In this document: piece after piece, positions 1 through 64,000 of the stretch
Layout: the number at the start of each line of letters is the position of its first letter
How positions within the stretch are numbered: position 1 is the stretch's first letter
Source of the DNA: Naegleria gruberi
Lineage: Eukaryota
Assembly (NCBI GenBank): GCA_000004985.1
Contig: GG738861.1
Strand: one strand, 5' to 3'
DNA length: 64,000 nt
Notes under the pieces: generated by a model
Seen by the model: only the letters and a program-made list of their open reading frames with translations
Database searches by the model: none
What the model was told of the DNA's origin: nothing
Position numbers and translations under genes: made by a program

Positions 1-554
1 ACCCAAACCCAAACCCAAACCCAAACCCAAACCCAAACCCAAACCCAAACCCAAACCCAAACCCAAACCCAAACCCAAACCCAAACCCAACCACCCAAAC
101 CCAAACCCAAACCCAAACCCAAACCCAAACCCAAACCCAAACCCAAACCCAAACCCAAACCCAAACCCAAACCCAAACCCAAACCCAAACCCAAACCCAA
201 ACCCAAACCCAAACACAAACCCAAACCCAAACCCAAACCCAAACCCAAACCCAAACCCAAACCCAAACCCAAACCCAAACCCAAACCCAAACCCAAACCC
301 AAACCAAAACCCAAACCCAAACCCAAACCCAAACCCAAACCCAAACCCAAACCCAAACCCAAACCCAAACACAAACCCAAACCCAAACCCAAACCCAAAC
401 CCAAACCCAAACCCAAACCCAAACCCAAACCCAAACCCAAACCCAAACCCAAACCCAAACCCAAACCCAAACCCAAACCCAAACCCAAACCCAAACCCAA
501 ACCCAAACCCAAACCCAAACCCAAACCCAAACCCAAACCCAAACCCAAACCCAA
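1..554. repeat. Telomeric repeat array (CCCAAA)n, TTTGGG on the G-rich strand, about 92 units
   Basis: Strict 6-nt periodicity from base 1 to 554, with a few variant units (about 86-96 CCCAACCA, 214-219 CACAAA, 304-309 CCAAAA, 370-375 CACAAA). The C-rich strand reads 5'->3' inward from the window edge, as expected for a left chromosome end. Confidence 0.95.
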
Positions 555-1861
555 TGTAACTTTCCATGCTTCGCTGGCTGGTAGTAGTAATCTTTGAGAA
601 TGCATATTTGTTAACCCTAATATTACTTGATGCTGTTAAACTAAAATCATAATCGAATTGAATCTTGAAATTACCATTTGCCTTATCAGTCCAGAAACAT
701 TTTGGCTCAGTACCAAGCAATGCCAAGTCATCACCGTGAATCAACTTGGAGCATGGAACTGTATTTGCACTGTATGAAGGTGGAGCAAATAATTTGAGGG
801 TAACTCCATCAAATAGTTCATTAATTTGAGCATAAATTTCATTGACATAGCTTGAATTGAATGATCCAAAGTATGTTGCACAGTCACCTCCAAAGTAGCC
901 ATTCATACAATCATTACAAGAAGTTCCATTCCAGTGGCCATTATCTCTATCTTGATAGCAAGAGCATTTTCCAGTAGCGTCACAATTACCATTACCATTA
1001 CAAGTTGTTTGATCATTACAATACATATCACAATTTGACCCATAGTAATTAGTCTTACACTTTTCACAAATAAATCCATCAAAATTGCCTGTACAAACAC
1101 AAGTATTGTTGCTTCCACAAGATCCACCATTCAAACAAGTTGAGTCGGTACAATATCTCTCAGTACATGTTGTACCAGTGTAGGCAGGATGACATGTATT
1201 ACAATCAGATCCATAATAATGGCCATTTATGTGATCATTAACACATGAACAAGTATTGACATCTACACATTGACCATGTCCTGAACAAACATTGGAGCTA
1301 CTCTTTGAAATAGAATTACAATCAAATTGATCACACTTTTCACCATAGTATCCTGAATCACATGCGCATTTTCCAACACCACTTGTAGAATTGATAAAAC
1401 ATTTACCATGATTTGAACAAACTCTAAAATCAGTACTTGAGTAATAATCTTCAACGCCATTATAAATACCTATACAAAGTAAGTTTTCACAAGAATCACC
1501 TGTAATCTTGACTCCATAAATTGACAAGCAGGAACACTTATCAATATCTAAACAAGTACCTCTTCCTGAACAAACTTTTGCATCCATAGAAGAAATGCCA
1601 TAACAAGTTGTGTCTTGATAATCTTGACAATCTTTACCTCCATATCTCAACTGGCATATACACGTGTCAATATCAGTACAAACACCTCTTCCTGAACAAA
1701 CACTTGGATCGAGTGAAGTTTTACCAAAACAAGTTTTAACCTGACAATCTTTATCTCCATATCCATAAGAGCATTGACAATGACCATCTTCAAAACATTT
1801 GCCCTTTCCACTGCAAACAGTTGGATCATCTTGTCTCTTTCCATTACAACTTGTGATATTA
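555..1861 (-). pseudogene. Telomere-truncated paralogue of the giant EGF-repeat gene at 2770-10271 (internal fragment, about 435 open codons, no start and no stop)
   Basis: Hand translation of the minus strand is open across the whole segment (NITSCNGKRQDDPTVCSGKGKCFEDGHCQCSYGYG ... CNDCMNGYFGGDCATYFGSFNSSYVNEIYAQINELFDGVTLKLFAPPSY ... [34 protein letters not shown]). It is collinear with the part of the full gene encoded at about 5390-6481. The upstream end is lost in gap 1862-1911 and the downstream end abuts the telomere. Confidence 0.8.
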
Positions 1862-1911
1862 NNNNNNNNNNNNNNNNNNNNNNNNNNNNNNNNNNNNNNN
1901 NNNNNNNNNNN
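1862..1911. other. Assembly gap (50 N)
   Basis: Run of n. Confidence 1.
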
Positions 1912-2512
1912 AATTAGAAAAAAATTAAACTTTAATGGTCCACTTATTATGAAAAATATGTTGGAAGGATCAAAAGAACTCTTTGTTTCTGCAAACAACA
2001 ATATTAATATTATTTCAAAATTTCAATCAATATTTATTTATTTAAATAGTGGAAATGAAAAATTAATGGATGATTTAGGAATAATTTTAAATTTAACAAA
2101 AGACAAAGTAAAACAAAAAGGTTATGTTGGATATCTTTATCATAACTATCCAATGTTATTATTTACTAAGAGAAATATTAATTATTCTTCATTTACAAAA
2201 GAAAATTTTAAAGATGTGAAATTATTTTGTGAAAATTATTTTAAATTTAAAATTGACGAATTCGATGGTATTAATGATTGGTGGAAAACTTTGACCACTC
2301 CTGCAGAATACGATGAAGACAAAGATTTAGACGAACACTGTTTTTGTGGAAACCAATTAAATCTATCCAATAGAAGGACTTGTTGTAATTGTCTTGATGG
2401 TATTTGTGAAGGTTGTGTAATTACAAGATTTAATAATTGTATTTATTGTGAGCCAGAGTGTTTGGAAAAGGATCACTTTAATACTCAAGTAGATGAAGAT
2501 GAAAATCAATAA
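1912..2512 (+). CDS. 3' part of a hypothetical protein with a Cys-rich C-terminus (5' end lost in the gap)
   Basis: Open frame from the gap edge to the stop at 2512. The C-terminus CFCGNQLNLSNRRTCCNCLDGICEGCVITRFNNCIYCEPEC looks like a zinc-binding cluster. I recognise no family. Confidence 0.45.
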
Positions 2513-2769
2513 ATGGTATTTCAAATAAAGATTGACCTTGAATTATTTGCAACATTTCAAAAGCAATTCTTTTTTAACAAGAAATTGATTGTCTAGACAC
2601 ACTGAATAACAATGAAACTGTGTGTGACTTGTTGTTTACCACCATCACATTAAATTATACAGAATATCAATCATTCATATATTAATTCAGAAGTACAATT
2701 GTTGTCCGAATATTGATTATTCCGAAAATTGCTGAATATTTGGCTAAATAATAACAATAAAGAATAACA

Positions 2770-5700
2770 TTATGATAGGTTGGCATAATAAATCACATTC
2801 GGCACTAGATTAAGCCAAAAAAAAAAACATCGGGAATATTCCTCAACAATCATAGAGTAAATTATTGCAACATATTCCGTGGTTTCCATTGTTATAAATG
2901 ATGGAATGCTGATATTAACAAGAATAGTTTTGCTTACACCTTCCATTTCTGTTGGAATGGATGAAATGACAAAGTCTGAGAGATCGGTGAAATAAATCTT
3001 GTCCACTTGGACAGATAAAGAAGAAGTTTGTAAAACAACCGGATCAGCACTCACAGTTTGTTCCTTAACAACTGAATAAGCAAGTTGTTCAGTCACATTA
3101 ACCAATTGATCGTAAATAATGAGTTGTTCAAGAGTTGATGTAATATTTTCAACAGTCTTTTGCAAATTCTCAACAATTGACAAGACAGTTTGACTTGTTT
3201 CAGTTGAAATTTGAAGATTACTCTTAAGTGCTTGGTCAATTACTTCATTCAAAATAGAAATTGACTTATCAATAACTACTGGAACAATAATTTCATCGCA
3301 CTTAATCACAGAATAAACAGCATAAACAACCATTGATAAAGTTGACTCAATTGAGGTTTCCACTCTTGTAGTTTCCACAGCACTTGTAAGTGTACTAAGA
3401 AGTTGAGTTTGAATTTTAGTAATTGTTTCAGAATCTTGATGTTGAACTTGTGGTAAACTTTGCAACAATTGACTTGTTGAAACGATTGTATTAACAGTTT
3501 GTGAAATACTTTCAATTGGATTACCATCTTGAATGATGGCTAAAATGATTTCGGTTGTTTGATTGGACACCCGTTGCCAAATCTCTTCGACTGTGTTTAC
3601 CACAACTGTTGTCACTGTAATATTTGTGAACATGATTCTTGATTCTCCAGATTGGGTATCAGTCAATTCAACGAACCATTTAACAGGTGCAGATTGTGGA
3701 GTATTTGAACAAGAGGATACCACAGCAGGGATTTTAACAGTATCCTCCTTTGAGACTGGTACTTGAATTTTGATTCCAGTGTCACTATCTACATATCCTT
3801 GGGTGATTTGGATAGTATTTCGTTCATTTTGACAATTTACACATAAAACTTTGAATTCTGTTTCCATGGAAACGCCATTAGAAGGTGTAATACTACATGG
3901 ACATTTTTGTGGTTGAGTTCCTTTTGTAATTGTTGTTGAAATTTCGGTAGAAGCAATTTCAATACCATTAACAATATTAGATTCATTTGTTTGAACATAC
4001 GAAACTTTCAATGCAATACTATTTTCAGTTCCTTCATCAAATTCCCTAGCATCAATAATAATAGCACTTTGTGTATTCTTACTCACAACTTGAACATAAC
4101 TTGAAGTTGATAACATTGTGGTTGTCAAAAAAGAATCTCTTGATTCTATTCTTATAGTTTTACTCTCAGAAACAATGGAGTTGTCAATCTTCCATTCAGT
4201 TTTAATAGAAAGTGATGAATCTGATAAATCCTGTTTTGAGTGAGAGACTTCAATGGAAAACTTCTCATCACTTTTGACAACAGATTTAAAGTCTGGAGAA
4301 ATGTCAATAATATTGAGAATCGGAGGAAAATGAACAAAATTCAAAGTAATAGAACATGAAACCTTTCTTTCTCCTTTTGTAATGCTTAGAGTAAAAGTTG
4401 GTTTCTGTAAAGTTGAAACGGAAAAGTCAGATTTGTCAACATTGAAGAGAGTTAAATGATTCTTGGAATGGAAAGACATTTTGTCAACAACACCATCTCC
4501 ACAATAACCACCAGTTTCAGAATTGACACACGACCATTGCCATAATTCAGATTCGTCTGTGTTGTTTTCTGGATCTTGATAATTGACTTGAATTGTTGAT
4601 GAATAATTACTCACTCTCTTCAATGAAAGATAAAGTGAAAGGTCAGGTTGTTCTGTGTAAATTATCACATAATCGCTCGATGATAAACTTGAATTTTGTG
4701 CAGCTGTAATTGAAATTTGGAAAACGAATTTCCACTTTCCCTTAATGAAACTGTCAATAATCAAATTATTGTAAGCGTCCCTCTTGAATGAAAGGGATGG
4801 ACCCTCAATTTGTTCCCATTCAATATTAATTGTTTCATTCTTCAAATGGTCTGGAATTGTAGTTGTCTTTTTGATATGAACCGACTTTTCAGTTGACTTT
4901 TGTCTAATAATCTTACTACCTGAAATTACCACTGAAGGAACTTGATATTCAATAATTTGGAATGTGAAAATATTAATCGAACTGAATTCATTTGTTACTG
5001 TACTTCTCACAACTAGTGTCAACTTGTAAACTCCCAGTTTTAGTAATCCCTTATCAATCTTAATGGTTGCTTGCTTGTTGGATTTTAAGAAATTTTCAAT
5101 AGTTGAATTGATAGAGTTTCCCTCAATCTTCCAAGTATACTCCAGTTCTTTCCTATCTCCAGAGAAAGAGTATGATCCACTAAATATTATATCTTCTGTT
5201 TCACTGTAAATTCTTTTTGATGACTTCACATCAGCAACTGGACTTTTGACAGTATTTGGAGGCATTAAATAAATAATAGTGTCATCTATGATGGTTCTTG
5301 TAGAAAAAGCTCCAAGTTTGTTCAATCTTCTTGTAAGTGTAGTAAATAGATTTCTGTTCACTCTAAACTGGTTTCCTATGACTGACGAAGAGTTTAGAGT
5401 AAAATCATAATCGAACTGAATCTTGAAATCACCGTTTGCCTTATTAATCCAGAAACATTTAAGTTCTGTGCCGAATAATGGTTGATCATCTATGTAAATA
5501 AGTTTTGAACATGGAACAGAGTTTGGTAAATAGGAAGGTGGAGCAAATAGCTTAAATATCACACCATCAAAGTAATCCGTAACCTGAGAATAAATTTCAT
5601 TGACATAGGTTGAGTTGAATGATTCAAAATAAGTAAAACAATCGCTTCCAAAGTAACCAGTCTGACACGAGTTGCATGAGCTACCATTCCAATAACCATT

Positions 5701-8700
5701 CTTGGAATCTGAAAAACAAATACATTGTCCATTGGATCCACATTGACCATGTCCATTACAAGTTGATTGACTATTACAATAGACATTACATTGTGATCCA
5801 TAACTATTGGATTTACAAGTTTCACAAATCAATCCAGTAAAGTTTCCAATACAATCACAGCTATTATCAGTTCCACAAGAGCCACCATTCAAGCAAGTTG
5901 AACCAGTACATGTTTTAACATTACAATTTGGACCAGCATATGCAGGATGACAAATGTTACAATCAGATCCAGAATAGAAACCATTAGCACTATCTCTAAA
6001 ACATGAGCAAGTGTTAATTCCAACACAGTTACCATGTCCTGAGCAAACATTTGAGTTATTCTTGGCAATAGAGTTGCAATTAAACATTTCACACTTATCT
6101 CCGTAATATCCCGCAACACAGGAACATCCTCTTGTTGAGCAGTTACCATGCTTTGAGCAAACTCTATAATCATTGCTTGAATAAAAATCTTCAACATTAT
6201 TGTATACTCCTTTGCAAAGTAAGTTTTCACATTCATCACCAGTAATCTTTATACTGACACCGTTTGATGAAAAACATTGACAGGTGTCAATATCAGTACA
6301 AACACCTCTTCCTGAACAAACACTTGGATCGAGTGAAGTTTTACCAAAACAAGTTTTAACCTGACAATCTTTATCTCCATATCCATAAGAGCATTGACAA
6401 TGACCATCTTCAAAACATTTGCCCTTTCCACTGCAAACAGTTGGATCATCTTGTCTCTTTCCATTACAACTTGTTATATTACATTTAGATCCAAAAAATC
6501 CAATTAAGCATTTACATAAATCATTTCCTATACATTCACCTTTTCCAGAACAAACAACTGTATCTTCAAGACTTGAAATGCCAAAGCATTCAAAAGTTTG
6601 GACTGTAACAGCCGCATTCAATGAACAGTCTGCTCCAAAGTATCCAGCTGTACAATTACACTTATTTAATGAAAGACAATCACCATGTCCACTACAGACC
6701 TGTGATGAATTATATTCAACTCCTGAACATGTGTGGAATTCACATTCCATTCCAAAATATCCGACATTACATGCACATTGATCCACTTGAGAGCAATTAC
6801 CACGGTTTAAACAAGCACCATTTAGACCTTTTCCAAAACAAATTGGTGATGAACAATCTACACCTGCCCAATTTTGATTGCACGTACAATTATTTGGAGA
6901 GTTACATTGACCATGTGAGGAACAAACCAGTGATGAGTTTGAAAGAATATTGAAACATTTTGGGAGAGCACACCAATCTCCTCCGTACATAGTGTTGCAT
7001 TGACAAATACCACCCACACAAGTGCCATTAGATGAACATACTGATGGGTCATCCTTTGAAATGCCATTACATTTGAGTAGTTGACATTGGTTTCCTTCGA
7101 AATTAGGAGAACAGGAACATGTATCAACACCAGAACATGTTCCATGTCCAGAACAAACTGATGTTTCGTTTGACAATTTTCCAAAGCAATATGGGTATTG
7201 ACATTGTGGACCTCCATAGTCTGAGTTACATTGACATGAATCCAATCCAACACATGAACCATGGGAATTGCAAATAGATGAGTCGTTTTGTAAAGTCCCA
7301 TAACATGTTGTAATTGAACAATTAGATCCATAATAATTTGAAGAACATGAACACGAATTATAATCCATACAAATACCATGCCCTGAACAAACACTGGAAT
7401 TGGTTTTTGCTACAAAGTAACAATCAAAATCTTCACAATTAGATCCATAATAATTTGAAAAACATGAACATGAATTAAATGTTGAACATGTACCATATCC
7501 TGAACAAACCTGACTTGAATTAGAAAAGACTCCATTACATGTTGTAATTGAACAATTAGATCCATAGTAATTTGAAGAACATGAACACGAATTATAATCC
7601 ATGCAAATACCATGTCCTGAACAAACACTGGAATTGGTTTTTGCTACAAAGTAACAATCAAAATATTCACAATTAGATCCATAATAATTTGAAAAACATG
7701 AACATGAATTAAATGTTGAACATGTACCATATCCTGAACAAACCTGACTTGAATTAGAAAAGATTCCATTACATGTTGTGACTGAGCAATTGGCACCATA
7801 ATAATTTGATGAGCAGCTACAGGAATTATATGCTGTACAAGTGCCTTGATTAGAACAACCAGTGGTAATAGAGTTTGAATATCCATTACATGTCCAAGAA
7901 GAACAATTTGAATTGAAATAACCAGTTGAACAGAGATTACAATAACCTCCAGCATAATTCACATCACATGCAAGGTAAATTTTTCTGAGTTCATCGATTT
8001 CTGCAATTACCATCAAATTGCTATCGCTGGCAAAAGCTAAGCCTACAAGTGTATTGAACTTGGTATTGGCCAGAGTTTCTCCATCATTAAATGTGCCAGC
8101 ACTATTGCCAGCATATGACGATATTGTGCCCGTGTTAGCATTGGCAGCAGAGGGTGTGAAAAGTTTAAGCGCACCACTGTCAGTGTAGTATACATTACCG
8201 TTGTCGTTTACAAAAAAGTCTTTGATTGATACAGAAGAGGTCTTAATTAAGTTAGTTTAAACATTTGACCCAAAACTTACAGTACAAATTGTTGTAACTG
8301 TTGAAGCTGTGAAAACTTTTAGATAAAAAGTTGAACCGATTTGTTGAAAGTAATATATCTTTCCGTCAGAAGGTCTTATATTAAAAGAAACTAAAAGAAT
8401 TAAAAGAAAATGTCCGATAACTTACATAGTGATGCAATATTTGCTGATGAAGATGCACCATCAGAAGTGGAAGCACCCCCTCCCAAAACAACTTCAATCT
8501 TGCCAGTTAAAGAGTTGATTTTGTAAATGTAACTGTCTAATGCAAAATAGACCTCACCATTGTAATATTTTACATATTTGACAGACTAGAATAAATTGGA
8601 TATTCATTTAATATTCATTCATTTCAATATTATAAAAATACTTACAATAATAGTACAAGCAGTTGGAGTGTTTCCATTAGCACATACTGGTCCAGCTGAT

Positions 8701-10271
8701 ACACCAGCTACAACCGTTACTAAACCAGTGCTTTTAGAAAGTAATTTGATATATATTCCAGTAGAATAAGAATCGACTGTTATATGAAAAATGTAACCTC
8801 TAAAATTCCATAATATAAAACTTACTCAAATAGATATCTCCAGTTGGAGTGCATGTCATAGATATAATGTTAGAATATCTAGCAGTCACATATGAACCTC
8901 CAATATTGTCAGATCCACTTGGGGCTTTGTTATTATAAGGAAGATAAAAAAATCCTGCGTAATGCTTAATTGTTGAACTTGTTAAATTGTAAAACTTAAT
9001 ACTGGTTGAGTCAGCCATATAAAATCCATCGCTGTATAAAGCAATTGCACTTGGAGCCAATTTAAGAGTTTTGGCATTTCCTTCATTCAACACGTTTCTG
9101 TAGTGCAAAAAAGAAGACAAAGTAGTTCCAACAAGTTTTCTAATGTTGTAAGAATTTTCAGCAAAGTAAAGATCACCATTTGTTGGATCAATAGTTAAGT
9201 ATTCAATGAAACCAATTATTGAAGATGGTGTAATAGTTCCATCTGCTGACTCACCTCTATATCCATTACCCAAAACTTGTTGCACAATTCCATCGGTTGT
9301 TAGTTTTCTAATGCTATAATCATATGCATTCCAATAAAGCTCATTATTGTAGCAGTCCATCTTGGTAGGATAGTTAGTTGTATCCATTAGATACGAGGTT
9401 CCAGAAATACCTGTACTTTTTGAAGCACCATTTCCAACAACTGTTGTGACATTAATAGTTCCTCCACTTTCAGTCAATTTTTGAATATAGTTTTTACTGG
9501 CAGATACATAAACATAAAGACCTCCATTACAATATTTGATTTGCATTGCAAAACCTATTAAACCAGTTTTGTAAACACTAGCTGCATTGGTTGTTCCATC
9601 AATTTTTCTAATCAGCCGATTGTCTTTTCCAATAGTCAAGGAACCTCAAACAATTAATACTTACTATAATCTGCATAATAAATGTTATCTGAAGGATCTA
9701 CAGTTATTGAGGAAGAAGAACCGGTTTGAACCAAGAGAGGATTTGAAACAGTATTGTCAGAGTTTCCAATTCCAGCACCAAAAATTACCGAAACTTGACC
9801 AGTGGATGAATCTAATTTTCTAATTCTAACTGTTCCATCAATCCAAATTAAGTCTGTTTTCCATCTTATTAAGCTTTTTGGTGTACTCATTTGAGTCGTT
9901 GTGGGATCAGTTGTGTATGTTGATCCATATGTACCACTTCCAACCTTTACATAAAATTAACCAATAAAAACTTCTAGAAAACCTACAACAGTTGAAATAA
10001 TACCTGATGAAAGAGTAATCTTTCTAATTGTTGCTGACTCGGTCGTGTACAATACTCCGGCCGTAGCATCTAAATAAATATATCCAGGAGAAACTTGATT
10101 ACTTGAGATTGGTACATTGTTCAAAGCACTAGACATTCCTCCAATTACCATGGATTTGTAGGTTCCTGTGCACGCCACATTATTATTGCTAATATTCAAA
10201 ATAATTATCAAAAAACAAAGTAATAAGGCTATGACCTCATTCTTTGATGTTGTTGAATAGAAGCACCACAT
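2770..10271 (-). CDS. Giant secreted or surface protein (about 2400 aa): signal peptide, NHL-like beta-propeller repeats, about 25 EGF-like modules, PKD/REJ-like region
   Basis: ORF 2770..8016 extends upstream through six short GT-AG introns that I placed by hand, all frame-preserving. Minus-strand exons: 10271-9987, 9944-9665, 9623 (or 9644)-8826, 8776-8646, 8585-8426, 8390-8281, 8241-2770. Introns: 9945-9986, 9624 (or 9645)-9664, 8777-8825, 8586-8645, 8391-8425, 8242-8280. The N-terminus VIALLLCFLIIILN is signal-like. Repeated blades of the type xYxAD..N.IRKL. Then CSGHGxC...CxCxxxYxGxxC modules, followed by LEYTWKIEG-type PKD/REJ-like repeats. Confidence 0.85.
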
Positions 10272-10807
10272 GTTATTTTTTTGTTAGAGAGGAAACTCGT
10301 ACGGTATAAATACTCCTATTTCTTCACAATCCGTTAACCAGGCTTCACCAACATCTTCATTTTGCGCCTCGTCAAAAAGATGCAACATCCAAACTCGGCA
10401 GTATTACAAGCTGAGCAGAGTACTCTGCCCGGAACACTGTTACAAATAAAGAAGTAACCGTAAATTTAGAGGAGATACTAATTGACGGGTCAAACGGGAC
10501 AAGGCAGCATTAAGATACGGAGCAAGAAAAGTGTTTCAACGAGAATTTTCCTCGCTGTAAGTCAGTCACTTTTATTAAGGATAATACGGCAACAAAGAGC
10601 CAAACCAAATACAACATTCTAAACAATCTTTTATATTTGATATCACACTTATCACTTTGTAAAATTATGCTTCCATCTCAAAGGATAGCAGAGTGTTATA
10701 CTTGGTAGTGTCCCTACTCATGTTAATCAATGTTGTGAATGTTATTTACACTACTCTATTAAGGATTCTTGTAATATTCTCGAACAGGTTAATTTGCTGT
10801 TCAAATC

Positions 10808-12016
10808 ATTGATAAGAGAAAGTTCTCCTATTCCGCAAGTTTATTTGGCCCCAAAGTAGATTTTCATCAAAATCTTCAAAATCGGCACATCTACTTGGTC
10901 ATCACAAAAACCATCTCCAATTAATTGGAGATTGTTCACTGATCAATAGTGTGTGGGGTTGAATTTTGGAAACTTTCTTCGGGTAATTCAGCAAGGCATC
11001 TTCATCATTACTTTCTTCAATAACTATATCATTGTGGAGGTTTCACACTGGCCAGGGCACTAGGAAGATTGTCATAATTATGTGGGGGTGGGTGGGTCGT
11101 GAAAAAAGGATGTCCATAATTACGTGGTCCAGAGTGGGTCAGAAAGTAGAGCAGAGCAAAAACAAAAATTGGCAAAAGTAGAGCCGAAGGTTTATTAGCC
11201 AAGAGTGAGACAGCGTTCAAAGTATCAATTATCACTTGTTCTGCTAGCAACAAGTACTTCTGGGTTCTTGATTGTTTGTGTACCAACAACTTTGGGCAGG
11301 CATTCATCTGGATTGTTATGGTTGAATGTGCTATGGCTGATGTGGAAGGAGGCAAAGGGAGAACTCTCCTCCTGGTACTGATGTTGGTAGTTAGCAGGGT
11401 GGTGATGAAATCATGGGTAATTGTTGTTTGTTGTTTTTTTTGTTGAATATTTAACGGTCAGAACATTCAACTTTCAGCGGTAACATGTGTGAAAAAGCTC
11501 ACATGCAGTGGCCAGGATTTGTTGGGACGATCTTACAGTGAGGTTGGGTGGGTCAAAAAGTGAGGGTCGTAATTATGACAATCTTCCCTAGACCAAGATA
11601 AGAATCAAAAAATATTCACCAAATGGTCCTCTATGGGCATGATGATTTTCGGAGTGGTTTTACATCATGAAACCACCAAACTTTCACATCATCATCTCAA
11701 CATGATCTATATAGTAGTAATAATAGTAATTTTTATTGGTGGATTATCATCATGAAATTGGAATTTATTTTTCATGATGGAAAATCACAATTTGGTGTTC
11801 CATCATCGGATCATTCACCAACCATCATTATTGTTTTCCATCAATATAATAATAGTATTTGTGGAAATTAATTTTTAGTAATGTAATTTTGGTGAAATGT
11901 AAAAATTTTCACTAAATTCATCATCACTGCTGGATCTACTGGACAAGTTGGAAAACTGTCAATGTAGTATTGTTCGGAATGGTCAATAGTAGGTAGGAGA
12001 ACTTTCTCTTATCAAT
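10808..12016. mobile_element. Candidate 1.2-kb composite element bounded by a perfect 23-bp inverted repeat
   Basis: ATTGATAAGAGAAAGTTCTCCTA at 10808-10830 is the exact reverse complement of 11994-12016. The interior carries the nested 525-bp TIR element and part of the dispersed repeat. No clear target-site duplication was seen. Confidence 0.35.
11063..11587. mobile_element. MITE-like non-autonomous TIR element (525 bp)
   Basis: Terminal inverted repeats GGAAGATTGTCATAATTAYG sit at 11063-11082 and, reverse-complemented, at 11568-11587. They are flanked by a direct CTA (11060-11062 and 11588-11590), consistent with a 3-bp target-site duplication. The sub-terminal GGTGGGTGGGTC motif occurs near both ends. 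The only internal ORF (108 aa) has no recognisable domain. Confidence 0.5.
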
Positions 12017-12180
12017 TTTGGTCAAGTTATGATAGGGATAGGTAGATGTGAATTTTGAAAAAGTACATGGATCATAACTCAACATGTACTTCACCAACTT
12101 GAATCATGTCTTTTAGTACTACTATTTAAATAGATAATAAACATCATATTTATTATCAGATTTTCGTCATGTTGTCAATT
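11620..12180 (+). repeat. Dispersed intergenic repeat, copy A
   Basis: Aligns by eye over about 450 bp with 32145-32610, for example CCATCAATATAATAATAGTATTTGTGGAAATTAATTTTTAGTAATGTAATTTTGGT and CTACTATTTAAATAGATAATAAACATCATATTTATTATCAGATTTTC. Copy A has about 107 extra bp at 12009-12116. Confidence 0.7.
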
Positions 12181-13197
12181 TACCAAATTCCGATATTTGA
12201 TGCTACCAGAGTTGATTCATAGCCCAATTACAAACCAAACAACAATAAAACAACCATTAATAATGTTTATTATGTTATTAAATGTATAATTTCGAGTCTT
12301 GTAGCATAATTTGTGAAAATCATGGATATCTGATATTTTCATGATTTTATTGTTTTTCTCATGATGTGGATATTGTCTTCTCACTGAAACGTCACGAATA
12401 GCATGTAATTCATCCATTCTCTACCAGATAATTATCTTTTCCTGTAATTTTCACAATTAGACATTTTACTTTTAATAATTGTGATACTTTACTATTATAT
12501 TCAATGAATAAGAGATGAGAGACATTCATTAGAAGTAGATAGATTTCCAGTGATATATTCTCTCTCTATACAATTTATTATTTCAATATCTGTTAAATTA
12601 ATTGATATAGAAGGTATTTCATCAGACAATGATCTCATATCAAAAATAGCAGGAGATGTACTAGCTTGAAAAAGAAAAATCTCTTACCGGCTACACGTTT
12701 TACACCACAAATTACTAATAGCTGGAGGGTGACCAATTAAATGATTTGTGTTTGAACTGGATATGTTTCATGAATTATTTAACAGATTGTGCGAGGAGAT
12801 ACTACATCTTCCATCCACTTTTCATCAAAACATTACACACTAGTTGAGCCTTTTTTTCATCTCGAAGAGACACAATCTCAAGAAAAGAGATTTGTTTGCC
12901 TTTTCATAGAGACGCAGTCTCACCAGCTAAGACGAACAAAAATTAAGGTTAGGTTTAATTTTCTACAGCAAATAATATATTGGTATTCAATTGTCTTTAT
13001 TAAGCTTAATTGAAAATACATTCGCACGATTCGGCAATATAGACCTTATTCATACAAAAAAATTAGCGAGCACATTGTTAAACCGCCAGGATTAATTGTA
13101 AAATGGTGATTTAAATTTTACCTATTACTAAGGTGCCCTCATTCAGCGTTTCGGAACAAAACACTTCGCTAAAGAAGCTGTTGTGTGAAGAAAAAAA

Positions 13198-16100
13198 ATG
13201 GCAATAATACAAAGAAGGACTGCAACAATTGCATCCTTGTTGATTATTGTATTATGGTATTGCTTCTGTACTCAACACAGCATTGAGGCGAGTAACCCAA
13301 AAGTAGTGGGTGTCGTATCAACTATTGGAACTGATCAAGATAATGTGAAGACTTTGTATGACTTTGGACCCGATTGGAATGAAGGTACATACGCTTACTG
13401 GGGTGTTTTCAATGGTTTTCAATCAGGAACAATCTTCTTTAATGGTGACACCACCCCATTATTGGCTGGGTTGAATCCATCCAACTATATGTGTGTGGTA
13501 ATGTATTCGTCAAACAAACCCTCAAATGAAATTGTTCAAAAGGGTTGCCTCTATTCATCAAAGCAATTAGATATATTCTCAGCGACTGCATCAGCATACG
13601 GCTTTTATGTTACTGTTAGAAATTTAGGTTCGGTAGTGATGGCTGAGCAAGAATTTCCACCAGGAACATTCATTACAAGATTAAACCTAGAAGCAATAAC
13701 AGTTGAAAATGGGGCCAAAGTTGTTCATTCCAATGCAACCAATTACGTTGCATGGAGTGGTATGGCACGTTTAGATTTCAAGGAAGCTGATTTTTTGGTT
13801 GTGGTTGGTAATGCTCAATGCTCTCTCTCAAGTCAGGATACTGACAAATTAATCTTTGAAGATTCGTCCGAGTTGACTCTTCCACATACATGCGAAATGA
13901 CTTCTTTCGCTGCTCTATACACTGCAACTTATGATTCAATGACCTTGGGAAAAAAGCAAATGATAGAACAAATTAACCAAAGAAGTACATTCATAAAGAA
14001 GGTTATCAAGTCATCTACTACTTCCTTCTGGGTATATGGTAATTTTGTTGACTATACTTTATTTGATAATGAGAGACGCTATGGAAAACAAGCTCCTTTC
14101 TTTAGTTATTATGAAATTGACCCAAGCAATACCCAACCTTTCACACGGAAACACAGTACGTATATTTCTTCGTTTCAACCAACATACTCGGCTGAAGCAA
14201 ACGATATGAAAATAATTCCAGCTGACGGACAAATTGAAATATACATTGTTGGTTATGTGGAAATACCAAGCTCATTTTTATGTTGCTTCTTGAAGATTGG
14301 TACTGCCGAGCCATATCGAGCTAGAAAGCTAGAAATTGAAGGTGATGTAGTATTTACAGGAATAGATACCAACACAAATACTCAAGAAGTAATCGTTACG
14401 GGTCACTTTGCAGGTACAATTCAAATTGGTTCCACCAAATTGACAAGTAGTGGAGGACGAGATATTGTGGTTGCTGCTTTCAAAAGAGTTACTTTAGATG
14501 CTGTTTGGGCTATTAAAGAAGGAGGCTCAAACGATGATTATTCATATGGAATTAAGAATAATAATAATGAATTCATATCAATTTTTGGCAAACTTGGCTT
14601 GAATCCAAAATTTGATGGTAAGAATGTATCTGTTTCTGTGTCAACTGCATCAAACGGATTCATTGCGCATTTATCAGATCCTAATTATTGTTATGGAATT
14701 GCTAGTAATACTGAGACTGTTTGTAATGGTCATGGTCAATGTCAAAAAGATGGCAGTTGCCTTTGTAGTTCAGGTTTTGGAGATCAGTGTGAATTCCCAA
14801 CTTGTAACGAAATACACTTTAATGAAACAAATGTTTGTAATGGGCATGGTAACTGCACTGATTATGATACTTGTTCCTGTAATGATGGATGGACTGGTGC
14901 TAATTGTAATATACCTGTTTGTTTTGGTGTTAGTGAAGGTGAAAGTTGCAGTCAACATGGTTCCTGCATTTCAAATAATACTTGTCAATGTAATAATGGA
15001 TGGTTTGGAAGTAACTGCTCAATTCATTCATGTAATGGAACAAGTTCACAAGATGAGCAAAATATTTGTAATAATGGCAATGGTATATGTGTATCTGCAG
15101 ATATGTGTTCATGTAACCAAAATTGGACAGGTCAATTCTGTGAAATTCCTAAATGTTTTGGATTGAATTCAAGTGATATTTCAGTTTGTTCAAGTCATGG
15201 GCAATGTATTAATGCTAACACTTGTAGTTGTAATAAGGGATGGTTTGGAGCTGATTGTTCAATTCATTCATGTAATGGAACAAGTTCACAAGATGAGCAA
15301 ATCGTTTGTACTAATGGCAATGGTAAATGTGTATCTACAGATATGTGTTTATGCAATCAATATTGGACTGGACAATTCTGTGAAATTCCAAAGTGTTTTG
15401 GATTACCAGCAAACGATTCAAATGTATGTGCTGGTCATGGTAAATGTCTCTCCCCTGATGTTTGTTCTTGTAATCCTAAATGGTTTGGGGCTAAGTGTAA
15501 TTTCCCATCTTGTTTTGGAATTCCATTTTACAATTCTTCAGTTTGTTCCTCCCATGGCCAATGCATAACCTTGGACACATGCAAATGTCTAGATGGATAT
15601 GATGGAGAAACTTGTTCCTCTCATTCATGCTTTGGTTTTAAATCCAATAATGACTCGAGAGCTTGTACGAATGGTCAAGGAAAATGCACAGGTGCTAATC
15701 AATGTACTTGTTTGGAATCCGAAAGTGGAAGAGCAATAGGTCCACAATGTGAAACGATTTTATGTAAGGCAGGAGTTGATATGTGGTTACCACAAAAAGA
15801 TCCAAAAGTTTGTTCTCAACATGGTATATGTAAATTCAACATGTCAACTGTTGGATGTTTTTGTGAGGAAGGTTACGAAGGGCCAATATGTCAGTATCCA
15901 ATCTGCTATGGAATTTCATCGAATTCAAAGAAAGTTTGCAATGGAGTTGGTAAATGTAATGCTCCAAATAACTGTTCATGTTTTGATAATGATATTGATG
16001 GTCACTTTGTTGGAACAAATTGTGACAAGTGTAAAATTCCATACTCTGGAATTAATTGTACTGTTATTGAAAAGTGTAATGCTACATTGAAATGCAATTC

Positions 16101-19100
16101 ACATGGTACATGTGATGACTATGGTTTCTGTACTTGTTTCCAAGACGAAACTAACGGTTATTGGAATGGAACTAATTGTAATACTTGCAATGATGGATTT
16201 TATGGAGAAGATTGCATGACTCAATTGTCCAATGTACATTTCAATAATGAAGGAAATGGATTACTTTTCCAAATGACCTCTCCAAATCATTTCACATCCT
16301 TAAATGTTGATTGTAACAATTTATTAGATTCTTCAAGTATTTCCTCATTTGGTTCAAATGTAGTTTGTAGATATTCTAATAAGACATCCAATGATTTTAT
16401 TATTGAATTGGGAACTGATAATTCTATTCAAGTTGATCAAGAAATTTTATTGAATAGAAATGTGTTTAATAGAAACAAATTAGGAAATGATTATCAATCA
16501 TTCAAAATTGGAAATGCTGAAAATCCCATTCCACCAACAATTTTAATTTCTCAAAAAACAACATATTCAAGTTGTGAAAATATTCTATTGGATGCAAGTG
16601 AAAGTTATTCCACAGATGGAAAACAAATTTCCTATAAATGGGAAATTGTATCTTCCAACATGATGACACTTCCAAACAATAATTCAAGCAAACTGTCAAT
16701 CACCTATGACAGTATAAATGCTGGAAGTCATACTTTCAAACTGACAACTACAAGCCAAAGTTTGAAAACATCCTCATCCAAGCAAATCACATTCCAAAAG
16801 TTGAATTATGCAACACCTGTCATTTCTATTGAAGGAAGTGACAGCCTTTCACTTTCAACAAGCTCATTGCCTTTGATTGTAAGAAAATTAATCACCTTAC
16901 CTTCTTGTTTACCTTCAAAATCTGAAATTATTGTAAAATGGGAATATTTGAGTGGAACTGGAATGGAATATCAAGTTGACTCTACNNNNNNNNNNNNNNN
17001 NNNNNNNNNNNNNNNNNNNNNNNNNNNNNNNNNNNGATGGTTTGGAGCTGATTGTTCAATTCATTCATGTAATGGAACAAGCTCTCAAGATTTACAAAAT
17101 GTTTGTAATGGAGGAAGAGGTCAATGTATTGACACTGATATTTGCTCATGTAATGAAACATGGACAGGTCAATTCTGTGAAATTCCTAAATGTTTTGGAT
17201 GGAATTCAAGTGATAATTCAGTTTGTTCAACTCATGGTCAATGTATTAATGCTAACACTTGTCAGTTGTAATAAGGGATGGTTTGGTAGTAACTGCTCAA
17301 TTCATTCATGTAATGGAACTAGTTCACAAGATGTGCAAAACGTTTGTAATGGAGGAAATGGTCAGTGCATTGGAACAGATTTGTGTTTGTGTAACCAAAA
17401 TTGGGCTGGTCAGTTCTGTACTATTCCTAAATGTTATGGCGTTATTTCTACAGACGCTACAGTTTGCTCTACTCATGGTAACTGTACTGATATTAATACT
17501 TGCCAATGTAATACAGGTTGGTTTGGTCCATTATGTAGTATTCACTCCTGCAATGGAACTAGTTCACAAGATTTAAAACACGTCTGCAATGGTGGTAATG
17601 GAGTATGCATTCAAATGGATAAGTGTGATTGTAAATCTGGTTGGACAGGCCAGTTCTGTGAAATTCCGAAGTGTTTTGGTTTAGCTTCAACTGATAAAAA
17701 AGTGTGTGCTGGTCATGGAGGTTGCATGAGCTCTGATAAATGCTCTTGTAATAATGGATGGTTTGGAGCTGATTGTTCAATTCATTCATGTAATGGAACA
17801 AGCTCTCAAGATTTACAAAATGTTTGTAATGGAGGAAGAGGTCAATGTATTGACACTGATATTTGCTCATGTAATGAAACATGGACAGGTCAATTCTGTG
17901 AAATTCCTAAATGTTTTGGATGGAATTCAAGTGATATTTCAGTTTGTTCAACTCATGGTCAATGTATTAATGCTAACACTTGTAGTTGTAATAAGGGATG
18001 GTTTGGAGCTGATTGTTCAATTCATTCATGTAATGGAACAAGTTCACAAGATGAGCAAATCGTTTGTACTAATGGCAATGGTAAATGTGTATCTACAGAT
18101 ATGTGTTTATGCAATCAATATTGGACTGGACAATTCTGTGAAATTCCAAAGTGTTTTGGATTACCAGCAAACGATTCAAATGTATGTGCTGGTCATGGTA
18201 AATGTCTCTCCCCTGATGTTTGTTCTTGTAATCCTAAATGGTTTGGGGCTAAGTGTAATTTCCCATCTTGTTTTGGAATTCCATTTTACAATTCTTCAGT
18301 TTGTTCCTCCCATGGCCAATGCATAACCTTGGACACATGCAAATGTCTAGATGGATATGATGGAGAAACTTGTTCCTCTCATTCATGCTTTGGTTTTAAA
18401 TCCAATAATGACTCGAGAGCTTGTACGAATGGTCAAGGAAAATGCACAGGTGCTAATCAATGTACTTGTTTGGAATCCGAAAGTGGAAGAGCAATAGGTC
18501 CACAATGTGAAACGATTTTATGTAAGGCAGGAGTTGATATGTGGTTACCACAAAAAGATCCAAAAGTTTGTTCTCAACATGGTATATGTAAATTCAACAT
18601 GTCAACTGTTGGATGTTTTTGTGAGGNNNNNNNNNNNNNNNNNNNNNNNNNNNNNNNNNNNNNNNNNNNNNNNNNNCCAAATGACAGCTAGACCACTAGT
18701 TGTTAACTTGATCCAAATTGAATCAACAATTGACCAAGTAATAATTGAGATTGAAGAAATTGATTCTGATTTGCAAACTATTCCATTCGAAAGAGAATGG
18801 TCCACCAATAATTTGAATAACAATGACAACATATTACAATATCTATCATCTATCAAGAATAATACATTAACAATTACAAAATCATTAGTGAACGGTGCTT
18901 CTCAATTCGACATTTCATTAAGGTCAAGTAAGGTTTCCAGATATTCCACTTCAACTCTCTCCATTTTATTCCCAGAATCTCCTGAACAAATTCCACCTTC
19001 AATAACACCAGCTAACTCGCCTCCATCAAAATTGAATAAGGGAACTTTATTAAGCGTACAAAGTATTGTTTCGAGTGCAAGTAACAATATTATTAGAGAA

Positions 19101-20900
19101 TGGACAATGAATGGTCAATCTATTCCTTCAGAATTGACAAGAAATATGAGAATGCAACTTTCTGAGTCTGACGAATTAATTTTGGACACATCTTCTTTGA
19201 CAGAAGGTGCAACTTATCAAATTTCTTTCAAAGTTACTAATGTTGATTCTTTGTTATCTGCTTCATTGAATCATTCATTTGTAATCAACAAATCACCAAA
19301 ACCATGTGACTGTCAAGTGTCACCTTTGAGTGGTATTGCAATGACAACAATATTTACTTTCAATTGTCCAAAATGTCAAAACGATCAGAATAGTAATACT
19401 TTTGAATATGGTTTTATTGATGACTTTTCAAAATCCAACTTTCCACTTTCTAAAACAGAAGAATTATATCAAAAACTTCCAATGCCAAATTCTGGAAACA
19501 AATTAGATCTTTATGTCAAGGTAATTGATTCATTGACAGGATCTAGCTCCATAACAACCAAACAAGTTACCATTTCTCTTCCGGTTGTCAAAAGTTTAGC
19601 AGGAATCAAAAAGTTAACAGCCTCATGGAACCAAATAGCAACATTGGCTCCTGTTGGTGATTATCAACGAAGTGTTTTCAATACTGCAACCATTTCTAGA
19701 ACAATGAATTTATTATTTAAGAGTATAAGTTCAAAGAGAGATTTTTGTAATGGAAATGGACAATTTAAAGATGGGAAATGTGTTTGCAATTCTGGATTTA
19801 CAACAAGTAATTGTAAATGGTCCACTGAAGATTTTGAATTTATTCAATCTTTAATTAGAGATTTATTGAATGATTTTATGGGTTCAAGTCAAATCATGAC
19901 AACCGCTTCAGAATCAACAAATAGAAATTACATTACAAATTTATTATTTGGATTGAATTCAATTTCACAAAATTCTGAATATCTTTCTAACCAAATGGTC
20001 AACTCTAGTTTAATTTTATTGAGAGATGCTTTGGTATCAGTTCAATCAAGTACCACCTTTGTTCTGTCTAGAGGAGATTTGGTCAACTTGCAAAATATTT
20101 TGAACTTACAAGAAAATTTAATGGATGGTGAAAAATTATTGGAAACTGTTGAATTATTAGGGCAAGTTTTATTGAGAAATGTTTTAATTGGTCAAATACC
20201 ATTTAAATTTGAAACTAACAGTTATTTGACAGTTTTAAACAAACATTTCAAGAATCAAATGAATGGAATGAAATTCGAAAGTGAGATGGTGAATATCACG
20301 TTACCATGGAACATTTCATCTCTCTTGAAAACTAATTCAATCAAGTCACCAATCAAGTACAGATGGAATATTCAAAAAAATACAGACACCATTGCAATTG
20401 CAAATCAACCTGGAAAGATAATATCAATCAATTCAGTTGTGAATAGTTTACAACTTGATCCTTCACCTCAATCTTATTCGAAATACTTATTCGACATTGA
20501 GATGAAACAATACGACAGTCAGGCAGCTTATGTTTGTGCTAACATTGGATCAGCATCATTGGAAACTGATTGTTCCATTTCTATCAAGAATAACCAAATA
20601 GCAACTTGTGAATGCTCTTCATTAGGATATAATCTTGTAATTCTTGAATACAAATCCATTGAAAATCATGTATCAACCTCCTCTTCATCAAATTCAAATA
20701 TAATTGTCAAAAAACCTCCAACGAGCAATCCATTAATGTGGTTATTATTGTTACTAGTCCTCATTCCACTTACTGCCCTACTAATTGCAGTAATTGTATG
20801 GTTTGTAGTAAAGAAACTGGGTAAAGATAAGAATAATACAAGAAATCCATACATGCAAACACAAGAAAGCAGTTCTACAATTGAATTGAAGCATGTTTAA
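13198..20900 (+). CDS. Giant type I membrane protein: signal peptide, beta-propeller-like N-domain, EGF array, PKD/REJ-like region, GPS-like motif, single TM, short tail
   Basis: One reading frame from an ATG in an A-rich context (13198) to the stop at 20900. It is broken only by two 50-N gaps and one 1-nt frameshift at about 17263. N-terminus: IASLLIIVLWYCFC. About 80-aa EGF double modules: WFGxxCSIHSCNGTSSQD...WTGQFCEIPKCFG. REJ-like: ILLDASESYSTDGKQISYKWEI. GPS-like: TCECSSLGYNLVIL. TM: LMWLLLLLVLIPLTALLIAVIVWFVV. Confidence 0.85.
16986..17035. other. Assembly gap (50 N)
   Basis: Run of n. Confidence 1.
17036..18626 (+). repeat. Gap-bounded contig made only of EGF modules, duplicating earlier parts of the same gene
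   Basis: About 17990-18626 appears identical to about 15232-15868 (offset 2758). 17036-17270 is nearly identical to 17756-17990 (720-nt super-repeat). Confidence 0.8.
18627..18676. other. Assembly gap (50 N)
   Basis: Run of n. Confidence 1.
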
Positions 20901-21244
20901 TCTCGTTAATAATATGAAAAAGATTAGTTTGATAGGAGACGGTTATGTGATTGTGACTGAAACAACTCCGAAAGTGTCTAATTTGTGGAAATAAACACCA
21001 TTCGAGTCATTCGAGCTCGTAAACCCATGAAGTATAATTTCTGTCTATTATTATTGTATTACATTACGAATCACCACAACATTGAAAAAACACAAAAGAA
21101 TTCACTAAGAGAGCTCAAAATATCTGACATTGCGTTCCTTTCATTTTGGATTTACCTACCGGATAAGTTATAAAAATCGTTTTGGGATCACATATCATGA
21201 ATTTCGTGTCATTGTGAAAATTCTACTATCAAGTCTCATAAAAA

Positions 21245-21584
21245 ATGTTTCCACAACAAGCTCCACGGATTGTGGTAGAGATAAAACTTGGTAACACAGT
21301 TGCTCAATTGTTTCCAGATGGTAGCTTGAGTAATGGTTCAACCAGTATTACTGATTTCAGCGCAGTTGCACTAAACAAGCAAAACAAGCAAGTATGGGGG
21401 TTTGAAAATGACAAAGTTAAAATATTGTGCAATCAAAACCACGTTTGTAGTTATGGTCAAGTCAACCACTTGATAACAGGCAAGGGATTAAATAGGCTTC
21501 GTTCTCTTTACAATCTCGTAATAACAAAATATCTCCAACAACAGCCAAACATCACCGTTCCCAGAACCAATGCTGGTGACACCA
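21245..21584 (+). CDS. 5' part of a hypothetical protein (runs into the gap)
   Basis: ATG preceded by AAAAA, then 113 open codons up to the 1021-N gap. No recognisable domain. Confidence 0.4.
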
Positions 21585-22605
21585 NNNNNNNNNNNNNNNN
21601 NNNNNNNNNNNNNNNNNNNNNNNNNNNNNNNNNNNNNNNNNNNNNNNNNNNNNNNNNNNNNNNNNNNNNNNNNNNNNNNNNNNNNNNNNNNNNNNNNNNN
21701 NNNNNNNNNNNNNNNNNNNNNNNNNNNNNNNNNNNNNNNNNNNNNNNNNNNNNNNNNNNNNNNNNNNNNNNNNNNNNNNNNNNNNNNNNNNNNNNNNNNN
21801 NNNNNNNNNNNNNNNNNNNNNNNNNNNNNNNNNNNNNNNNNNNNNNNNNNNNNNNNNNNNNNNNNNNNNNNNNNNNNNNNNNNNNNNNNNNNNNNNNNNN
21901 NNNNNNNNNNNNNNNNNNNNNNNNNNNNNNNNNNNNNNNNNNNNNNNNNNNNNNNNNNNNNNNNNNNNNNNNNNNNNNNNNNNNNNNNNNNNNNNNNNNN
22001 NNNNNNNNNNNNNNNNNNNNNNNNNNNNNNNNNNNNNNNNNNNNNNNNNNNNNNNNNNNNNNNNNNNNNNNNNNNNNNNNNNNNNNNNNNNNNNNNNNNN
22101 NNNNNNNNNNNNNNNNNNNNNNNNNNNNNNNNNNNNNNNNNNNNNNNNNNNNNNNNNNNNNNNNNNNNNNNNNNNNNNNNNNNNNNNNNNNNNNNNNNNN
22201 NNNNNNNNNNNNNNNNNNNNNNNNNNNNNNNNNNNNNNNNNNNNNNNNNNNNNNNNNNNNNNNNNNNNNNNNNNNNNNNNNNNNNNNNNNNNNNNNNNNN
22301 NNNNNNNNNNNNNNNNNNNNNNNNNNNNNNNNNNNNNNNNNNNNNNNNNNNNNNNNNNNNNNNNNNNNNNNNNNNNNNNNNNNNNNNNNNNNNNNNNNNN
22401 NNNNNNNNNNNNNNNNNNNNNNNNNNNNNNNNNNNNNNNNNNNNNNNNNNNNNNNNNNNNNNNNNNNNNNNNNNNNNNNNNNNNNNNNNNNNNNNNNNNN
22501 NNNNNNNNNNNNNNNNNNNNNNNNNNNNNNNNNNNNNNNNNNNNNNNNNNNNNNNNNNNNNNNNNNNNNNNNNNNNNNNNNNNNNNNNNNNNNNNNNNNN
22601 NNNNN
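21585..22605. other. Assembly gap (1021 N)
   Basis: Run of n. The three long X-filled ORFs in the track are artefacts of this gap. Confidence 1.
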
Positions 22606-22721
22606 ATAAGAGATTGGAGTAAGAGGTATCCGAAGGTTTGCAATACCAAACTCATTTAATGGTTTTGTGAAATAATAAAATTATTATTATTCGGGTCTCT
22701 TCAAAAAAAAATCCTTTACAA

Positions 22722-23475
22722 TGTTATTAGCACCAGAGCCTGCTAAACCTCAGGATGATTGGTTTATTGATGAATGTTTACTTATGAATATTGGCAATCA
22801 ACGACCGAAATATATCTTTCAAACTAAAGAGGGAGATGACATCATTTGGGAAACATTGTTCTTTAATTTCGTTGATGAGCCAAACGTTTAAATATCAAAC
22901 TCTTTCAATGATGGATACAATTACAAAAGATACACAGCAGAGGTGGTGGAAGTGGGAGACTTTGCCAAGAAAAGGGACGACTCTAATGATTGGGCTTTGT
23001 TGAGACTTGTGACTGATGATTTCACAGAAGATTTGAACAATACAGAGTACTTCATTCCTTCTCCAATTAGAACACGTCAAAGACGAAGATGATATTCCAG
23101 ATATCTACACCACGTTAATGATTGGTTTCTTTACAAGAGGTGCCTCAAAAGGAGATCTAAGAGAAACTCAAAGGGAATTGATATTGAAGATGTTTGGAAA
23201 ATTATTCCTGAAGGTATGGCAGTTTCCTTTGGTTGGACTGTACCCTATCCATAATTGTGGAAGTACAGCCAGCTGCTCTGGAGGCCCTTTACTCAAATGT
23301 AGAATCCAAATTAAAGAGCTTGTAGATATTCTGAACCAAAAACCATCTGTTCAGCCTTATTTCCTTATTCGCAAGTAGTTTCATCTCTAGAAGAATCATG
23401 GCTCTCCACAGTGGTGGTGATAACTATTACAAAATAAATAGAAATCCAAAACTTGAAATATTTAAGAGAAATTAG
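22722..23475 (+). CDS. Possible trypsin-like serine peptidase, fragmented (several short introns or a pseudogene)
   Basis: Pieces in different frames carry chymotrypsin-fold hallmarks: DDSNDWALLRL (Asp-102 region), NCGSTASCSGGPLL (Ser-195 region) and MALHSGGDNYY. Plausible GT-AG introns lie between them, but I could not build a complete model. The His region is probably lost in the upstream gap. Confidence 0.3.
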
Positions 23476-23571
23476 AGCTTGGAATTTTCCAAAAGCAAAA
23501 GCAGATAATTGATTGAAATAAGTACTATGAAATATTGAATGAAGTGTTTATATCGATATTAGTATGGATTT

Positions 23572-26500
23572 TTAAAGCATTAACAAGCACATCATGATTG
23601 AAACCAGTAAGGAAACACTGAACGAAATCATTGCAACGTTGTTGACACGAGCTGAAACCTTTGGAATAAAAGGAGCAGGAGAAGATTTTGGAGAGACAAC
23701 AGGTGTTGGAATAGCCTTTGGTTGAGCAGTTAACAAATATTTGCCAGTTGAAGAGACAGAAACAGTTACAGAGTTACTGGTCTTGGAAATGACTGAACAA
23801 CTGGTTGAGAGTTGATAATTATTGGTTGCTGAATTGTAAACTTGACAATAGACATCATATGCAGAAACCGATCTTGCCATTGTTATATCCTTTGAGGTAG
23901 AGAAGGTCAATTCGGCAATAGAACTTGAACTAGAAACGGTAACTGCAGATTTTTCAGCAAGAGAAATATCAAGAGCATCTGAAACAGAGTTGGTGACTCC
24001 GCCACTTGATGATTTTACCTTAAGAATGAGAGTCTTGTAATTAGAAACAAGATCAGAAAATTTAGCTGCCATTTTGAACTTATTTCCATTAATAATATCT
24101 TGTAAATTATTCAAAGTTGCAATATTGACCTTTCTTGAATAAGTAGTTGTTTGATTAGCAACAATATAGTTGGCTGGAAGGTCAGCAACTGTATCCTTAA
24201 CGAGAGCGCTTGATAAACTGTCATACGTAGCTTGAATATTAGTAATATCAGAATTGGAGAATGATCTCTTTGAAACACCCTTTGCTACAATAAATCTATA
24301 GAATTTATCAGCAGCTTCCTTCGCCTTTGTCAACAGTTCAGTAGCCAATTTAACTTCATCACTCGAAGCAGCATTAGCAGCAGTTTGAGCAAGATTGGTG
24401 ATCATCTTGGAAATAATGTCATCGACAATATATTCCAAACTTGAAGTACCAGAAGAAATCATTGACAATTTAGAGGAGGCAGAGTTAGTATTTTCAGAAG
24501 CAACAGATTGAGCCTTTGCTTGATTGTCCAAATAGGAAAGAATCATATTGGAAGTCAATTTTGCAATTTCAGCTTTTTGCTCAGCAGTTGCACCAGCAAT
24601 AGAGCTAACAACCTTAATGACAGCAGATACGGAAGCAAGGGTTGGTGTTTCCTTCGCAGTTGATTCAATAGAATTCACTGCTTGAGTGGTAGTTGGTTGA
24701 GTAACAGCTACAGAAATTTCAGATTCTGTAAATGCCAACTTGGAATCATAAACTGCAACTTTAAGACGGAGTTGAGAACTGCTTGAAGAAGGTAATTTGA
24801 TTCTTGTAGATCTAGTTTCAGTTCTCTCCGTCAATGCAGTCCAAGAGGATGAAATGTCATCATAATAGAAGAATTGATAGGTAAGTGGCAACTGAGAGTC
24901 TGTCCAACCATTTCCACATTTCAATTCGAATAAGGTACTGAGAGCAACACCAGATTGTGGACTAGCTTCGAAAATACCTCTTGTTGGAGGAGAGTTTACA
25001 TTAACACTTGTTGTAGCAACACCATTCTTTGAACCATCAGTAATATTCAAACTAATAGAGTATGAAGCGCCAGCACTCAACAATGATTTTGGAATCTTGA
25101 TAAAGCTGGAAGTTTGGGTGAGTGATGATAAATCAAACTTATCAGAGAACCAGAAGAAGGTTGGAGATGATAAAACTTCAAGAGAGGAATAGGTCAAATA
25201 CAAATCAGATGATGGGCTAACAAGTGAAAGATCGCTATTAGAAGTAATTGAAGCTCTAATCAAAGTATTCTTTGGAACGGACTTAGCTTTAACAATTAAA
25301 TTAGTTGATGCAGATCTTGATCCCTTAACAACAGTAGCAGTATACTTGTATTCACCAGCAGAGAGGAATGTGGAGAAGGTTCTTTGATTTAAATTTGGAG
25401 AAGAACATGACTTAATGTTGACAATATCAAAACATGTGATAGTGACAGTTTCTGAATCAGACGTACTACTTGGATCAACAACTGCAACAGAGAAATCCAA
25501 TGAATCTTGAGTTGATTGAGTAATGTCAGAAATGTTGAATTGAATAGTCAAATCTTGAGCTACAGCAGTTACCTTGAAAGGAAGAAATGCATCGTTAGCA
25601 TTGTCAGAAACAGCCCTAAGGATAAAGTAATAATCGCCTTCCTTATTAATATCAGTGAAGGATTTACCAATAGCGAATAAATTATTACTAGATTTTGGAG
25701 TTACAACTGATTTAGAGGCTGAAGAAGTATCAACAGAATAGGTATAATCAGTTTGATAATTTCCAGAATAACACTTTGGGAATTTGATGACTGGTGTCAA
25801 TACAATAGTAGATCCAATCATGTAAGTCACAGAAATACCTTCACTGAGTGATAGAGTTGGAACTGGATTGCTAACAACATTCACGGTAACACTTGATGTG
25901 GCAACTTTAGAGAATGCAGTTGTGACAGTAACTTGAATAATGAATGATCCACCAGAAATTGCACTCAATGAAGAGGAGCTGAAATCGACAATAGCGCTTG
26001 AAGTTTTAACACCACTCAAGTAAGTATTCAAAGCATTCATTTCACCAACAGTTGGACCGTTAGTGACATACCAAGAGAATAACAATGCACGACGATCTGA
26101 TGAAACTGATCCAGAAGCATCCAAATATAGAGTATCACACTTGGAAACAGAGCTCTTATCAGAAACTAGATTAACACTTGGAGGAAGTGCAACAAATGTA
26201 CCAGAAGAAACTGTAACAGACAATGTTTCAGCGCTTCCTGGGAATTTGAATAATCTCAAAGAATTACCTGGTACAATATTTGCACTGGTTCCTAATATAA
26301 TTTCCAAAGAGGAAGTTGCAGAATTCAAAATACATTTAGCATCAGAACCTATCAATGATAAATCAGAGCTAGAAATGACATCTGAACAATCTGATTGTTT
26401 CAATAAACTTGATTTGACTTCACCAATAATTGACCCACCAGTTGAAGTGAAAACAAAACTATTAGAATTAATTTGGAAATCACAATTGCTTCCAAACCAT

Positions 26501-28425
26501 CCATTCAAACACTTGGCACAATTACTGGAAGCATCAAAGTTTCCATAACAAGTACATGAGCCATCATTATTACAGTAACCTTTAGAGGAACAATTACTAA
26601 CACTATTACAAGTAATTGAGCAACTGGAACCAACAAATCCACTAGCACATTGATCACAATATGTACCAACAAAGTTACCTTCACAAACACATTTCAAATT
26701 AACACAATTACCTCTGGAATTACAAGTTTGAACTCTATCACAAACTGGAGTGTTACAATTAGCTCCTGAATAATCAAGTGAGCAGCTTGAACAAGATTTA
26801 CCATCATTGTAATTAATTGGACATGAACACTTATTAGGAGCTGAACAAATACCACGAGATGAACAAACACTAGAGCTTGACTTGTCAATTCCATAACAGC
26901 TAAACGTTTGACAAGCTGTACCATTATAACCTTCAGAACAATGACAGATATTTGGAGCAATACATGAACCCTTTCCAGAACAAACTCTATTATCGGTAGC
27001 ACTAATTTCAAAACAAACGGGAATATCACAATTATCACCAACAAAACCATCAACACATTTAGAACAAAACTTGGATGAATCAAAGTTACCATTACAAGAA
27101 CAAACATCCTTTGAAACACATGAACCTCTATACGAACATCCTCCTTGAGATTCACTCAATCCATTACAAGTAGTGTATTGACATCTATCACCAGTGTAAC
27201 CACTATTACATTCACAAGTATTTGGGGCAGTACAATTACCTTGTTTGTTACAACCAGATGTACCTGTTTGATTGTTACAAAGTGGAATAGTACAATCACT
27301 ACCAGTATATCCACTACCACAAACCATAACACTACACTGAGAACCAGTAAAACCTGGATAACAATCACATTGATCTTTTCCTATACATTTACCCTTACTT
27401 GAACAAACAGATGAAGAATTACTCAAAGTATTAAAACATCTTGTTTCAGAACAAGATGGACCTTCCCAACCACTCTTACATGAACATTGATTTAGTGATG
27501 AACAGTTACCATTAGATGAACAAACACTTGATTGATTGGCCAAAATACCAAAACATGAAGTAATTTCACACAACTTGCCATAGAATCCACTATTACATTG
27601 GCAAGTATTTGGACCAACACATTGACCATTTCTTGAACAAACAGTTTGATTGGAGTTGGTTAAACCAGAACAAGAATATGTTTGACATTCAGAACCAATG
27701 TAACCACTCTTACATAAACAGCTATCAACAGAAACACAAGTTCCTGATCCAGAACAAACAGATGAATCAGTAAAATTCTTTCCAAAACATTGATGAATCT
27801 GGCATTCTAATCCACTGTATCCATTATTACATTGACACATATCTTGAGAAATACAAGTACCTTGATTACAAGCTTCAGCTCTTGGCTTAGTGAAACATGT
27901 GATATTCTTTGAGACACAAGTATTTGGAGCAATACATGTATCGTATTGTCCACAGGATTGAGTTTCGTTAGCCAAATAATTATTGCAAATTGGCATGTTA
28001 CAAACACCAGCAGGTCCATAACCTGATTTACATTCGCACTTGTCAAAATCACTGCAGATACCTTTCGAAAAACAAACTTGAGGTGATTGAGAATCGATGC
28101 CATTACAAGTTGTAAAAGAACAATTGTCTCCGTGGTAATTTGTTGAGCAGATACAATCATCGAGACTAGAACATGAACCATGGGATGAACAAACCTTGGA
28201 ATCGTTAGCTGGAGTACCATAACAGGAAGGAATTTCACAGAATTTTCCAATAAATCCATTAACACATATACAACCGCCATCCAGACATGTTCCATTACCA
28301 TTACAGATATTTTCCAAATGAGTAGATCCACATTTAACTGGTTCTGGTTGTGGGGTTTCCGTTGTTGTTTCATTACAGAATGTTCCATTGATATTTGAGT
28401 TACAAATACAGACACCGTTCAACAA
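23572..28425 (-). CDS. C-terminal 1617 codons of a giant EGF / PKD-REJ-like surface protein with a GPI-signal-like hydrophobic end
   Basis: Long ORF. EGF modules are followed by YLDASGSVSSDRRALLFSWYV (PKD/REJ-like), a long Ser/Thr-rich region and the C-terminus VAMISFSVSLLVSIMMCLLML. The first residues (NGVCICNSNINGTFCNETT) continue the repeat of the upstream ORF, so the M at 28425 is not a real start. Confidence 0.8.
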   Translation of the reverse strand: MLNGVCICNSNINGTFCNETTTETPQPEPVKCGSTHLENICNGNGTCLDGGCICVNGFIGKFCEIPSCYGTPANDSKVCSSHGSCSSLDDCICSTNYHGDNCSFTTCNGIDSQSPQVCFSKGICSDFDKCECKSGYGPAGVCNMPICNNYLANETQSCGQYDTCIAPNTCVSKNITCFTKPRAEACNQGTCISQDMCQCNNGYSGLECQIHQCFGKNFTDSSVCSGSGTCVSVDSCLCKSGYIGSECQTYSCSGLTNSNQTVCSRNGQCVGPNTCQCNSGFYGKLCEITSCFGILANQSSVCSSNGNCSSLNQCSCKSGWEGPSCSETRCFNTLSNSSSVCSSKGKCIGKDQCDCYPGFTGSQCSVMVCGSGYTGSDCTIPLCNNQTGTSGCNKQGNCTAPNTCECNSGYTGDRCQYTTCNGLSESQGGCSYRGSCVSKDVCSCNGNFDSSKFCSKCVDGFVGDNCDIPVCFEISATDNRVCSGKGSCIAPNICHCSEGYNGTACQTFSCYGIDKSSSSVCSSRGICSAPNKCSCPINYNDGKSCSSCSLDYSGANCNTPVCDRVQTCNSRGNCVNLKCVCEGNFVGTYCDQCASGFVGSSCSITCNSVSNCSSKGYCNNDGSCTCYGNFDASSNCAKCLNGWFGSNCDFQINSNSFVFTSTGGSIIGEVKSSLLKQSDCSDVISSSDLSLIGSDAKCILNSATSSLEIILGTSANIVPGNSLRLFKFPGSAETLSVTVSSGTFVALPPSVNLVSDKSSVSKCDTLYLDASGSVSSDRRALLFSWYVTNGPTVGEMNALNTYLSGVKTSSAIVDFSSSSLSAISGGSFIIQVTVTTAFSKVATSSVTVNVVSNPVPTLSLSEGISVTYMIGSTIVLTPVIKFPKCYSGNYQTDYTYSVDTSSASKSVVTPKSSNNLFAIGKSFTDINKEGDYYFILRAVSDNANDAFLPFKVTAVAQDLTIQFNISDITQSTQDSLDFSVAVVDPSSTSDSETVTITCFDIVNIKSCSSPNLNQRTFSTFLSAGEYKYTATVVKGSRSASTNLIVKAKSVPKNTLIRASITSNSDLSLVSPSSDLYLTYSSLEVLSSPTFFWFSDKFDLSSLTQTSSFIKIPKSLLSAGASYSISLNITDGSKNGVATTSVNVNSPPTRGIFEASPQSGVALSTLFELKCGNGWTDSQLPLTYQFFYYDDISSSWTALTERTETRSTRIKLPSSSSSQLRLKVAVYDSKLAFTESEISVAVTQPTTTQAVNSIESTAKETPTLASVSAVIKVVSSIAGATAEQKAEIAKLTSNMILSYLDNQAKAQSVASENTNSASSKLSMISSGTSSLEYIVDDIISKMITNLAQTAANAASSDEVKLATELLTKAKEAADKFYRFIVAKGVSKRSFSNSDITNIQATYDSLSSALVKDTVADLPANYIVANQTTTYSRKVNIATLNNLQDIINGNKFKMAAKFSDLVSNYKTLILKVKSSSGGVTNSVSDALDISLAEKSAVTVSSSSSIAELTFSTSKDITMARSVSAYDVYCQVYNSATNNYQLSTSCSVISKTSNSVTVSVSSTGKYLLTAQPKAIPTPVVSPKSSPAPFIPKVSARVNNVAMISFSVSLLVSIMMCLLML

Positions 28426-28509
28426 GTTCCATTATAATAGCAATTATTTTCTTCAACGGTTGATCCACAGTTTAATTGGTTCAGTGGAACAGAGTATTCT
28501 GGTGTGCTT

Positions 28510-31428
28510 TCATTGCAAATGTTCCGTTAACGTTGTATTGCAAATACAAATACCATTTACACATGTTCCGTTACCATAACAGGCATTTTCTTCCAATGTT
28601 TCACCACATTTAATTGGTTCAGGATGTGGGATAACTGGTTCTGTATTTGTTTCATTGCAATATGTACCATTAATGTTTGAATTACAAATACAGACACCAT
28701 TAATGCAAGTACCATTTCCATAACAAATATTTTCATATTCAGTGATACCACATTTAACAACTGGTTCTGGTTGAGGTGTTGGAGTTTCAGAAGTCTCATT
28801 ACAGAAGGTTCCATTAACGTTTGTATTACAAATACAAATACCATTTACGCATGTTCCATTTCCATAACAATTATTTTCCTCAATGGTTGTTCCACATTTA
28901 ATTGGTTCAGGTTGTGGAATTATTGGTTCAACAATGGTTTCATTACAGAAAGTACCGTTTGAGCCACCTAAACATGAACAAATACCATTCAAACAAGTTC
29001 CATTTCCATAACAATTATTTTCTTCAACGGTTGATCCACATTTAATTGGTTCAGGTTGGGGAATTGGAGTTTCTGGAGTTGTTTCATTACAGAATGTTCC
29101 GTTTACATTAGAGTTGCAAATACAAATACCATTTACACATGTTCCGTTACCATAACAGGCATTTTCTTCCAATGTTTCACCACATTTAATTGGTTCAGGA
29201 TGTGGAGTAACAGGTGCTGATGTTGTTTCATTACAATATGTACCATTAATGTTTGAATTACAAATACAGACACCATTCAAACAAGTTCCATTTCCATAAC
29301 AATTATTCTCATCTTCAGTGAAACCACATTTAACAACAGGTTCTGGTTGAGGCTCATGACTTGTTTCATTACAGAAGGTTCCATTAACGTTGGTAATACA
29401 AACACAAATACCATTCATGCAAGTTCCATTTCCATAACAATTATTTTCTTCAATGGTTGATCCACATTTAACTGGTTCAGTTGGAATTTGAGGTTCTGAA
29501 GCAGTTGTTTCATTACAGTATGTTCCGTTCATACCCTCAACACAGATGCACAATCCATCAAGACATGTGCCGTTACCATAACAATTGCTTTCTTCCTGAG
29601 TTGTACCACAAATAATTGGTTCAGGTTGTGGAGAATCAGAATTTGTTTCATTGCAATATGTACCATTTACGTTTGAATTACAAGCACAGACACCATTGAT
29701 GCAAGTTCCATTTCCGTAACAGTTGTTTTCTTCCATGGTTGATCCACATTTAACTGGTTCAGGATGAGGAATTGGAGTTTCAGGAGTTGTTTCATTACAG
29801 AATGTTCCGTTTACCTTTGAATCACAAACACAAATACCATTTAAACAGGTTCCATTACCGTAACAGTTATTTTCTTCCAATGTTTCACCACATTTGACAG
29901 GTTCTGGTTCTGGAGTAACTGGTTCTGTAGTTGTTTCATTGCAGAATGTGCCATTAACATTCTCAAAACATACACACAAGCCATCAACACAAGTACCATT
30001 TCCAAAACAGTTATTTTCTTCTTCGGTCGAACCACATTTAACTACTGGTTCTGGTTGAGTTGGATCTTGAGTTGTTTCGTTACAGAATGTACCATTCACG
30101 CCAATAAAACAAATACAAACACCCTCAATGCATGTACCGTTACCATAACAAGTATTTTCTTCTATAGTTTCACCACATTTGACAGGCTCAGGAACAACTG
30201 GATCTGGAGATGTTTCGTTACAGAATGTACCATTAATATTCTCGTTGCAAACACACAAACCATCAACACATGTTCCATTTCCGTAGCAGCTATTTTCTTC
30301 TGTTGTTTCGCCACATTTAATTGGTTGAGTTGGAACTTGAGGTTCAGTAGGATTAGTTTCGTTACAGAATGTACCATTAACATCTTGATTACAAACACAG
30401 AATCCATTTACACAACTTCCATTGTTGTAGCAATTATTCTCTTCCAAAGTTTCACCACATTGTAAAGGTTGTGGAATTTCAGGTTCTATATTTGATTCAT
30501 TACAGAATGTACCATTTGCGCCTTCTTTGCAAATACAGGAGCCACCAATACAAGTGCCATTACCATAGCAGTTATTTTCATCTTCTGTAAAACCACATTT
30601 AACTGGCTCTGGTTGAGTTGGGATTTCAGGAGCTGTTTCGTTACAGAAAGTACCATTAGCGCCTTCAATACAAACACACAGTCCATCAAGACATGTTCCA
30701 TTACCATAACAATTACTTTCTTCCTGAGTTGTACCACAAATAATTGGTTCAGGTTGGCTGGGAACTGGACTGGTTTCGTTACAGAATGTACCATTACTAC
30801 CTTCATTGCAAGTACAAAAACCATTCTCACACGTACCATTGCCATAACAATTATTCTCTTCTTCTGTAGTACCACATTTAACCAATTCTGGTTGTGGTTC
30901 CATGCTGAAGGTTTCATTACAAAATGTACCATTAACATTCTCGTTACAAATACACAAACCATCGACACATGTACCATTACCATAACAAATATTTTCATCT
31001 TCTGTGAAACCACAGTTAACTGGTTGAGTAGGGACTTGTGGTTCTTGAGTTGTTTCATTACAGAATGTACCATTCACACCTTCAATACATATGCAGAAAC
31101 CATCGACACATGTACCATTACCATAACAATTTTGTTCTTCCAATGTTTCACCACAAGTGGTAATGGTATCATTACAGAATAAACCAATGAAACCTTCTGA
31201 ACATTGACAAACACCACGAGTACAATTACCATTAGAATAGCAAGATTGTTCATCTAATGTTTCACCACAGAAAACATCCTGACATTCCATTGTACCCAAG
31301 AGGTCACATGTCTGGGACAATAAACATTCAGTGTCTGAACTGCATGTTGCTGATACGAGACCAACAGCAGCAATTACAGAAAGTACAATTAAAAGTATTG
31401 TTGTTTTGAACAGCAAGTTACTTGCCAT
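28510..31428 (-). CDS. N-terminal 972 codons of the same gene: signal peptide plus about 20 tandem 41-48-aa EGF-like modules with Pro/Thr/Glu linkers
   Basis: MASNLLFKTTILLIVLSVIAAVGLVSA is a signal peptide. The reiterated unit is KCGxTxEENNCYGNGTCxxGxCxCxxxVNGTFCNETT + PxPxPEPV. The frame ends inside a degenerate unit at about 28510. Confidence 0.8.
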   Translation of the reverse strand: MASNLLFKTTILLIVLSVIAAVGLVSATCSSDTECLLSQTCDLLGTMECQDVFCGETLDEQSCYSNGNCTRGVCQCSEGFIGLFCNDTITTCGETLEEQNCYGNGTCVDGFCICIEGVNGTFCNETTQEPQVPTQPVNCGFTEDENICYGNGTCVDGLCICNENVNGTFCNETFSMEPQPELVKCGTTEEENNCYGNGTCENGFCTCNEGSNGTFCNETSPVPSQPEPIICGTTQEESNCYGNGTCLDGLCVCIEGANGTFCNETAPEIPTQPEPVKCGFTEDENNCYGNGTCIGGSCICKEGANGTFCNESNIEPEIPQPLQCGETLEENNCYNNGSCVNGFCVCNQDVNGTFCNETNPTEPQVPTQPIKCGETTEENSCYGNGTCVDGLCVCNENINGTFCNETSPDPVVPEPVKCGETIEENTCYGNGTCIEGVCICFIGVNGTFCNETTQDPTQPEPVVKCGSTEEENNCFGNGTCVDGLCVCFENVNGTFCNETTTEPVTPEPEPVKCGETLEENNCYGNGTCLNGICVCDSKVNGTFCNETTPETPIPHPEPVKCGSTMEENNCYGNGTCINGVCACNSNVNGTYCNETNSDSPQPEPIICGTTQEESNCYGNGTCLDGLCICVEGMNGTYCNETTASEPQIPTEPVKCGSTIEENNCYGNGTCMNGICVCITNVNGTFCNETSHEPQPEPVVKCGFTEDENNCYGNGTCLNGVCICNSNINGTYCNETTSAPVTPHPEPIKCGETLEENACYGNGTCVNGICICNSNVNGTFCNETTPETPIPQPEPIKCGSTVEENNCYGNGTCLNGICSCLGGSNGTFCNETIVEPIIPQPEPIKCGTTIEENNCYGNGTCVNGICICNTNVNGTFCNETSETPTPQPEPVVKCGITEYENICYGNGTCINGVCICNSNINGTYCNETNTEPVIPHPEPIKCGETLEENACYGNGTCVNGICICNTTLTEHLQ

Positions 31429-32144
31429 ATTTTTTTCAATTCGAATAGTTTTAGCATGGTAGCTAATAAGATTTTAATGGCAAGGGAATTGTTGTGTGAA
31501 ATGAGCCAACAAGTCACGTTACAATTTCATAGGATATTTGTTGAACAGTGCATTTGCCAAGTACCAACAAGATTAAATTGCTTAAATAAGCCAACAACAT
31601 GTCAACAATCCTCGTCACGGAATTTTCACAATTACGAATTCGTCTTGCATCATCATTCAAGTTGCAATTCCTCACTAAATCACGGGAAACACAGTTTCCT
31701 CTTCTTGCCATAAAGTGACCACATCTTTCACACCTTCTAACATTGGCATTTCCACTTCTGTCCTCACTAAACGAACAAAAGGAAGTTTCCAATGTTTGTG
31801 GATGTAAAATTTCGATGGAGCAAAATTAACTTCCTATTAAGAGTCGTTTTAAATCATGATGAACTTGTCTCATTTCATGTTCAGTATTCATTAGCAACAT
31901 TCAATTCCGAAACGTGATAAAAACTGTAAACTTTTCATCTACAGTTTCTTACTTACTTTCCGAGCCAAATTTTCTCATCAATTCTCCTGGTTAAAGAGGG
32001 GTGGCCGAAGAATTATTGAGGCAACACCATATTTCATCCAACAAACGACAACTACAGTACGGCTCAAACAACAATTATTGGCTGGAAAGAAAGCACCCCT
32101 CAAGATTTAAATGAATTTCAAAGCCGAAAAGATGAAAAAAAAAA

Positions 32145-32610
32145 TATTCAACAAATAATCCGTTGTGACTTGCTGATTTTCAGAGTGATTTCACATCATG
32201 AAAGCACCAAACTTTCACATCAGCATCTCAACATCATCCGAATAGTAATAACAATCATTGTTTTTTATTAGTGGATTATTATCAGCAAATAGGAATTTAT
32301 TTTTAAAGTTGGAAAAATACCAGTTGGTGAACCATCATATGAGCACTCACCAACCATCATCATTATTGTTTTCCATCAATATAATAATAGTATTTGTGGA
32401 AATTAATTTTTAGTAATGTAATTTTGGTTGAAGAGCCAAAATTTTCACTAAATCCATCATCACTGCTGAATCTACTGAACAAGTTGGAAAACTGTGAATG
32501 TAGTATTGTTCGGAATTGTCAATAGGAGGCAGGAGAACTTTCTCTGATTCTACTACTATTTAAAATAGATAATAAACATCATATTTATTATCAGATTTTC
32601 ATCATGTTCT
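32145..32610 (+). repeat. Dispersed intergenic repeat, copy B
   Basis: See copy A (11620-12180). Same orientation, roughly 85-90 percent identity by eye. Confidence 0.7.
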
Positions 32611-32751
32611 ATTGCCCTATCATCATTGCAATAATATAATTAATGAAAGACTTCCAATACGGCCCAAACCATTTGCACCACCCAAACAATCAAGTTTGCG
32701 ATTGAAAGATTTTCAAGTTTGCGATTGACTCTTCAACACATAAAGTAAAGT

Positions 32752-34310
32752 ATTCAGATTGATTTTAATTTTACATAATAGTTTTATTACAAACAAGTTT
32801 TTGTTGTTTGTTTGGGAGAATTGAATTGTTTCAAAATCAATAGATTTAGAAACACTTTCTGTGGACAATACCTGGACCGGCATCCTCATATTCTTCCTTG
32901 GTGATCCACATTTGTTGGAAAGTGGACAATGAAGCCAAGATGGAACCACCAATCCAGACAGAGTACTTTCTTTCAGGTGGAGCAACAACCTTAATCTTCA
33001 TGGAAGCTGGAGCCATAGCAGTCAATTCCTTGGTCATTCTTTCAGCAATACCTTCGAACATAGTAGTACCACCAGACAAGACAACGTTACCGTACAAGTC
33101 CTTTCTGATATCAATATCACATTTACCAATAGAGTTGAAAGTAGTTTCATGAACACCAGCAGCTTCCATACCAATGAAGTTTGGTTGGAACAAAACTTCT
33201 GGACATCTGAATCTTTCATTACCAACAGTGATAACATTACCGTCTGGCAATTCGTATGACTTTTCAACAGATGATGATTCAGCAGCAACCTTCATTTCAG
33301 CTTCGAAATCCAAAGCAATATAACAGAGCTTTTCCTTAATATCTCTGACGATTTCTCTTTCAGCAGTAGTATTGAATGAGTAACCTCTTTCCATCAAAAT
33401 CTTCATCAAGTAATCAGTCAAATCACGGCCAGCCAAATCCAATCTCAAAATGGCGTGTGGCAAAGCATAACCTTCATAAATTGGAACAGTGTGGGAAACA
33501 CCATCACCAGAGTCCAAAACAATACCAGTGGTTCTACCAGAAGCATACAAGGACAAGACAGCTTGAATAGCGACATACATAGCTGGAACTGAGAAGGTTT
33601 CAAACATAATTTGAGTCATCTTTTCTCTGTTTGCCTTTGGATTCAAAGGAGCTTCAGTCAACAAGACTGGGTGTTCTTCTGGAGCAACTCTCAATTCATT
33701 GTAGAAAGTGTGATGCCAGATCTTTTCCATATCGTCCCAATTGGTAACAATACCGTGTTCAATTGGATACTTCAAAGTCAAAATACCTCTCTTTGATTGA
33801 GCTTCATCACCAACATAGGCATCCTTATTACCCATACCAACCATAATGGACTTTTGCTTTGGTCTACCAATAATTGAAGGGAAGACAGCTCTTGGAGCAT
33901 CATCACCAGCAAAACCAGCTTTACACATACCAGAACCGTTATCGACAACGAGGGCTTGAACGTCTTCACAGAATGACATTTTATAGATTATTTGAATGGA
34001 TTTGTTTTTTTTGATTTTTAATTGATGATTTGTGTGTTAAAAAAATATTTAAATGAAAAATTAATGAAAGAATGATTGATGTGATTGATGGCAAGTCAAA
34101 TTGAAGTTTTAAAAAACTATTTTAGAGGTCATTTTTTAAATGTGGAAAGTCAAGTGAAGAAGAACAACTTTACAATATGACTTTTCATTCTTTTCATTCA
34201 ACACATCATCAAAATTACTAGCAATCAACTGTAAAATTTAACACATCAAACATTGCTTTGTCAACTTACTGTAATTTTCAACGTGGAAAAAATTCATCAA
34301 GTTTGAATGA
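32752..34310. repeat. Left arm of the actin inverted duplication
   Basis: Reverse complement aligns with 40167-41707 across the CDS, about 330 bp of 5' flank and about 95 bp of 3' flank. Confidence 0.9.
32846..33979 (-). CDS. Actin (conventional, 377 aa), intronless
   Basis: Full-length ORF with canonical actin sequence throughout ([23 protein letters not shown] ... [40 protein letters not shown]). Confidence 0.97.
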
Positions 34311-35072
34311 AACCAACTTCGTCATCATGGAGGAACTAACAGCAACCAGGAATTAATTTATTGTTAGGATTGTGGTCAAGAGACGAAATTAACAAAATTG
34401 TCTCACCCTATATATTCATTGATGCATCAGTGATTCGCATTCTTGTTGTGGTGAGTCCTCTATGGACTTTGATTGGATTGATACTTGGTAATCGGATTCT
34501 CCTTCTTAATACCTCACAAATGGGAATAAGTTTTCTTCTGATTTTCAATTCCCAAGACTAGTATTTATTGTGGTCAGTCTTTTTGGCCTTACACTTGATA
34601 AGTGTGATCTACTGGATTTGGCCAAAATCATCAATAACACTGCCTCGTATCTGCTTGTTGGAATGCCAATTTTTTTAAGTTGGAAGTGCTTGTTGTTATT
34701 AAGAGAGTAATCCAAACAATAATCATTCCTCAATGGTTGTGATATTTTTGATATTTTAGACACAAAGTGGAATTTAATTTGGCTTCAGGTAGGCCTAATT
34801 GCTCTTTTTCCCAACATGAAGATTGTTGGAAACAATACTATGGAGAAAGAATAATAGATTTGGAATTGACCTATTTGGTCCTAATTGCTTGTGGATATTA
34901 TGAGTTTTTTATTGTTTTCTTAAAATTTGAGTTTCACCAATATTTGGATATTTTATTTATTACAAAGCCATACTACGGGGCAAAACATCAATCAACAAGT
35001 GAATGTTCAAGTAATTTCAATAATTGAGCAAAGTTCATCCATCACAATAAATTATTTACAATTCATAAAAAA

Positions 35073-35975
35073 ATGTCTCAAACAACAGTAAAGAATCGTT
35101 GCCCTCACAGAGTTTGGTATCGATTGTATGAATCCGATGATGTAAACTTTACAGGAAAAGACATTGCATCAGGTGAACAGCAAACTGTGGAGGGTGAATT
35201 TAAATCAGTGAAGGGATTCAAGTGGGAGAGAGGAGAGGATGAAGTTTGGGAACCAACTTTTAAAAGTCTATTAGAACCACAAGATGCTTGGAATTATCAC
35301 GTTGATTTGACTTCATTGTTTGGATGTAGACCTGCTAGCTCAATCAAAGTGTTCATGGCATGTTTGGCTGGTCCAGCAGATCCAATGACAAGGAATGACA
35401 TTATTCTCATCGATAAATTACATAAAGAGATTGGTGTACCAAGGGAGAATATTTGGATGTTTTTGGAGAGACAATGTACACCAAATGCAATTTATGAATC
35501 ATTGAAGGTGGCTGCCGAAATTTGTAATGATGAAAATGATATCCTATTTGTTTATTTGGGAGGACATGGAAGCAGAAAACAAAGTGAAGTTTATCAAGAA
35601 AGTGGAAACAAGTTTGAATATAATTTGGGAACTTGGGGAGGATCTACTCCTAGCTCACTTGTTTTGAAAGCAATTCAAAATGTAAAGTGTCCTGTTTTTA
35701 TGGTAGTGGACTCGTGTTATAGTGGCCAAATGATTGATGATGCAAAGAGTTATTTCCTTCATGCACCTCTTGCTCATGAGTTGTATGTTTTAACTTCAAC
35801 TCAGAATGACAAGTCAGCTCAAACTGGCTGGAGACTAATTCAAATGTTGATTGATATCATGATTGAAAGATCAAAGAGTATTACAATTACTCCTACTCTG
35901 ATAGGAAAGACAATTTCAGAAAATTTGAGAACCCCCTATGAAGAACAACGATCTCAATTCCAAATTATTGAATAA
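35073..35975 (+). CDS. Caspase-fold (metacaspase-like, C14-type) cysteine peptidase candidate, 300 aa
   Basis: ORF with an A-rich start context. His/Cys dyad motifs have the expected order and spacing: ILFVYLGGHGS (compare xSGHG) and FMVVDSCYSGQ (compare D[SC]CHSG). The N-terminal region of about 90 aa is unassigned. Confidence 0.55.
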   Translation: MSQTTVKNRCPHRVWYRLYESDDVNFTGKDIASGEQQTVEGEFKSVKGFKWERGEDEVWEPTFKSLLEPQDAWNYHVDLTSLFGCRPASSIKVFMACLAGPADPMTRNDIILIDKLHKEIGVPRENIWMFLERQCTPNAIYESLKVAAEICNDENDILFVYLGGHGSRKQSEVYQESGNKFEYNLGTWGGSTPSSLVLKAIQNVKCPVFMVVDSCYSGQMIDDAKSYFLHAPLAHELYVLTSTQNDKSAQTGWRLIQMLIDIMIERSKSITITPTLIGKTISENLRTPYEEQRSQFQIIE

Positions 35976-36366
35976 GTAACTGGCCCACAACAAATCTCCC
36001 AAAATCATATTCGAATGATGAACGAGATCTACAAAATGAGAAATAAACATTAGTCTCCATTATGTCTGTAAACTGTCCCATTCAAGGAAGGGTTCAGAAA
36101 GATATGGAAAATTTGTCAAACAGTCAAACTGCATTATTGCAATGTATTTCAAGCAATTTATTTCATGTTCATTTCTTGAGATATTTGGTAGTAATGTAAA
36201 ATGTGTTTCCAATTATTAAATATCTATGTAACATTATAATTATGAACGAAATCACTTCAGTTAAATTTTGACGATGAAAACAATTCTGAAAATAGCATAA
36301 CTTTAAAAAACATAAATTTTTGCCATCAACTTTTAATGTCCAACCATCAAATCAACATAAAAAAAA

Positions 36367-37116
36367 ATGCAACCCATTCAACCACCAAACAAACAATCAT
36401 CATCAGCAACACCTTCTTTCCTTAATTCTCAGCAACGGAACCAACATGATGAAAAACAACCTGTGAATGATAATGAAGAACAAGATGAACTAAATTTATC
36501 AATTTATGAAGAGGATAATATCAGCACAGATGATGAATGTCATGATAATGGAATTTCCAATTTATCTTTGCATTCCAATCATCAAGAAGATGAAACAGAG
36601 GATGCATCTCCACTTGAGGAATTGAACAAATTCGTCTTCAACATTCATGCTTTCAGAGGTGAATTGTTAATGAATGAGACAAGTAATAATGCCACTATTC
36701 AAGTTTACAAAAATACAAATTATAGCTGTAGAAATTCAAATTTCAAGTTACATGATATTCCCTTGATATTCTTGGATGGTTGTAAAGATAATGTATTTTA
36801 TTGTAAGAAACATTGTGAGAAAGTGTATTCACATTCGAATCTCCATACCACAATTGACAGATTAGGTGGATCCACAACAAGAATTACAGCATTTGGACTT
36901 TCTTTATTGAAGAAGGCAATGGTGCTGATAAACAAGGAATCGAATAGTTTTGATACACTGCTATCTAATCATGCTCAACAGCTGGCTTTGGTTTCGTATA
37001 CAGGATTGATGCTAATGGCTAATAAGAAGAAGAATCAACCTGAATGGGACGAAACTGAATTATCTTCCTTTTACAAGCACAAGTTTATTATTGTATTGAA
37101 GGGAATTACTTTATAA
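36367..37116 (+). CDS. Hypothetical protein, acidic N-terminus, 249 aa
   Basis: ORF with AAAAAAAAA before the ATG. No recognisable domain. Its stop lies only 37 nt before the next ATG, so linkage to the next gene is possible. Confidence 0.5.
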   Translation: MQPIQPPNKQSSSATPSFLNSQQRNQHDEKQPVNDNEEQDELNLSIYEEDNISTDDECHDNGISNLSLHSNHQEDETEDASPLEELNKFVFNIHAFRGELLMNETSNNATIQVYKNTNYSCRNSNFKLHDIPLIFLDGCKDNVFYCKKHCEKVYSHSNLHTTIDRLGGSTTRITAFGLSLLKKAMVLINKESNSFDTLLSNHAQQLALVSYTGLMLMANKKKNQPEWDETELSSFYKHKFIIVLKGITL

Positions 37117-37153
37117 CTCAAATTGTTGTAATCATAAATTCGAATATTAAAAA

Positions 37154-38180
37154 ATGTCATATCTTCAACTCCCCACAGAGATGCACCACCAGATTCTATC
37201 CTATTTATCACCTTTTTGTGAATTATTCCACAATCAAATTGGTGGAAAACACTTGGATCCATTTATAAAGTTCATTCCGATAATATTGAACTTTCGATTG
37301 ATTCATCCAAATTATTCGAAATTAATTTCAAAATATGTAGATGAATTTTGTTGGAGTTTATTTGGAAATATGATGGATACTTATTCGATAGAACCCAAAG
37401 AAATTGATTTATTGAAAATTAAATTCACCAAAATTGGAATTGTGAAAAGTTTTGGTTCCTTTATTCATCTGATTCGAACAAGAGAAAAACAAATCCGATT
37501 CATCAGAAATTAAACTCTTTCTACTGGGAAGTGTGTACAGTGGCAAAACCTCAATTATTAAGAGATTTGTTTATAATCAGTTCACACAAGGTTATGAATC
37601 ACCTTCCTGTTTTTATGAAGAATTCAAACAAACAATTTCTATAGATCAAAGAGAAGAATCCATACTCTTAATAGATTCATTTGGGATCCTTAGTCGTTTC
37701 CTTCCATTTGAAGAACGTTATTATTGTAAAAAGATTAATTTCAATGTTTTGGTAATTGTTTGCTCAATGACGGAATATGAAAGTTTGCATGATTTGAAAC
37801 AAATATTGAGGAGATTTGTGGATGATAAGGGATTGAATGCTCCTTGTGTTGTGGCCATTAATAAGTGTGATCTTTTTCATCATTGTGTGGTTGATATAAG
37901 GGAGGTTAATGAAATTGTGGAAAATTTTGGATTGACTGATTATAAAATTATGGAGACGAGTGCAAAAACAGGAAAGAATATTGAAGAATTAGTGGAAGAA
38001 TGTGTTAGAAAGTTTAGAGAACGATTGAGAGATGTAAAAAGTGTTGTAGAACAAGTTCTGTTATTGGATCAAGAGGAGAAAGATGACAGAATGAGTATTT
38101 ACAAGATGGTGTTTATACCTCTTTGCTTTCTTTGGAATTTGATACTAAACTCGATTTTTCTCTGGAAGCTTAATGAATAG
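37154..38180 (+). CDS. F-box-like N-terminus joined to a Ras/Rab-like small GTPase with a hydrophobic C-terminal tail (2-exon model, 330 aa)
   Basis: Exon 1 (37154-37448) carries LPTEMHHQILSYLSP (F-box-like). A 34-nt GT..AG intron at 37449-37482 joins it in frame to 37483-38180. The GTPase P-loop LLGSVYSGKTS begins upstream of the track's GTG 'start' at 37533. G3 is LIDSFG, G4 is NKCD, G5 is ETSAK, and the tail is MVFIPLCFLWNLILNSIFLW. Confidence 0.5.
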
Positions 38181-38627
38181 AATCTCACCGACACGGAATT
38201 CACTAGACAAGTTTTCATTATTTTATGAAACAGAAAGGATAACCTTCTTAATGTTTCAAAAGATGCTAATCAAATAATTGGAAATGTTATAATCTATCAA
38301 CATTTCATTCTGTGGATCATCTTCTGAAATTCTGAATTGAATAGCAATGGAGCTTTGTTTAAAAGATAACTTGATAAGATTTGTTAATTAATTATAATTT
38401 ACAATTTTTCATGACTAACGTAATTCTCAACAATAACATACCAATTTGAAATTTGGTAAAACTGCAAATAGAATATTTTATTGGAAAGAAAAATAAAGGA
38501 GTCTAACCTTTGACTATTTTCTCGATGGAATTAGGAGATAAGGTTTTGAAAATTGGCAGATATGTTGATTACATACCAGTCTTCATATTATGAAAAAAAT
38601 TTTAAATTAAATAGTGAAGATAAAGTT

Positions 38628-38632
38628 AAAAA
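38628..38632 (-). terminator. Pol III terminator (T5) downstream of the tRNA-Asp 3' fragment
   Basis: In minus-strand sense: ...CACTCGA G ATTAATTTTTAAC. Confidence 0.6.
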
Positions 38633-38637
38633 TTAAT

Positions 38638-39092
38638 CTCGAGTGCCGGGAATTGAATTTCCTAATTTGGAAGATGACTTCAACAACCAAATAACAATAA
38701 TAAATTGGGTTATTAAATTAATGTTTATTAAATAGTGACCGTTAGGTCACTGATTGTTAATTAATTATTGATGATGATTTGTTGTTGAACAGATACTAAC
38801 CACCACCGATTGTTGTCATAATATTAAACACAGAGTAATCACCGTGTCGCCAAATTCCTTGATAATTATTCATAACTGTAACTTCTTGATCAAAAGGCAC
38901 TCGAGCAATAAACAATTTGATTTCACACAGCCAAAACTCTCGTTCATACTTTGGGTACCGGGAATGAAATTTCCAAATAAGGAATGACCGATATCATTCA
39001 ACTATTACTAACTCATACTCACACTAACAAAACAAATTGAACCCGGGTCGCCAGAGTGACAGTCTGGAATGCTACCACTATACCACACCCGA
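38638..39092 (-). tRNA. tRNA-Asp(GUC) gene split in the T-loop by a 377-bp insertion
   Basis: 5' part, 39092->39035: TCGGGTGTGGTATAGTGGTAGCATTCCAGACTGTCACTCTGGCGACCCGGGTTCAATT (A box, anticodon loop CTGTCAC). 3' part, 38657->38638: TTCAATTCCCGGCACTCGAG. Joining them at the duplicated TTCAATT gives a 71-nt cloverleaf with a 7-bp acceptor stem (one G-U) and the T stem CCGGG/CCCGG. Confidence 0.85.
38658..39034. mobile_element. Insertion in the T-loop of tRNA-Asp (377 bp, non-coding)
   Basis: Flanked by a direct TTCAATT on both sides. Its ends are homologous to those of the tRNA-Gly insertion. It contains the pseudo-T-arm motif GGAAATTTCATTCCCGGTACCCAA (38952-38980, minus sense) and the hairpin AGTGACC-GTTA-GGTCACT (38734-38751). 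Confidence 0.7.
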
Positions 39093-40166
39093 TTTCATAT
39101 TAAGTGATAAATATTATTGAATATATAGACGTATTTTCAACAATTTTAAATAATTCTACCAACACCAATCCTGTGGTGAGATCCAGTTTCAAACCCTTTT
39201 AAAGGCATCCATTGCCCATCAGTAATTATAAACGAGTTGATCTCACAATAGTTCCTCGGACAATATTCCAATTTCCTTCAACACGTATTCTTCTTCCAAT
39301 CTCTCAAGCCTTTCCATAAATTGCAATACAATAATGATTCAGAAGTATGAATAAATTCAATAGTATCACATTTACATATAGTACATTTAGAACATGATCA
39401 GCACAGCCATTAGTTTCCCAAATTCCACTCTCTGAAAATCTTAAAGATTCAGTACTATCAGTCTCGTGTAGAAATTAACAAGAATACTGTGATAATTCAT
39501 TCACTCACAGAATTCAATTCAGTAGGTGAAAAGACAGGAAAGTTAATTTGATCTACCTTAAAATTGGTTTCCATCTTTGTCTAGAATATCACCTTAATTC
39601 ATTGAACAAGGGAATTTTCTAGAATATACATGTTAACTTTGCAAGAGCTTATTTCAAAAGATCAACTCTTGACACAAGTGGAAAATTAATCAACTCAAAT
39701 TAACAATGCTGTTCAATCACTGATGTCAAATATTAAAGGGTTCATCCCTATCCCCAATTACTATTCTCTTAAAATCACATAACTTTATCCAAAATGATTT
39801 CCAGTGTTTTCCCTTCTTCATTCCAGAATTAACTGAAGAAATATCATCCACTCAACTAATCATCTCAATAATACATGTGTTTATCTCAAATTATAATGTA
39901 AATATATCCACAGCACACAATGTTGCAACTTGAATTGATTGGAAGAGTAGAGTCACTTTGGGATGATTAAATTTGTTGTAGCCTCTCCACTAAATGTTAA
40001 ACCAACAACAACAATAATACCATCCAATGATAATCAACAATTGACGGCCCTCCAACTAGAAAGGGACAAGAAATAACGATGTGATATTACTATCAATATG
40101 TATGTGGTGGGAATTGTGTGAGCAGATGCAAGAATATTGTAGATGAAGGTTTTCTATTTTTTATCA

Positions 40167-41707
40167 AACTTGATGAATTTTTTCCATGTTGAAAATTACA
40201 GTAAGTTGTTAATTGCAATGTTTGCTGATTGTTTGCTCGTAATGTTTGATGATGTGTTGAATGAAAATAATGAAAAGTCATATTGTAAAGTTGTTCTTCT
40301 TCACTTGACTTTCCACATTTAAAAAATGACCTCTAAAATAGTTTTTTAAACTTCAATTTGACTTGCCATCAATCACATCAATCATTCTATCATTAATTTT
40401 TCATTTAAATATTTTTTTAACACACAAATCATCAATTAAAAATCAAAAAAAAACAAATCCATTCAAATTCTATAAAAATGTCATTCTGTGAAGACGTTCA
40501 AGCCCTCGTTGTCGATAACGGTTCTGGTATGTGTAAAGCTGGTTTTGCTGGTGATGATGCTCCAAGAGCTGTCTTCCCTTCAATTATTGGTAGACCAAAG
40601 CAAAAGTCCATTATGGTTGGTATGGGTAATAAGGATGCCTATGTTGGTGATGAAGCTCAATCCAAGAGAGGTATTTTAACTTTGAAGTATCCAATTGAAC
40701 ACGGTATTGTTACCAATTGGGATGATATGGAAAAGATCTGGCATCACACTTTCTACAATGAATTGAGAGTTGCTCCAGAAGAACATCCAGTCTTGTTGAC
40801 TGAAGCTCCTTTGAATCCAAAGGCCAATAGAGAAAAGATGACTCAAATTATGTTTGAAACTTTCTCAGTTCCAGCTATGTACGTCGCTATTCAAGCTGTC
40901 TTGTCCTTGTATGCTTCTGGTAGAACTACTGGTATTGTTTTGGACTCTGGTGATGGTGTTTCCCACACTGTTCCTATCTATGAAGGTTATGCTTTGCCAC
41001 ACGCCATCTTGAGATTGGATTTGGCTGGTCGTGATTTGACTGATTATTTGATGAAGATTTTGATGGAAAGAGGTTATTCATTCAATACTACTGCTGAAAG
41101 AGAAATTGTCAGAGATATTAAGGAAAAGCTCTGTTATATTGCTTTGGATTTCGAAGCTGAAATGAAGGTTGCTGCTGAATCATCATCAGTTGAAAAGTCA
41201 TACGAATTGCCAGATGGTAATGTTATCACTGTTGGTAACGAAAGATTCAGATGTCCAGAAGTCTTGTTCCAACCAAACTTCATTGGTATGGAAGCTGCTG
41301 GTGTTCATGAAACTACTTTCAACTCCATTGGTAAATGTGATATTGACATCAGAAAGGACTTGTACGGTAACGTTGTCTTGTCTGGTGGTACTACTATGTT
41401 CGAAGGTATTGCTGAAAGAATGACCAAGGAATTGACTGCTATGGCTCCTGCTTCAATGAAGATTAAGGTTGTTGCTCCACCTGAAAGAAAGTACTCTGTC
41501 TGGATTGGTGGTTCCATCTTGGCTTCATTGTCCACTTTCCAACAAATGTGGATCACAAAGGAAGAATATGAGGATGCCGGTCCAGGTATTGTTCACAGAA
41601 AGTGTTTCTAAATCTATTGATTTTGAAACAATTCAATTCTCCCAAACAAACAACAAAAACTTGTTTGTAATAAAACTATTATGTAAAATTAAAATCAATC
41701 TGAATAC
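40167..41707. repeat. Right arm of the actin inverted duplication
   Basis: See the left arm (32752-34310). Confidence 0.9.
40478..41611 (+). CDS. Actin (conventional, 377 aa), intronless; protein identical to the 32846-33979 copy
   Basis: The ORF translation is identical residue for residue to the other copy. The nucleotide differences I counted are all third-position and synonymous. Confidence 0.97.
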
Positions 41708-42004
41708 TTTTTGTGTTGCGAAAGAGAAATTGAAATCTTTAACAAACTTCGAATAGGTTCAAAGTTATTATAGACAAAACTTGGAAATGAACTAAATTAA
41801 TCTTCCCTTAAATCAAAAAGATTCTCATTTACTCTCAAGCCCTTAAATAGTCATCATCAACATGTTGACTCTCTCTCGAATATTCGTCATCACCAACAGC
41901 ACGGAAGTTTAGGATGACGCACAAAAAGATATTATTCGTAAATAATGTACTTATGAATAAAATATATTTGGATCTATTCAAAAGGATCTAAAATAGAAAA
42001 AAAA

Positions 42005-44138
42005 ATGAGCAAACAAGAATTGCAGGAAACCATTGAAAAATCAACTAGCAAGACTGCTGCTGATGAGAGCAGTTTTGAAGAGGAAGAACATGAGGATATC
42101 ACTGCAGATGAACAAGTATTGCAAGATTTTTACAAGAAGGAAGCTCAGATTAAACAAGCTACTAAACCAAAGGAAGAAAAGCCGGTTGCTGCTTCTACTT
42201 ATGAAGATCAGGGAGAAGGTGCACATATGATTGAAATGCCATTAGATAAAACTAAGCTTTCCAAGACTGATATTAGGTCATTGCACAAAGATGAAGTAAA
42301 ACAAGCTAGAAAGGAATTGGACAAGCTTCCGAAGCCTCAAACTTTCCCAAATCATGCTGAAATTAGTTTCTTTGGTGCTTCAGGTACTGTTACTGGTAGT
42401 AAGCACATGATTACTTATGGATCTTTGAATGCTTTGATTGATTGCGGAATGTATCAAGGTTTGAAGGAACTTAGGTATGTTTTTTAATTCTTTCATTTGT
42501 TTTAATTAGATTAATTATCAAAGAGAGAGAAACTGGAAATTAATTTCATCATCAAAACCTGTTGAAACAATGTGTGATGCCATCATTATTACTCACTCTC
42601 ACTTGGATCACACTGGTTATCTTCCAAGGTATGTTTTTTATACAATGTTTTGATACAAATGAAAATTAAAACTATCAAAAATCATCAATCGGAATGAATA
42701 ATTTAATCTTCAATCATCATAATAATATCAAAATAGAATGGTTGCTCTTGGATTTACTGGACCAATCTACATGACAGAACAAACATTTAATTTGACCAAA
42801 CTAATCTTGTTGGATTCTGCTCGTTTACAAGAAGAAGATGCTCACTATGCCAATCACAAAGAAACTACTAAACATGAGGTTGCCCTTCCACTCTATTCCG
42901 AAGAAGATGTTCTCAACTGTTTCAAGTTGGTGAGAACTGTCAAGTATGGAGAAAAAATTGTTGTTAAAAGTAGATTGGATGAAGACAAATTCAGCTTTAA
43001 ATACTTTAATGCAGGACACTTGTTGGGATCATCGTTTGTTGAAATTACTCTTGACACAAAGGAAAAGATTATCTTTTCAGGAGATTTGGGAACTTTCCAC
43101 ACCTCCACTCCAATGCAACAACAACCTCAATTACCAATGGGAGCTGATTATGTTATTTGTGAAGCTACTTATGGTGGCAAGTCACACATTGATTTTGCAA
43201 CTGGTAGAGCTGCTGAGGATCAAGATTACATTATTGAAACTAAGGTTAAACCAGCGTTGAAACAAGCTGTTGAACATATTGTGGAAAATGATGGTGTAAT
43301 TCTTATTCCAGCTTTTGCCATTGGTCGTTCTCAAACTATTGCTTATCACTTGTTAAAGATGATGAGAGAGAAGGAAATTCCAACACTTCCTGTCCACATG
43401 AACTCTCCAATGTCAGTTGAAGCTCTTGATTTTTATCAACAATATTTATTGGACGAACATCAAAAGGATGCACACGAAATTTTGAGAGATGTCATTTGCC
43501 ATAATAGTGCTAAGGAATCTAAGGAACTTCACAAAAAGCTCAAGGATGGTTATTCTAAATGTGTCATTATCAGTAGTAGTGGTATGATGACAGGTGGTCG
43601 TTGTTTATTCCACTTTGAAGAATTGGCTCCTCATGAAAAGAACGTTCTCTTATTGAGTGGTTTCCAAGCTGAAGGTACAAGAGGTAGAGACTTGCTTAAT
43701 GGTGTCAGAGATATCAAATTATTGGGCAAGACTGTCAATGTTAAATGCCAAGTCATGCAAGTCCAAGGTTTGTCTGCTCACGGTGATACTGATGATGTTA
43801 TTAAATGGATTGAGGCTGCCAAAAATCCAAAACCAAAGATGGTTTTCGTTGTCCACGGAGAACCAACCTCACTCCGTAGTATGGCTAGAGAAATTTGTGT
43901 TGAATTGGATGTTAATGCTCTCGTTCCAAAGAGAGGTACAACATTCCACATGAGAACTGAACTCTCCTTCAGTCACAGTAGAAGAGCTAGTGTTGTTTCA
44001 ACCAATAACAGTTTACAAGATGTCATTTCAAGCAATATGCCTGATATTCCAAAACTTGGAAAGACCAATATGGTTCACGTGATGTATGCTGGTATTATTT
44101 TAATTGCCTTTATTGCCTTCCTTTTAAGATTCTTTTAA
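42005..44138 (+). CDS. Beta-CASP metallo-beta-lactamase-fold nuclease (bacterial-type), 658 aa, 3 exons, C-terminal TM anchor
   Basis: join(42005..42474, 42524..42628, 42737..44138), with both junctions in phase. Motifs: FFGASGTVTGSKHMI, DCGMYQGLKELR|ERNW, IIITHSHLDHTGYLPR, FVVHGEP. The acidic/Lys-rich N-extension is about 120 aa. The C-terminus is MVHVMYAGIILIAFIAFLLRFF. Confidence 0.8.
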
Positions 44139-44403
44139 ATTATTTGTAAATATATTTGACTTGTAAATTTCATTTGAATAATAATAAATTAAGTTATCCA
44201 CAACAATAAATAGGATGCTTCTCATTATTCTCTCTGCAGAGAGTTTCATCATCCATTGCACAATTCTTACTTTTTGTTCAACGGTAATGATACAAGTCAC
44301 AATCCACGCACTGATGATGACAAACACAAAAAAATTCCCTCTAACCTAATACAACGTGCTTTCATCACAACAAATAGAGAGGAAATTTTCATCATCAAAT
44401 AAT

Positions 44404-45781
44404 ATGGTCTCTAAATTATCATCAACAAGGAGTCTGTCGTCCTTTGCGATTGTACTCACCATTTTGTTCTCCATACTCGTATTGTGTAGTGCCGCAGATG
44501 AGAAGAAAACAGTTACCAGACAAACAAAAACCAACTCTGTCTATGAAACTCATGATGTTATCGATTTAGTGGTTGAAAAGTTGTGGTCTAAATACAACCC
44601 ATCAGAAACTTATAGTTATAAACAATTACCATTTTGCGATGCTAAAGGATCAACAGATACTTCATTGGGTGAAGAACTTACTGGTAGTGCTGATTCTGTC
44701 ATTTCAAATTATGATATTAGATTTGAAGGTTTGTTATTGCTTGTGTTAATTCAATCCCACTTACTATTAATTCTTTTCAACAATTTACTTTGATTGTATT
44801 ATTTTCTTTCTAATAATAATAATACCTAACAACAATAATACAATAATTAACATTAATAATGATAATGATAATAATAATTGATAATGTAAAATTCTAGTCG
44901 ATGTTCCTGCCGAGACTGAACTTTGCTCCAAGTCATTGAACAAGGAAGATTTGTCACTTTTACGTTCCTCAATCAAGGAAGATTATCTCATGCTCATGTA
45001 TTATGATGGTATTCCAATGATTGTTCACATTGGTTATTATGACACTGTTGAACACAAGTATTATCTTTACAATAGCTACAAATTCTCTTTGACTTACAAT
45101 GGTAATCATGTTATTACTGCTGTTGCTCAACCTTCTTCCAAGGTTGATATTTCTTCCGATGATGTTACTCTCATCAAGTTTAAATATTCAGCTGAATGGC
45201 AACAAACAGCCAAACAATACGTTACACGTGTTAATTACTTTATTGGTATGAACTTTAATAGTGATGAATTGGAAATCCAATGGTTCTCAATTATTAACAG
45301 CTTGATCTTTATCCTTGTTTTGACATCATTCTTGACATTTATCATTATTCGTATGCTCAGAAAGGATTATGATGCTATGGATTTGGTAATACACTATATT
45401 GAACTCCATTATTTGTATTTGAGTATGTGGGGTCAATATGGTCACGTTCCATTCCCAATTGTTTTGATGGTTGTCTTGATTTTGATTGCTGTCACTAGTT
45501 GCATTACCATTTCTCTCATTTATTTGACTCTCTCACAAGAAAACCACAATTGGTGGTGGAGAAGTATCAAGTTTGGTGGTACTAGCAGTATTTTCGTTTT
45601 TGGTTATTCCCTCTATTACTACATTATGGAAAGTGGCATGTCAGGCACTCTCCAAACAACCTTCTTTGTTGGTTACAACTTGGTTATTGCCTTTGCTGTT
45701 TTCTTAATGATGAGTACTGTTGGTTTCCTCTCTAGTTTGACCTTTGTCAAGAATATTTATAGTTCTATTAAGTGTGAATAA
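44404..45781 (+). CDS. TM9SF (nonaspanin/EMP70)-like protein, unusually short (402 aa), 2 exons
   Basis: join(44404..44728, 44898..45781). The intron is 169 nt, AT-rich, with GTTTGT...TAG ends. Signal peptide: FAIVLTILFSILVLCSA. N-domain: YSYKQLPFCD...LGEELTGS. C-terminal hallmark: LSQENHNWWWRS...VGFLSSLTFVKNIYSSIKCE. Confidence 0.75.
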
Positions 45782-46008
45782 ATTTGATAATTTTTGTAAA
45801 ATTCAATTAGTTTTATTCATTAATGAACGGAGCAATCTCTGTTGTTGTCAATTAGGTTGATAAGTTTGACCTTGCTCTCATTGTAAAGGAAAAAAAGATT
45901 TGAAAAAGATTGTGGAATTTCCAACATTCATCAGATAACATTCTCCGTACAACCAACTGGTGTTGATGTTTTAATAATCACACGATAAAAAACCAGCACA
46001 CACACAAG

Positions 46009-48755
46009 ATGACATCACGGGGGATCAGCAAATTGTCATCCTCATCATCGTGCTCTTTCCTTTTATTTGTATTGCTATTATCATTGGCATTACTCTTAAT
46101 TAATTGTCATGCTGTTATCGGAGGTGAGTAAAATTATCATCATTATCATATCTTTACCAAATCTAAATATTGTACATTATCAATGACACAATACAATTTC
46201 ATCATCATAATCTTCTAATAGCCACTTACAAATTCCAGAGTGAATTGAAACAAATTGAAAACGGCAAAATTGTTGGTTTAGCTCAAGTGGAATATTCCTT
46301 TGAGAAATCACAACTTTTAATCAAGACTTCCTATTCATCAGAAGAAGAAGATATCGATGAAGAAGAAGCAGATAATTTATTGAAATATCAACTAGTACAT
46401 TCCAATTCATTATATTTAAATTATACCAAGTCGTTGATTGGTATTGAGGAAACCAATGATGAACCATTGAAGAATTATACACTTCCGATTGTAATTGAAT
46501 TGGGAAATTCAATTGATGGTTCAATAATAGTTGTAAATAATACGAATTATTATGTGAAAATTCCAGATTTGTTCAAGGGAAAATATGCTTTGCAAATTGT
46601 GAATCATTCTCGTGGTGGTGTTGCTTTTGGAATTTTACAAAATACTTGTGGATCTTTATCTCCAATTCAGGATTATTCAATTACTAGTTGGAAATTGTGG
46701 TTTGTTTTGGTAACTGTTTTGGGAATGTTGATTGGTTTGATTTTTGACTTGTACAGACCTTATTTTGTAATTTTTATGGCTCTTGTTTTCTTTTTATTGA
46801 GTGGAGTTTTGACATTGAAGGAGGCATTGAATGGGTTCTCAAATGATGGATTGTTGGCTATTGCATTTCTCTTCCCAGTTGTCCAACCTCTTTCTACCAA
46901 TCCAATTTTGTTGAAATTGTCAAGTATCATGTTTGGAAAACCTTGGCTTACTCCAAGATTATCCTATTTGAGAATGTTTCTCCCAATTGCCATCTTGTCC
47001 TCAATTTTGAACAATACTCCAATTGTTGTCTTGTTTTTACCAATTATTAAGGATTGGTGCAGAGCTAATGGGTTATCTCCTTCCAAGTTTTTAATTCCAT
47101 TGAGTTATTTCACTGTTGCTGGTGGTTTGTGTACATTGATTGGTACTAGTACTAATCTGGTGGTTTCAGGATTGATGGTCAATTATGGATATAGATCCTT
47201 CTCATTCTTTGAATTTATTTATATTGGTGGAATTTTACTCGTGGCTACCTTTATTTACATGATGACATTCGGATATAGTTTATTACCTAATAAGAAGGGT
47301 GGTTTATTCAAGTATGCAACTGAGAGGGCTGAAAATTTCCTTTCCCAATTGACTGTTACGGATCCACAATCTCCTCTCTTGAGAAAGAACAAGACTAAAT
47401 TATTGGAACATTTACATTTACCTAAATTGGAAATTATTGAAGTGATTCGTCCACAAGGTCGTTTTGAAGAAAGCGCCGAATCTTTGGATGATAACATGAC
47501 GGAAAAGATTGTTCCAGTTCCAGATGATTATATTGTTCAGTTGGGAGATAAGATTTTCTTCAAGGGAAGTCCAAAGGATATTATGGCCTTGCACTCAGTT
47601 ACTGGACTTTCTGATAAATTTAAGGATACTAGTATTTTCAAAGTGATTGGTACTGAAGAATTGAGAAAATCTTTGGATGAAACTACAGTCAATTTGGATC
47701 AAAATGAAGTCACTGAGGAAAATGCTCAAGAAGAAGGATCTCAACCGCAAGCAGGTGAAAATTCCCTCACTAGATTCCCAGTTCCAAAGAGTCAATTGAA
47801 ACAAGCTTTAGGTCAAGAAGAATCAGAGCCATCCAATGATCCAGAATATTTTGAAATTGTTGTAGGAACCAGTAATCCATGTTGTGGACAGACCTACAGT
47901 GAATTCTCTCAATTCTATCAAGTTGCATTATTCGCAGTGAGACATCGTGAGTCAATTATCAAATCAACCACTGATGCCAGTGACTTTTCTGAACTCAAAG
48001 TTCAAGTTGGTGATACAGTTCTCGTTTTATGCAAGGCAGATTTCTATGAGAAACATAGAGAAAGTCTCGAATTTTTCAGCATTTCTAGATGTAGTGTCAA
48101 TCCAAAAATCGATCACAGACCATTCATTGTGAAATTTAGAGGAAGAGAGTTTAACTTGTGGTGGTGGGAATATTTAATCTTTCCAATCTTTATGGCCATG
48201 ATTATTGGAGCTAGTGCTGGAATTCCAATGGTCATTTGTGCAATGGTTGCATTTGGATTGATGGTCATTTTGAAATTGCTCTCACCAACCAAAGCTATAG
48301 CCTCTGTCGATTGGGAATTAATCATTCTGGTAGCATGTTCTTTAGGTGTTGGTACTGGTATTAGAAATTCAGGCATTTCTGAAGCATTTTCTGAACTCAT
48401 CAATGCCATGAATATTCCGGATATTATTTTGCCAGCCATCATGTTCTTCATTACTCAAACCATCACTCAGGTCATTACCAATAACAGTGCAGCAGCCACA
48501 ACTCTCCCACTCGCTCTAGCATTGGCTCAATCAAGAAATTTAAACTCTCAAATGTTTGGAATTATTGTTGCTGTTGCCTCCTCCAGTGAATTTGCAACTC
48601 CAATCGGATATCAATGCAATTTAATTATTCAAGGACCTGGTGGATATGGATTTTTGGATTATGTAAAGGTGGGTCTTCCTCTCAATATGATTTACTTTGT
48701 GCTGTGTAGTGTGTTTATTCCATTAATTTGGGGATTGAGAGAACCAAACTTTTAA
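46009..48755 (+). CDS. SLC13/ArsB-NhaD-superfamily permease with two central TrkA-C-like segments, 882 aa, 2 exons
   Basis: join(46009..46123, 46222..48755). Exon 1 encodes the signal peptide MTSRGISKLSSSSSCSFLLFVLLLSLALLLINCHAVIG. Two polytopic halves flank soluble segments containing IIEVIRPQGRF...QLGDKIFFKGSPKD and FEIVVG...VQVGDTVLVLCKADF. Confidence 0.7.
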
Positions 48756-48813
48756 TAAATCCTTAAATAATATCGTTAACAAGTTTGAAATTTAATTAAA
48801 TCTCATATTCTCT

Positions 48814-50001
48814 TTAAGGTTGAAAACAATCGAAAAATCGTTTCTTTCTCTGCAATGCTTCACATCCATATTCCTCATAATCCGCCATAGCAACAGCCAT
48901 TTCTGCGAAGGACTCAAGGGAACCAGCAATACTTCCTCCAATCCATGATGAGTAACGTCTCTCAGGAGCTGCCACCACACTTAATCTCAATGATTTTGGT
49001 ATTAATTGTGCCAAATCATGTCTAATTCTGTCTGCCAGTCCAGGAAGGAGCGAAACTCCTCCCGAAATGATAATATTATTGTAGAGACCGTAGCGAGTGT
49101 CAATGTTTGATGCTTGCATGCTGTCTTGAATAATATCAACAATTCCTGGATATTCAGAATTAATTATTTGAGGATTGAAGAGAATTTCATTACATGTGAA
49201 ATGTTCATGAGATAGATTTAACACTTGACCATCAGGTAGCTCATACTGTTGATGTCCTTCACTAGACATTCGACTATTTTCATATTCTCTATCATAATCC
49301 TCTGCAACACGACCAATTTTCCTAATCATTTGATCCACAATTGACCTATTCCCTTCCAAACAAATTCCATGATTTTCACTCAACATTTTAATCATGTAAT
49401 CTGTAACATTGGCTCCTCCAAAATTAATCCTCCTCGTTGTATTATTATCTACAAATCCCCAATAACATGGCACTATCTGAATCACACCCTCTCCCAAGCA
49501 TAAACTCAGTGCCGTCGTTGTTCCACATGCATAGACAGACATGAGAGGTTGTGGAGAGCAGGCAAACGATCCAAATCCATACTTTTCAAAGAATAATTGC
49601 ATTAAATGATTCTTCTGTGAGGAGGGTTGTAAAATTGAATCAATGAATAGTATTGATCTCGATTCATTGTCTGAAATTTCACATTCAGAATTTTGAGTAT
49701 TTTTTGAGAGAATTTCTTGAAAGGTATAATCAAGTAAAATTTCCATCAAATCCCAATTTTTAATAATTCCATTTCGGATGGGATAGTTTAGATTGAGAAT
49801 TCCTTCTCGTTTAATTGCCTGATCACCAATATAACCTGATTTCATAGTGCAATCACTAATCATGATGGGTGAATATTTAGGTGTTCCGATACAGGAAGGA
49901 AAGACACAGCTGGGTGCATCTTCTCCTGCTATGCCTGCATAGAATGTGCTTGAACCGCAATCTAAAACGAATACTTCTGGCCACTCATCACTGAATGACA
50001 T
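48814..50001 (-). CDS. Divergent actin-family (actin-related) protein, 395 aa
   Basis: VFVLDCGSSTFYAGIAGEDAPSCVFPSCIGTPK aligns with the actin N-terminus and VVAAPERRYSSWIGGSIAGSLESF with the actin C-terminus. It is too diverged for me to assign an Arp class. Confidence 0.75.
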   Translation of the reverse strand: MSFSDEWPEVFVLDCGSSTFYAGIAGEDAPSCVFPSCIGTPKYSPIMISDCTMKSGYIGDQAIKREGILNLNYPIRNGIIKNWDLMEILLDYTFQEILSKNTQNSECEISDNESRSILFIDSILQPSSQKNHLMQLFFEKYGFGSFACSPQPLMSVYACGTTTALSLCLGEGVIQIVPCYWGFVDNNTTRRINFGGANVTDYMIKMLSENHGICLEGNRSIVDQMIRKIGRVAEDYDREYENSRMSSEGHQQYELPDGQVLNLSHEHFTCNEILFNPQIINSEYPGIVDIIQDSMQASNIDTRYGLYNNIIISGGVSLLPGLADRIRHDLAQLIPKSLRLSVVAAPERRYSSWIGGSIAGSLESFAEMAVAMADYEEYGCEALQRKKRFFDCFQP

Positions 50002-50093
50002 TTTTTTTAAATTATTCTCTTATTGGAGAGATTACAAAAAAGGTATTACAAAATCAAAATATCAATGTGAATAGTTGTGTTGTTAAAATATAT

Positions 50094-51242
50094 TTACAAT
50101 TTTTGATACAAGACTACTTGAACTAATTCCTTTCCATCATTGGCATTGGAAATTTCAATAACCTTAATTAAAGATGAATAGGAATTGAGCCACAACTTGA
50201 CCTTTTCAGTGAGTGAAAGTAAAGAGCTAATTTTTTGACTCTTTGAAGTATATGGAACTGTGAATGCCTTTGAAGCAAAGAAACCAGATGGAAGACTATT
50301 GACGTATTGATAATCGGAATAGGCAGTAATGCTCAATCTAACACCCAATTTACCGACATGTTCTCTCAATTGTTGATCCTTGAATAAATCGAATGAATAC
50401 ATTGGTTGTTGTTGTTGTTCGGTGCCTGTCTTTAAAAAGTCAGCCAAAGTAAAACATGGTGAATAAGCAATAGCAGTCTTTTGGACATCCAAAAGGTTAA
50501 CCTTGGTCTTTTTCACAATAACATAAATAAAAAAGTTGTGCAATGATTTTTGTGGATCAGAATTGACAAGAGCTTCAATTCTCTCAGTGAAGGTGGATAC
50601 CTTATCTAAGGCAGTAATGTGAACCTTCAAGTCAGGTCTATAAGTGGCACTTCCTCCAATTTCATTCTTGTTAATCTTTTGAGAAATATTTGGAATTGTC
50701 TTGTGTTGGATGATCATTTCAAAAGTAATTCTTGAACTGACTTGACCCAATGCAGTTGGATGAACCAATTGGCAATCCAAAAATCCAGAATCAATAGTAT
50801 ATTCATATAAAGTTTGAGGATTTTCAATATTGCCAATTGGATTATACTTTGGTTGGAGATAGGTATTATTTCTAGTGGTTGAATTTGTGGTTGGTGTGGA
50901 GGAAATGGACATGCTATTTACAAGACTACTCAATGAATCATTAACCGTCTCGATAATACCACGGGATGGTGGTGCCTGATTGTTAGTATTATTATTATTA
51001 TCATTGGTCATAATGGTTGATTCAACTAATGGTTGTTGTTGAGAAGGGGATGATCCGACGACAACTGGTGGTAATTGTTGTTGTTGATACATTGGTTGTT
51101 GTGGCTGTTGTTGGTTATATACAGATCCACTCATGGTAGTATCAATGGATGAATACATCAGACCATTACTTTGATCATGATCATCCAACTTGACGTAGTG
51201 TTCAGTGCTTTGTGGAGGCAAGTTATTATTGTTATTGGACAT
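50094..51242 (-). CDS. Hypothetical protein with an N/Q-rich N-terminus, 382 aa
   Basis: Long ORF in a gene-dense region. No recognisable domain. Confidence 0.6.
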   Translation of the reverse strand: MSNNNNNLPPQSTEHYVKLDDHDQSNGLMYSSIDTTMSGSVYNQQQPQQPMYQQQQLPPVVVGSSPSQQQPLVESTIMTNDNNNNTNNQAPPSRGIIETVNDSLSSLVNSMSISSTPTTNSTTRNNTYLQPKYNPIGNIENPQTLYEYTIDSGFLDCQLVHPTALGQVSSRITFEMIIQHKTIPNISQKINKNEIGGSATYRPDLKVHITALDKVSTFTERIEALVNSDPQKSLHNFFIYVIVKKTKVNLLDVQKTAIAYSPCFTLADFLKTGTEQQQQPMYSFDLFKDQQLREHVGKLGVRLSITAYSDYQYVNSLPSGFFASKAFTVPYTSKSQKISSLLSLTEKVKLWLNSYSSLIKVIEISNANDGKELVQVVLYQKL

Positions 51243-52233
51243 TGAGCGGGAAAGATTTTGAGATATTTTTTAAGAGTTTTGATTTTGAATAGAGATTGGA
51301 AAAGGCTCAAAATAAAGTTTGCTTGAATTTGAAGGGAATTGGAAAGAAGATAAGGATGGAAGGTTTTGTTAAGTGAAAAGGAAGAGGAATCCAAAATGAT
51401 GATAATTGCAAATATGGATTAAGGGTGTTTGACACGTGTAAATTACATATTTTAATATTTCTTAATGATGATGATGAACATTATTGAATTTTTGTGAAAC
51501 TTTCTGATGAATTAAAATTCCTTCAAGCGTATGTATGGACAATGTATTAGAATACCACATCTCTGTAATGTGATTGGAATTGTACAATGAAACAATCAAT
51601 CTATGGAATATTCCAAACCCTACCCAGAATCCTTAATCGTCATACTGTTATTCTAACTGTATTCAGTTTATATAACTACTGGATAGGAAGACTTAATCCT
51701 AACAAACTCAAAGACCTTTATATCTCTCAATGAGCGTGCAACTTGACGATATTGATGGATGTAAAAATCGATTGATAATCAAAAATACTACAGAAATTTC
51801 CTAACTGTGTGCATTCTCACCTGTTGAAAGAGATAAAACAGTGACCTCTGCTTTATATAATTGTTATAAACATCTGTGCCGATCAATCTCTCTTGATGAT
51901 TTTAAGGATAATTCACAGGATTGATGTATAGCAGCACAATATTAGCAGAGTTTACAAAAGTATTAGTGTGAAAGGAATATTCTCCATAGCCACTGTTGTT
52001 GATAATTTCTTCAAATAGTGGTTTTTTGGCCAAAATAAAACATCTTTATATTCTTCTCAAATTATAGATTCATCCAAAAAAGTCAAAAAGACGAAAACGC
52101 GATTTTATTTGGTATCCAAAACTCATTTTTAGGCAATTTTATACTGTACTATATTTGAAAGACTCGCTATGCACTTTGTGTTCTCTCTCCAAACACATAC
52201 AAAGGCTACCCATGAAAAAAAAGCCTAAACATC

Positions 52234-54782
52234 ATGTTGGCGGCAAATTATCAAAACAACAATAGCAAGCTGAACATTTCGAAGGCTTCGTTTTCGTCTT
52301 GTGAACCAAACAAGGAAGAAGTAAGCAGCATGCTTGAACAACAACAGCAACAACAACAATCATTGAATGATTCATTGGGTGTTCTCTTGTTTCATTCCTC
52401 ATCATCAACAGCACCTCCTCCTCATACAAACAATAATTCTTCTTCACCATCCACTCCAACAAGGAGACAACCATCTGCAAGAAAACAACAACAAATTACT
52501 GAATATGAAGATGACATTGTATTCGGAAAGGCTTTGGAAGTGTTGGATCTCAAACAAGGAGTTAACAAGTCAATTGTATCATCTGCTTCTGGTTCTGTTC
52601 ATTCACCTTTTAGTGTTGTTCAACAACAACAACAGAATAAGGAATGTTTTGGAGTAAATACAAGTTCTCAATTGAATGGTGGTGGTGATCCATCAAGGAG
52701 GGCAGAGTTTAATTCACCACTTCCTTCACTCTCTCCAAAGCCATTTACTAAATTAACGAGTCAGCTCTCTTCGTCATCATCCAATTCGTCATCTTCGAAT
52801 GGATCAGAAGAGACGTTATCTTCCAATTCGAATGAGGATGGAAACTGTCTGTATGGCAGTCCAAAGAAACCAAAGACACCCACCAAAAAGACATTTGCAA
52901 CCTATGATGGTTATTTGACATCTCAATCTTTCAATTCTTGCAATTCTTCAATGAATTCAATTAGTACGGGTGGTAGCAGAATTTATGATCCATCAACTTC
53001 ACCATCCATTGTTGAAAGGAGAAGGAGTAGAACACTTGCCTCGTGTGATGCCTATCAAAAGACAATAGATGACTATCTCCATATTCAATGTATTGAGAAT
53101 TATATTCCAACCATTACTAATAATTCAACGAAATGTATACAGGTCACTTTGAAAATTGATTCCTACATTAAGGGATTCGAGAGTGAGGTACTGACTGATT
53201 GTCATCCATTAGAGCACGAATGTGTTTCTCCAACATTAAGCAAGACAAAGAAGAAGGAAAAGCCACAATTTGCGAGTGTGGTTGTTTACAAAAAGAATTG
53301 TAAAAATAAGAAACATTTAGAAACAATGTTCAAGACTATGATTCTTCCACCCAACTCTACCATCAATCTTACTCCAAACAGTTGTCAAGATACAATGTCT
53401 TTGACTGACGACTGTCATAGCCCAGACTGTGTAAAGAATGTAAAAAAGCACTATAGTTACGAGATTATATCCAAAGGATTTGTCAAGGGAAATTCGAGCC
53501 CTTCCCAATCAGATTTATTTATTCCATCACCATCTAGCAATACATACGAACAAGCAGATGGCATGATGACTAGTAGCTCTTCAGAGAGCTCGTCCACCTC
53601 CTCACCAACACAATCATTCTTTGGCAGTAGCCATTCCCTGAATAGAAACCTCTCTGTAAATGAAGAAACAAGACAATGCACCACACCACCTCCAGGTTGG
53701 AATCTAGAAAGATTGAAATTCCTGTCAATAGCAGACCACGTCGATTGACCATTGGAAGTGTTCATTATGCTGGAGAGCCTTACATACCACCTGTCATTCA
53801 TCAAATTATTCTCACCATGAAGCAACGAAGAAATATCAGAGACTTGATTAATATCATTGATAACAATATTAGAAATGATTCATTCTCAATAGAAGGTGAT
53901 TGGAGACAACGATTGGATTTTCTAATCTATTCTCCAGACTCCTTCGTGTTGATTAGAGATCAAGAATTTTTACACATGATTGGAGAAGAATTTGTTGGTT
54001 TTAGCTGTTTCACTTATGCTGCCAAGAAGAGAAGAATTGACATTCTGAAAATGCTCTGTAAGGCACAACCAAGCAAGGTATATGAAAATATTCTCCTTGA
54101 TATTGAGCAATTAGAAAAGATTATAGAACTGAAAGACAATGATGTGATTAAAATCTTGATCACTGCCCTCCAGTTCCACATTGAAAATGAAAGAAATCAA
54201 AATCTCAAATTGGAAGAAGAGGGTCAAAAGAAGAAGAAACCATCCCTTTCAATCTTATTGAAAAGACCACATCACCACCACGAAGATGATGGTATTGAAA
54301 CTGAGGCATTCATTAGAAAATATGTTGCCAGAAATTTCATTTTCATTGACAATTTGAACGCAGTGAAGGTTATTTTGGAAATGAATTTAGTCACAGTCCA
54401 AATGGCAGCAAAAATTGCTGCAACCATGTCCAAGGTTAACACTTTAAGATTCCTTCTCTCTAGAGAATACATCAAGCCATGTGATTACTTTGAGGGAGGT
54501 AATGTACTCCACTGGAGCGTTCTCAATAGAGCTTCAGATGTCATACAACTAGTTTGTGGAATGAGAGCTACCAAGAAGGGCCACCGTGTTAATGTGAAAC
54601 GAGGTAGCTCCAGTCGACTTCAACCATTCAATGGCATGACAGCATTCGAAATTGCCAAGACAGTCTATGATCAAAACAAATTGTCGGATGAGGAAAAACT
54701 GATTTATGAACATTTACAACCAACCAAAGCAGAGCTTATTAAGGGTGTTGTAGAAATTGTTGTACATAAAGTTATTCATTAA
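52234..54782 (+). CDS. Ser/Gln-rich protein with an ankyrin-like C-terminal region (two overlapping frames joined by one short intron)
   Basis: ORFs 52234..53748 and 53676..54782 overlap in different frames. A GTAAAT donor at 53656 with an acceptor at 53711 (56 nt) or 53672 (17 nt) restores one frame. The C-terminal part has weak ankyrin-type repeats (GGNVLHWSVLNRASDVIQLV, NGMTAFEIAK). Confidence 0.55.
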
Positions 54783-55237
54783 TTTATTGTCAATTTAACT
54801 CCAACATGTCCATATTCGCAATTCAAAATTCAAATGAGGTGAATGTGAGCCAAATTGGGGTAACAATTAATATTCATCTTTTTTGATCATTACTTAACTA
54901 TATTTGTACATAATAACCTGGGTTTAGAACTATGAGAATTGCGGAAGAGGTCCTCTTCATTGCTTGTACGATTATGTACAGTAATTGAGTTTGGGTACTG
55001 TCTTGTCCTTAATTAATTGATAAATTTTGCAAACAAATAAAATCGAATTCCAATTCTATTCTGGGTAGCCAAACTCACGCTGCATTACCCCAACTCTAAT
55101 ACTAATTGGTTTAAAAAAAATTAAAAATGACCCATTCTCAAAAAGAATTGGGATTAGAGGTAGTAATATTTGGATGGAAGATAGTAATTAATGTCTGGTT
55201 TTAGTGATAATCAAACAAAATGTAAAAGGAGGCTAAG

Positions 55238-55241
55238 AAAA
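55238..55241 (-). terminator. Pol III terminator (T4) downstream of the tRNA-Gly 3' fragment
   Basis: In minus-strand sense: ...TCGACGCA AACCAGTTACTTTTCTT. Confidence 0.55.
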
Positions 55242-55271
55242 GTAACTGGTTTGCGTCGACCGGGAATTGAA

Positions 55272-56605
55272 ATTTCCTTTTTTGGAATTCATTTAACTTT
55301 TAATTTTATGATGAAATTATGAATTATTTATTTTAATATTATTCATGATGTGAAACATCATGTTGAATTCTGTTCATTATTTTTAATTCATGATGTGAAA
55401 CATCATGTTGAATTATTAACAAATGTTGTTCTTCAATTTTTCATTGAATGTTGTTCTTTCAATGAATGTTGGAATAAGTGTCCAGTATATGATAGAATTG
55501 TTAATACAAGTAAGTTTTCTATTATTTTATATTTATTAATTGACTCACGGGTAATGGAATTTCCTTTTTTGTAAATCATCATGATTGATGATGATTGATG
55601 ATGATTAAATAATAATAATTTATTATTTTATAGATGATGGTACAATTAGATTTGTTAGTACATATCCTAATTGTATTTTAAAGAAAGAAAATTCACCAAC
55701 TAAAATTGAAGATATTATTCGTGAATATGAAGATGTAAAAGTTGTTTTAAATGAATTAGGTAAATCAACAACAAAAATTTATTCATCAGATACAACAAAA
55801 CATATGAATTTCCTAAAAGTTTTATTTATTTATGTAATGGTAATATTAAATATGATCAATCATTAAATATATCACAAGGAATTTATACAATTAAAATTCA
55901 AGATGATGAACATGATCACAAATATTATTATTTATTCGGAAGAGGTTTATTATTTCTATCAATTACATTACAAATGATTCCAACATTTAGTTTAAACAAG
56001 TATTATTATGAAATTGTATTGAATGATTTAAGTAACACATATTTTGATAAGAATGAAATTATTCAATATAAAATTGAAATTTTGCCATCAAATATTATTC
56101 AACAATATTCTAAACGAAAGTTTCTTGTTAGAAAAGATAGTCAAAAGAACTCAAGATTTATTACATATCAACCTGACGCTCAATCACCATCAAAGAAAAC
56201 AAAGAAGAATAACATTATTGAAAGTGATATTGAAGATTTCGATTGCAATATTAAAGATATTGATGATTGGGTATAGGGAAACGGAATTTCCTAATTGGGA
56301 ATGTCATCACACAATAAATTAAATTTATTATTTATTCATTGATGTTCACAAACTGTGAATTAACACATTACATGATGAAACAATTCAAACATTTACTCAA
56401 ACTTTAAACATTAACCATCGGGTAACGGATTTTAATACATGTACTAGTATGTTTATTAATTGGTCGACGCACATAAATTTAAATAAACAAAATTAACAAG
56501 ATTTTAAACAAAATCCTACATAGAGTTGGAGAACGGGAAATGAAATTCCCAAATTGAAATTGAGAAACAACTATTCATTTCACAATAATTCATACTATCA
56601 AAATG
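55272..56605. mobile_element. Compound insertion in the T-loop of tRNA-Gly (1334 bp)
   Basis: Flanked by a direct TTCAATT. The 56277-56605 part is homologous to the whole tRNA-Asp insertion. Extra copies of the pseudo-T-arm motif start at about 55546, 56274, 56416 and 56530. It contains AT-rich open frames on the plus strand. Confidence 0.7.
55764..56276 (+). CDS. Longest open frame inside the tRNA-Gly insertion (171 codons, first ATG at 55974); function unknown
   Basis: Open frame ...LCNGNIKYDQSLNISQGIYTIKIQDDEHDHKYYYLFGRG...KKTKKNNIIESDIEDFDCNIKDIDDWV. A possible upstream exon at 55634-55759 follows a GTAAGT...TAG intron at 55510-55633. No transposase, integrase or RT motif is recognisable. 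Confidence 0.25.
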   Translation: MNNKNLFIRYNKTYEFPKSFIYLCNGNIKYDQSLNISQGIYTIKIQDDEHDHKYYYLFGRGLLFLSITLQMIPTFSLNKYYYEIVLNDLSNTYFDKNEIIQYKIEILPSNIIQQYSKRKFLVRKDSQKNSRFITYQPDAQSPSKKTKKNNIIESDIEDFDCNIKDIDDWV

Positions 56606-56969
56606 AATTGAACCCGGGTCACGGCGATGGCAACGCCGTATTCTACCACTAAACCATCGACGCTTCTTGTTAAGATATTAAGGTTCCTTAATTTAATATA
56701 AGGAATATCCAAAATGCTTAAAGTACAACACAACAAGAATTGAGTATTCGTTTGAACATGCTGTAAAATATTTCAAATTATGCTAAGATCATTTGATGTA
56801 TTTAATGCCATAGGGCATTGAGAGCCATCATTTGAAGATTCAAATAGTATGTTCTTGATTTTATCTGATAAAGCACAAGAATAACATTTCATCCACTAAA
56901 TTTTATAAATGTTGACTGTGTTACATAATAGTATTTAATTATTATTGAAATGAGGATAACAATAAATTA

Positions 56970-58609
56970 TTAGAAACCATCTCTCATTACATAATACTTT
57001 GAAGATGAAGAGTCCATCATGGCAATTGAAGGATTATTAATATGAGCTGCCTGTCTCTTCATTCTCCACTTTGAAACAAGTACAAAAACAATGGTAATGA
57101 CAGCTGCCAACAATAAACCACCAAACACAACTCCAATTGACACATAAAGCCATGTGAAATCTCTTTTTTCAGAGATTATATTTCCATCATTACTACTTGG
57201 ACTTCCAATAGTTGGATTACTGTAAGAGGGAGAAATAGGCATCATGAAAGCTGACACGTCAATATAATTAATGGCATTCTGATTTGCAAATAATTGAAAG
57301 TATGCTGTACGAGCCAATGTTTCATTATTGGAAATTGTAATACTTTTCATAGTTTTTGAAATTTCTACAACATTCTCATAATTTTGACTATTTGGAGTTT
57401 CAGATTTGAATGATTGATAGATTGTAAAGGTGGATGCATCCTTTCCAAATATTCTTGGAATTTTCAAAATAACTTGTTGACCAGCAGGTAAGGAAATTTG
57501 ATATAAATGTGAAATTCCATTAGAAATTGGTTCCAAATAGAGTTTTGAATTGTTTCTCAATGTAACTCCATGGGCAGTGTCCTCTCTCTCGTGATGTGGA
57601 GGTGGTGGAGTATTGTCAATGACACCACAAATTGTGACAAGTCTGCCAGAAATCACACTACTTGTCAGTTCACAAGTTTGTTCATTACAAACTAATTTTT
57701 GATCAGGTATCCAATAATCATTGACCCAAGTTGCAATACTCAAGGTATCTTCTTTGATATTAAATGACTTTCCATTTGTGGCATTGTAAAATGTGAAATT
57801 TGAATTGAAAGAAAAGACAACATTAAAAAAGCTTGGATCTGATGTGTTGGTTTTTGTTGAAAATAAATAGAGTGGTACATAATCATCATAATCCAACTTA
57901 ATTTTTGAATATTCCCCTTGCCTATTTTGTAAATTAACCGAATATGGAAAGTTAAAAATATCTTTAAATTCCATTTTTAGATTTTCATCCATTGGCGAAT
58001 ATTGTTGACGAAAATTCAAACTTCTCTTAAACTCAATCGTGTAAGGAACATCAAAATCAGCTCTAACATTCTCAAATGTCTTTCCCACCAATCCAAACAT
58101 GAGTGTCTTATTATTTCCAATATAATCTCTTTCCAAATTTAGAACAGTAAATGTAAATTCATTTCCTTTTTGAGAAAGAGCTTTAACTGGCACCACCGTT
58201 TGACTATCCTTAAATACGACACATCTATAACTTTTTGGATCCGTGTCCATCACATCCGTTCCTACAATTGCCATTGTAATATCAAGTGTTGGAATAGTTG
58301 CCATTTCTGGTATAAAACTTTTCGATAAATCCAATTGAAAAACATTGTAAATATTCATGGTATCATATGGTAGAAAGGGTAAATTTGAAACAACTCGTGG
58401 GAAGGAATTTGACACCAACTCGAGATTGTTAATTTTTGCCATTCCGCTCATGTTTGTAAATTTCACAATCATACTCGAGTCAACGCCAATTCCTGTTAAT
58501 GTAAATGAAGTAAATGATGTTTTTCTGATGGTAAAATATTCATCGAATGAGAAACCACAAACGGCGGACGCGAGAAGTGTCAAAATGAGAAGGTGTTTGA
58601 GTAGTGACA
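56970..58609 (-). CDS. Hypothetical type I membrane glycoprotein, 546 aa
   Basis: The ATG at 58609 is preceded by an A-run and followed by the signal peptide MSLLKHLLILTLLASAVCG. A single C-terminal TM is WLYVSIGVVFGGLLLAAVITIVFVLV. Many NxS/T sequons. Confidence 0.7.
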
Positions 58610-58748
58610 TTTTTTTAAATAACATTAAAAGGGGTTTCATAAAATCTTTGTAAAGCCAATAAGAAGGTTTAATTGGCAACAAGATCGATAATTGGAAATG
58701 TTACACGGAGTTTCGGCTAGAATAGTTTCGGTGAAACACGCAAAAAAA

Positions 58749-61491
58749 ATGAAAAGAAACAGTTCACCCACATGGCTCACAGCAGCATGCTTGTTGATTT
58801 TCTCATTGTTTGGCAGCTTCTGTTTAGTTTCTGCCACAGCAGTGAACGAAGGAATCTTTAAAAGCGAAACTAATATTCAGTTTCTTTCAGAATATTTTCA
58901 TGTGGAAACTAAACTTGCAGCAACAGGTAGAAGAAATGGCATGTATAATTTATTTACACAAAATGAGAAGAGAAGAGATATGAATAGGTTTCTTCATGAA
59001 TCTAATCCATTTCTTTTGAATGAACCTTTACTTTCGTCTACTTTAAATCATCAACGAAATATTCAACAAGAAGACGAAACTCAATTTTTCAGTGTCTTGT
59101 TGAAAGTGAAAGATATCCAAAAGTTTAAAAAGGAAAACACTAACTTGAATATCCAACCAATGGCCAAAAATGTAATTTCCACAAGAATGGACATGGATTC
59201 AATTCAATCCTTATTAGGAAAAGATTACATTGAATGGATTGGACAAATTGACCCAATTTTCAAGTTTGATATTCAAGATTTCATGGAAAATAAGCAAGAA
59301 ACAGTTGAATTGTTAATTCAGTTTGCAAGTGGCATTTCTAATGAAATGAAACGAATGATGGAAATATTCGAAACTCAATTTGGCGTTTCACTTTTAAGAA
59401 TTGAAAAGCAAAATCTCATGTTATTGACAGTGCCTAGAAGATATGCCCTCGGAGTTTCGTATGAAATTTCCAAAGATTCTTCAGTAATTTGGATCGAACC
59501 AAAACAAGAAATTTCACTCACCAACAAATTTTCCAAAAGTATCATTGATGATGGAAGTGAGAGAATTCAAGAACGTGTGAATTTTGGTGGATTGACAGGT
59601 GAAGGTGAAACAGTAACAGTGGTCGATGGATCTTTTGATGTCACTTCATGTTTCTTTGCTGATCCAAATGTTCCTGTCACTCAATTTAAAACCTACAAGG
59701 AAGGAATGAAGTTGACTTCACAACAAGTCAATTCACACAGAAAAATCAAAGCTTACTATGCATTTGTAGATAATAGAACAAGAGATAGTGATCATGGTTC
59801 ACATGTGGCTGGAAGTGTTGCAGGAAATTCCATTTATAGTAATAGTATTGGTGATACGTTAGTTTCTGATTATAATGGAATAGCTCCAGATTCAAAAATG
59901 GTATTTATTCAACTTGGATGTACATCACCAGTATGTATTTCAGAAAATGGTGAGAAATTTACTTCAAGTCCTGGTTCACTTTTTCCACCTTCTGATCCAT
60001 ATAATTTCTTTTCCTTCTCCAAGGAGATTGCCAATAGTAGAGTGCAAACGAATAGTTGGGGAGGAGGTAGTTCCTATAATTATTATGCCTCCTCTACGGA
60101 TGAGTACATTTTTAATAATAAGGATATGGTTACCTTGTTTGCAGCTGGTAATTCTGGAAGAAGTGGTTTTAAAACTATTGGAGGTCAAGCGCACGCCAAG
60201 AATGTTATCACTGTTGGAGCTAGTCATAATTCCTTTGGAGCACGTACAGTTCAGTATGCCAACTTGACATCCTCAACAAATTCAGTTGTGAGAGAGTATA
60301 TTGTGGCAGTTTTACAATGTTCTCCATATTCTACCAAGTACATTAATCAATGTACATATTTCAATGATTTGAACAATATTGTGGATGCATGTGATGAGAG
60401 TGGATATTGTGCTAAAGGAACTATGTCCGTTTCGACTGGATCTTGTGGATGTGCCATTGGAGGAGTTGGACAATTGTATTGTGGAAGATGTGTCTATCCG
60501 AGTCTTGCTGTTAAGGATATTCAACCTGATTCAGTGACCTCTTTCAGTAGTAGAGGACCAACTATGGATGGAAGAATTAAGCCAGATATTATGGCTCCAG
60601 GTGATCAAATTATTAGTGTGAGATCTTATCCGACTCTGGATGATGTTGGAACTCAATGTTCTCAAAGAAAAAACCTAATTGACCATGTTACTGCTAAACG
60701 GGGAACAAGCATGGCAACACCAACTTTAGGTAAGTTTAATTCACCATTCATATTTACATTATTCTATGATTTGTAAAGCTGGCTTGACTGCGATCGTTAG
60801 ACAATATTTCAGAGATGGATACTATGTGGATGGTGTGAAGAATGCAAAGATTGCATTTAATCCATCAGCATCACTTGTAAAAGCTACAATGATTAATTCT
60901 GCTGTTGATTTGGCATCTCTTTCTGAGGATACTCAATTTTTGGAAAAGCTAGCACCAAGAAATTGGAATTCCACTCGTTATCAAGGATTTGGTAAAGTTC
61001 AAATTGATAATGTGTTCCAATTTGGTAAAAGTGAAAGAAAATTGTGGATTGGAAGAACTGAAAACATTCAAAACATTGCACAATTATCAAATGTTGAGAC
61101 TGAATTTGGTGATCCAGTTCTTTCAAGTGTCGAGGATGAACATGTTTATTACATTGCTCCTACTAATGCTAATTTGCCAATGAAGAATGTTAAAATTACA
61201 CTAGTCTGGTCAGATTACCCTTCAAATCCTCTTAGTCGTCTCAATATTGTCAATAATCTTGACTTGGAGGTGAATGTTTTTAGAGATGTGATTTTTGGAA
61301 ATTCTCAATTGTATGGTCTTTCACAAGATAACATGGCCAGGGATACTTTGAATAATGTTGAACAAGTTTGGCTCGATAGTACTGATCACGGAGTGGTAAT
61401 TAGAGTTTATGCAGAGTATTTGTTTGTTCCACAAAGTTATTCACTCGTAGTTTCTGGAGATAATGTTTCCATGCACTTACTGAAAGAGTAA
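58749..61491 (+). CDS. Subtilisin-like serine peptidase (family S8), 897 aa, 2 exons
   Basis: join(58749..60729, 60779..61491), with a 49-nt GTAAGT...AAG intron in phase. Signal peptide: TAACLLIFSLFGSFCLVSA. Catalytic motifs: VTVVDGSFD (Asp), DHGSHVAGSVAG (His), LFAAGNSG (Asn), GTSMATPTL|AGLTAIV (Ser). Confidence 0.85.
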
Positions 61492-61540
61492 CTTGTAATT
61501 ATATCAATACACCATTTTGAACATTTAATCTAGATGAGTC

Positions 61541-63049
61541 TTATATAATTCTCTTTTTATTGAGCAATACATCTTCAGATGATTCAGTTCTTCCTCTCTT
61601 CAGGCTGCTGTTGCTGCAATGAGATTGGAGGAAGGTATCAAAACTGCTAATGGAAGGCAAAATTTGTTGTGAGGAGGAATGATATTGTACAGGGGAGGTT
61701 GTTGGCTTTTCATCAAAGAAGGTTGAAATATTTGGAAGAGATTGATGAGCTGATTGTGATCCAACATGGTGGCAGCAATTGGATGCTGAATGTTTTTGCT
61801 GAGAATAAGCCAAACCAGAAGAACCTGTAGGTTGTTGAGCTGGATAATATTGAACTTCACACTTTGCTTGATAGGAATAAGTATTTGCCAAATGATTCTG
61901 TTGAACTGTTTGATTGTAAGCTTGGAAAGCTCCCTTTGGTTGTGACTTATTCTTTGGACTTCCCATTAGAGTGGAATTTTGTTGCACATTGAATGAAATA
62001 TTGCTTGCTGTGGATGGGCTTGATAGGCTACATATGGAGCCATTATTCGGAGACAAGCATGCTGGATTCTTCTCGACGTTTCCTGTAATCTTGACAATTT
62101 TGTTTGGTTTCTTGTTTGGCTTATTGGTAGCCAATGGTGATGATTGCTGCTGCTGACCAACACAATTCGAATTATCCACAATGACCATTGAATTGCTGTG
62201 TGGCTGTGGTGTTGATCTGAACTTTTTCCTTTGTTGTGGTGGATAGCAGGTTAGTGGTGGACAACCCGTCTCAATAACAGAACACAACTGTTCAAAGTGA
62301 GAAGTAACTGTATTGAATTGGGTAACCTTCTTGGCATTGGTTTTTGGCCACCTGGACACACCCAATACATTCAAACGTTCCTTCAAATCCCTCCATGAAA
62401 CCTTCAGAGCAGTACAAGCATCTTGTCTCGTCAAGTGGTAATGTCTAGATATTTCCTCGAGTGTGAGTGAGGCAGCAATGTTTCTATAGCTCTCAGATGG
62501 ACATGGTCTCTTATACTTTTCCTTTGTGAGGCCATTGATATTGGTTGGACTTGGAGAGGAATCATCTGAGGAGGAGTTTGTGCAATACACTGTTTGATTG
62601 TAAGAATTAATTGTATTGTTATTGTTATTATTTTGAGTAGTATTAGTATTAATATTGGAAGTTGTTCTTGATGGAGAGGAGGTTGATTGTGAGTGATTAT
62701 TGTTATTATTATTATTATTATTGTTAACCATCTTTGTATGAATGACCATAGGACGAGCCTTAGTCGATGATGAATTAAAGTAATTATTATGAAGTGTATG
62801 AAAGGAAGCTTGAACTGAAGGTGTATTATTATTCACAACAACAGAATTAGTAGAAGGAGCCAACACTCCTTCAGCAGATTCAGAGCAGCACTGATTAGAA
62901 GAATTTACAGGACATGTAGAGTCATGGGAGGATGGTTGCTTAGTAGTATTGGTCTGTATTGGAATGACGGTATATTCTGGTCGATGAGAATGGTATTGCT
63001 GATTATAATTGTGGGCGAAGTGCAGCTGTTGTTGTGGATTGTTATTCAT
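61541..63049 (-). CDS. RWP-RK domain putative transcription factor with poly-Asn tracts, 502 aa
   Basis: LTLEEISRHYHLTRQDACTALKVSWRDLKERLNVLGVSRWPK matches the RWP-RK signature. The rest is low complexity (N9 run, S/Q-rich). Confidence 0.7.
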   Translation of the reverse strand: MNNNPQQQLHFAHNYNQQYHSHRPEYTVIPIQTNTTKQPSSHDSTCPVNSSNQCCSESAEGVLAPSTNSVVVNNNTPSVQASFHTLHNNYFNSSSTKARPMVIHTKMVNNNNNNNNNNHSQSTSSPSRTTSNINTNTTQNNNNNNTINSYNQTVYCTNSSSDDSSPSPTNINGLTKEKYKRPCPSESYRNIAASLTLEEISRHYHLTRQDACTALKVSWRDLKERLNVLGVSRWPKTNAKKVTQFNTVTSHFEQLCSVIETGCPPLTCYPPQQRKKFRSTPQPHSNSMVIVDNSNCVGQQQQSSPLATNKPNKKPNKIVKITGNVEKNPACLSPNNGSICSLSSPSTASNISFNVQQNSTLMGSPKNKSQPKGAFQAYNQTVQQNHLANTYSYQAKCEVQYYPAQQPTGSSGLAYSQQKHSASNCCHHVGSQSAHQSLPNISTFFDEKPTTSPVQYHSSSQQILPSISSFDTFLQSHCSNSSLKRGRTESSEDVLLNKKRII

Positions 63050-64000
63050 CTTGTATTGATGATGAGTATTATTAGGTTTATAATAATTATTGATTGGATG
63101 ATTGGATGGATGGTATTACTTATTAATTGAATAGGATCTTCTTAATAGTAGTTATATTCAAGCTGCTTATTGATCAGAGAATATCGAAATAATTAAGGTA
63201 GAGTTATCAATACAGAGAAGGTTCTATATATAATGTATCTTCTTCTTCTTGTTGTGTTGTGGTTGTTTTTTGTTGTGCGTGAGAGTACTTTACTTTATAG
63301 AGTGATGGGTAAACACAACAAAAGCAAAAACAAGCAGCCTTATTCAGATAAACAAGCAATGGTCTCTGCACTTAATAAATATCATCACCGCACCCGCCCT
63401 TTTTTGGGAACACACACACCACAAATACAAACACCCAAGGGAAAGCAAACATTTGCACAAGAAAGCAAAAGGAAAACAGTTTGAAAAACAAGGCAGCAGA
63501 AATAAGGGTAAAATAAAGTGGTTGGTTTTTGTTGATAAATATTACATGGATCGGATGATTAACAAATTTGAGAATGCAAACACATTTTGAGGAATATGTT
63601 ATTGAATACAAGATTCGATCAAGTCACCACTTGTATTGCCTTGATTTGATTTGGTTTTTTATTAAGGAATAATAATCAAATTTGTTGAAGAGAAGAATCG
63701 ATTCTTGAATAATCAAATAATGTTGGTTAGAATGCTCTTCTAGTAATGAGATTTGAAAGATTTCACATTAAAGAACTGACAGAATAAAGACAAGTATGTA
63801 TCGAATCATCCTCAAAAGCGTCTTTCCCACCATTAATAGTAAACAACCAACATTTACAATTGATAAACTTATTCGCCTTTAATGCTTTCTGAATATGGAA
63901 CACGTACAAGCTTTACATTAATACCCAAAATACGATTCACAAATATGAGAAAGTAATCCATTTTTGAACAATAGATACCTTAATATATAATTTGAATAAC

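Follow-up and report, generated by a model that had tools for sequence, protein, structure and literature searches.

In the terminal deletions of yeast and humans (e.g., those of 16p in alpha-thalassaemia), a chromosome breaks, telomerase primes on a few G/T-rich bases of microhomology, and the distal genes are lost. The progenitor chromosomes are known in those cases and the microhomology can be measured, unlike at the probable Naegleria chromosome end that we describe here. The closest described systems are found in other protists. In Plasmodium falciparum 3D7, telomere repeats are fused to or lie next to coding regions at 5 of the 28 chromosome ends, and four of these junctions fall inside truncated var genes (Calhoun et al. 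2017, PMC5550746). Chimeric var genes arise by recombination near such healed ends, and synthesis by telomerase is reported to begin at sites where a few bases pair with its template (PMC5550746; Zhang et al. 2019, PMC6532940). The amoeba Acanthamoeba castellanii adds telomere repeats to introduced DNA ends, with no common motif at the junctions (PMC11995660). For Naegleria gruberi, TTTGGG is a candidate telomere repeat, inferred in silico and reported from the assembly in a survey of eukaryotic telomeres (PMC3622300). Beyond this candidate repeat, we found no literature on Naegleria chromosome ends, and the telomere and subtelomere biology of the Heterolobosea is almost undescribed.

We analyzed a 64,000-nt stretch of the N. 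gruberi NEG-M draft assembly (the window) that opens with an array of TTTGGG repeats fused to an open coding frame. Judged from the sequence, this is probably an NEG-M chromosome end where telomerase healed a terminal deletion within a subtelomeric gene. As at the P. falciparum healed ends, the repeats are fused into a gene of a subtelomeric surface family and leave a pseudogene truncated at its 3' end, standard subtelomeric elements, if Naegleria has any, are absent, and the DNA is that of a long-cultured clonal laboratory line (Calhoun et al. 2017, PMC5550746). Like the chimeric var genes, the Naegleria fragment is a hybrid that changes abruptly and in frame from one family member to another, beside a putative healed end (Zhang et al. 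2019, PMC6532940). The two systems differ in that Naegleria is a free-living heterolobosean amoeba, not a parasite, and its family carries EGF repeats and REJ domains and, unlike var, has no known role in antigenic variation. Unlike the P. falciparum healed ends, the Naegleria junction is known from a draft assembly and not from long reads (PMC5550746). The Naegleria switch, unlike that of a chimeric var gene, could equally be a short gene-conversion tract or an overlap with the neighboring gene. A. castellanii would resemble Naegleria as an amoeba with telomere repeats on DNA ends that were not telomeric, but it is an amoebozoan, and the substrate was transgenic plasmid DNA rather than a chromosomal gene (PMC11995660).

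The event is of a textbook kind; the example in a little-studied lineage is new, and the gain is local rather than conceptual. If the junction is verified, TTTGGG arrays really cap N. gruberi chromosomes, the Naegleria telomerase is able to heal breaks within genes, and a large family of EGF/REJ membrane proteins sits at a chromosome end, where it is being truncated and recombined. The features on which we base this reading are collected in Table 1.

Table 1. Positions of the features discussed, in window coordinates, and the evidence for each
Feature	Position	Strand	Evidence
Telomere repeat array (TTTGGG)n	1..554	-	TRF and direct reading of the sequence
Gene/telomere junction	550..556	-	Codon-level reading; TRF array boundary at 554
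Unique part of truncated gene: EGF repeats and linker preceding the REJ domain	555..1662	-	blastn, Pfam
Contig inner edge	1663..1861	-	blastn and alignment
Scaffold gap, 50 N	1862..1911	.	Exactly 50 N; placeholder, not a measured distance
Neighbor paralogue, EGF repeats and REJ domain	2770..8016	-	ORF list; Pfam REJ 6e-20, EGF_TEN 2e-44
EGF/REJ family member	13198-20900	+	ORF, Pfam EGF and REJ; signal-peptide-like N terminus
EGF/REJ family member	23572-28425	-	ORF, Pfam EGF and REJ
EGF/REJ family member	28510-31428	-	ORF, Pfam

A terminal TTTGGG array fused to an open coding frame

On the plus strand, the array reads CCCAAA, and TRF reported a period of 6 nt with 92.0 copies and 98% matches. 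About four to five units are variants, among them CCACCC, AAACAC (twice), and AAACCA. A preliminary description of this DNA, made from the sequence alone, had noted that TTTGGG repeats are free of stops in any frame, and all three minus-strand frames do read through the array with 0 stops. No second CCCAAA or TTTGGG dimer was found elsewhere within the 64-kb window. The array has the orientation of a true chromosome end, being C-rich on the plus strand, with the G-rich strand running 3' outward. To our knowledge, this is the orientation at every known telomere.

The window sequence stops inside the array at base 1, and the array could therefore be interstitial, for example the scar of an old fusion or the product of telomerase repairing a break inside the gene, with the scaffold ending there only because the assembler failed to get across the repeat. 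We regard this as highly improbable. Interstitial telomeric arrays are usually short or degenerate; this one is at least 554 nt long at the purity given above, has the orientation of a true end, and is the sole such array within 64 kb. Our favored reading is that the array is the physical end of the chromosome.

The junction on the minus strand reads ...AGT TAC A/TT GGG TTT GGG, where the slash marks the boundary. Base 555 is the last certainly non-telomeric base, and the first partial repeat, TTGGG (554 to 550), can be assigned to the gene or to telomerase. Up to 5 nt at the junction are thus possibly gene-derived and might match the telomerase template, for which about 3 to 6 nt would be expected at a healed end. 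On the gene side, the minus-strand frame from 1860 to 556 contains 435 sense codons, ends with ...SQRSMESY, and continues as I(GF)n without a stop to base 1, which bears out the earlier claim that an uninterrupted frame of about 435 codons runs straight into the telomere. The remaining two frames of the gene part contain 61 and 9 stops, and the chance of a 435-codon open frame at the given base composition is about 3e-15.

Similarity to the paralogue is traceable to about 7 codons (about 20 nt) from the junction, which leaves no room for filler DNA or a subtelomeric repeat between the gene and the telomere. The array is fused directly to coding DNA, and the gene part is unique within the window. 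Terminal erosion had been offered as an alternative to breakage; we do not favor such slow loss for a junction where pure repeats meet unique DNA. The suggestion that any transcript would be non-stop holds as a statement about the sequence, in which the frame is stop-free, but it presupposes a promoter and 5' exons that lie outside the assembled sequence. If still transcribed, the fragment could give only a non-stop message.

The fragment as a remnant of an EGF/REJ gene

The unique part of the fragment aligned to 5394 to 6249 of the neighboring paralogue with 72.6% DNA identity by blastn, and relative to the paralogue, it has one additional EGF unit at about 1510 to 1659. Pfam matches to EGF_2 (3e-14) and EGF_Teneurin (2e-11) showed that tandem EGF-like repeats of the teneurin/tenascin type are present in the fragment. 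The REJ domain (PF02010) was absent from the fragment by Pfam and present in the paralogues at 2770-8016, 18678-20900, and 23572-28425. Neither a signal peptide nor a C-terminal membrane anchor lies within the assembled fragment.

We estimated the extent of the missing part from two relatives. The fragment aligns to about residue 905 of the neighboring 1748-aa ORF, where about 840 codons follow, and to about residue 415 of P0043, a complete relative of 1412 aa, where about 1000 codons follow. Relative to its paralogues, the fragment is therefore missing about 840 to 1000 codons, which include the REJ domain and the transmembrane helix. The earlier figure of more than 1000 codons beyond the equivalent point of the neighbor was too high, and about 1000 applies only in comparison with P0043. 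The term "surface protein" used in the same description is fair at the level of the family, whose other members have a signal peptide, EGF repeats, a REJ domain, and a transmembrane helix and may well be located at the cell surface, but it does not extend to a fragment that has neither the REJ domain nor the anchor. The fragment is best explained as the remnant of an EGF/REJ gene and not as a complete member, and it would be a recent pseudogene fragment.

A comparison of the fragment with its neighbor over the 319 aligned codons outside the identical block described below gave a dN/dS of 0.17 and a dS of about 1.3, and all 36 of 36 cysteines are conserved between the two. These values show past purifying selection and indicate an old family member, distinct from its neighbor, whose evolution was that of a functional gene. 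Among the 3915 single substitutions possible in the 435 codons, 231 create a stop, and an intact frame implies that less than about 4% of neutral change has accrued since the gene was inactivated (95% confidence, before indels are counted). Since the frame is still intact, the truncation was probably recent relative to the age of the copy.

HMMER, run in full against 1.84 billion representative proteins, ranked P0043 nearest to the fragment, with 57% identity. P0043 originates from an ENA metagenome, and its NEG-M counterparts, EFC41042 and EFC41041, are on another scaffold. P0043 is a different family member and not a twin of the fragment. No near-identical intact twin was found among the 1.84 billion representative proteins by HMMER or in the word-index searches. 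A word-index protein search with the full 435 aa had a best match of 39% identity, and one with the unique 115 C-terminal residues returned two candidates, neither of them significant, so that these residues matched no protein of any genome or transcriptome in the collections searched; these negatives are weak, since the word-index search overlooked relatives that HMMER found. The fragment and the 2770-8016 paralogue were themselves not among the 1.84 billion representatives of the HMMER scan, where other N. gruberi members are. Because JGI evidently annotated neither the fragment nor its neighbor, the lack of a twin in protein databases is weak evidence. At the nucleotide level, the junction 26-mer had 0 matches in the JGI metagenomes, and a scan of JGI metagenomes returned no relatives of the fragment and no related locus. 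In the part of the window from 1 to 32000, JGI/NCBI gene models seem to be absent for the terminal fragment and the 2770-8016 paralogue.

A 3'-truncated neighbor in a cluster of EGF/REJ genes

The neighboring gene, which encodes 1748 aa, points toward the telomere. It had been taken for a full-length paralogue, but it is itself 3'-truncated. Its homology to P0043 ends at P0043 residue 1213, at about window position 2821 and near a T11 run, and compared with P0043/NAEGRDRAFT_71165, it is without the last approximately 200 residues, which include the transmembrane helix. No counterpart of these missing C-terminal residues was found anywhere in the window. The approximately 860 bp that follow the end of the paralogue homology (1912 to 2770) are unrelated DNA that includes an orphan ORF at 1949 to 2512, for which we found 0 homologues and 0 Pfam matches. 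As the neighbor is also without its 3' end, two consecutive family members are 3'-truncated at this locus.

The EGF/REJ genes across the first 31 kb are a subtelomeric cluster. In the relatives of the fragment within the window, EGF repeats are followed by a REJ domain, with E-values for PF02010 from 6e-20 to 7e-39. A transmembrane helix is found at the end of the 18678-20900 ORF, as it is at the end of P0043. Tandem repeats with a period of 144 nt (about 20 copies, 67 to 70% matches) extend in a long array over 28364 to 31155 and encode EGF units of the gene at 28510-31428.

An identity switch at the inner edge of the contig

At the inner edge of the terminal contig, bases 1664 to 1854 are identical to 6284 to 6474 of the neighboring paralogue (191 to 192 nt), and blastn reported 99% identity over 202 nt. 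The sole mismatches at this edge are at 1855, which is 7 nt from the end of the contig, and at 1663, which is the boundary. Past this boundary, identity is only about 72%; the drop is sudden, keeps the reading frame, and coincides with the DIDTC motif of an EGF unit. A change of sequence at equivalent positions of the frame points to recombination or gene conversion in vivo, unlike what random chimeric cloning would give. The contig most likely stops at 1861 because reads beyond this position would collapse onto the paralogue. We also considered the fragment as a mis-assembled copy of the neighboring gene and rejected this, since the two share only 72% identity beyond the 192-nt block. Given the identity at its inner edge, the fragment would be a recombinant copy or an alternative end.

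The second of these possibilities can be phrased as an allelic end. The paralogue of one homologue would have recombined at about 6283 with a telomere-capped family member, through break-induced replication or ectopic exchange, and the contig would overlap 6284 to 6474 instead of lying beyond 1912. We count this as one form of the healed end, so that its probability is contained in that of the healed end and does not add to it; the junction would be real in both, and the placement and history would differ. We hold this variant only tentatively and think it rather doubtful. It accounts for 191 identical nt followed by an abrupt in-frame switch, and it agrees with a gap at the floor value, which is expected from a negative distance estimate, and with a gap too small for the 5' half of the gene. 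There is also a precedent in P. falciparum, where subtelomeric ends including the telomere were copied between chromosomes and gave chimeric var genes (PMC5550746). However, the block of identity would follow just as readily from gene conversion of a tandem copy that is truly distal, and the donor member was not found in the databases searched.

Placement of the terminal contig

The terminal contig is 1.86 kb long and, as the preliminary description had pointed out, is joined to the rest of the scaffold only through a gap of exactly 50 N. The window has four gaps, three with exactly 50 N and one with 1021 N, which indicates that 50 is a placeholder value. To be complete, the gene would require 1.5 kb or more of ORF beyond the 5' end of the identical block, and probably over 3 kb once upstream exons are counted. 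A gap of 50 N is too small for the missing 5' half, which takes at least 1.5 to 3 kb. The next contig begins 37 nt before the orphan ORF, which is on the opposite strand, encodes 187 aa, and is unrelated. The terminal contig may be a distal tandem copy separated from the scaffold by a much larger gap, or else an alternative end whose true connection to the scaffold is at about 6283. Its placement leaves the telomere-gene junction itself unaffected.

Another small contig of this scaffold is clearly misplaced. The 1.6-kb EGF contig at 17036 to 18626 is 96% identical over 883 nt to 14989 to 15868. It has a 50-N gap on either side and splits the REJ-domain region of the gene at 13198-20900 in the middle. 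Almost certainly, it is a redundant or allelic contig that was scaffolded in the wrong place. The coding order across window positions 16986 to 18676 is ...KWEYLSGTGMEYQVDS, then the gap, the contig, and the second gap, and then QMTARPLVVNLIQIES.... The first approximately 20 kb of the reference scaffold are hereby flagged as unreliable, with misplaced small contigs and with family members that are unannotated and truncated.

These observations bear on the possibility that the junction is an artefact of assembly or cloning. In that case, an intact internal family member would have been joined to telomere reads by a chimeric clone or by greedy extension, and mate pairs in the near-identical paralogue would have parked the small contig at the scaffold end. 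The size of the contig and its linkage through a placeholder alone are consistent with such an error, as are the misplaced EGF contig and an inner edge identical to sequence 4.4 kb further into the scaffold, to which mate-pair links could be drawn. The junction is also absent from the independent data sets searched. Even so, we consider an artefact unlikely. The gene part is unique: its nearest copy in the window is 72% identical in DNA, and the nearest protein in the databases is 57% identical. Were the gene intact, normal-coverage reads past the junction should outcompete a chimeric read. The array has the correct orientation for a terminus, for which a random chimera has even odds, and an array of 554 nt together with 1.3 kb of gene requires several reads. 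Misplacement of the contig alone would not falsify the telomere-gene junction.

A model for a probable healed end

The preliminary proposal of chromosome breakage with de novo telomere addition agrees with the terminal repeat, the direct fusion, the direction of the gene toward the end, its intact frame, and the missing 3' half. These features are observed, whereas the physical end of the chromosome, telomerase as the maker of the junction, and the recency of the event are what we infer from them. In our model, a break would have occurred inside a subtelomeric gene of the EGF/REJ membrane-protein family whose transcription runs toward the chromosome end. The broken end would have been resected to ...GTTACA(TT), and TTTGGG repeats would then have been added straight onto the exon. 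All distal DNA would have been lost, and with it the approximately 840 to 1000 codons that carry the REJ domain and the membrane anchor. The same copy would also have exchanged sequence with its neighbor, which is where the 5' side identical to the paralogue up to the in-frame switch would come from. The fragment would then be a distal tandem copy that gene conversion has made uniform with its neighbor, or an allelic end composed of the 5' half of the paralogue and the 3' segment of another member.

A broader scheme can be drawn from this locus, although we think it very unlikely. Naegleria chromosome ends would be without a buffer of subtelomeric repeats, telomeres would be reseeded inside EGF/REJ arrays, and cycles of breakage, healing, and ectopic recombination would produce truncated and chimeric family members. 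If this were true, a free-living amoeba would share the diversification engine of the malaria var genes, and the telomere-capped fragment, the in-frame hybrid boundary, and the 3'-truncated neighbor would be traces of that engine.

Other features of the window

Four ORFs of the window are exact matches to the N. gruberi NEG-M proteins EFC45734, EFC45850, EFC45851, and EFC45853, which belong to a 507,294-bp scaffold of the JGI draft, and the actin encoded in the window matches N. gruberi actins. We rejected a ciliate or diplomonad origin of the DNA on account of these exact matches and of the long ORFs in the standard code. The actin genes at 32747-33982 and 40475-41710 encode identical 377-aa products and form an inverted duplication with arms of 1236 nt that are 98% complementary and 6.5 kb apart. 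The only tRNA gene in the window is a tRNA-Gly(GCC) on the minus strand at 56593-56664. A metagenome contig (ENA ERZ929261, run ERR1078381) is 98.7% identical to the window at 44909-51424 only and carries about 600 bp of additional DNA at about window position 45390. Its 98.7% identity indicates that a close N. gruberi strain was present in that sample.

Follow-up and report, generated by a model that had tools for sequence, protein, structure and literature searches.

Probable recent exchange between EGF modules of two diverged paralogues beside a telomere-truncated gene in Naegleria gruberi

Introduction

Interlocus, or ectopic, gene conversion is known between tandem paralogues, the human gamma-globin genes being an example. 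Unequal crossover is known to give rise to fusion genes of the Hb Lepore type, and tandem-repeat proteins are known to change in module number. In subtelomeric families, including the var genes of Plasmodium, the VSG genes of Trypanosoma and the subtelomeres of yeast, ectopic recombination, break-induced replication and telomere healing all occur. Draft genomes assembled from Sanger reads, which are about 700 bp long, bring their own complications, as contigs break at repeats and redundant, haplotig-like contigs are retained.

Here we describe a locus from the heterolobosean amoeba Naegleria gruberi in which an ordinary kind of event is found in a new place, entangled with a limitation of the draft assembly. 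The window, by which we mean the whole stretch of 64,000 nucleotides that was analyzed, is the telomeric end of a 507,294-bp scaffold record of N. gruberi NEG-M. The Sanger-sequenced assembly is the NEG-M reference, and Naegleria is described as predominantly heterozygous and diploid (PMC9928731); a nanopore-based long-read assembly of N. gruberi has been published (PMC12695648). Translated open reading frames of the window match NEG-M proteins exactly (actin EFC45736 plus three identical entries; EFC45734/5; EFC45850/1/3). A reassigned, ciliate genetic code, which the CCCAAA telomere repeat had prompted us to consider, is out, because the standard code yields an open frame of 1828 codons and the exact N. 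gruberi proteins. The elements at the center of this study are the following.

1-554, minus strand: telomere array, about 92 units of CCCAAA on the plus strand, the G-strand TTTGGG running toward the end
555-1659, minus strand: diverged part of copy 1 (the X tail), with 71-72% nucleotide identity to 5394-6279
1534-1659, minus strand: 42 codons found in copy 1 only (126 bp, one EGF module), from protein and nucleotide alignment and the module map
1660-1861, minus strand: the tract in copy 1, made up of module X3 (1860-1744) and the first 28 codons of X2, identical to copy 2 at 200/202 positions
1862-1911, no strand: scaffold gap of 50 N directly to the right of the tract, a placeholder
6280-6481, minus strand: the tract in copy 2, made up of module Y13 (6480-6364) and, from the terminal module Y14, the first 28 codons

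Each of the systems named above resembles this locus in part. As in conversion of the gamma-globin type, old duplicates with saturated silent sites share a near-identical block, silent sites included, that has an abrupt edge at a structural discontinuity; unlike in that system, there is one edge, a one-module shift, a background of 72% identity, and an adjacency that depends on an unreliable scaffold join. As in Hb Lepore, homologous units meet at a single in-frame junction that fuses one gene's 5' part with a diverged paralogue's 3' part and alters repeat number, but such an event would delete 1912-6279, and since the assembly has that interval, a Lepore-type model fits only if the assembly mixes two haplotypes. 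The likeness to var, VSG and yeast subtelomeres lies in surface-protein paralogues next to a telomere, the terminal member being a mosaic truncated by telomere addition; the locus differs from var and VSG in coming from a free-living amoeba, in having only four members in the 31 kb, and in giving no sign here of programmed switching, expression sites or a large archive. Repeat breaks of Sanger drafts are matched by a tract that lies at a contig end, is shorter than a read, borders a placeholder gap, and has a second case in the scaffold. Such breaks explain where the tract stops, but not how sequence diverged by 28% came to be joined in module phase. Finally, copy 2 passes the curated Pfam thresholds for domains of teneurin-type EGF and REJ-domain receptors (PF25024, PF23106, PF07974, PF02010), a likeness at the domain level only, the nearest retrievable relatives (Naegleria, Acrasis and metagenomes) being 32-46% identical.

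Results

A telomere-proximal cluster of EGF-REJ genes

The first 31 kb from the telomere (555-31473) form a cluster of four EGF-REJ surface-protein genes. Apart from copy 1, its main elements are these.

2773-8256, minus strand: main exon of copy 2, 1828 codons, from the open frame, Pfam and the module map
7902-6214, minus strand: 14 teneurin-type EGF modules of copy 2, about 39 residues each, from the module map
7298-7765, minus strand: recent two-module tandem duplication in copy 2 (Y02-Y03 versus Y04-Y05, unit of 234 bp), 7298-7531 against 7532-7765, 97% identical
13801-16983 and 18678-20897, plus strand: paralogue 3, EGF-REJ family, Pfam matches above thresholds
23575-31473, minus strand: paralogue 4, EGF-REJ family, Pfam matches above thresholds

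The 14 EGF modules of copy 2 are followed by further EGF-like modules and then by a REJ domain, with Pfam scores of 203 bits for EGF_TEN (cut-off 65) and 70.9 bits for REJ (cut-off 25). Upstream exons carry NHL-like repeats, and a probable start codon at 10271 opens a signal-peptide-like sequence. The identity of the two-module duplication, 97% over the 234-bp unit, is 93% over a 306-bp megablast alignment. As this duplication sits inside one contig, module-register exchange does occur in copy 2. The 5' exon of paralogue 4 (28222-31269) holds about 20 tandem EGF units of 138-144 bp with mutual identities of 60-88%, a long array that is prone to unequal exchange.

Protein searches retrieved none of the four EGF-REJ genes from the reference proteome or from other sources, and the family appears to be unannotated in NEG-M. 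The best protein matches to copy 1, from N. gruberi (EFC45148), Acrasis kona and metagenomes, reach 32-46% identity, and homologue searches with the copy-1 fragment, the REJ tail of copy 2 and the open reading frame to the right of the gap returned nothing above 46%, or nothing. A metagenome, ERR1078381 (assembly ERZ929261), contains an N. gruberi-like strain that is 98.7% identical over 6 kb of the window (L002, equivalent to 45394-51424). From it comes a paralogue of a third type (P0035/L004), with 55% amino acid identity to the X tail, which acts as an outgroup and does not cover the junction described below. In P0035 the NHL-like repeats are followed at once by the terminal EGF module, without a long EGF array, and EGF module number across the family ranges from 1 to at least 14. 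The closest retrievable relative of the X tail is copy 2 (72% nucleotide identity, versus 66% for L004), as expected of neighboring duplicates. Our literature searches found nothing on the EGF-REJ family or on gene conversion in Naegleria.

Three other features of the window were recorded. Two actin genes (32747-34213 and 40245-41710), inverted and 6 kb apart, encode the same 377-residue protein, which equals four N. gruberi entries. They differ at 28 positions in 1467 bp, with 26 of the mismatches in the coding sequence. Beyond it their similarity runs on for about 100 bp on the 3' side and about 230 bp on the 5' side before falling to random, which points to concerted evolution or a recent duplication. 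Two direct copies of a repeat, about 400 bp long and 86% identical, lie upstream of copy 2 (11607-12009) and beside the first actin gene (32139-32545). This repeat has no open reading frame and no Rfam match, and is possibly a dispersed one. A plus-strand open reading frame at 1913-2509, open from the gap edge, with its first ATG at 1949 and a cysteine-rich C-terminus, converges on the 3' end of copy 2. It has no Pfam match, and a search of 5.8 billion proteins gave no homologue; either this is an orphan gene or there is no gene here.

A near-identical tract between saturated paralogues

A preliminary description of this DNA held that 1664-1861 equals 6284-6481 except for one base (1855 G versus 6475 T), and direct comparison of these 198 bp finds that single mismatch. 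The near-identity itself reaches slightly further left than those limits: 1660-1861 and 6280-6481 are identical at 200/202 positions, the mismatches being at 1663/6283 and 1855/6475, with an exact run of 191 bp between them (1664-1854). Both mismatches are synonymous in the minus-strand reading frame, and that at 1855 lies 7 bases from the contig end. No third copy of the tract was found in the window.

Left of the tract the two copies had been described as strongly diverged, with an abrupt switch in identity, and both statements hold. Flank identity is 0.721 (638/885 sites), the longest exact run there is 19 bp, and the gapped alignments of 628-1369 with 5386-6127 and of 1398-1509 with 6138-6249 give 72% and 80%, respectively; at the tract, identity switches to about 99-100%, silent sites included. 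Nei-Gojobori counts over 295 aligned flank codons and 67 tract codons gave a flank dS of 1.35 and dN of 0.22 (dN/dS about 0.17) and a tract dS of 0.05 and dN of 0, and four-fold sites are identical at 24/25 positions in the tract against 40/66 in the flank. The copies are thus diverged paralogues, between which the tract is more similar than the surrounding paralogous sequence at silent sites as well, as is seen in interlocus conversion. The binomial probability of at least 200 matches in 202 at the flank identity is 6e-26, and since silent sites are also identical, chance and protein-level selection are excluded as sources of the tract.

An in-frame junction on a one-module shift

The switch in identity is a single in-frame junction at 1660/6280, at a conserved cysteine codon of an EGF module. 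Read in the gene sense, the tract comprises X3 (equal to Y13) and then the first 28 codons of X2 (equal to those of Y14), ending at the motif CTDIDTC. After this motif copy 1 continues with ICQLRYGGKDC-QDYQDTTCYGISSMDAKVCSGRGTCLDIDKC-SCLSIYGVKITGDSCENLLC, and copy 2 with QCFSSNGVSIKITGDECENLLC. The extra EGF module that had been ascribed to the truncated copy was recovered as a 42-codon in-frame difference, about 126 bp present in copy 1 only, and in the collinear alignment with copy 2 its placement is ambiguous inside the repeated module motif. The identity switch falls, to the codon, on this one-module shift. Register is consequently not kept across the boundary, as it is at the end of a simple conversion tract, and to the left of 1660 at the tract offset there are 3-8 matches per 20 bases, the random level. 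The edge previously read as the signature of a conversion patch is therefore abrupt as claimed, but it is a structural junction on a 126-bp shift and not an in-register fade. Only the boundary on the 3' side, in the gene sense, is visible; on the other side the contig stops at 1861 and cuts the tract off.

X2 is a hybrid that unites the N-terminal part of Y14 with a C-terminal part of its own, and it forms a canonical 39-residue EGF module. The collinear low-identity alignment passes through X1/Y14 to 1646/6383 at 71%. At the same time the N-terminal part of X1 resembles that of Y14 (73%) and the C-terminal part of X2 that of Y13 (75%), as in a shifted exchange, a level to be read against the 57-76% seen between unrelated modules. 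From these alignments, two histories would fit the junction: an in-register exchange together with the loss of one module from copy 2, or a single exchange with a one-module shift, in which X1 would be the counterpart of Y14 and X2 that of Y13. Frame and exact module phase are both kept, which indicates that the junction was made by homology rather than as a random cloning chimera, as random ligation would be expected to preserve both in roughly 1-3% of cases. Without shared sequence to the left of 1660 in that register, moreover, no false overlap is possible. The recruitment of reads from 6284-6481 to the end of the small contig, which the preliminary description had named as a possible refutation, fails on these same grounds to explain an in-frame junction in module phase.

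Truncation of copy 1 by the telomere

Nearly all units of the telomere array are CCCAAA; the four variants comprise one CC insertion, two ACACAA and one ACCAAA. TTTGGG has been reported as the candidate N. gruberi telomere repeat (PMC3622300). The junction of the array with unique sequence, ...CCCAA/TGTAAC..., falls within the coding frame of copy 1.

Correctly oriented telomere repeats adjoin the interrupted coding sequence of copy 1 directly, and copy 2 goes on for about 870 codons more. Copy 1 is a gene that was cut at its 3' end, the chromosome end being healed by telomere addition. Of the EGF modules the X tail has X1 and the C-terminal third of X2; more EGF-like modules follow, and it extends into the beginning of the pre-REJ region. 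The copy-1 fragment has Pfam matches to EGF_2, EGF_TEN and EGF_Teneurin, of which EGF_2 and EGF_Teneurin alone exceed curated thresholds, and the REJ part is lost. On the minus strand its frame is open from 556 to 1860, with 0 stops and no frameshift in 435 codons. Together with the flank dN/dS, this absence of stop codons indicates that copy 1 was a working gene until recently, and purifying selection in the flank combined with 435 open codons argues that truncation and exchange are both recent. Both could stem from a single episode of subtelomeric breakage and repair. Self-comparison found no diverged 5' part of copy 1 assembled within the window, which fits a collapse of that part onto copy 2 and identity that continues past 1861.

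Contig ends and a misplaced contig

The gaps of the window, and a second identical stretch beside one of them, are as follows.

1862-1911, 16986-17035 and 18627-18676: runs of 50 N each
21585-22605: run of 1021 N, the fourth in the window
17960-18626, plus strand: 667-bp stretch that matches 15202-15868 at 100% and closes a small contig on its right, next to a 50-N gap

The copy-1 tract lies in the first contig (1-1861), which is small and telomere-adjacent, and it ends exactly at the contig end, 1861; at 202 bp it is below read length, as is typical of a repeat-induced contig break. Self-comparison of the whole window found just two repeats of at least 99% identity, this one and the 667-bp stretch (667/667), each of which stops where a small contig ends on its right, at a 50-N gap. 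Repeats resolved within contigs, namely the actin inverted repeat and the two-module duplication of copy 2, are at most 98% identical. When 400 bp on either side of each gap were compared with the rest of the window, the only contig end with a high-identity copy besides the copy-1 tract was that of contig 17036-18626, a recurrence again expected of repeat-induced breaks. With a repeat fraction of about 2.8%, we estimate a P of about 0.02 for two of eight contig ends. Because both of the repeats of at least 99% end at 50-N gaps, the gap at 1862 was probably caused by repeat identity. That the tract ends at 1861 is the work of the assembler and not of biology, and the near-identity probably continues beyond it. 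The far boundary was earlier said to be hidden by the gap; the tract is cut there, and the gap is itself the probable product of the identity.

Contig 17036-18626 provides an internal control. It encodes EGF-array units with a frameshift near 17265, and to the left of its 667 identical bp come about 190 bp at 82%, beyond which nothing aligns in register. Positions 16983 and 18678, on its two sides, follow one upon the other in the PKD/REJ region of paralogue 3. Judged by collinearity with copy 2, no more than about 40 residues can lie between them, and Pfam places REJ profile positions 137-445 directly after the second of the flanking gaps, so the contig is misplaced or redundant. As a misplaced contig has two of the 50-N gaps as its flanks, we infer that gaps of this kind are placeholders, and it follows that the position of the first contig beside 1912 is not secure. 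The local scaffold order is not trustworthy. Contig 17036-18626 is either the 240-bp repeat array at 14989-15528 in an expanded or allelic form, or an array that has been collapsed.

Discussion

The locus is best explained by a recent homologous exchange between EGF modules of two members of the family, which we regard, taking all its forms together, as quite probable. The preliminary description was right to suggest a recent transfer, which, apart from shared DNA, is the only source of such a pattern, and went too far in calling it a patch, as one boundary is visible. With one boundary, a conversion tract, which has two, is not separable from a single crossover-type junction. A boundary that falls on a structural shift, as this one does, is more usual for template switching or unequal crossover than for the end of a simple conversion tract, and a 72% background with identical runs of at most 19 bp suits classical conversion poorly. 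Between tandem neighbors, a bounded conversion patch is one form that the exchange may have taken.

Among these forms, we tentatively favor one with two physical loci, in which non-reciprocal copying placed the 5' sequence of copy 2 onto the telomere-proximal paralogue, or the reverse, over a tract longer than 202 bp; two loci, the length and direction of the transfer and the repair mechanism are what we infer. Copy 1 would be an old paralogue of copy 2, given the saturated silent sites, that lost its 3' end in a chromosome break healed by telomere addition. Its sequence upstream of the junction at 1660/6280 would have been replaced by copy-2 sequence through gene conversion in the broad sense, that is, double-strand-break repair with the paralogue as template, and one end of the copying would have stopped at, or created, a one-module heterology. 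The Sanger assembler would then have failed at a repeat of at least 99% identity, breaking the contig and collapsing the rest of the 5' part of copy 1 onto copy 2. Further points count against this reading. The scaffold misplaced another small contig between gaps of the same 50-N kind, which leaves the adjacency of the first contig to 1912 insecure; the gap-edge scan found no repeat stub at the left end of the next contig (1912-2311); and sequence searches retrieved no independent assembly, transcript or related-strain locus over the region.

A serious competitor, if to our minds a somewhat doubtful one, is a single locus with two alternative distal ends, such that the first contig truly joins copy 2 at 6280. 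One homologue, or part of the culture, would then read telomere, X tail, junction and 5' half of copy 2. Such an end would come from a Lepore-type unequal crossover involving a paralogue, or from break-induced replication that ran onto another chromosome end. In that case the 202 bp would be the same or allelic DNA assembled twice, and the first contig a redundant or alternative-haplotype one. Such a structure has the appeal that one event with a single junction accounts for both the identity switch and the module shift, and that a separate 5' part of copy 1, absent from the window, is not called for. Contig 17036-18626 shows the same topology (a divergent side, 667 bp at 100%, a 50-N gap) and is provably misplaced. 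That three of the four gaps are exactly 50 N, and one is 1021 N, suggests that 50 is a floor value for gaps that are unsizable or negative. One mismatch in 202 bp would be compatible with allelic variation or a read-end error, and the mainly heterozygous diploid state described for Naegleria (PMC9928731) would fit. Against this, the source of the X tail must be sought elsewhere, in a 28% diverged paralogue, and homologue searches found none; one homologous chromosome would have to be short of at least 4.4 kb of distal sequence; the telomere of the long version is unaccounted for; and the arrangement is contradicted by the scaffold as given.

It is improbable, in our judgment, that the tract is an assembly or cloning artefact, whether a chimeric clone or read or a contig-end consensus built from copy-2 reads. 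The location invites suspicion: the tract stands at the very end of a small, telomere-adjacent and probably low-coverage contig, the mismatch at 1855 is just 7 bases from that end, and another small contig of the scaffold is misplaced and carries a frameshift (17036-18626). A random chimera would nonetheless be unlikely to join its parts in frame and in exact EGF-module phase so as to yield a canonical 39-residue module, and the random level of matching left of 1660 leaves nothing for a false overlap to act upon. The first contig, for its part, has no frameshift over 435 codons. PCR template switching does not occur in Sanger shotgun libraries, and so would not be involved in this Sanger-sequenced assembly. 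That there was no exchange at all, the tract being a more conserved part of the gene through strong constraint or chance, has in its favor that it encodes well-formed EGF modules and that EGF cysteines are conserved, but this is already refuted by the silent-site counts and the binomial probability given above, elsewhere the EGF modules of the two copies reach just 57-80% identity, and neither an Rfam family, none of which matched in the window, nor an open frame on the plus strand under the tract is there to impose constraint at the nucleotide level, so we give it practically no credence.

Our analysis carries a practical warning for users of this reference scaffold. Small contigs between 50-N gaps are only roughly positioned, and near-identical stretches at the ends of such contigs should not be taken as sized conversion tracts.

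More broadly, the ends of N. gruberi chromosomes might be actively reshuffled clusters of EGF-REJ genes that serve, largely unannotated, as a diversity-generating archive like those of parasitic protists. We think this unlikely as a general account. Were it so, ectopic recombination in module register, expansion and contraction of arrays, and breakage with telomere healing would all be at work, and one process would have left three footprints: the 1660 junction, the 667-bp stretch at 17960-18626 and, within copy 2, the two-module duplication at 97%. If the exchange described here is real, it offers a clean natural case of EGF-module exchange between diverged paralogues, beside a telomere-healed gene at a Naegleria chromosome end, and hints at recombination-active subtelomeres that house an unannotated family of surface proteins in a free-living heterolobosean.

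Follow-up and report, generated by a model that had tools for sequence, protein, structure and literature searches.

The ectodomains of suREJ1, PKD1 and PKDREJ are large and join an adhesive part at the N-terminus to a PKD-type domain, an REJ region and a membrane-proximal GPS/GAIN domain, and suREJ1 adds EGF modules and a single C-terminal transmembrane (TM) helix. GAIN/REJ proteins also occur in Dictyostelium and, at least eight of them, in Tetrahymena, their GPS motifs are reported to be conserved, and GAIN is older than animals (Arac et al. 2012, PMC3321182). What does such a cassette look like when its host is not an animal but a heterolobosean amoeba?

Here, we describe four related genes of Naegleria gruberi, in the orientations -, -, + and -, that lie at positions 555-31428 of a 64,000-nucleotide stretch of contig GG738861.1 (the window), all less than 31 kb from a telomere. 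We call them fragment A and genes B, C and D (Table 1). We consider it probable that they are members of a Naegleria family of giant surface proteins carrying REJ and GAIN modules on a simple membrane anchor, a family that carries the pre-animal record of GAIN into Discoba. Its proteins would be cysteine-rich, heavily N-glycosylatable and exposed at the cell surface. They carry the polycystin-1/sea-urchin REJ ectodomain cassette but neither the PLAT/11-TM channel-associated part nor a 7TM, and they would serve to adhere to or recognize substrate, prey or other cells.

A common plan with variable heads

Read from the N-terminus, the common plan would start with a signal peptide and a distal domain that varies between members and is presumably the ligand-binding head: a beta-propeller-like domain, of NHL type or another, or else an EGF/mucin stalk. 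A putatively rigid stalk built of teneurin/tenascin-type EGF units would follow, then a PKD-like and REJ region and a membrane-proximal GAIN domain. Attachment to the membrane would be either through a GPI anchor or through a single TM helix whose short tail ends in [IV]EL..V. The first-pass annotation had seen here an EGF-PKD/REJ-GPS ectodomain of the polycystin-1 and sea-urchin REJ type in a protist, and on this point we agree: REJ scores above the Pfam cut-off of 25 in genes B (70.9 bits), C and D. Genes B, C and D also begin, as had been proposed, with a hydrophobic, signal-peptide-like N-terminus; their N-domains do vary (NHL-like blades in B, with Pfam TEN_NHL at 27.3 bits vs a cut-off of 27.1; an all-beta domain weakly linked to SBBP propeller repeats in C; EGF plus Pro/Thr linker repeats in D); and the tenascin-type arrays score with EGF_TEN, EGF_Teneurin and EGF_2 at E-values of 1e-26 to 1e-66. 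The profile searches thus uphold EGF and REJ, NHL narrowly in gene B, and PKD, also narrowly, as one K319L-type domain in gene C. The motif LDASxSxSxDxxxLxYxW, which had been described as a repeat, occurs once per gene.

Table 1. Features of the cluster, by position in the window
Feature	Position	Strand	Basis
Telomere, (CCCAAA)92, read as TTTGGG on the opposite strand	1-554		repeat count
Fragment A, truncated family member: end of EGF array, start of post-EGF region	555-1861	-	Pfam EGF_2, EGF_TEN matches
Assembly gap, 50 N, linking telomeric contig to remaining scaffold	1862-1911		N run
Gene B, 2411 codons, ATG 10271, stop 2770-2772	2770-10271	-	gene model
Gene B PKD-like motif IIFSGSYSFSGDRKELEYTW (5131-5190) and Pfam REJ (3511-4731)	3511-5190	-	Pfam, motif search
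Gene C, EFC45733.1 / XP_002678477.1, NAEGRDRAFT_48114, 1854-aa GenBank model	13198-20900	+	GenBank, Pfam
Gene C signal peptide	13198-13290	+	hydrophobic N-terminus
Gene C beta-rich N-domain	to ~14685	+	after signal peptide
Gene C EGF array	14686-16191	+	Pfam
Gene C K319L-like PKD domain, with ILLDASESYSTDGKQISYKW at 16582-16641	16576-16779	+	PF22352, 28.6 bits vs cut-off 27
Two 50-N gaps (16986-17035, 18627-18676) around a 1591-bp EGF-array contig (17036-18626)	16986-18676	+	N runs
Gene C REJ, 81.6 bits (cut-off 25)	18975-19841	+	Pfam
Gene C single EGF after REJ	19743-19814	+	Pfam
Gene C GAIN: five helices (subdomain A), then beta-sandwich (subdomain B)	19818-20723	+	predicted structure
Gene C degenerate GPS TCECSSLGYNLVIL	20604-20645	+	~40 residues before only TM; alignment A3
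Gene C single TM helix	20733-20810	+	hydropathy 3.24 over 19 aa
Gene C cytoplasmic tail, 29 aa, ending STIELKHV	20811-20897	+	tail motif common to paralogues
Gene D, ATG 31428, signal peptide	23572-31428	-	Pfam, frames
Gene D, about twenty 47-aa EGF + Pro/Thr linker repeats	31338-28364	-	repeat analysis
Gene D frame disruptions: three 1-nt deletions, one 1-nt insertion, one 4-nt linker deletion vs neighbouring repeat units	28427-28545	-	repeat-unit comparison
Gene D EGF array	28425-26506	-	Pfam
Gene D PKD-like motif	26071-26130	-	motif search
Gene D REJ, 134.1 bits (cut-off 25), best stretch at this position	24628-25368	-	Pfam
Gene D GAIN-like domain	23710-24585	-	profile-profile comparison, alignment A3
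Gene D GPI-signal-like hydrophobic tail NVAMISFSVSLLVSIMMCLLML, 22 residues	23575-23640	-	hydropathy 2.44

The same plan recurs in paralogues, and paralogues lie on at least 14 other scaffolds. A profile search returned 978 representatives at E<=1e-3, a number that falls to 41 at E<=1e-30; among the 20 that were looked up, 15 are from N. gruberi and one is from N. lovaniensis. The family is much expanded when set against the Dictyostelium and Tetrahymena proteins, from which it differs also in its single-pass or GPI anchors. The proposed GPI-signal-like end of gene D is borne out, judged by eye, by a hydrophobic stretch that forms the very end of the protein, with zero cytoplasmic residues, and tails of this type are found in paralogues P0006, P0007, P0008, P0014, P0015, P0037 and P0039.

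Teneurins are type II membrane proteins, opposite in orientation to the Naegleria proteins, whose signal peptide is N-terminal and whose anchor is C-terminal. The best EGF models here are nevertheless the Teneurin EGF domain and Teneurin-like EGF, and the head of gene B is teneurin-like to the extent given above; YD-shell, Tox-GHH and fibronectin/fibrinogen domains have no matches in the window proteins, and the resemblance to teneurins and tenascins is limited to shared module types.

Breaks, gaps and near-copies at a chromosome end

The cluster had been described as one truncated and three complete genes of 2400-2600 codons; the four members are there, and the completeness is not. Fragment A is 1.3 kb with a 435-codon open frame that continues directly into the telomere repeat, its 5' side stopping at the assembly gap; for N. 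gruberi, TTTGGG has been reported as the candidate telomere repeat (PMC3622300). Gene B, with six introns of 35-60 nt (9986-9945, 9664-9624, 8825-8777, 8645-8586, 8425-8391 and 8280-8242), runs from signal peptide through NHL-like N-domain, EGF array, PKD-like motif and REJ to GAIN subdomain A and part of B, and has no GPS strand, TM helix or clear GPI tail. Set against its closest paralogue, it ends about 100 aa short of the GPS position (its alignment to EFC41042.1 ends at residue 1638 of 1843), and an exon downstream of its stop was sought and none was found.

In gene C, an inserted contig breaks the REJ region, with a frameshift near 17260, and part of it (17747-18626) is 96% identical to 14989-15868 of the same gene. 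The GenBank model omits the whole stretch, and P0155, a 98%-identical copy on another scaffold, has 39 aa in its place. The contig is probably mis-scaffolded, as this comparison of copies suggests, so that the true length of gene C would be about 2040 aa. Gene D has open stretches of 972 and 1617 codons, and no usable splice sites were found at its disruptions. Gene C and part of gene D are already present as GenBank models, the latter as EFC45847.1 (27996-23575, the 3' 1474 codons), labelled 'basal body protein'. That label, if based on data, would place gene D elsewhere than at the cell surface.

The cluster looks partly decayed: one copy may have been broken and then healed by telomere addition, another lacks its 3' end, a third has a broken frame (unless this is sequencing error) and a fourth has its 98% twin elsewhere. 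The defects in A, B and D may mean that most of the cluster is non-functional.

A GAIN domain with an altered cleavage site

The GAIN call was made through intermediates, profile-profile comparison and a structure model whose alignment contained canonical GAIN relatives. The GAIN domains of the adhesion GPCRs BAI3 (4DLO), latrophilin (4DLQ), ADGRL3, CELSR1, ADGRF1 and ADGRG6 are among its closest known counterparts. Pfam GPS and GAIN models gave no direct matches to the window proteins, and a profile of canonical GPS sequences alone did not detect genes C and D as single sequences; when the gene D set was compared with the canonical GPS set, hhalign aligned them over 275 columns (97.7%, E 1.6e-12). 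In the model, subdomain B has moderate confidence only (pLDDT 50-80). Alignment A3 shows two invariant cysteines and an aligned CxC.

A GPS-like sequence had been claimed shortly before the one TM of gene C, and the location is right; the motif is degenerate. Gene C retains all four cysteines (two upstream and the CxC in TCECSSLGYNLVIL) and has S-L-G where GPS has H-L-T (site CECSSL/G). The equivalent strand of gene D, VTVSVSSTGKYLLTA (23725-23769), has lost both the CxC pair and the triad, and reads S-T-G (site VSVSST/G). Since Thr acts as nucleophile and His as general base (PMC3321182), and since the nucleophile position is Gly and the triad is gone, autoproteolysis is not expected in C and D; self-cleavage is, on these residues, unlikely. 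With the catalytic residues gone, GAIN is therefore most likely an uncleaved structural or mechanical base for the stalk, rather than an autoprotease with a tethered agonist.

With suREJ1, gene C shares EGF modules and a single C-terminal TM. The family departs from suREJ1, PKD1 and PKDREJ in that its GPS lacks His and Thr, and some of its members are GPI-anchored, with the CxC pair lost; the GPS motif is likewise degenerate beside those of Dictyostelium and Tetrahymena. It departs too from the adhesion GPCRs, in which GAIN is followed by 7TM rather than by a single TM or GPI tail, and HormR is missing from the Naegleria proteins.

Dead genes, variant coats, receptors or basal bodies?

Could the cluster be mostly dead, with A, B and D pseudogenes and only C or its 98% twin at work? 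We regard this as possible, if doubtful. The telomere-capped fragment, the early stop of B before its closest paralogue's GPS and TM, the at least four frame-breaking indels within one repeat unit of D and the limited GenBank annotation of D all speak for it. Against it, B keeps its frame across six correctly spliced introns, and at 33% GC, open frames as long as those of A, B and D would be very improbable if the damage were neither recent nor a sequencing error. The assembly is a gapped draft whose quality is poor close to scaffold ends and within repeats; a gene B without an anchor could, moreover, be a secreted form. More unlikely is a variant surface family that would use its subtelomeric site to diversify rapidly or to switch, through ectopic recombination and gene conversion, possibly with exclusive expression. 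As with var, VSG, VSP and yeast FLO/MAL, large surface-protein genes lie beside a telomere, some copies are truncated and others have near-identical counterparts elsewhere, a likeness of gene arrangement at one chromosome end. With some 50 genes in a genome of ~41 Mb, about 0.04 members would be expected in the 31 kb next to the telomere, and four are seen there. The subtelomeric placement that had been claimed stands for this cluster only, paralogues lying on at least 14 other scaffolds. The variable N-domains, the twin of C and an environmental contig in which a 99.4% copy of the 3' end of D joins unrelated DNA also fit. Of the supposed conversion tracts, one is clear (1655-1861 of A vs 6275-6481 of B, 98-99% identical, the rest of A being ~71-73%), but it adjoins the assembly gap, and the twin of C could be an allele. 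The inverted orientations are as claimed; the repeat-rich spacers are not, the tandem repeats being located in the coding EGF arrays instead. Unlike the members of those families, the Naegleria genes diverged anciently, B, C and D sharing 20-26% identity over the REJ-GAIN region and therefore not forming a recently diversifying array, and a free-living N. gruberi faces no host immune pressure.

Two other readings give the proteins a different task, and both seem very improbable. They might be flagellar or basal-body-associated membrane proteins made at the amoeba-to-flagellate switch, in parallel to ciliary and sperm polycystins and suREJ; the GenBank name of EFC45847.1 points that way, as do PC-1 and PC-2, enriched on primary cilia by one statement in PMC7728438, and suREJ1 at the sperm head surface (PMC9265791). 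Yet a source for the label was not found, a review of the Naegleria basal body names no such protein, the label applies only to a truncated model, and gene D reads as an extracellular GPI-type glycoprotein rather than a basal-body component. Least probable is a role as signalling receptors like polycystin-1 or the adhesion GPCRs, in which GAIN would cleave itself and expose a tethered agonist or would gate an associated channel. The REJ-GAIN cassette is the hallmark of PKD1-family proteins (PMC4810088), and the same profile finds more distant relatives that have a canonical CxCxHLTxF and between 7 and 11 predicted TM segments. The altered site of C and D and their simple anchors argue against such receptors, and Pfam found no PLAT/LH2, PKD_channel, 11-TM or channel-like, 7TM, C-type lectin or LRR domain in the window proteins. 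In the reading that we prefer, an adhesive family on simple anchors, the members here would also undergo subtelomeric turnover. Elsewhere in the window, an actin gene is an exact match to N. gruberi EFC36529.1.

REJ and GAIN modules ahead of the membrane

How well does an EGF–PKD/REJ–GPS plan, as the first-pass annotation proposed it, describe the four related genes A–D of this chromosome end? Overall the interpretation is right: REJ passes Pfam, and the GAIN domain (whose last strands are the GPS) can be linked to known ones by profile comparison. Teneurin/tenascin-type EGF matches in Pfam are very strong in all four genes, and REJ (PF02010), whose curated cut-off is 25 bits, scores 70.9 bits in gene B, 81.6 in gene C and 134.1 in gene D, with paralogues reaching 120-160 bits. 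The PKD part survives only narrowly, in gene C (K319L-like_PKD, 28.6 bits against a cut-off of 27, with PKD_4 under threshold at 17.4 bits); B and D have no Pfam PKD match at E<=0.01. The motif LDASxSxSxD...YxW, which had been described as a series of repeats, occurs once per gene; it is the core of a PKD-like unit, and B and D each keep it once as LDxSxSxxxD...YxW.

The GPS itself is invisible to direct searches and emerges through intermediates. Neither the C-terminal 433 residues of gene C nor the 442 of gene D have a Pfam match to GPS (PF01825) or GAIN at E<=1, an HMM of canonical GPS sequences alone gave nothing significant against the single genes C and D, and the family-wide profile found no match among PDB sequences. 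Two metagenome relatives (P0038 and P0056), however, carry PKD, REJ, one EGF, some 280 residues, a Pfam GPS match of 40 bits and then about nine TMs, and their module order is that of gene C as far as the membrane. Many relatives from the profile search have CxCxxL[STG] 20-40 residues upstream of the first TM. When 30 GAIN regions are aligned, two cysteines are invariant, and gene C's CECSSLG and gene D's VSVSSTG fall on CxCxHLTxF of the canonical members. The profile built from this alignment matches, by sequence, the solved GAIN domain of ADGRL3 (E 9.7e-14) and further those of ADGRF1, ADGRD1, ADGRG1, CELSR1, latrophilin-1 (4DLQ) and BAI3 (4DLO). Compared profile to profile, the gene C set meets the canonical set at 98.4% (E 6.4e-15, 256 columns) and the gene D set at 97.7% (E 1.6e-12, 275 columns). 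The region lies directly ahead of the first membrane anchor and has the form of a GAIN domain—a fold of some 320 residues in which subdomain A is helical and subdomain B is a beta-sandwich with the GPS as its last strands—in AlphaFold modeling whose input alignment included canonical relatives and whose confidence for subdomain B is only moderate.

Could such a GPS cut itself? In latrophilin, the nucleophile is the Thr that follows Leu, with the preceding His acting as general base (PMC3321182). Here the H-L-T/S triad is absent, replaced by S-L-G in gene C and S-T-G in gene D. All four GPS cysteines remain in gene C; in gene D and the GPI-type paralogues the CxC pair is lost, which leaves the first two. 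With Gly for Thr and Ser for His in both, and the CxC pair also gone from D, self-cleavage of their products would not be expected. The N. gruberi sequences form a graded series, CRCSKLTNVF, CSCSTLGNVF, CECSSLGYNL and VSVSSTGKYL.

Gene C has one strong TM (20733-20810), which starts 29 residues after the GPS-like strand and is followed by a 29-residue tail with STIELKHV at its end. In gene D the last 22 residues are a hydrophobic tail, preceded by ...PKVSARVN and lying about 30 residues downstream of the GPS-equivalent strand; this is a putative GPI signal, and several paralogues have a similar tail. No PLAT, PKD_channel or 7TM domain was matched by Pfam in the window proteins. Gene C (20874-20897) and TM-type paralogues (P0009, P0012, P0020, P0028, P0031, P0060, P0063 and P0130) share a cytoplasmic end, [IV]EL..V-COOH, often [ST]xV-COOH, which resembles a conserved motif for sorting or a ligand motif of the PDZ type.

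Gene models at the chromosome end

Positions and strands of the features in the window
Feature	Position	Strand	Description
Telomere repeat	1-554		92 units CCCAAA
Fragment A	555-1861	-	open frame, from first gap straight into telomere repeat
Gene B	2770-10271	-	2411 codons
Gene C	13198-20900	+	GenBank EFC45733.1, 1854 aa
Gene D	23572-31428	-	signal peptide, ~20 EGF + Pro/Thr-linker repeats of 47 residues each
Actin gene, intron-less	32846-33979	-	identical to EFC36529.1, EFC37355.1, EFC38601.1 and EFC45736.1 (N. gruberi)
Third, divergent actin-family ORF	48814-50001	-	
RWP-RK ORF, far window end	61541-63049	-	domain score 52 bits

If its first 1.9-kb contig has been scaffolded correctly, the window begins at a chromosome end; TTTGGG has been reported as the candidate telomere repeat of N. 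gruberi (PMC3622300). The window is part of a gapped draft scaffold, with runs of N at 1862-1911, 16986-17035, 18627-18676 and 21585-22605, the last of them, 1021 N long, in the spacer onto which genes C and D converge (the "ORFs" at 21245-22655 are artefacts of this run). Fragment A codes for the last part of an EGF array and some 90 residues beyond it, and its simplest reading is a family member broken within the gene and healed by telomere addition, which offers a first look at a Naegleria subtelomere, with a gene broken and capped by telomere repeats. The gap-proximal 205 bp of the fragment, a tract that adjoins the assembly gap, are 98-99% identical to gene B at 6275-6481, and the remainder is only ~71-73% identical. 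Converging on gene B is a Cys-rich ORF at 1913-2512 (+), containing CFCGNQLNLSNRRTCCNCLDGICEGCVITRFNNCIYCEPEC, whose start falls within the first assembly gap; Pfam gave no match for it. Contrary to what had been supposed of the spacers, tandem repeats in the cluster (555-31428) are confined to the coding EGF arrays and do not make the spacers repeat-rich.

The cluster is real, but the three genes once read as complete are each in some way not so: gene C is gapped, holds a misplaced contig and comes to ~2040 residues, the frame of gene D is broken, and gene B stops before the GPS and TM. Between the gaps of gene C lies a 1591-bp contig (17036-18626) that puts an EGF array amid the REJ region, has an internal frameshift and is in part 96% identical to 14989-15868. 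At the same site P0155, an N. gruberi relative on another scaffold, has just 39 residues, between "...YQVDS" and "QMTARP...". From these four observations, the contig is almost certainly misplaced, in which case gene C would encode ~2040 residues, not 2566. Introns were considered as the cause of its frame changes and rejected; these come from the 50-N gaps and the misplaced contig. The contig is 94% identical in protein to the EGF array of P0155, and it may belong to the P0155 copy or to the other haplotype. The variable N-terminal head of gene C shares 60% identity with a further N. gruberi protein and weakly matches a protein of SBBP beta-propeller repeats (E 4e-8, 24% coverage); the domain has no Pfam match, and its AlphaFold model, made from four sequences, is too poor for use (pLDDT 36.8).

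Gene D, in whose repeats NxT sites are abundant, breaks in one repeat unit (~28427-28545), which differs from its neighbours by three 1-nt deletions, a 1-nt insertion and a 4-nt deletion. An intron was rejected as the cause: there is no acceptor AG, the alignment with neighbouring units shows 1-nt indels, and the break holds no splice sites able to remove them. The GenBank model EFC45847.1 covers only the downstream 1474 codons (23575-27996, -), the 5' half being missing, and bears the name "basal body protein," for which a literature search found no source. Of the features predicted for gene D (EGF, REJ, GAIN, GPI-like tail), none is in keeping with a component of basal bodies; the name is called into question. 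The last 1.8 kb of gene D recur as a 99.4% copy in the environmental contig L002 (ENA ERZ929261, 2779 nt; 974-2779 against window 25308-23503), of which the other 973 nt are unrelated sequence with another ORF; either a related strain carries a truncated ectopic copy, or the contig is a chimera of assembly.

Gene B has six GT-AG introns of 35-60 nt, with 5' ends GTAAGT or GTAGGT, all of them in its NHL-like head (8242-9986, -); the other 5.5 kb of the gene are a single exon, and genes C and D show no introns. The head is just above the cut-off of the Teneurin NHL model (27.3 vs 27.1). The frame ends at the equivalent of residue 1638 of 1843 in the closest paralogue, EFC41042.1, upstream of the GPS strand and TM, and a search for a 3' exon that would supply a TM or GPI tail gave nothing convincing. 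Three gene models are in this way corrected: C (misplaced contig), D (5' half missing) and B, which is apparently unannotated in GenBank.

Family size and placement

How many such genes are there, and where do they lie? A word-indexed homologue search was of little help, returning no match for the gene C C-terminus and one for a three-gene profile, with low-complexity words probably swamping the candidates. An exhaustive HMMER search, whose profile covered the parts of B, C and D that follow the EGF array, gave 978 representatives at E<=1e-3 and 41 at E<=1e-30. Among the 20 that we looked up, N. gruberi accounts for 15 (spread over at least 14 different scaffolds) and N. lovaniensis for one; three come from metagenomes or read assemblies, and the last is a hemichordate PKD1-like protein. 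The paralogues follow the plan of head, EGF_TEN array and REJ.

The N. gruberi genome measures about 41 Mb, so that a family of ~50 would place ~0.04 members in 31 kb; the four observed are far more. This cluster is the one placement of the family near a telomere, and the subtelomeric variant family that the first-pass annotation suggested would be a conjecture. As judged from sequence identity, the B-C-D cluster is not a recent tandem array, because the three genes are only 20-26% identical to one another after the EGF array and each has a nearer relative elsewhere: EFC41042.1 and EFC45190.1 for gene B (45-48% identity), EFC47371.1 for gene D (38%) and P0155 for gene C (98%), the last of which may be allelic.

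Relation to polycystins, adhesion GPCRs and teneurins

The cluster is a new architectural variant of a known set of modules. Its ectodomain logic matches that of the polycystin-1/REJ proteins; in PC1, PKD domains and a REJ module of ~1000 aa stand above a basal GPS/GAIN, after which come 11 TMs (PMC4810088). What C and D lack is the polycystin-1 (PKD1-like) half that follows, with PLAT/LH2 after the first TM and the 11-TM, channel-like part, just as they lack the 7TM that follows GAIN in adhesion GPCRs, the Naegleria proteins having a single TM or none. Teneurins are type II proteins with a YD-repeat shell and a C-terminal toxin-like domain, whereas in the Naegleria proteins the signal peptide is N-terminal and the anchor C-terminal; of the teneurin modules only EGF_TEN and TEN_NHL score in them, with no YD or Tox-GHH matches. 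GAIN domains in Dictyostelium and Tetrahymena were already reported in 2012 (PMC3321182), and the family sequences already had GenBank entries under the names "predicted protein" or "basal body protein," with REJ among the precomputed Pfam matches of P0155. The Naegleria proteins differ from known REJ/GAIN proteins in their single-pass or GPI anchor, degenerate GPS, family size and Discoba lineage, and a literature search found no paper in which REJ, GAIN or polycystin is connected with Naegleria.

Most knowledge of GAIN and REJ comes from the adhesion GPCRs and polycystins of animals, and ideas about them centre on self-cleavage and signalling by a tethered agonist. The REJ-GAIN pairing is here extended far beyond animals and their close relatives, to dozens of proteins of a Discoba amoeba with only a TM helix or putative GPI anchor, in which the role of the cassette can be viewed without a 7TM or 11TM partner and in which a GPS predicted to be non-cleavable occurs naturally. 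One may imagine, although we think it improbable as a whole, that a single-pass or GPI-anchored REJ-GAIN cassette was ancestral, already there when the lineages of Discoba and animals parted; that the 7TM of adhesion GPCRs and the 11TM of polycystins joined it later; and that Naegleria expanded it to dozens of receptors, with interchangeable heads, that recognise prey, kin or mating partners and that turn over at chromosome ends through breakage, healing by telomere addition and ectopic exchange. If this were true, the uncleavable GAIN would show a primary role that is non-proteolytic, whether mechanical or structural.

The other 32 kb of the window hold ordinary genes: three actin-family ORFs, a beta-CASP nuclease, a CitMHS transporter and an RWP-RK protein. 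The actin protein appears under four GenBank accessions, so that the gene is a multi-copy one. Two intron-less actin genes form an inverted repeat (32747-33982 and 40475-41710), 1236 nt long, 98% complementary and 6.5 kb apart.

What the first reader, a model, noticed from the sequence alone, without database searches (positions are those of the whole stretch)
32752..41707. Actin genes as a 1.55-kb inverted duplication around a 5.9-kb spacer; all coding differences are synonymous
The two intronless actin genes face outward-in (32846-33979 minus, 40478-41611 plus) and encode identical 377-aa proteins. By hand I count roughly 25 nucleotide differences in the CDS. All are at third positions and all are synonymous. 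The first roughly 190 nt are identical. The proximal 240 bp or so of promoter/5' flank is about 97 percent identical, whereas the distal flank has indels. The pattern shows strong purifying selection with possible partial gene conversion. The large palindrome could also mediate inversion of the intervening gene block.
Basis: seen in the sequence. Interest (0 to 1): 0.5.

Follow-up and report, generated by a model that had tools for sequence, protein, structure and literature searches.

The report
Inverted pair of Naegleria actin genes
Two head-to-head copies of an ordinary actin gene in the amoeba Naegleria gruberi encode the same protein and show patchy copy-correction (gene conversion) between copies; this is a routine example of how multi-copy cytoskeleton genes evolve.

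Summary
Window 32747-34306 and 40164-41710 are inverted-repeat arms of about 1.55 kb around a 5,857-nt unique spacer. Each arm carries an intronless 377-aa actin gene, and the two proteins are identical. The CDSs differ at 26 sites, all third-position and synonymous (dN=0, dS about 0.115). The organism is Naegleria gruberi, and the locus lies about 33 kb from a TTTGGG telomere. The genes are divergent, with their 5' ends facing the spacer.

New here: divergence along the arms is mosaic. The proximal promoter (0.9%), CDS 1-185 (0) and the last 18 CDS nt plus 97 nt of 3' flank (0) are far more alike than synonymous sites in CDS 186-1116 (about 11-13%) or the distal 5' arm (7.6% plus indels). Orthologous N. 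fowleri/N. lovaniensis actin flanks diverge at 0.55 times the synonymous rate or more, so constraint alone does not explain this. Gene conversion at the gene ends, or import of CDS variants from other actin paralogues, does. Concerted evolution of dispersed and inverted actin copies is clear in N. fowleri and N. lovaniensis.

Inversion of the spacer is untested. Recombinant-flank contigs in an N. fowleri assembly hint that actin repeats can mediate inversions.

This is an ordinary member of a known phenomenon, of low to moderate interest.

The parts
32747..34306 (-). Arm A of the inverted duplication (1,560 nt): 3' flank, actin CDS and 5' flank
   Evidence: the repeat finder I1-I4; global alignment; blastn self-hit 32747-34306 vs 41710-40164, 96.5%
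32846..33979 (-). Actin gene A, intronless, 377 aa, 100% identical to N. gruberi NAEGRDRAFT_55094
   Evidence: P0061: 100% identity, PF00022
32749..32845 (-). 3' flank / probable 3'UTR of gene A; 97 nt with no difference from arm B
33980..34213 (-). Proximal 5' flank of gene A (short A-rich leader plus promoter region); 2 substitutions and 4-5 small indels against arm B
34214..34306 (-). Distal 5' end of arm A; 7.6% substitutions plus 5 indel events against arm B, consistent with an older divergence
34307..40163 (+). Unique 5,857-nt spacer. ORFs, all on the + strand: 35073-35975 (weak caspase-like), 36367-37116 and 37154-37513 (no family match), 37533-38180 (Ras-family GTPase). 38181-40163 has no ORF of 63 aa or more, no Rfam match and no tRNA
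40164..41710 (+). Arm B of the inverted duplication (1,547 nt)
40478..41611 (+). Actin gene B, intronless, 377 aa, protein identical to gene A; 26 synonymous third-position differences
40245..40477 (+). Proximal 5' flank of gene B, homogenised with arm A
41612..41708 (+). 3' flank of gene B, 97 nt identical to arm A. Indel-shredded residual homology continues to about 41760 (A: about 32680-32748)
1..554 (.). Context: (CCCAAA)n, which is (TTTGGG)n on the other strand, at the window edge. This is the telomere repeat, so the palindrome is subtelomeric
   Evidence: TTTGGG published as the candidate N. gruberi telomere repeat (PMC3622300)

Best explanation
This is a real DNA-level inverted duplication of a complete actin transcription unit (promoter, intronless CDS, 3'UTR) in a subtelomeric region of a Naegleria gruberi chromosome. 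Both copies are kept as working genes for the same major actin isoform, probably for dosage. Any amino-acid change is removed by purifying selection, so only synonymous changes accumulate (shown). The duplication is not recent: neutral-like sites in the distal arm and synonymous sites in the middle of the CDS are about 8-13% diverged (shown). The promoter-proximal 234 nt plus CDS 1-185, and the last 18 CDS nt plus 97 nt of 3' flank, have been re-homogenised since then by short non-reciprocal recombination (gene conversion) between the two arms (inferred from the mosaic divergence and from demonstrated conversion among actin copies in sister species). The result is two co-regulated genes with nearly identical control regions. 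Crossing-over between the arms would invert the 5.9-kb spacer without damaging either gene. That is mechanistically possible but has not been shown.
For: Identical proteins and 26 of 26 synonymous differences. Arm boundaries and a unique spacer and outer flanks. No assembly gap nearer than 22605. Mosaic divergence: 5' distal 7.6% plus indels, 5' proximal 0.9%, CDS 1-185 0, central CDS pS about 0.11-0.13, 3' 115 nt 0; flank vs synonymous Fisher P=1.3e-8; distal vs proximal flank P=0.004; distal flank vs central synonymous sites P=0.30, so these two could be of one age. In CDS 186-1116, A and B differ at 26 sites, almost as many as A differs from the unlinked paralogue L001 (29); in CDS 1-185 A and B are identical and L001 differs at 6 sites. 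Calibration: orthologous N. fowleri/N. lovaniensis actin flanks diverge at 0.53-0.89 times the synonymous rate. That predicts 13.2 and 5.7-9.3 substitutions where 2 and 0 are seen (P=2e-4 and P=3e-3 to 9e-5). N. gruberi flanks show no similarity to those of the other species. Precedent in the genus: four N. fowleri loci differ by 0-3 nt and three N. lovaniensis loci by 3-22 nt, against 43-50 nt between the species, although the loci are syntenic. Inverted pairs L005/L006 and L012/L013 are 0.5-3.7% diverged upstream, against 12-18% for their orthologues.
Against: Two separate conversion tracts, one at each gene end, are needed, which is less economical than a single event. The homogenised blocks coincide with the likely promoter and UTRs, so regulatory constraint contributes an unknown share. 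The calibration comes from different species and different loci. Only one other N. gruberi paralogue (L001) could be examined at the DNA level, so import of CDS variants from other paralogues cannot be excluded. Site patterns supporting A+L001 and B+L001 groupings (15 and 10 sites) are compatible with reticulation or with homoplasy at two-state C/T sites. The 185-nt identical CDS stretch is not significant alone.
Confidence: 0.6

Rival explanations
1. The whole arms were homogenised recently, by a recent duplication or one long arm-to-arm conversion covering promoter to 3'UTR. The 26 synonymous differences in the middle of the CDS were then imported by ectopic gene conversion from other members of the large N. 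gruberi actin family. Those members share homology with A and B only within the coding region.
For: N. gruberi has more than 20 and up to 64 actin genes (PMC7594500; PMC9928731), and four GenBank entries carry this exact protein. In N. fowleri, homology and homogenisation among dispersed copies are confined to the CDS plus about 50 nt, showing that CDS-limited interlocus conversion operates in the genus. This explains with one principle why only the CDS interior is diverged. The central region of A and B is about as far from each other as from L001, and conflicting site patterns exist (15 AL|B, 10 BL|A).
Against: The distal 5' arm (7.6% substitutions plus 5 indels) and the shredded distal 3' arm indicate an old duplication, not a recent one. 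No long tract matching L001 is seen. The longest run of B-unique sites (201-351) is not statistically remarkable (my estimate, not a formal test). No donor has been identified.
Confidence: 0.25
2. There has been no gene conversion. The duplication is old, and the promoter-proximal region, 5' CDS and 3'UTR are simply under much stronger purifying selection (regulatory elements, mRNA stability and translation signals) than synonymous sites.
For: The homogeneous blocks coincide with the expected promoter/5'UTR and 3'UTR. About 250 nt upstream of actin is alignable between N. fowleri and N. lovaniensis while sequence further upstream is not, so some constraint exists.
Against: In orthologue comparisons the same flank regions diverge at 0.53-0.89 times the synonymous rate, with many indels. 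That predicts about 13 and 6-9 substitutions where 2 and 0 are observed. N. gruberi flanks have no detectable similarity to those of sister species. L001 encodes the same protein but has different UTRs, so the UTR sequence is not obligatory for this isoform.
Confidence: 0.1
3. Assembly artefact: one arm is a mis-placed allele or a duplicated assembly of a single actin locus.
For: The window comes from a draft assembly with gaps elsewhere (four N runs) and a repeat-rich subtelomeric setting. I could not retrieve N. gruberi genomic DNA from any other source.
Against: There are no gaps between 22606 and the end of the window. The arms differ by 26 CDS substitutions plus flank indels, and each is embedded in unrelated unique sequence on both sides. 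An allele would share its flanks. Multiple genes for this exact protein are recorded in GenBank.
Confidence: 0.04

Closest known systems
Multi-copy actin and tubulin gene families that encode identical proteins (Dictyostelium: 17 genes for one actin; N. gruberi alpha/beta-tubulin genes that differ only by silent substitutions)
   Same: Several genes encode exactly the same cytoskeletal protein and differ only at silent sites. This is attributed to dosage need plus purifying selection (PMC7594500; PMC9081340). N. gruberi itself has at least four entries for this exact actin.
   Different: Here two of the copies form a tight inverted pair that also shares promoter and 3'UTR. The mosaic of homogenised ends against a diverged centre has not, as far as my searches show, been described for Naegleria actin.
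Concerted evolution of dispersed paralogues by interlocus gene conversion (textbook cases, from my own knowledge: globin, histone and heat-shock hsp70 inverted pairs in Drosophila)
   Same: Paralogues are more alike within a species than orthologues are between species, and the conversion tracts have discrete ends. This is demonstrated here for N. fowleri and N. lovaniensis actin loci.
   Different: For the N. gruberi pair no orthologous locus was found, so concerted evolution is inferred from within-arm heterogeneity rather than from a species comparison. The pair is also much less homogenised (26 differences) than the N. fowleri copies (0-3).
Large genomic palindromes with arm-to-arm gene conversion (e.g. 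human Y-chromosome ampliconic palindromes; from my own knowledge)
   Same: Inverted arms around a unique spacer, genes located in the arms, arm-to-arm conversion, and the potential for spacer inversion.
   Different: The arms here are about 1.5 kb rather than tens of kb to Mb. Arm identity is 96.5% rather than over 99.9%. Conversion looks patchy rather than pervasive.
Flip-flop inversion systems with inverted repeats (plastid genome IR isomers, yeast 2-micron plasmid; from my own knowledge)
   Same: The inverted-repeat geometry would allow recombination to invert the intervening segment.
   Different: No isomers have been observed. There is no site-specific recombinase among the spacer ORFs. 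Any inversion here would rely on general homologous recombination.

Membership tests
Conventional actin (Pfam PF00022) | Full-length actin domain with high identity to annotated actins | tested here: met
   The product is 100% identical to N. gruberi NAEGRDRAFT_55094 (P0061, PF00022) and 98-99% identical to N. fowleri and N. lovaniensis actin. The same protein is annotated PF00022.
Conventional actin (Pfam PF00022) | Both copies intact (complete ORF, start and stop, no frameshift) | tested here: met
   Both ORFs are 1,134 nt and translate to the identical 377 aa with a terminal stop.
Conventional actin (Pfam PF00022) | Both copies transcribed | not testable with these tools
   The only transcript-like contig found (L001) comes from a third gene with different UTRs. 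No read data were available for the 26 diagnostic sites.
Inverted segmental duplication / genomic palindrome | Two arms in reverse-complement orientation with identity far above chance | tested here: met
   Arms 32747-34306 and 40164-41710, 96.5% identical over 1,564 columns. Sequence just beyond the arms aligns at random level.
Inverted segmental duplication / genomic palindrome | Unique spacer between the arms | tested here: met
   The 5,857-nt spacer has no internal or arm-related repeats in the self-blastn.
Inverted segmental duplication / genomic palindrome | Not an assembly artefact (independent read support) | not testable with these tools
   Only indirect evidence: no gaps nearby, and distinct flanks and substitutions.
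Concerted evolution by gene conversion | Paralogues more similar within a species than orthologues between species at syntenic loci | tested here: met
   Met for N. fowleri and N. lovaniensis actin loci. For the N. gruberi pair itself no orthologous locus exists in the data.
Concerted evolution by gene conversion | Significant heterogeneity of silent divergence along the repeat (discrete homogenised tracts) | tested here: met
   Proximal flanks 2/328 vs synonymous 26/243, P=1.3e-8. Distal vs proximal 5' flank P=0.004. Poisson tests against the orthologue-calibrated expectation give P=2e-4 and P=3e-3 or lower.
Concerted evolution by gene conversion | Identified donor and recipient tracts (GENECONV-type test across all paralogues) | tested here: inconclusive
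   Only three N. gruberi sequences were available. Site patterns were 24 AB|L, 15 AL|B, 10 BL|A and 1 three-way, with no clear tract.
Invertible DNA segment (flip-flop isomers) | Both orientations of the spacer present in the population or in reads | not testable with these tools
   Needs long reads of N. gruberi. Only an analogy is available, from N. fowleri alternative contigs.
Invertible DNA segment (flip-flop isomers) | Dedicated site-specific recombinase at the locus | tested here: not met
   Pfam scan of the spacer and flanking ORFs found a weak caspase-like match, a Ras GTPase, a beta-CASP nuclease and ORFs with no match, but no recombinase, integrase or transposase.

The most novel reading that the evidence does not exclude
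Naegleria actin genes act as dispersed, continually homogenised recombination substrates that repeatedly invert the chromosome segments between oppositely oriented copies. Under this reading the N. gruberi subtelomeric palindrome flips its 5.9-kb spacer. It would also mean that N. fowleri ATCC 30894 carries a structural haplotype differing from the main assembly by two nested inversions of about 23 kb and about 107 kb, with breakpoints inside actin genes. That is what contigs VFQX01000080, 75 and 50 suggest.
Probability: 0.2. Interest if true: 0.45.

Novelty: new member of a known kind. Interest (0 to 1): 0.25.

Why it matters
The finding documents, with numbers, how one of the many N. gruberi actin genes was duplicated and is kept identical at the protein level. 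It also shows that gene conversion acts on Naegleria actin genes, patchily in N. gruberi and almost completely in N. fowleri. This is useful for three things. First, it bears on why Naegleria actin copy number varies so widely (4 to 64 genes, 'reasons unclear', PMC9928731). Second, it warns that actin gene trees within the genus reflect conversion and not duplication history. Third, it flags actin repeats as likely sites of mis-assembly or real rearrangement in Naegleria genomes. It does not reveal a new kind of element or mechanism.

Tried and rejected
1. Retrieving other N. gruberi actin loci to look for a conversion donor. Exact-protein look-ups for P0061, P0078 and P0075 returned only one 1.2-kb transcript-like Logan contig (L001) or nothing. 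The N. gruberi genome is not in the indexed DNA, so the donor test could use only three sequences and was inconclusive.
2. Synteny. None of the spacer or flanking proteins occurs near the 12 N. fowleri/N. lovaniensis actin loci. The N. fowleri orthologue of the adjacent beta-CASP gene has no actin within 10 kb on either side and has different neighbours. A 95%-identical relative's contig (L014) starts inside the beta-CASP gene and does not reach actin. L016 is likewise uninformative.
3. Two metagenome scans with arm-specific 3'UTR and promoter motifs gave 0 hits.
4. RNA genes in the spacer: no Rfam family and no tRNA.
5. The sigma-70 promoter/terminator scan does not apply to a eukaryote and was ignored.
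6. The 185-nt identical start of the CDS as standalone evidence of conversion was rejected, because the scan-statistic P is 0.23.
7. L001 as donor of a long tract was rejected, because the A-like and B-like sites are interleaved.
8. Literature searches for a prior description of Naegleria actin gene conversion or an inverted actin pair found only general statements about copy number.
Full report
OBSERVATION. The finding is accurate. ORF listing shows two 377-aa ORFs, 32846-33979 on the minus strand and 40478-41611 on the plus strand, with identical translations. A base-by-base comparison finds 26 differences in 1,134 nt. Every one is at a third codon position and every one is synonymous (19 transitions, 7 transversions). 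The first is at CDS nt 186 and the last at nt 1116. Repeat finding, a global alignment and a self-blastn agree on the arms: 32747-34306 and 40164-41710, 96.5% identical over 1,564 columns, around a 5,857-nt spacer at 34307-40163. The two genes are transcribed divergently, so their 5' ends and promoters face the spacer. There is no other conventional actin gene in the window. A 36%-identical actin-related gene lies at 48844-50001.

ORGANISM AND CONTEXT. The protein is 100% identical to Naegleria gruberi NAEGRDRAFT_55094, and four GenBank entries carry exactly this sequence. The window begins with about 554 nt of (CCCAAA)n, which is TTTGGG on the other strand. TTTGGG is the published candidate telomere repeat of N. 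gruberi (PMC3622300). The palindrome is therefore subtelomeric, about 33-42 kb from a chromosome end. Assembly gaps (N runs) lie at 1862-1911, 16986-17035, 18627-18676 and 21585-22605, and none is in or near the palindrome. The spacer carries four plus-strand ORFs: a weak caspase-like match, two with no family match, and a Ras-family GTPase. It also has about 2 kb with no ORF of 63 aa or more, no Rfam hit and no tRNA. A beta-CASP/MBL nuclease gene follows arm B.

SELECTION. Nei-Gojobori counting gives S=243, N=888, Sd=26, Nd=0 and dS=0.115. If substitutions were unselected, the chance that all 26 would be synonymous is about 4e-18. The gene has strong codon bias (ENC about 27), as expected for a highly expressed gene. 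Synonymous sites are therefore themselves somewhat constrained, and dS probably underestimates neutral divergence. Purifying selection on the protein is established.

THE MOSAIC. The new result is that divergence is very uneven along the arms.
- Distal 5' arm: 6 substitutions in 79 aligned nt (7.6%) plus 5 indel events.
- Proximal 5' flank (234 nt): 2 substitutions in 231 nt (0.9%) plus a few 1-2 nt indels, mostly in homopolymer runs.
- CDS 1-185: 0 differences.
- CDS 186-1116: 26 synonymous differences (pS about 0.11 overall, about 0.13 locally).
- Last 18 CDS nt plus 97 nt of 3' flank: 0 differences.
- Then about 65 nt of indel-shredded residual homology, and random-level alignment beyond.
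The proximal flanks are significantly less diverged than synonymous sites (Fisher P=1.3e-8) and less diverged than the distal 5' arm (P=0.004). The distal arm and the central synonymous sites are statistically indistinguishable (P=0.30). A third gene for the same protein, L001 (a transcript-like Logan contig with different UTRs), sharpens the picture. In CDS 186-1116, A differs from B at 26 sites, from L001 at 29, and B from L001 at 34. In CDS 1-185, A and B are identical and L001 differs at 6 sites (Fisher P=0.03). So the centres of A and B are barely closer to each other than to an unlinked paralogue, while their ends are identical.

CONSTRAINT OR CONVERSION. I calibrated using orthologous actin loci of N. 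fowleri and N. lovaniensis, where orthology is shown by shared flanking genes. There the CDS pS is 0.195. The proximal 234-nt upstream flank has 10-11% substitutions plus about 16 indel events, and the first 97 nt downstream has 11-17%. Flanks thus evolve at 0.53-0.89 times the synonymous rate. Applied to A/B, this predicts 13.2 substitutions upstream (2 observed, P=1.9e-4) and 5.7-9.3 downstream (0 observed, P=3e-3 to 9e-5). N. gruberi flanks show no similarity beyond chance to the other species' flanks, and L001 shows that the same protein is expressed with different UTRs. Constraint therefore contributes but cannot be the whole explanation. The ends have been homogenised recently.

PRECEDENT IN THE GENUS. 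Four N. fowleri loci on contig VFQX01000044.1 sit at about 432, 483, 591 and 616 kb, in alternating orientation. They encode one actin and differ by 0-3 nt. Three N. lovaniensis loci differ by 3-22 nt. Between the two species the difference is 43-50 nt, and to N. gruberi it is 77-90 nt. The loci are syntenic between the species, so the duplications predate speciation and the copies have been homogenised within each species. This is classical concerted evolution. Among most N. fowleri copies, homology stops about 50 nt outside the CDS. The inverted pairs L005/L006 (about 50 kb apart) and L012/L013 (about 43 kb apart) share 1.3 kb or more of upstream sequence, diverged 0.5% and 3.7%, against 12-18% for orthologues. 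The 3' flank of L005 is of the L006 type rather than that of its own orthologue L013, which suggests L006 converted L005. Arm-to-arm conversion between inverted actin genes therefore operates in Naegleria.

MOST LIKELY HISTORY. The duplication is old (about 8-13% silent divergence). Both copies are maintained by purifying selection. Conversion tracts have since re-homogenised the 5' block (about -234 to +185) and the 3' block (115 nt or more); confidence 0.6. The main rival (0.25) is whole-arm homogenisation followed by import of CDS variants from other members of the large actin family. N. gruberi has more than 20 and up to 64 actin genes (PMC7594500, PMC9928731). This rival neatly explains why only the CDS interior differs, but it does not explain the diverged distal arms, and no donor tract was seen. 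Pure constraint (0.1) and assembly artefact (0.04) are unlikely, for the reasons given above.

INVERSION. Nothing in a single sequence can show spacer inversion, and no recombinase is encoded at the locus. Indirect support comes from the N. fowleri assembly. Three small contigs join the upstream flank of one actin locus to the downstream flank of another at over 99% identity, and the switch falls inside the actin repeat. L002 combines the upstream flank of L003 with the downstream flank of L004. L007 combines upstream L005 with downstream L003. L008 combines upstream L004 with downstream L005. This three-way exchange is exactly what two successive inversions between oppositely oriented actin genes would produce. 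The assembly was built with Canu from reads with an N50 of 11.7 kb, much longer than the 1.2-kb repeat (PMC6831594). L002 also carries an extra RNase-H-containing insertion, which favours a real alternative haplotype. Chimeric contigs cannot be excluded without the reads.

COMPARISON WITH RELATED SPECIES. No orthologous locus was found. The spacer and flank genes are absent from all fetched actin loci, and the N. fowleri beta-CASP orthologue has no neighbouring actin. The position of the pair is therefore specific to the N. gruberi lineage, which fits a subtelomeric origin.

VERDICT. It belongs to a well-known class: multi-copy cytoskeletal genes that encode identical proteins, purifying selection plus gene conversion, and a small palindrome. 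I rate it a new member of a known kind, with interest about 0.25. The only mildly unusual aspects are the 'ends homogenised, centre diverged' mosaic and the hint, from a sister species, that actin repeats mediate inversions.

Noticed in passing
window 1-554: About 92 tandem copies of CCCAAA (TTTGGG on the other strand) at the very start of the window, in the orientation expected for a left chromosome end. TTTGGG is the published candidate N. gruberi telomere repeat (PMC3622300). The window is therefore a chromosome end.
   Followed up: partly
L002, L007, L008 (N. fowleri GCA_008403515.1 contigs VFQX01000080.1, 75.1, 50.1) vs L003-L006 (VFQX01000044.1): Small contigs join the upstream flank of one actin locus to the downstream flank of another at over 99% identity, with the switch inside the 1.2-kb actin repeat. 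The combinations are up3+down4, up5+down3 and up4+down5. This equals two successive inversions between inverted actin genes (about 23 kb and about 107 kb). It is either a structural haplotype or assembly chimeras. L010, from an independent short-read assembly, shows yet another combination (L005/L006-type upstream with L004 downstream).
   Followed up: partly
L003-L006 (N. fowleri), L011-L013 (N. lovaniensis): Actin copies at syntenic loci are nearly identical within a species (0-3 nt and 3-22 nt) but differ by 43-50 nt between the species, which is strong concerted evolution. The L005 3' flank matches the L006 type rather than its own orthologue L013, which suggests conversion from L006 into L005.
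   Followed up: yes
window 28277-31428 (-): A long ORF (972 aa within the listed ORF; the repeats extend to about 28277) made of about 20 tandem 46-aa (138-nt) EGF/teneurin-like cysteine repeats. The repeats are about 70-80% identical at the DNA level. It lies immediately outside arm A.
   Followed up: partly
window 48844-50001 (-): An actin-related protein gene (386 aa, 36% identical to the actin, Pfam Actin E=3e-85) about 7 kb beyond arm B. It is not part of the duplication.
   Followed up: partly
window 42005-44138 (+): A beta-CASP/RMMBL metallo-beta-lactamase-fold nuclease gene, probably two exons (42005-42487 and 42738-44138). Apart from Naegleria and Willaertia, its best database relatives are bacterial (Acidobacteriota and others, about 38-40% identity), so it may have been acquired by horizontal transfer.
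   Followed up: no
window 14989-15868 and 17747-18626: An 880-nt direct repeat, 96% identical, lying next to 50-N assembly gaps (16986-17035, 18627-18676), with weaker related copies at 17036-18198. It could be a tandem gene family or an assembly problem.
   Followed up: no
window 38181-40163: About 2 kb of the spacer next to arm B has no ORF of 63 aa or more on either strand, no Rfam family and no tRNA. Its content is unexplained; it may be an intron-rich gene or decayed sequence.
   Followed up: partly
L001 (Logan SRR3922091 contig, 1,207 nt): A transcript-like contig encoding the identical 377-aa actin. It differs from A and B at 35 and 40 synonymous sites, and its UTRs are different. This shows at least a third expressed gene for the same protein.
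   Followed up: partly

Follow-up and report, generated by a model that had tools for sequence, protein, structure and literature searches.

The tRNA-Asp(GUC) gene studied here lies in a 64-kb stretch of Naegleria gruberi DNA (the window) and breaks off inside its T-loop, with its 3' end displaced further on in the same orientation. This raises the question of whether it is a disrupted gene or a very unusual one that needs processing. The first-pass annotation had described the split and offered both alternatives, and its coordinates and sequences, including the TTCAATT at each junction, proved correct to the base (Table 1). The best explanation is probably that a 377-bp non-autonomous mobile element entered the T-loop of an ordinary nuclear tRNA-Asp(GUC) gene, duplicated TTCAATT and inactivated the gene. 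The element would belong to a family that recognises the T-arm CCGGG-TTCAATT-CCCGG and enters it at a fixed position and in a fixed orientation. The window has a GC content of 33%, and its actin and beta-CASP genes place it in Naegleria.

Anatomy of the two split tRNA genes

The tRNA-Asp 5' part holds the 5' strand of the acceptor, the D arm, the anticodon arm, the variable loop, the 5' strand of the T-stem and the T-loop. On the unmodified locus ARAGORN finds no tRNA, introns allowed. Comparing the locus with and without the insert, a check proposed in the first-pass annotation, recovers the gene after removal only: when the insert and one TTCAATT are deleted in silico, ARAGORN calls a 71-nt tRNA-Asp(gtc) with a G4.U69 pair. 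An uninterrupted form of the gene is present in an environmental Naegleria-like contig (L006), where an intact tRNA-Asp(GTC) has the same acceptor (TCGGGTG/CACTCGA-G) and the same T-arm. Because this gene shares both, the matching of the two tRNA-Asp halves is not due to chance. It carries a 12-nt intron exactly at 37/38, which makes the earlier contrast with eukaryotic introns at that position an apt one. The 19-nt 3' fragment, for which an origin in another tRNA gene had been considered, is not part of one, because the element tail TTCCAAATTAGGAAA precedes it.

tRNA-Gly(GCC) is the sole other tRNA gene in the window, and its split was overlooked by the first-pass annotation. It lies 17.5 kb from the split tRNA-Asp gene and is broken at the same T-loop position, with insertion position and orientation identical; both tRNA 5' parts in the window (2/2, Asp and Gly) are interrupted by an insert. 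The outer junctions of the Gly insert both carry TTCAATT (7 bp), and ARAGORN calls tRNA-Gly(gcc) when the halves are joined. The 72-nt tRNA-Gly that it calls at 56593-56664 is a false, forced fit, and at the 5' part the Rfam tRNA model scores 21.2 bits, below its gathering score of 29. Genes interrupted in this way are missed or mis-called by tRNA finders, and the tDNA counts of Naegleria may therefore be distorted. When ARAGORN is run with long introns over the window, its 20 calls are all noise.

The Gly insert begins with E1, and the remainder comprises about 627 nt with plus-strand ORFs, of which no paralogue is present in the window, and an E2-like unit. The tail of the latter (55350-55261, ending AAAAAAGGAAAT) repeats its head (55639-55548, with the pseudo-3' end TTCCATTACCCGTGAGTCAA) at 72%. 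The presence of a third element copy in this insert, in inverted orientation, was considered and rejected, with just an 18/21 match and an extension within the shuffle range.

Table 1. Positions of the split tRNA genes, their inserts and the features within them
Feature	Position	Strand	Remarks
tRNA-Asp(GUC) 5' part, 58 nt	39035..39092	(-)	ends CCGGGTTCAATT; A-box TAGTGGTAG present
Left TTCAATT copy (7-bp duplication, tRNA-Asp T-loop)	39041->39035	(-)	
Asp insert, 377 nt, non-coding	38658..39034	(-)	starts TGTTTTG, ends TTCCAAATTAGGAAA
T4 run at Asp insert positions 3-6, likely Pol III stop	39029..39032	(-)	
5' direct repeat of element, Asp copy	38951..39034	(-)	repeat D2
Pseudo T-loop/T-stem/acceptor TTTCATTCCCGGTACCCAA, Asp element	38969->38951	(-)	orientation of the gene
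Host-specific cassette GCTCGAGTGCC, Asp copy	38896..38906	(-)	
Sense stretch TGGCGACACGG, Asp copy	38842..38852	(-)	repeat D9
Perfect hairpin GTGACC-TAAC-GGTCAC, Asp element body	38735..38750	(-)	read from sequence
Element 3' tail TTCCAAATTAGGAAA, near-palindrome	38658..38672	(-)	conserved in Gly copy as TTCCCAATTAGGAAA
Right TTCAATT copy and displaced tRNA-Asp 3' part	38638..38657	(-)	TTCAATT = 38657->38651
Displaced tRNA-Asp 3' part CCCGG-CACTCGA-G	38650->38638	(-)	
T5 run, native Pol III terminator of tRNA-Asp gene	38628..38632	(-)	
tRNA-Gly(GCC) 5' part, 58 nt	56606..56663	(-)	ends CCGGGTTCAATT
Gly insert, 1334 nt total	55272..56605	(-)	
E1, 319 nt, full-length homologue of Asp insert	56287..56605	(-)	starts CATTTTG
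E1 pseudo-3' end TTTCATTTCCCGTTCTCCAA	56545->56526	(-)	
Host-specific cassette GTGCGTCGACC, Gly copy (E1)	56462..56472	(-)	
Sense stretch CCGTTACCCG, Gly copy	56419..56428	(-)	9/10 identical to tRNA-Gly positions 40-49
E1 tail TTCCCAATTAGGAAA	56301->56287	(-)	
Rest of Gly insert, after E1	55272..56286	(-)	
Foreign pseudo tRNA 3' end TTCCGTTTCCCTATACCCAA	56286->56267	(-)	flanks E1 on 3' side
E2-like unit in Gly insert	55639->55272	(-)	
TTCAATT and displaced tRNA-Gly 3' part CCCGG-TCGACGC-A	55252..55271	(-)	then terminator ACTTTTC

The locus sits in repeat-rich subtelomeric DNA and has an arm of a 1.47-kb inverted repeat on either side, a setting that lends some weight to an assembly or scaffolding artefact joining unrelated pieces. 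However, an artefact would not yield an exact 7-bp duplication with perfectly complementary halves, nor would it do so a second time, with a homologous insert at another locus and a match between each insert and its own host tRNA. The junctions contain no Ns and no abrupt change in composition, and an artefact is extremely improbable here.

A genuine T-loop intervening sequence, or a split gene, would yield a functional tRNA-Asp after processing of the transcript, whether by the tRNA splicing endonuclease, by self-splicing or through a reaction in trans. The state of the genes is consistent with this, as neither half of either gene has a disruptive change, and compensatory pairs are kept in comparison with Willaertia. 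Both tRNA genes of the window carry an insert, and noncanonical and permuted tRNA genes are known in archaea and Cyanidioschyzon. The cassette described below would form an 11-bp helix with the 3' exon, a pairing that might organise the reaction. However, T4 runs occur at insert positions 3-6 in both loci, with 2 to 13 more downstream (those in the Asp insert at positions 99 and 140), and the native tRNA-Gly terminator is itself T4 only. The inserts are far apart in length (377 vs 1334 nt), and the longer one is a composite that includes ORFs and foreign tRNA-like ends. Rfam gives no match, intron and ribozyme families included, up to E = 10 at the Asp locus or E = 1 at the Gly locus, truncated tRNA aside, the inserts fold no better than shuffles (z = -1.4), and co-folding of the junctions gives no bulge-helix-bulge. 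The relatives' genes are uninterrupted in the T-loop, with a normal 37/38 intron in Asp. Reading the Asp insert as an intron is very unlikely. A group I or II self-splicing intron and a retrozyme-like ribozyme element were also rejected, with no catalytic core by Rfam and an ordinary fold.

Of the two alternatives offered at first, the unusual gene needing processing is not supported, given the T4 runs, the Rfam result, the ordinary fold and the missing bulge-helix-bulge, and the disrupted gene is supported by the repeat family at a second tRNA gene, the 7-bp duplication and the intact relative. The undamaged halves, set against old-looking composite inserts, would fit a recent insertion of already diverged elements; selection would fit as well.

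The disrupted tRNA-Asp copy appears to be dead, since a TTTT starts at insert position 3 and the B box, which reads GGTTCAATTTG in place of ...TCC, is damaged. Pol III, if it initiates, should stop at this TTTT, and reads ending ...UUCAAUUUGUUUU would show termination inside the insert. N. gruberi has about 924 tDNAs (PMC2888827), and the loss of this copy is therefore presumably harmless.

Among the relatives searched for an empty or occupied site, L002 and L004 end before the locus, L003 (N. fowleri) and L008 (Willaertia) are non-syntenic, and in L007 the sequence diverges before the tRNA. The Willaertia sequence does contain an intact tRNA-Gly(GCC) with the same acceptor. A metagenome scan returned one bacterial chance match (L005) and one useful contig, L006. 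The junction 17-mer gave chance matches only in bacterial and archaeal genomes and viral contigs, with about 70 expected in 596 Gb.

The element family and its host-matched blocks

The Asp insert and E1 are homologous over their whole length, with an alignment score of 122 against at most 57 in 100 shuffles and nhmmer E values of 7.8e-96 and 3.4e-65 for the two copies. Scans with nhmmer and motifs over the window and the Naegleria and Willaertia loci gave these two known copies only, and the evidence base consists of two full copies, both in one 64-kb subtelomeric window; neither an autonomous partner nor an empty site from a second N. gruberi strain was recovered. The target T-arm CCGGG-TTCAATT-CCCGG is identical in tRNA-Asp and tRNA-Gly, with a 5-bp inverted repeat and a 7-bp spacer. 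About 62 nt of the 5' direct repeat in the Asp copy are homologous to the element's own 3' tail, and the two terminal repeats of one copy differ more from each other than either does from the corresponding repeat of the other copy. Both copies end in AA, the Gly copy starts with CA, and terminal inverted repeats are absent from both. Near the place where the body of the Asp copy has the perfect hairpin GTGACC-TAAC-GGTCAC, the Gly copy has a different one, TTCACA-GTT-TGTGAA. The element contains neither an A nor a B box. Further copies would be expected to show a split tRNA 5' part that ends GGTTCAATT without CC after it, the tail/T-arm junction AGGAAA[T]TTCAATTCCCGG, and the termini NNTTTTG... 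and ...AGGAAA.

Host-tRNA-matched sequences inside each copy are a new feature of this family. The Asp cassette is the exact 11-nt reverse complement of tRNA-Asp positions 64-73 and C74 of CCA (10 nt is reached by 3/5000 shuffles), and the Gly cassette is the exact reverse complement of tRNA-Gly positions 64-73 and C74 (4/5000 shuffles). Positions 40-50 of tRNA-Asp, which form the left flank of the insertion site, are matched at 10/11 by the sense stretch of the Asp copy, and cassettes and sense stretches occupy homologous positions in the two copies. Each copy has 3-4 segments of its host tRNA versus 0.5 expected (0/40 shuffles), and non-host tRNAs match at background level. In both genes the genomic flank has A where the cassette matches C74 of the mature tRNA, and since the cassette matches C74 and not the flank, there is a hint of an RNA step. 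Counted from the left end of the element, the inverted copy of the right target flank is about 129 nt in, whereas the motif in the flank itself starts 3 nt from the duplication; near the element's right end no direct copy of the target flank was found.

Another reading, in which the cassette would begin a second, decayed copy of the 5' part of the host tRNA, was rejected. The complement of the 3' strand fits 11/11, and the fit extends to the anti-discriminator base, to A opposite U69 and to CC opposite G64-G65. As a copy of the tRNA 5' strand the cassette has at most 7/9 matches, and the D and anticodon regions show no similarity.

The host-matched blocks most likely take part in choosing or holding the target. 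If upheld by a genome-wide census, the host matching would point to target choice or priming by base pairing.

Possible modes of mobility

No transposase domain is present in the large ORFs of the 64-kb window. With no linked gene for a transposase, reverse transcriptase or recombinase, the element is classed here by its anatomy alone. Among the modes of mobility, the comparison of anatomies favours Dada-type cut-and-paste DNA transposition, though at somewhat less than even confidence. It is favoured because of the 6-7-bp duplications, the fixed sites in multicopy small-RNA genes and the absence of terminal inverted repeats, and also because of the inverted target copies on the element, the carried-along ancestral flanks and the chimeric flanks. 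The presence of TTCAATTTTCAATT or small scars in tRNA genes would mean cut-and-paste, and that of 5'-truncated copies would mean retrotransposition.

A site-specific non-autonomous retroelement, SINE-like or LTR-like and copied through RNA, is a possibility of lower weight, both among these modes and as an explanation in its own right. The cassette would then be a primer-binding site for the 3' end of the cognate mature tRNA, which would prime reverse transcription, be recorded in the copy and possibly steer integration to its own gene. Complementarity to positions 64-73 and C74 in both copies, where the genomic flank has A, is consistent with this, and primer-binding sites of 10-12 nt have a precedent in Ty1. 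The pairing ends at C74, however, with C75 and A76 unpaired (T before the cassette, not GG-T), so that the tRNA 3'-OH could not prime as in retroviruses. The purine-rich tails (AGGAAA, AAAAAAGGAAA) might serve as a 3' end for priming at a nicked T-loop. Against a retroelement, poly(A) is absent and the 5' end is precise and complete in each copy. Inside the element, a tRNA 3'-end-like sequence is followed by a T-run, as read-through of a donor tRNA would give, and the pseudo-tRNA 3' end could be a flank transduced from an earlier host gene. The divergence pattern of the terminal repeats, in contrast, implies that they are not regenerated each round as LTRs are, TG...CA termini are absent, and the window has no reverse transcriptase.

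More specific retroelement types were tried and rejected. A yeast solo LTR, suggested at first by the GC content of 33%, was dropped because the window belongs to Naegleria and because of its termini and duplication length. A solo LTR or LTR retrotransposon does not agree with the CA start of the Gly copy, the AA ends or the duplication of 7 bp, not 4-6 bp. The terminal repeats are moreover older than the split between the two copies, and the cassette pairs through C74 only. A tRNA-derived SINE would have an A/B-box head, whereas the tRNA-like pieces here are a 3' end, an inverted 3' end and the stretch of positions 40-50.

Conservative site-specific recombination is improbable, as an overall account and as a mode of the mobile element, where a tyrosine-recombinase element ranks last of the three. 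The T-arm would be the core site, the TTCAATT copies would be the crossover region and not a target-site duplication, and the pseudo-tRNA 3' end would be the degenerate remains of a sequence that once took the place of the gene's own 3' end in attP fashion. In keeping with this, the target is perfectly symmetric, exactly 7 bases are identical at both junctions, the near-palindromic tail adjoins the junction, and the element carries T-loop/T-stem/acceptor-like sequence in the orientation of the gene. However, the pseudo-3' end lies 62 nt from the junction, and the gene is therefore not restored. The reconstructed attP core AGGAAA-TTCAATT-TGTTTT is asymmetric, no recombinase gene is linked, and the host-specific inverted cassette is left unexplained. 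The T-loop is a classical site for prokaryotic integrases, but we know of no eukaryotic tyrosine-recombinase element that targets tRNA genes. For N. gruberi, candidate tyrosine-recombinase elements of DIRS-like type have been reported (PMC3266345).

Comparison with known systems

Elements at a fixed position inside small-RNA genes are rare, and those described in the available portions of the literature are R2-type retrotransposons and Dada DNA transposons. The same portions describe no fixed-site small-RNA-gene element from Heterolobosea, and entry into a T-loop was not found described in them either.

Dada elements, according to the available portions of two accounts (Kojima and Jurka 2013, PMC3706591; Kojima 2022, PMC8869645), occupy a fixed position inside multicopy small-RNA genes, tRNA genes included, make 6-7-bp duplications and lack terminal inverted repeats. 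They have short inverted repeats with one arm also in the target gene beside the duplication, often lie between fragments of two different tRNA genes with the ancestral flank carried along, and thrive where tRNA genes are very numerous, the protist Perkinsus being one such host. Different tRNA species with a site in common can serve a single family, and the tRNA target sites given in these portions are nucleotides 8-13 and the anticodon-stem region, with the T-loop not among them (PMC3706591, PMC8869645). The Naegleria element resembles Dada in the 7-bp TTCAATT duplication and in one fixed T-loop site in multicopy tRNA genes, but has no linked transposase or other protein. Its inverted target copy lies about 129 nt from the end, whereas that of Dada is, in the available accounts, sub-terminal and at the same distance as in the target. 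Its blocks also vary with the host tRNA, and one includes C74, which is absent from the gene.

R2 (28S rDNA), Mutsu (5S) and Keno and Utopia (U2) are given in the available text as sequence-specific non-LTR retrotransposons (PMC3706591, PMC4640811). The likeness to these lies in a fixed site and orientation in a multicopy RNA gene, a copy harmlessly inactivated, and short purine- or A-rich 3' ends. In R2-type elements, target-derived sequence at the RNA ends aids annealing to the target. They encode reverse transcriptase and endonuclease and are commonly 5'-truncated, whereas both Naegleria copies, at 320-380 nt, are full-length and code for no protein; they have direct repeats at their ends and, in the interior, a cassette complementary to tRNA.

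TRE5, TRE3, DGLT-A, Skipper-2 and NLTR of dictyostelids and Ty1 and Ty3 of yeast also target tRNA genes, but land about 4-100 bp up- or downstream via Pol III factors and leave the gene intact (PMC5006619, PMC5911963). The Naegleria element likewise has its safe haven in tRNA genes, within the gene-dense genome of a protist, but it enters the T-loop and breaks the gene. An assignment to the dictyostelid tRNA-targeting retrotransposons was rejected, as those never insert inside the gene.

T-loop sublocations are classical integration sites of prokaryotic tyrosine integrase elements. The Naegleria family has in common with these a 7-nt T-loop between a symmetric T-stem, an identical short core at both junctions and tRNA 3'-end-like sequence. 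Prokaryotic elements, in contrast, code for an integrase and bring a 3' part of their own that makes the gene whole again; the Naegleria element does neither, and its host is a eukaryote. The family suggests that the symmetric T-arm, a classical landing pad of prokaryotic integrases, is exploitable in a eukaryotic nucleus too.

Noncanonical tRNA genes include those with archaeal T-arm introns, the split tRNAs of Nanoarchaeum and the permuted tRNAs of the red alga Cyanidioschyzon, and in these too the coding sequence is interrupted outside 37/38. They need a bulge-helix-bulge and short or separately transcribed pieces, whereas the Naegleria inserts of 377 and 1334 nt have internal Pol III stop signals and the relatives' genes are uninterrupted.

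It is conceivable, though unlikely, that the element picks its tRNA gene by base pairing and not solely via a protein, with blocks that match both flanks of the insertion site. A conserved scaffold would then carry exchangeable blocks, with either the cognate tRNA or the gene for it serving as primer or guide. An exchange of blocks, like the one that sets the Asp copy apart from the Gly copy, would redirect the element to a different tRNA. If true, a mobile element of a eukaryotic nucleus would be guided specifically to tRNA genes by nucleic acid, and target choice by base pairing would be a new mechanism among eukaryotic nuclear elements, and one that could potentially be reprogrammed. The likeness to IS110 bridge RNAs and to the exon-binding sites of group II introns would be one of logic, in that both strands around the insertion point are read.

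Two tRNA genes split at one T-loop position

The first-pass annotation had described a tRNA-Asp(GUC) gene split inside its T-loop, with TTCAATT at both junctions, and regarded it as either a disrupted gene or a very unusual one needing processing. All of its coordinates proved right when the minus-strand sequence was re-read. Even with introns allowed, ARAGORN finds no tRNA in the unedited locus, and deletion of the insert plus one TTCAATT yields a 71-nt tRNA-Asp(gtc) with a G4.U69 pair, confirming the split.

tRNA-Gly(GCC) at 56593-56664 is the sole ARAGORN tRNA call in the window, and scores 21.2 bits against an Rfam tRNA gathering score of 29. The last 13 nt of this 72-nt tRNA-Gly(gcc) call are insert sequence, and the call is a forced fit on a truncated gene. 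Such mis-calls could distort Naegleria tDNA counts; 924 tDNAs are reported for N. gruberi (PMC2888827). The true 3' end lies 1334 nt further downstream of the clean 5' part with AAAAAAGGAAAT immediately before it, and the joined halves are called as tRNA-Gly(gcc) by ARAGORN. A scan of the 64 kb for an A box plus T-arm found tRNA 5' parts for Asp and Gly only, and the break in both genes falls at one and the same nucleotide of an identical T-arm, with one orientation.

The 377-nt Asp insert is homologous to E1, which comprises the initial 319 nt of the Gly insert, along the whole length of both (global alignment score 122, at most 57 in 100 shuffles; nhmmer E = 7.8e-96 and 3.4e-65 for the two copies), and conservation covers the first ~17 nt (NNTTTTGNTAGTNTGA), the block ATTTGGRAATTTCATTYCC and the tail TTCCNAATTAGGAAA. 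They form a family of short non-coding elements that occupy one fixed T-loop position in two different tRNA genes with a 7-bp junction repeat. Further copies were absent from the window and from the few Naegleria and Willaertia loci examined; the junction 17-mer has only chance matches in prokaryotic and viral collections, and no literature report of such elements in Naegleria was found.

The Gly insert is composite: beyond E1 it has plus-strand ORFs, a second element-like unit and another two pseudo tRNA 3' ends. The reading frames in its middle (55640-56266, e.g. 55974-56276, 100 aa) match nothing in Pfam and lack paralogues in the rest of the window; they could represent captured host DNA or what is left of an element gene. 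Plus-strand 55639-55659 matches the Asp 5' junction (GGTTCAATT|TGTTTTGTTAGT), inverted, at 18 of 21 positions; extension of the homology is not significant, and the match may be a short relic or chance.

An exotic intron is very unlikely on several grounds. Both inserts carry TTTT at positions 3-6, with two additional T4 runs in the Asp insert and 13 in the Gly insert, and Pol III would be expected to stop there since the native tRNA-Gly terminator is only T4. The B box is altered from GGTTCAATTCC to GGTTCAATTTG or GGTTCAATTCA. Neither insert contains an Rfam family, group I/II introns and small ribozymes included, the fold of the Asp locus does not stand out from shuffled sequences (z = -1.4), and co-folding of the two junctions gives no bulge-helix-bulge. 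The inserts also differ 3.5-fold in length, and that in tRNA-Gly is composite. Of the two original readings, the disrupted gene is the one supported, given a repeat family with the same T-loop site in tRNA-Gly.

Uninterrupted counterparts of both genes are present in other DNA. A metagenome scan with the tRNA-Asp 3' fragment matched a bacterial contig (L005, by chance) and an AT-rich eukaryotic contig (L006), which has an unbroken tRNA-Asp(GTC) with acceptor stem and T-arm (CCGGG-TTCAATT-CCCGG) as in N. gruberi, a 12-nt intron at 37/38 and a long T-run. Willaertia (L008) has two intact tRNA-Gly(GCC) genes whose acceptor halves are exactly as joined for N. gruberi, with a compensatory anticodon-stem change. 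These intact genes indicate that the split state is derived from a gene with one TTCAATT. As to the tRNA-Asp locus itself, sequences from relatives end too early or lack synteny. Adjoining the intact tRNA-Asp of L006 (~812-765, minus strand) is a ~50-nt tRNA-like minihelix (CTGTAC...CCAGG-TTCAATT-CCCGG-TACAG) followed by T6, and its 3' end (CCCGGTAC...) is similar to the pseudo-3' end inside the Naegleria element.

Element anatomy and host-matched blocks

Features of the split genes and of the element, the latter described on the tRNA-sense strand
Feature	Position	Strand	Sequence or description
tRNA-Asp 5' part	39092->39035	minus	TCGGGTG-TG-GTAT-AGTGGTA-GCAT-T-CCAGA-CTGTCAC-TCTGG-CGAC-CCGGG-TTCAATT
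Asp insert	39034->38658	minus	377 nt, start TGTTTTG, end TTCCAAATTAGGAAA
tRNA-Asp 3' part	38657->38638	minus	TTCAATT-CCCGG-CACTCGA-G
Sequence after tRNA-Asp 3' part	directly after 38638	minus	ATTAATTTTT
tRNA-Gly(GCC) 5' part	56663->56606	minus	58 nt, end CCGGGTTCAATT, then CATTTTG
E1	56605->56287	minus	319 nt
tRNA-Gly true 3' end	55271->55252	minus	TTCAATT-CCCGG-TCGACGC-A, terminator ACTTTTC
Element start	both copies		NNTTTTG
5' direct repeat			~60 nt homologous to the element's own tail, then pseudo T-loop/T-stem/acceptor; TTTCATTCCCGGTACCCAA (Asp), TTTCATTTCCCGTTCTCCAA (E1)
Segment with T-run	between 5' repeat and cassette		~45 nt
Cassette, Asp	38906->38896	minus	GCTCGAGTGCC, after TG
Cassette, Gly	56472->56462	minus	GTGCGTCGACC, after TG
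Sense stretch	32-42 nt beyond cassette		resembles host positions ~40-50
Hairpin	body		perfect 6 bp, sequence not the same in the two copies
Tail			near-palindrome TTCC-AAATTA-GGAA-A

The element has no terminal inverted repeats. Its 5' direct repeat corresponds to the 3' tail plus whatever comes after it. What comes next differs between the loci: the Asp 3' repeat directly adjoins the genuine tRNA-Asp 3' part, whereas E1 in the Gly locus has a further TACCCAA-type pseudo-3' end (TTCCGTTTCCCTATACCCAA) behind it in place of the end of tRNA-Gly. Between copies, the 5' repeats are closer to one another than either is to the 3' repeat of its own copy, so the terminal repeat is inherited and not renewed with every insertion. 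A retroelement could account for the purine-rich tails, but is weakened by the lack of homogenisation between the terminal repeats and by the complete 5' ends of both copies.

In both copies the cassette, an 11-nt inverted block, corresponds without mismatch to the reverse complement of G64 to the discriminator in the tRNA of its own host gene, and the match reaches 11 nt when the first C of the post-transcriptional CCA is included; the genomic flank at that position is A in both genes. At least 10 complementary bases arose by chance in 3/5000 (Asp) and 4/5000 (Gly) shuffles. A copy of the 5' acceptor strand is excluded by the A opposite U69 in Asp (G4 in the gene) and, in both copies, by the CC opposite G64-G65 (U8-G9 in the gene) and the discriminator complement at the cassette start. 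The C74 match would also suit a retroelement, but the pairing ends before C75-A76, and this origin is weakened.

Taken singly, the second block (TGGCGACACGG in the Asp copy, CCGTTACCCG in the Gly copy) is marginal, its score being reached in 30/500 and 25/500 shuffles; the two blocks lie at homologous positions with four own-host-specific bases in each. When all segments of 10 nt or longer with no more than one mismatch are counted, either tRNA matches its own element 3-4 times vs 0.5 expected (0/40 shuffles), and the other element at background only. Each copy thus carries, within an otherwise shared scaffold, the right flank of its insertion site in inverted form and part of the left flank in sense orientation. 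We could not obtain these host-matched blocks from any standard insertion mechanism and regard them as the feature that truly calls for explanation.

Chromosomal setting

At its very start the window has 92 CCCAAA units in tandem (1-554; TTTGGG is the telomere repeat on the other strand), indicating a chromosome end. The ORF 56970-58682 is 100% identical to N. gruberi NAEGRDRAFT_79278. Very large subtelomeric ORFs are clustered at 2770-8016, 13198-20900, 23572-28425 and 28510-31428, with teneurin-type EGF repeats, REJ domains and internal tandem repeats of 117-426 bp. GC falls to 25-26% in 20000-24000, where long ORFs overlapping on both strands (21245-22609, 21552-22655, 21570-22622) suggest low-complexity sequence.

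The split tRNA-Asp sits in the ~6-kb spacer of a 1.47-kb inverted repeat (32747-34213 and 40245-41710, 98-99% identity), each arm with an intronless actin gene (32846-33979 minus, 40478-41611 plus); inversion of the spacer is possible in principle. The environmental contig L007 is 98% identical to 37513-38144, and its positions 632-936 part abruptly from the window at 38145 onward, being unrelated to it and containing a helix-turn-helix-like ORF. The break, beside a Ras-like gene, reflects either structural polymorphism (another transposon, possibly) or chimeric assembly. A beta-CASP / metallo-beta-lactamase RNase-like gene lies at 42005-44138, and over 42738-44138 shows 80% identity to the N. 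fowleri and 68% to the Willaertia magna homologue. Beyond these genera its best matches come from bacteria (Acidobacteriota and others, 35-40% identity), which makes horizontal acquisition a possibility.

Likely mode of insertion and known analogues

The best interpretation of the locus is that a T-loop-specific mobile element inactivated one copy of a highly multicopy tRNA gene, rather than that the gene holds an exotic intron. A tyrosine-recombinase element would agree with the symmetry of the target and with the 7-bp core, yet no such enzyme is linked to it. One close published analogue is the Dada DNA transposons, which make 6-7-bp duplications at fixed sites within tRNA, snRNA and 5S genes, lack terminal inverted repeats, and have short inverted repeats with one arm also in the target beside the duplication (PMC3706591, PMC8869645). 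Several tRNAs are usable by one family, and ancestral flank sequence is carried along; the two flanks often belong to different tRNA genes, an observation that the authors put down to one-ended transposition. Dada is found in a protist and in genomes rich in tRNA genes (PMC3706591, PMC8869645).

Since the anatomy parallels these features, Dada-like cut-and-paste transposition is favoured by analogy, with the Naegleria element as a putative non-autonomous derivative. Against this, no transposase is linked to the element, its inverted target copy is not sub-terminal, and a T-loop site is not described for Dada in the available text (PMC3706591, PMC8869645). The element belongs among the known target-specific elements inside small-RNA genes, to which it adds a T-loop site, a heterolobosean host and host-matched internal blocks.

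Follow-up and report, generated by a model that had tools for sequence, protein, structure and literature searches.

In Naegleria gruberi NEG-M, an insert of 377 bp in tRNA-Asp(GTC) and another of 1334 bp in tRNA-Gly(GCC) interrupt the gene precisely at its 7-nt T-loop, and TTCAATT is duplicated on either side. Both genes lie on the minus strand of a 64-kb stretch of DNA (hereafter, the window). Our preferred reading, which is tentative, is that these inserts are non-autonomous, site- and orientation-specific elements that target the palindromic T-arm of tRNA genes by a Dada-like, target-specific DNA transposition.

Interrupted tRNA genes and anatomy of the inserts

ARAGORN and Rfam searches found no intact tRNA in the window. 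Deletion of 38658-39034 together with one TTCAATT restores a perfect tRNA-Asp(GTC) cloverleaf, and deletion of 55272-56605 with one TTCAATT restores a perfect tRNA-Gly(GCC) cloverleaf (Table 1). Since the tRNA genes reconstitute precisely, both inserts are regarded as insertions. The site and orientation are identical in both of the tRNA genes in the window, and the T-arm DNA of the target is the palindrome CCGGG-TTCAATT-CCCGG. The B box and the T-arm are destroyed and a T4 run directly follows the T-loop; therefore, both host tRNA genes are most likely dead. With about 924 tDNAs, N. gruberi offers the multicopy situation that such elements exploit.

Table 1. Features of the two interrupted tRNA genes, with positions in the window
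Feature	Position	Strand	Remark
tRNA-Asp(GTC) 5' part (nt 1-60)	39035..39092	-	reconstruction gives a perfect cloverleaf
Left TTCAATT copy, Asp locus	39035-39041	-	final 7 nt of tRNA-Asp 5' part
Asp element, 377 bp	38658..39034	-	homologous end to end with Gly-1
Module B, internal	38948-38990	-	nhmmer E=3e-8; aligned with module G of Gly-1
Asp 10-mer CTCGAGTGCC	38896..38905	-	Asp element offset 129-138
Module A, real right junction of Asp insert	38636-38678	-	right end, TTCAATT, tRNA-Asp 3' part
Right TTCAATT copy, Asp locus	38651-38657	-	
tRNA-Asp 3' part CCCGG-CACTCGA-G	38638-38650	-	
tRNA-Gly(GCC) 5' part	56606..56663	-	reconstruction gives a perfect cloverleaf
Left TTCAATT copy, Gly locus	56606-56612	-	final 7 nt of tRNA-Gly 5' part
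Gly-1 element, 320 bp	56286..56605	-	full homologue of Asp element
Module G, internal	56524-56566	-	profile E<1e-6; homologous to module B
Gly 10-mer TGCGTCGACC	56462..56471	-	Gly-1 element offset 134-143
Motif F (AAAATCCGTTACCCGATGG), weak module-family member	56417..56435	-	profile E=6.4
Module E, right end of Gly-1	56265-56307	-	profile; 100% identical in L006
Second unit of Gly insert, about 1014 bp	55272..56285	-	without left end
Decayed orphan gene, antisense to tRNA	55321..56276	+	only gene within Gly insert
Module D	55538-55580	-	profile E<1e-6; within second Gly unit
Module C, real right junction of Gly insert	55251-55293	-	profile E<1e-6
Right TTCAATT copy, Gly locus	55265-55271	-	
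tRNA-Gly 3' part CCCGG-TCGACGC-A	55252-55264	-	

Along its entire length and in unchanged orientation, the Asp insert is homologous to Gly-1, the initial 320 bp of the Gly insert. With the tRNA parts excluded, the local score of the Asp insert against these 320 nt gives z=5.5, the left 100 nt of the two inserts give z=6.9, and the last 80 nt give z=5.1 against Gly-1, while the reverse-complement control gives z=-0.7. The homology claimed in the preliminary description is thus significant on proper alignment, and its left-end consensus YRTTTTGWTAGTRTGA and right end ..AWWAGGAAAT are borne out by both inserts. Membership of the two inserts in one family is supported by this alignment. In the tRNA sense, the Asp element begins with TGTTTTGTTAGTGTGA... 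and ends in ...CCAAATTAGGAAAT, and Gly-1 begins with CATTTTGATAGTATGA... and ends in ...CCCAATTAGGAAAT, which corresponds to module E. No terminal inverted repeats were found in the elements, and comparison of left with right ends (z about 1) gives no long terminal repeats.

The second Gly unit contains module D, terminates in the right-end module C and is dissimilar to the Asp element and Gly-1 outside the modules. For the Gly insert, the better interpretation is a single complete element of 320 bp followed by this second unit with its unrelated body. A collinear, rearranged relative, 88-95% identical, is present on the metagenome contig L006. Since this contig is independent, the sequence is real and repeated. 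The available sample comprises two element copies and one fragment. Both tRNA halves and both repeats are free of mutations despite an element likeness of only about 65-74%, which suggests two diverged lineages, each active recently.

Reiterated modules and coding content

The motif GGAAATTYCRTTNCCCG has 12 matches at three or fewer mismatches, against 1.07 expected. A profile built on 43 nt, in the order right end, T-loop-like 7-mer and CCCG, detects six minus-strand copies at E<1e-6. They are confined to the two inserts, and apart from them the 64-kb window contains nothing significant. These six uphold most of the motif positions given earlier; the copy near 56416 reaches only E=6.4, and a supposed fossil copy at 55075-55100 is indistinguishable from chance (profile E=16). 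The 13-nt core of motif F, ATCGGGTAACGGA, is 100% conserved in L006.

The modules differ in what follows the right end. In module C, the right end ...CCAAAAAAGGAAAT is followed by TTCAATT and the tRNA-Gly 3' part. Module E consists of the Gly-1 right end, TCCGTTT, CCC and TATACCCAA, with no tRNA 3' half, and marks the junction of Gly-1 with the second unit. Right-end-like sequence is followed by TTCATT, CCCGG and TACCCAA in module B, and by TTCATTT, CCCG and TTCTCCA in module G. The real 3' ends have a matching partner, which is lacking for every pseudo-acceptor heptamer. Nested insertions or carried-over 3' halves had been suggested as the origin of the modules. This origin is not established. 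Both elements share, as a conserved and homologous component, the module at offset about 45-85, which represents no separate insertion event.

Pfam searches of all ORFs of at least 150 aa found no integrase, transposase, recombinase or reverse transcriptase (RT), in agreement with the preliminary description, which had seen no integrase, transposase or RT. A tblastn search with two Dada transposases gave no matches. The orphan gene in the Gly insert has two exons (55321-55509 and 55634-56276) and a GTAAGT..TATAG intron (55510-55633) that holds module D. It has a frameshift near 55800-55860 and no ATG, and its annotation, NAEGRDRAFT_66102, covers the last 100 codons only. Its product has no Pfam match, no homologue in our search apart from a 44-aa ORF on L006, and an AlphaFold pLDDT of 32.

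The host-matched 10-mer and the mode of insertion

The strongest clue is a host-matched 10-mer, which is first pointed out in this analysis. In the Asp element, CTCGAGTGCC exactly matches, in reverse complement, the final 10 nt of tRNA-Asp, which comprise G64 G65, the acceptor strand on the 3' side and discriminator G73; in Gly-1, TGCGTCGACC does so for the final 10 nt of tRNA-Gly (GG-TCGACGC-A). Counted from the element left end, the offsets are 129 (Asp) and 134 (Gly). Beyond the tRNA end, each 10-mer is found once in the 64 kb, in its own insert, and cross-controls are negative. The chance of any match is P 0.007 and 0.018, and the joint chance, including the positional coincidence, is about 1e-7. 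L006 carries GGTCGACACA at the place of the Gly 10-mer. The 10-mer is preceded by TG, not TGG, which leaves CCA unmatched; the preceding G could pair with C74. No described eukaryotic transposon is known to carry, in this form, a 10-base complement to the end of its own host tRNA gene, and the most interesting interpretation is possible base pairing, in the role of guide or primer site, with the 3' end of the tRNA.

From the observed insertions, 7-bp repeat, homology, modules, 10-mer and absence of an enzyme, we infer the following route. An enzyme encoded elsewhere in the genome would recognise the T-arm and open both strands where stem and loop meet, behind G53 and behind T60. Joining of the element between the opened borders would duplicate the whole 7-nt T-loop on each side, as in a target-specific DNA transposition by a putatively Dada-like enzyme. 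The right end and the tRNA 3' half form a GGAA-N5-7-TTCC palindromic module, a diverged copy of which is a fixed internal part of the element, and the modules may be binding sites of the enzyme. The 10-mer may base-pair with the host tRNA's DNA or RNA sequence and tie each lineage to one tRNA species. The Gly locus would be a tandem composite of a complete element and a gene-bearing second unit, joined at a module.

Several observations weigh against the Dada-type reading. A transposase of any kind is absent from the window, the 10-mer sits 129-134 nt from the opposite end, and a 7-bp repeat between 5-bp inverted arms fits a tyrosine recombinase overlap equally. A priori, the most typical setting for a sequence complementary to the 3' end of a tRNA is the primer-binding site of a retroelement.

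An origin as retroelements is unlikely in our view. The 10-mer would then be a primer-binding site for the host tRNA or a fold-back site of the element's own read-through transcript, given that the 3' half of the host tRNA would stand at the end of that transcript. The element would integrate either through target-primed reverse transcription or through recombination of its cDNA at the T-loop, where RTs stall at m1A58. An exact 10-nt complement about 130 nt from the element end occupies the usual place of a primer-binding site, and the G before it could extend the pairing to C74. The purine-rich right end of modules C and D (AAAAAAGGAAA) resembles a polypurine tract, and the second Gly unit, which has no left end, recalls 5'-truncated copies. 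The 10-mer matches perfectly although the elements diverge by about 30% elsewhere, as expected if a retroelement site is recopied from the tRNA in each cycle. However, no RT, integrase or endonuclease ORF was found, long terminal repeats and a poly(A) or simple-repeat tail are absent, CCA is left unmatched by TG, and both full copies share a defined left end. The model also leaves unexplained why the primer tRNA is of the same species as the target gene.

Site-specific integration of circular elements by a tyrosine-recombinase-type enzyme is improbable to the same degree. TTCAATT would be the 7-bp overlap region, and the T-stem strands would be the inverted core arms. This geometry is compatible with the target sequence, which is a perfect 5-7-5 inverted repeat with exchange points exactly at the arm/spacer borders. 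The modules would be hybrid attachment sites from successive integrations and the Gly locus a cassette-like array, each unit boundary of which reads right end, 7-mer, CCCG. The absence of terminal inverted repeats also agrees, as does the presence of degenerate tyrosine-recombinase retroelement remnants in N. gruberi. However, the window has no recombinase gene, and the deduced attachment site GGAAAT-TTCAATT-CATTTTG has weak inverted symmetry. An attR-type module conserved within both elements is unexpected, and the model gives the 10-mer no role.

It is very improbable that the loci are split tRNA genes, or genes with giant non-canonical introns in the T-loop, whose inserts are removed from the RNA to leave functional tRNAs; this reading is disfavoured. 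Non-canonical tRNA introns, some in the T-loop, are known in archaea and red algae, exact rejoining would be possible via the 7-nt repeat, and both tRNA halves are intact. However, T4 runs start 2-3 nt into each insert and reappear throughout, so RNA polymerase III should stop. Moreover, the insert ends lack conserved pairing for a bulge-helix-bulge, the inserts have no structure signal and no Rfam intron or ribozyme match, and one of them contains an antisense gene remnant. Least probable is that no mobile element is involved and that the pattern reflects accidental similarity, a misassembly or a regulatory external B-box. Only two loci were examined and short matches are common in such AT-rich sequence, but accidental similarity and misassembly are refuted for practical purposes by the motif, module, 10-mer and insert-homology statistics, the exact reconstitution of both tRNAs and the same internal arrangement on L006. 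The absence of the motif outside the inserts in the 64-kb window, which has no intact tRNA gene, speaks against an external B-box.

Comparison with known systems

A literature search found no described family that targets the tRNA T-loop. For the preferred reading of target-specific DNA transposition, Dada DNA transposons are the nearest known in behaviour, with a different target site and anatomy. Dada elements insert at one position and in one orientation in multicopy small-RNA genes, including tRNA-Gly and tRNA-Asp genes, with precedents for sites within tRNA and snRNA genes (PMC3706591, PMC8869645). They share with the Naegleria elements a target duplication of 6-7 bp, the absence of terminal inverted repeats, and short element sequences that correspond to inverted stretches of the target gene. 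Non-autonomous derivatives by internal deletion, tandem and one-sided insertions, and copies whose two flanks stem from different genes are further likenesses. However, the Naegleria elements hit the T-loop/B box (nt 54-60), whereas Dada targets nt 8-13 or the anticodon region (PMC3706591, PMC8869645). The match is 10 nt, about 130 nt from the far end, whereas Dada has 7-9 nt repeats at an equal, short distance on each side of the duplication (PMC3706591, PMC8869645). In Naegleria, the matched sequence varies with the host tRNA between two related elements, internal copies of the right end and target half are present, and a Dada transposase is undetectable in the window. There are no reports of Dada from Heterolobosea.

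In LTR retrotransposons and TRIMs, too, a short stretch at 100-200 nt from one end is complementary to the 3' end of a cellular tRNA and a purine-rich tract lies at the other end, and a small non-coding element of about 350 bp is also comparable. Unlike these, the Naegleria elements have no LTRs and no TGG complement to CCA, the duplication is 7 bp instead of 4-6 bp, and the element sits inside the gene of the very tRNA that is matched. The tRNA-gene integrases of prokaryotic integrative elements and the eukaryotic Cryptons resemble the inserts in the use of a palindromic tRNA arm as recombination site, a short identical segment flanking the insert, and the absence of terminal inverted repeats. 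However, these elements bring a tRNA 3' part and restore the gene, whereas the Naegleria inserts destroy it, carry no recombinase and reside in a eukaryotic host.

Guide-directed elements (group II intron EBS/IBS, IS110 bridge RNA and IS200/IS605 guides) also contain an internal sequence that is complementary to DNA beside the insertion site and changes with the target. In contrast, the Naegleria inserts have no ribozyme or structured RNA signal, their pairing is robust in only one segment, at 4-13 nt on one side of the site, and the corresponding enzymes are all absent here. The dictyostelid and yeast elements TRE5/TRE3, DGLT-A, Skipper-2 and Ty3 use the RNA polymerase III machinery to insert upstream or downstream of tRNA genes, which stay intact (PMC5006619). 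As in these systems, a compact protist genome would offer its multicopy tRNA genes as safe landing sites, but the Naegleria elements land within the gene, at a fixed nucleotide.

Two tRNA genes split at the T-loop

The window is AT-rich (33% GC) and carries eukaryotic genes, including those for teneurin-type EGF/REJ proteins, actins and an RWP-RK protein. NAEGRDRAFT_79278 of Naegleria gruberi matches the ORF at 56970-58682 with 100% identity, which identifies the sequence as N. gruberi NEG-M. About 924 tDNAs are reported for the N. gruberi genome (PMC2888827). In the window, Rfam detects no tRNA at gathering score, the 5' part of tRNA-Gly reaching only 21 bits, and ARAGORN makes a single doubtful tRNA-Gly call over the whole stretch. 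Two tRNA genes are present, tRNA-Asp(GTC) and tRNA-Gly(GCC), and both are split (2/2 in 64 kb). Removal of the insert and one TTCAATT restores a 71-nt tRNA with a perfect cloverleaf at both loci. The inserts occupy the 7-nt T-loop (nt 54-60) at an identical site and in identical orientation in the tRNA sense (n=2). The entire loop is duplicated, and TTCAATT flanks each insert on both sides as a 7-bp repeat. The insertion points are the stem/loop borders of the palindromic T-arm. Both tRNA genes of the window are most likely dead.

Positions of the split tRNA genes, the inserts and the features within them
Feature	Position	Strand	Description
tRNA-Asp(GTC)	5' part ends at 39035; resumes 377 bp on	minus	5' part ends GGG-TTCAATT; 3' part TTCAATT-CCCGG-CACTCGA-G
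tRNA-Gly(GCC)	5' part ends at 56606; resumes 1334 bp on	minus	3' part TTCAATT-CCCGG-TCGACGC-A
Asp element	38658-39034		377-bp insert
Gly insert	55272-56605		1334 bp
Gly-1	56286-56605		first 320 bp of Gly insert
Second unit	55272-56285		remainder of Gly insert
Module A	38636-38678	minus	true right junction
Module B	38948-38990	minus	offset ~45-85 of Asp element; column homologous to G
Module C	55251-55293	minus	true right junction
Module D	55538-55580	minus	within second unit
Module E	56265-56307	minus	Gly-1 right end
Motif F	56417-56435
Module G	56524-56566	minus	offset ~45-85 of Gly-1; column homologous to B
10-mer, Asp element	38896-38905
10-mer, Gly-1	56462-56471
Orphan gene remnant	55321-56276	plus	in second unit; exon 55321-55509 joins in frame to 55634 onward

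The split tRNA-Asp locus lies within about 5.9 kb enclosed by the arms of a 1.56-kb inverted repeat (32747-34306 and 40164-41710; 96.5% identity). Both arms contain an actin gene, and the 377-aa products are identical. Other repeats are found elsewhere in the window. The teneurin-type EGF/REJ cluster contains a recent 0.9-kb tandem duplication (14989-15868 vs 17747-18626; 96%) and extensive internal EGF-repeat arrays (28277-31155; 71-76%). Dispersed repeats pair 11607-12009 with 32139-32545 (409 bp, 86% identity) and 1660-1861 with 6280-6481 (202 bp, 99% identity). Positions 1-2000 show a strong strand asymmetry (GC skew -0.50, AT skew +0.28) unlike the remainder of the window. The closest named relatives of the Beta-CASP/RMMBL protein encoded at 42738-44138 are from Naegleria fowleri, at 80%, and from Willaertia magna, at 68%. 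The next best are bacterial MBL-fold RNA-specificity proteins from Acidobacteriota and others (35-40% identity), which suggests that in Heterolobosea the gene is of bacterial origin.

Shared ends, modules and coding content of the inserts

The two inserts are homologous. With tRNA parts excluded, alignment of the Asp insert with Gly-1 gives z=5.5, the left 100 nt give z=6.9 and the last 80 nt z=5.1, against z=-0.7 for the reverse-complement control. The global alignment spans the two elements end to end. The insert-to-insert similarity asserted in the preliminary description is thus significant once computed, and the left end YRTTTTGWTAGTRTGA and right end ..AWWAGGAAAT are found as written there. 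Terminal inverted repeats were not found in the inserts. Outside the modules, the other 1014 bp of the Gly insert resemble neither the Asp element nor Gly-1, and this second unit is without a left end. We infer that at the Gly locus a complete element stands in tandem with a second unit, the two being joined at a module. The tRNA halves are intact while the two lineages differ by about 30%, which suggests that both lineages were active recently, with the enzyme supplied in trans.

The motif that recurs in the inserts can be described as a 43-nt module consisting of the right end, a T-loop-like 7-mer, CCCG and a heptamer. A 17-nt pattern has 12 matches in the window at ≤3 mismatches (1.07 expected), and the 43-nt profile finds six copies at E<1e-6, all on the minus strand and all within the two inserts, with no other significant match in the 64 kb. 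Every module forms an imperfect palindrome, GGAA-N5-7-TTCC, made by the right end and T59-C62 of the T-arm. The reiteration noted in the preliminary description therefore stands for these six insert-confined copies. Of its other two sites, the copy near 56416 scores weakly (E=6.4), and the opposite-orientation fossil at 55075-55100 does no better than chance (E=16). The preliminary description had also seen in the pattern a sign of repeated or nested insertion, or of carried-over target 3' halves. Since modules B and G fall in homologous columns of both elements, they are a built-in part of the element and not independent events. In the internal modules (B, D, E, F and G), the pseudo-acceptor heptamers lack any complementary partner in the vicinity. 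A 10-mer match to a pseudo-acceptor at 47946 sits in a transporter gene and was rejected as chance.

A Pfam search of window ORFs of at least 150 aa found no transposase, integrase, recombinase, endonuclease or reverse-transcriptase domain, in line with the earlier impression that no integrase, transposase or RT is visible. Two Dada transposases (Dada-tY_PMar and Dada-2_PMar, from the supplement of PMC3706591) gave no tblastn match to the window at E≤10. The remnant of an orphan gene lies in the Gly insert's second unit. The intron of this gene (GTAAGT..TATAG) contains module D, and its stop codon falls in the flank of module E. The gene has a frameshift near 55800-55860 and no ATG, and its annotated part comprises the last 100 codons only (NAEGRDRAFT_66102). 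A first model with an ATG at 55462 was discarded as out of frame; the in-frame exon crosses the same intron without an ATG. The product has no Pfam domain and no homologue among 5.8 billion proteins in a word-index search. A full HMMER search of 1.84 billion representatives returned only the product itself and a 44-aa ORF, and its AlphaFold model is unusable (pLDDT 32). Two perfect 29-nt direct repeats, 45 nt apart and each with the hairpin CATGATGTGAAACATCATG, are found at 55341-55414. This places them immediately within the right end of the Gly insert and either in the first exon of this gene or upstream of it.

The 44-aa ORF is carried by L006, a 559-bp metagenome contig (ENA ERZ929261) that is collinear with 55451-56520 at 88-95% identity. 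Compared with the window, about 600 bp from the body of the ORF have been lost in L006, and the module E region has been duplicated there in inverted orientation (107 bp). Module E is identical in the two sequences, as is the core of motif F. The contig stops short of any tRNA. It shows that the arrangement is real and occurs in a second genome or locus. The related Naegleria contig L002 (88% identity) and contigs L003 and L007 do not extend to a tRNA locus either. The left-end pattern had only two chance bacterial matches in JGI metagenomes, and two viral-contig scans gave chance matches only.

A 10-mer matched to the host tRNA

Each element contains a 10-nt sequence matched to the tRNA gene that it splits. 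In the Asp element, CTCGAGTGCC at offset 129-138 matches exactly, in reverse complement, the 3'-terminal 10 nt of tRNA-Asp, which comprise G64 and G65, the acceptor strand on the 3' side and the discriminator. In Gly-1, TGCGTCGACC at offset 134-143 stands in the same exact relation to these 10 positions of tRNA-Gly. The cross-comparisons (Asp element with tRNA-Gly, Gly-1 with tRNA-Asp) are negative, and each tRNA 3' end recurs exactly once in 64 kb, inside its own insert. The 10-mer lies 129-134 nt from the left end, and the target copy 3 nt from the right repeat. It is the complement of the 3' strand and not a copy of the 5' acceptor strand, because an A of the element takes the place of G4 of tRNA-Asp, a base in a G-U pair, and because three extra positions fit only the 3'-end reading. 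By Markov resampling, the probability of any 10-nt match by chance is 0.007 (Asp) and 0.018 (Gly); with the added requirement of shared tRNA coordinates and a shared offset, the joint chance is about 1e-7. The corresponding position in L006 reads GGTCGACACA, with one difference from the window copy. Its inverted duplication (388-494) is inserted 6 nt from this 10-mer. As a result, one strand there has a right-end module 22 nt from a tRNA-Gly-like 3' end. A second host-matched segment (tRNA nt 41-52, sense, offset ~180; Asp 10/11, Gly 9/11) was set aside because it is not in homologous alignment columns.

The invaded tRNA species might be chosen by base pairing and not by a protein, the 10-mer acting as a guide, primer-binding or self-priming site that would pair with the host tRNA gene, or its transcript, at the 3' end. 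We regard this as a tentative and rather unlikely proposal. Under such pairing, the tRNA 3' half, transcribed together with the element, would serve the element as a functional end of its own. If true, it would constitute a new class of nucleic-acid-programmed eukaryotic mobile element that could be retargeted by a 10-nt change.

Mechanism, meaning and known systems

Target-specific DNA transposition, in which an enzyme acting in trans would insert the element into the T-arm, is the most likely mechanism by analogy with known elements, although we put it somewhat short of an even chance. Integration by a tyrosine recombinase with TTCAATT as the overlap region appears improbable. The target CCGGG-TTCAATT-CCCGG is perfect for an overlap with inverted arms, and the palindrome and the cassette-like boundaries fit as well; however, the site deduced for the element, GGAAAT-TTCAATT-CATTTTG, has only weak symmetry, the 10-mer is given no use, and no tyrosine-recombinase gene was found in the window. 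We rank a retroelement origin, with the 10-mer as a primer-binding or self-priming site, at the same low level. It best explains the 10-mer and its perfect preservation, but CCA is unmatched, there is no RT in the window, and there is no ready reason why the primer tRNA should also be the target tRNA. LTR identity was rejected, as the left 66 nt and last 80 nt are not significantly alike (z=1.0 for Asp, 0.7 for Gly-1). Giant tRNA introns removed from RNA are very improbable, since T4 runs occur from insert nt 3 onward and neither a conserved end pairing (bulge-helix-bulge) nor a structure signal is seen. Chance or artefact is the least probable explanation and can be neglected.

The elements strike the most conserved part of the tRNA gene, the T-loop and B box. 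In the searchable literature, we came across neither T-loop-specific elements nor, in Naegleria, elements of any kind that disrupt tRNA genes, nor a report of the T-loop/B box as the target of a eukaryotic transposon. To our knowledge, few eukaryotic elements insert at a single exact nucleotide of a multicopy gene. Such elements are of practical interest as models of targeted insertion, and the host-matched 10-mer makes it testable whether a eukaryotic mobile element chooses its target by base pairing. The two split tRNA genes escape standard tRNA finders, so that many disrupted ones may accompany the predicted tDNAs of this genome.

The elements would be a variant within a known kind, the target-specific elements of multicopy RNA genes. 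They differ from site-specific non-LTR retrotransposons (R2-like, Tx1-like) in having no RT/endonuclease domain and no 3' tail, and the unit without a left end in the Gly insert only weakly recalls 5'-truncated copies. Unlike LTR retrotransposons and TRIMs, they have no long terminal direct repeats. Compared with an LTR/TRIM primer-binding site, the 10-mer shows 10/10 complementarity to nt 64-73 plus G for C74, and it is preceded by TG, not TGG, in the window copies and in L006. Crypton, DIRS-like and integrase-type elements differ by their tyrosine recombinase, and non-canonical tRNA introns by end pairing. IS110-type bridge-RNA elements and group II introns share one target-complementary segment, a second, sense-oriented one being unconvincing here; in contrast to them, the left 205 nt show no fold signal (z=+0.6 and -0.4), and no Rfam match, DEDD/serine recombinase or intron-encoded RT is seen. 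The closest known behaviour appears to be that of the Dada DNA transposons (Kojima & Jurka 2013, PMC3706591; Kojima 2022, PMC8869645). Membership is not claimed. The target site is another one, as is the layout of the matched sequence, which lies 129-134 nt from the left end, against 3 nt between target copy and right repeat; the window also has no detected Dada DDE transposase. Dada elements have short sequences that match the target gene in inverted orientation, which the 10-mer resembles apart from this layout. As with Dada, the target duplication is 6-7 bp (7 bp here) without terminal inverted repeats, insertion is at one site and in one orientation inside multicopy small-RNA (tRNA, snRNA) genes (n=2 here), and tandem insertions and one-sided flanks occur.
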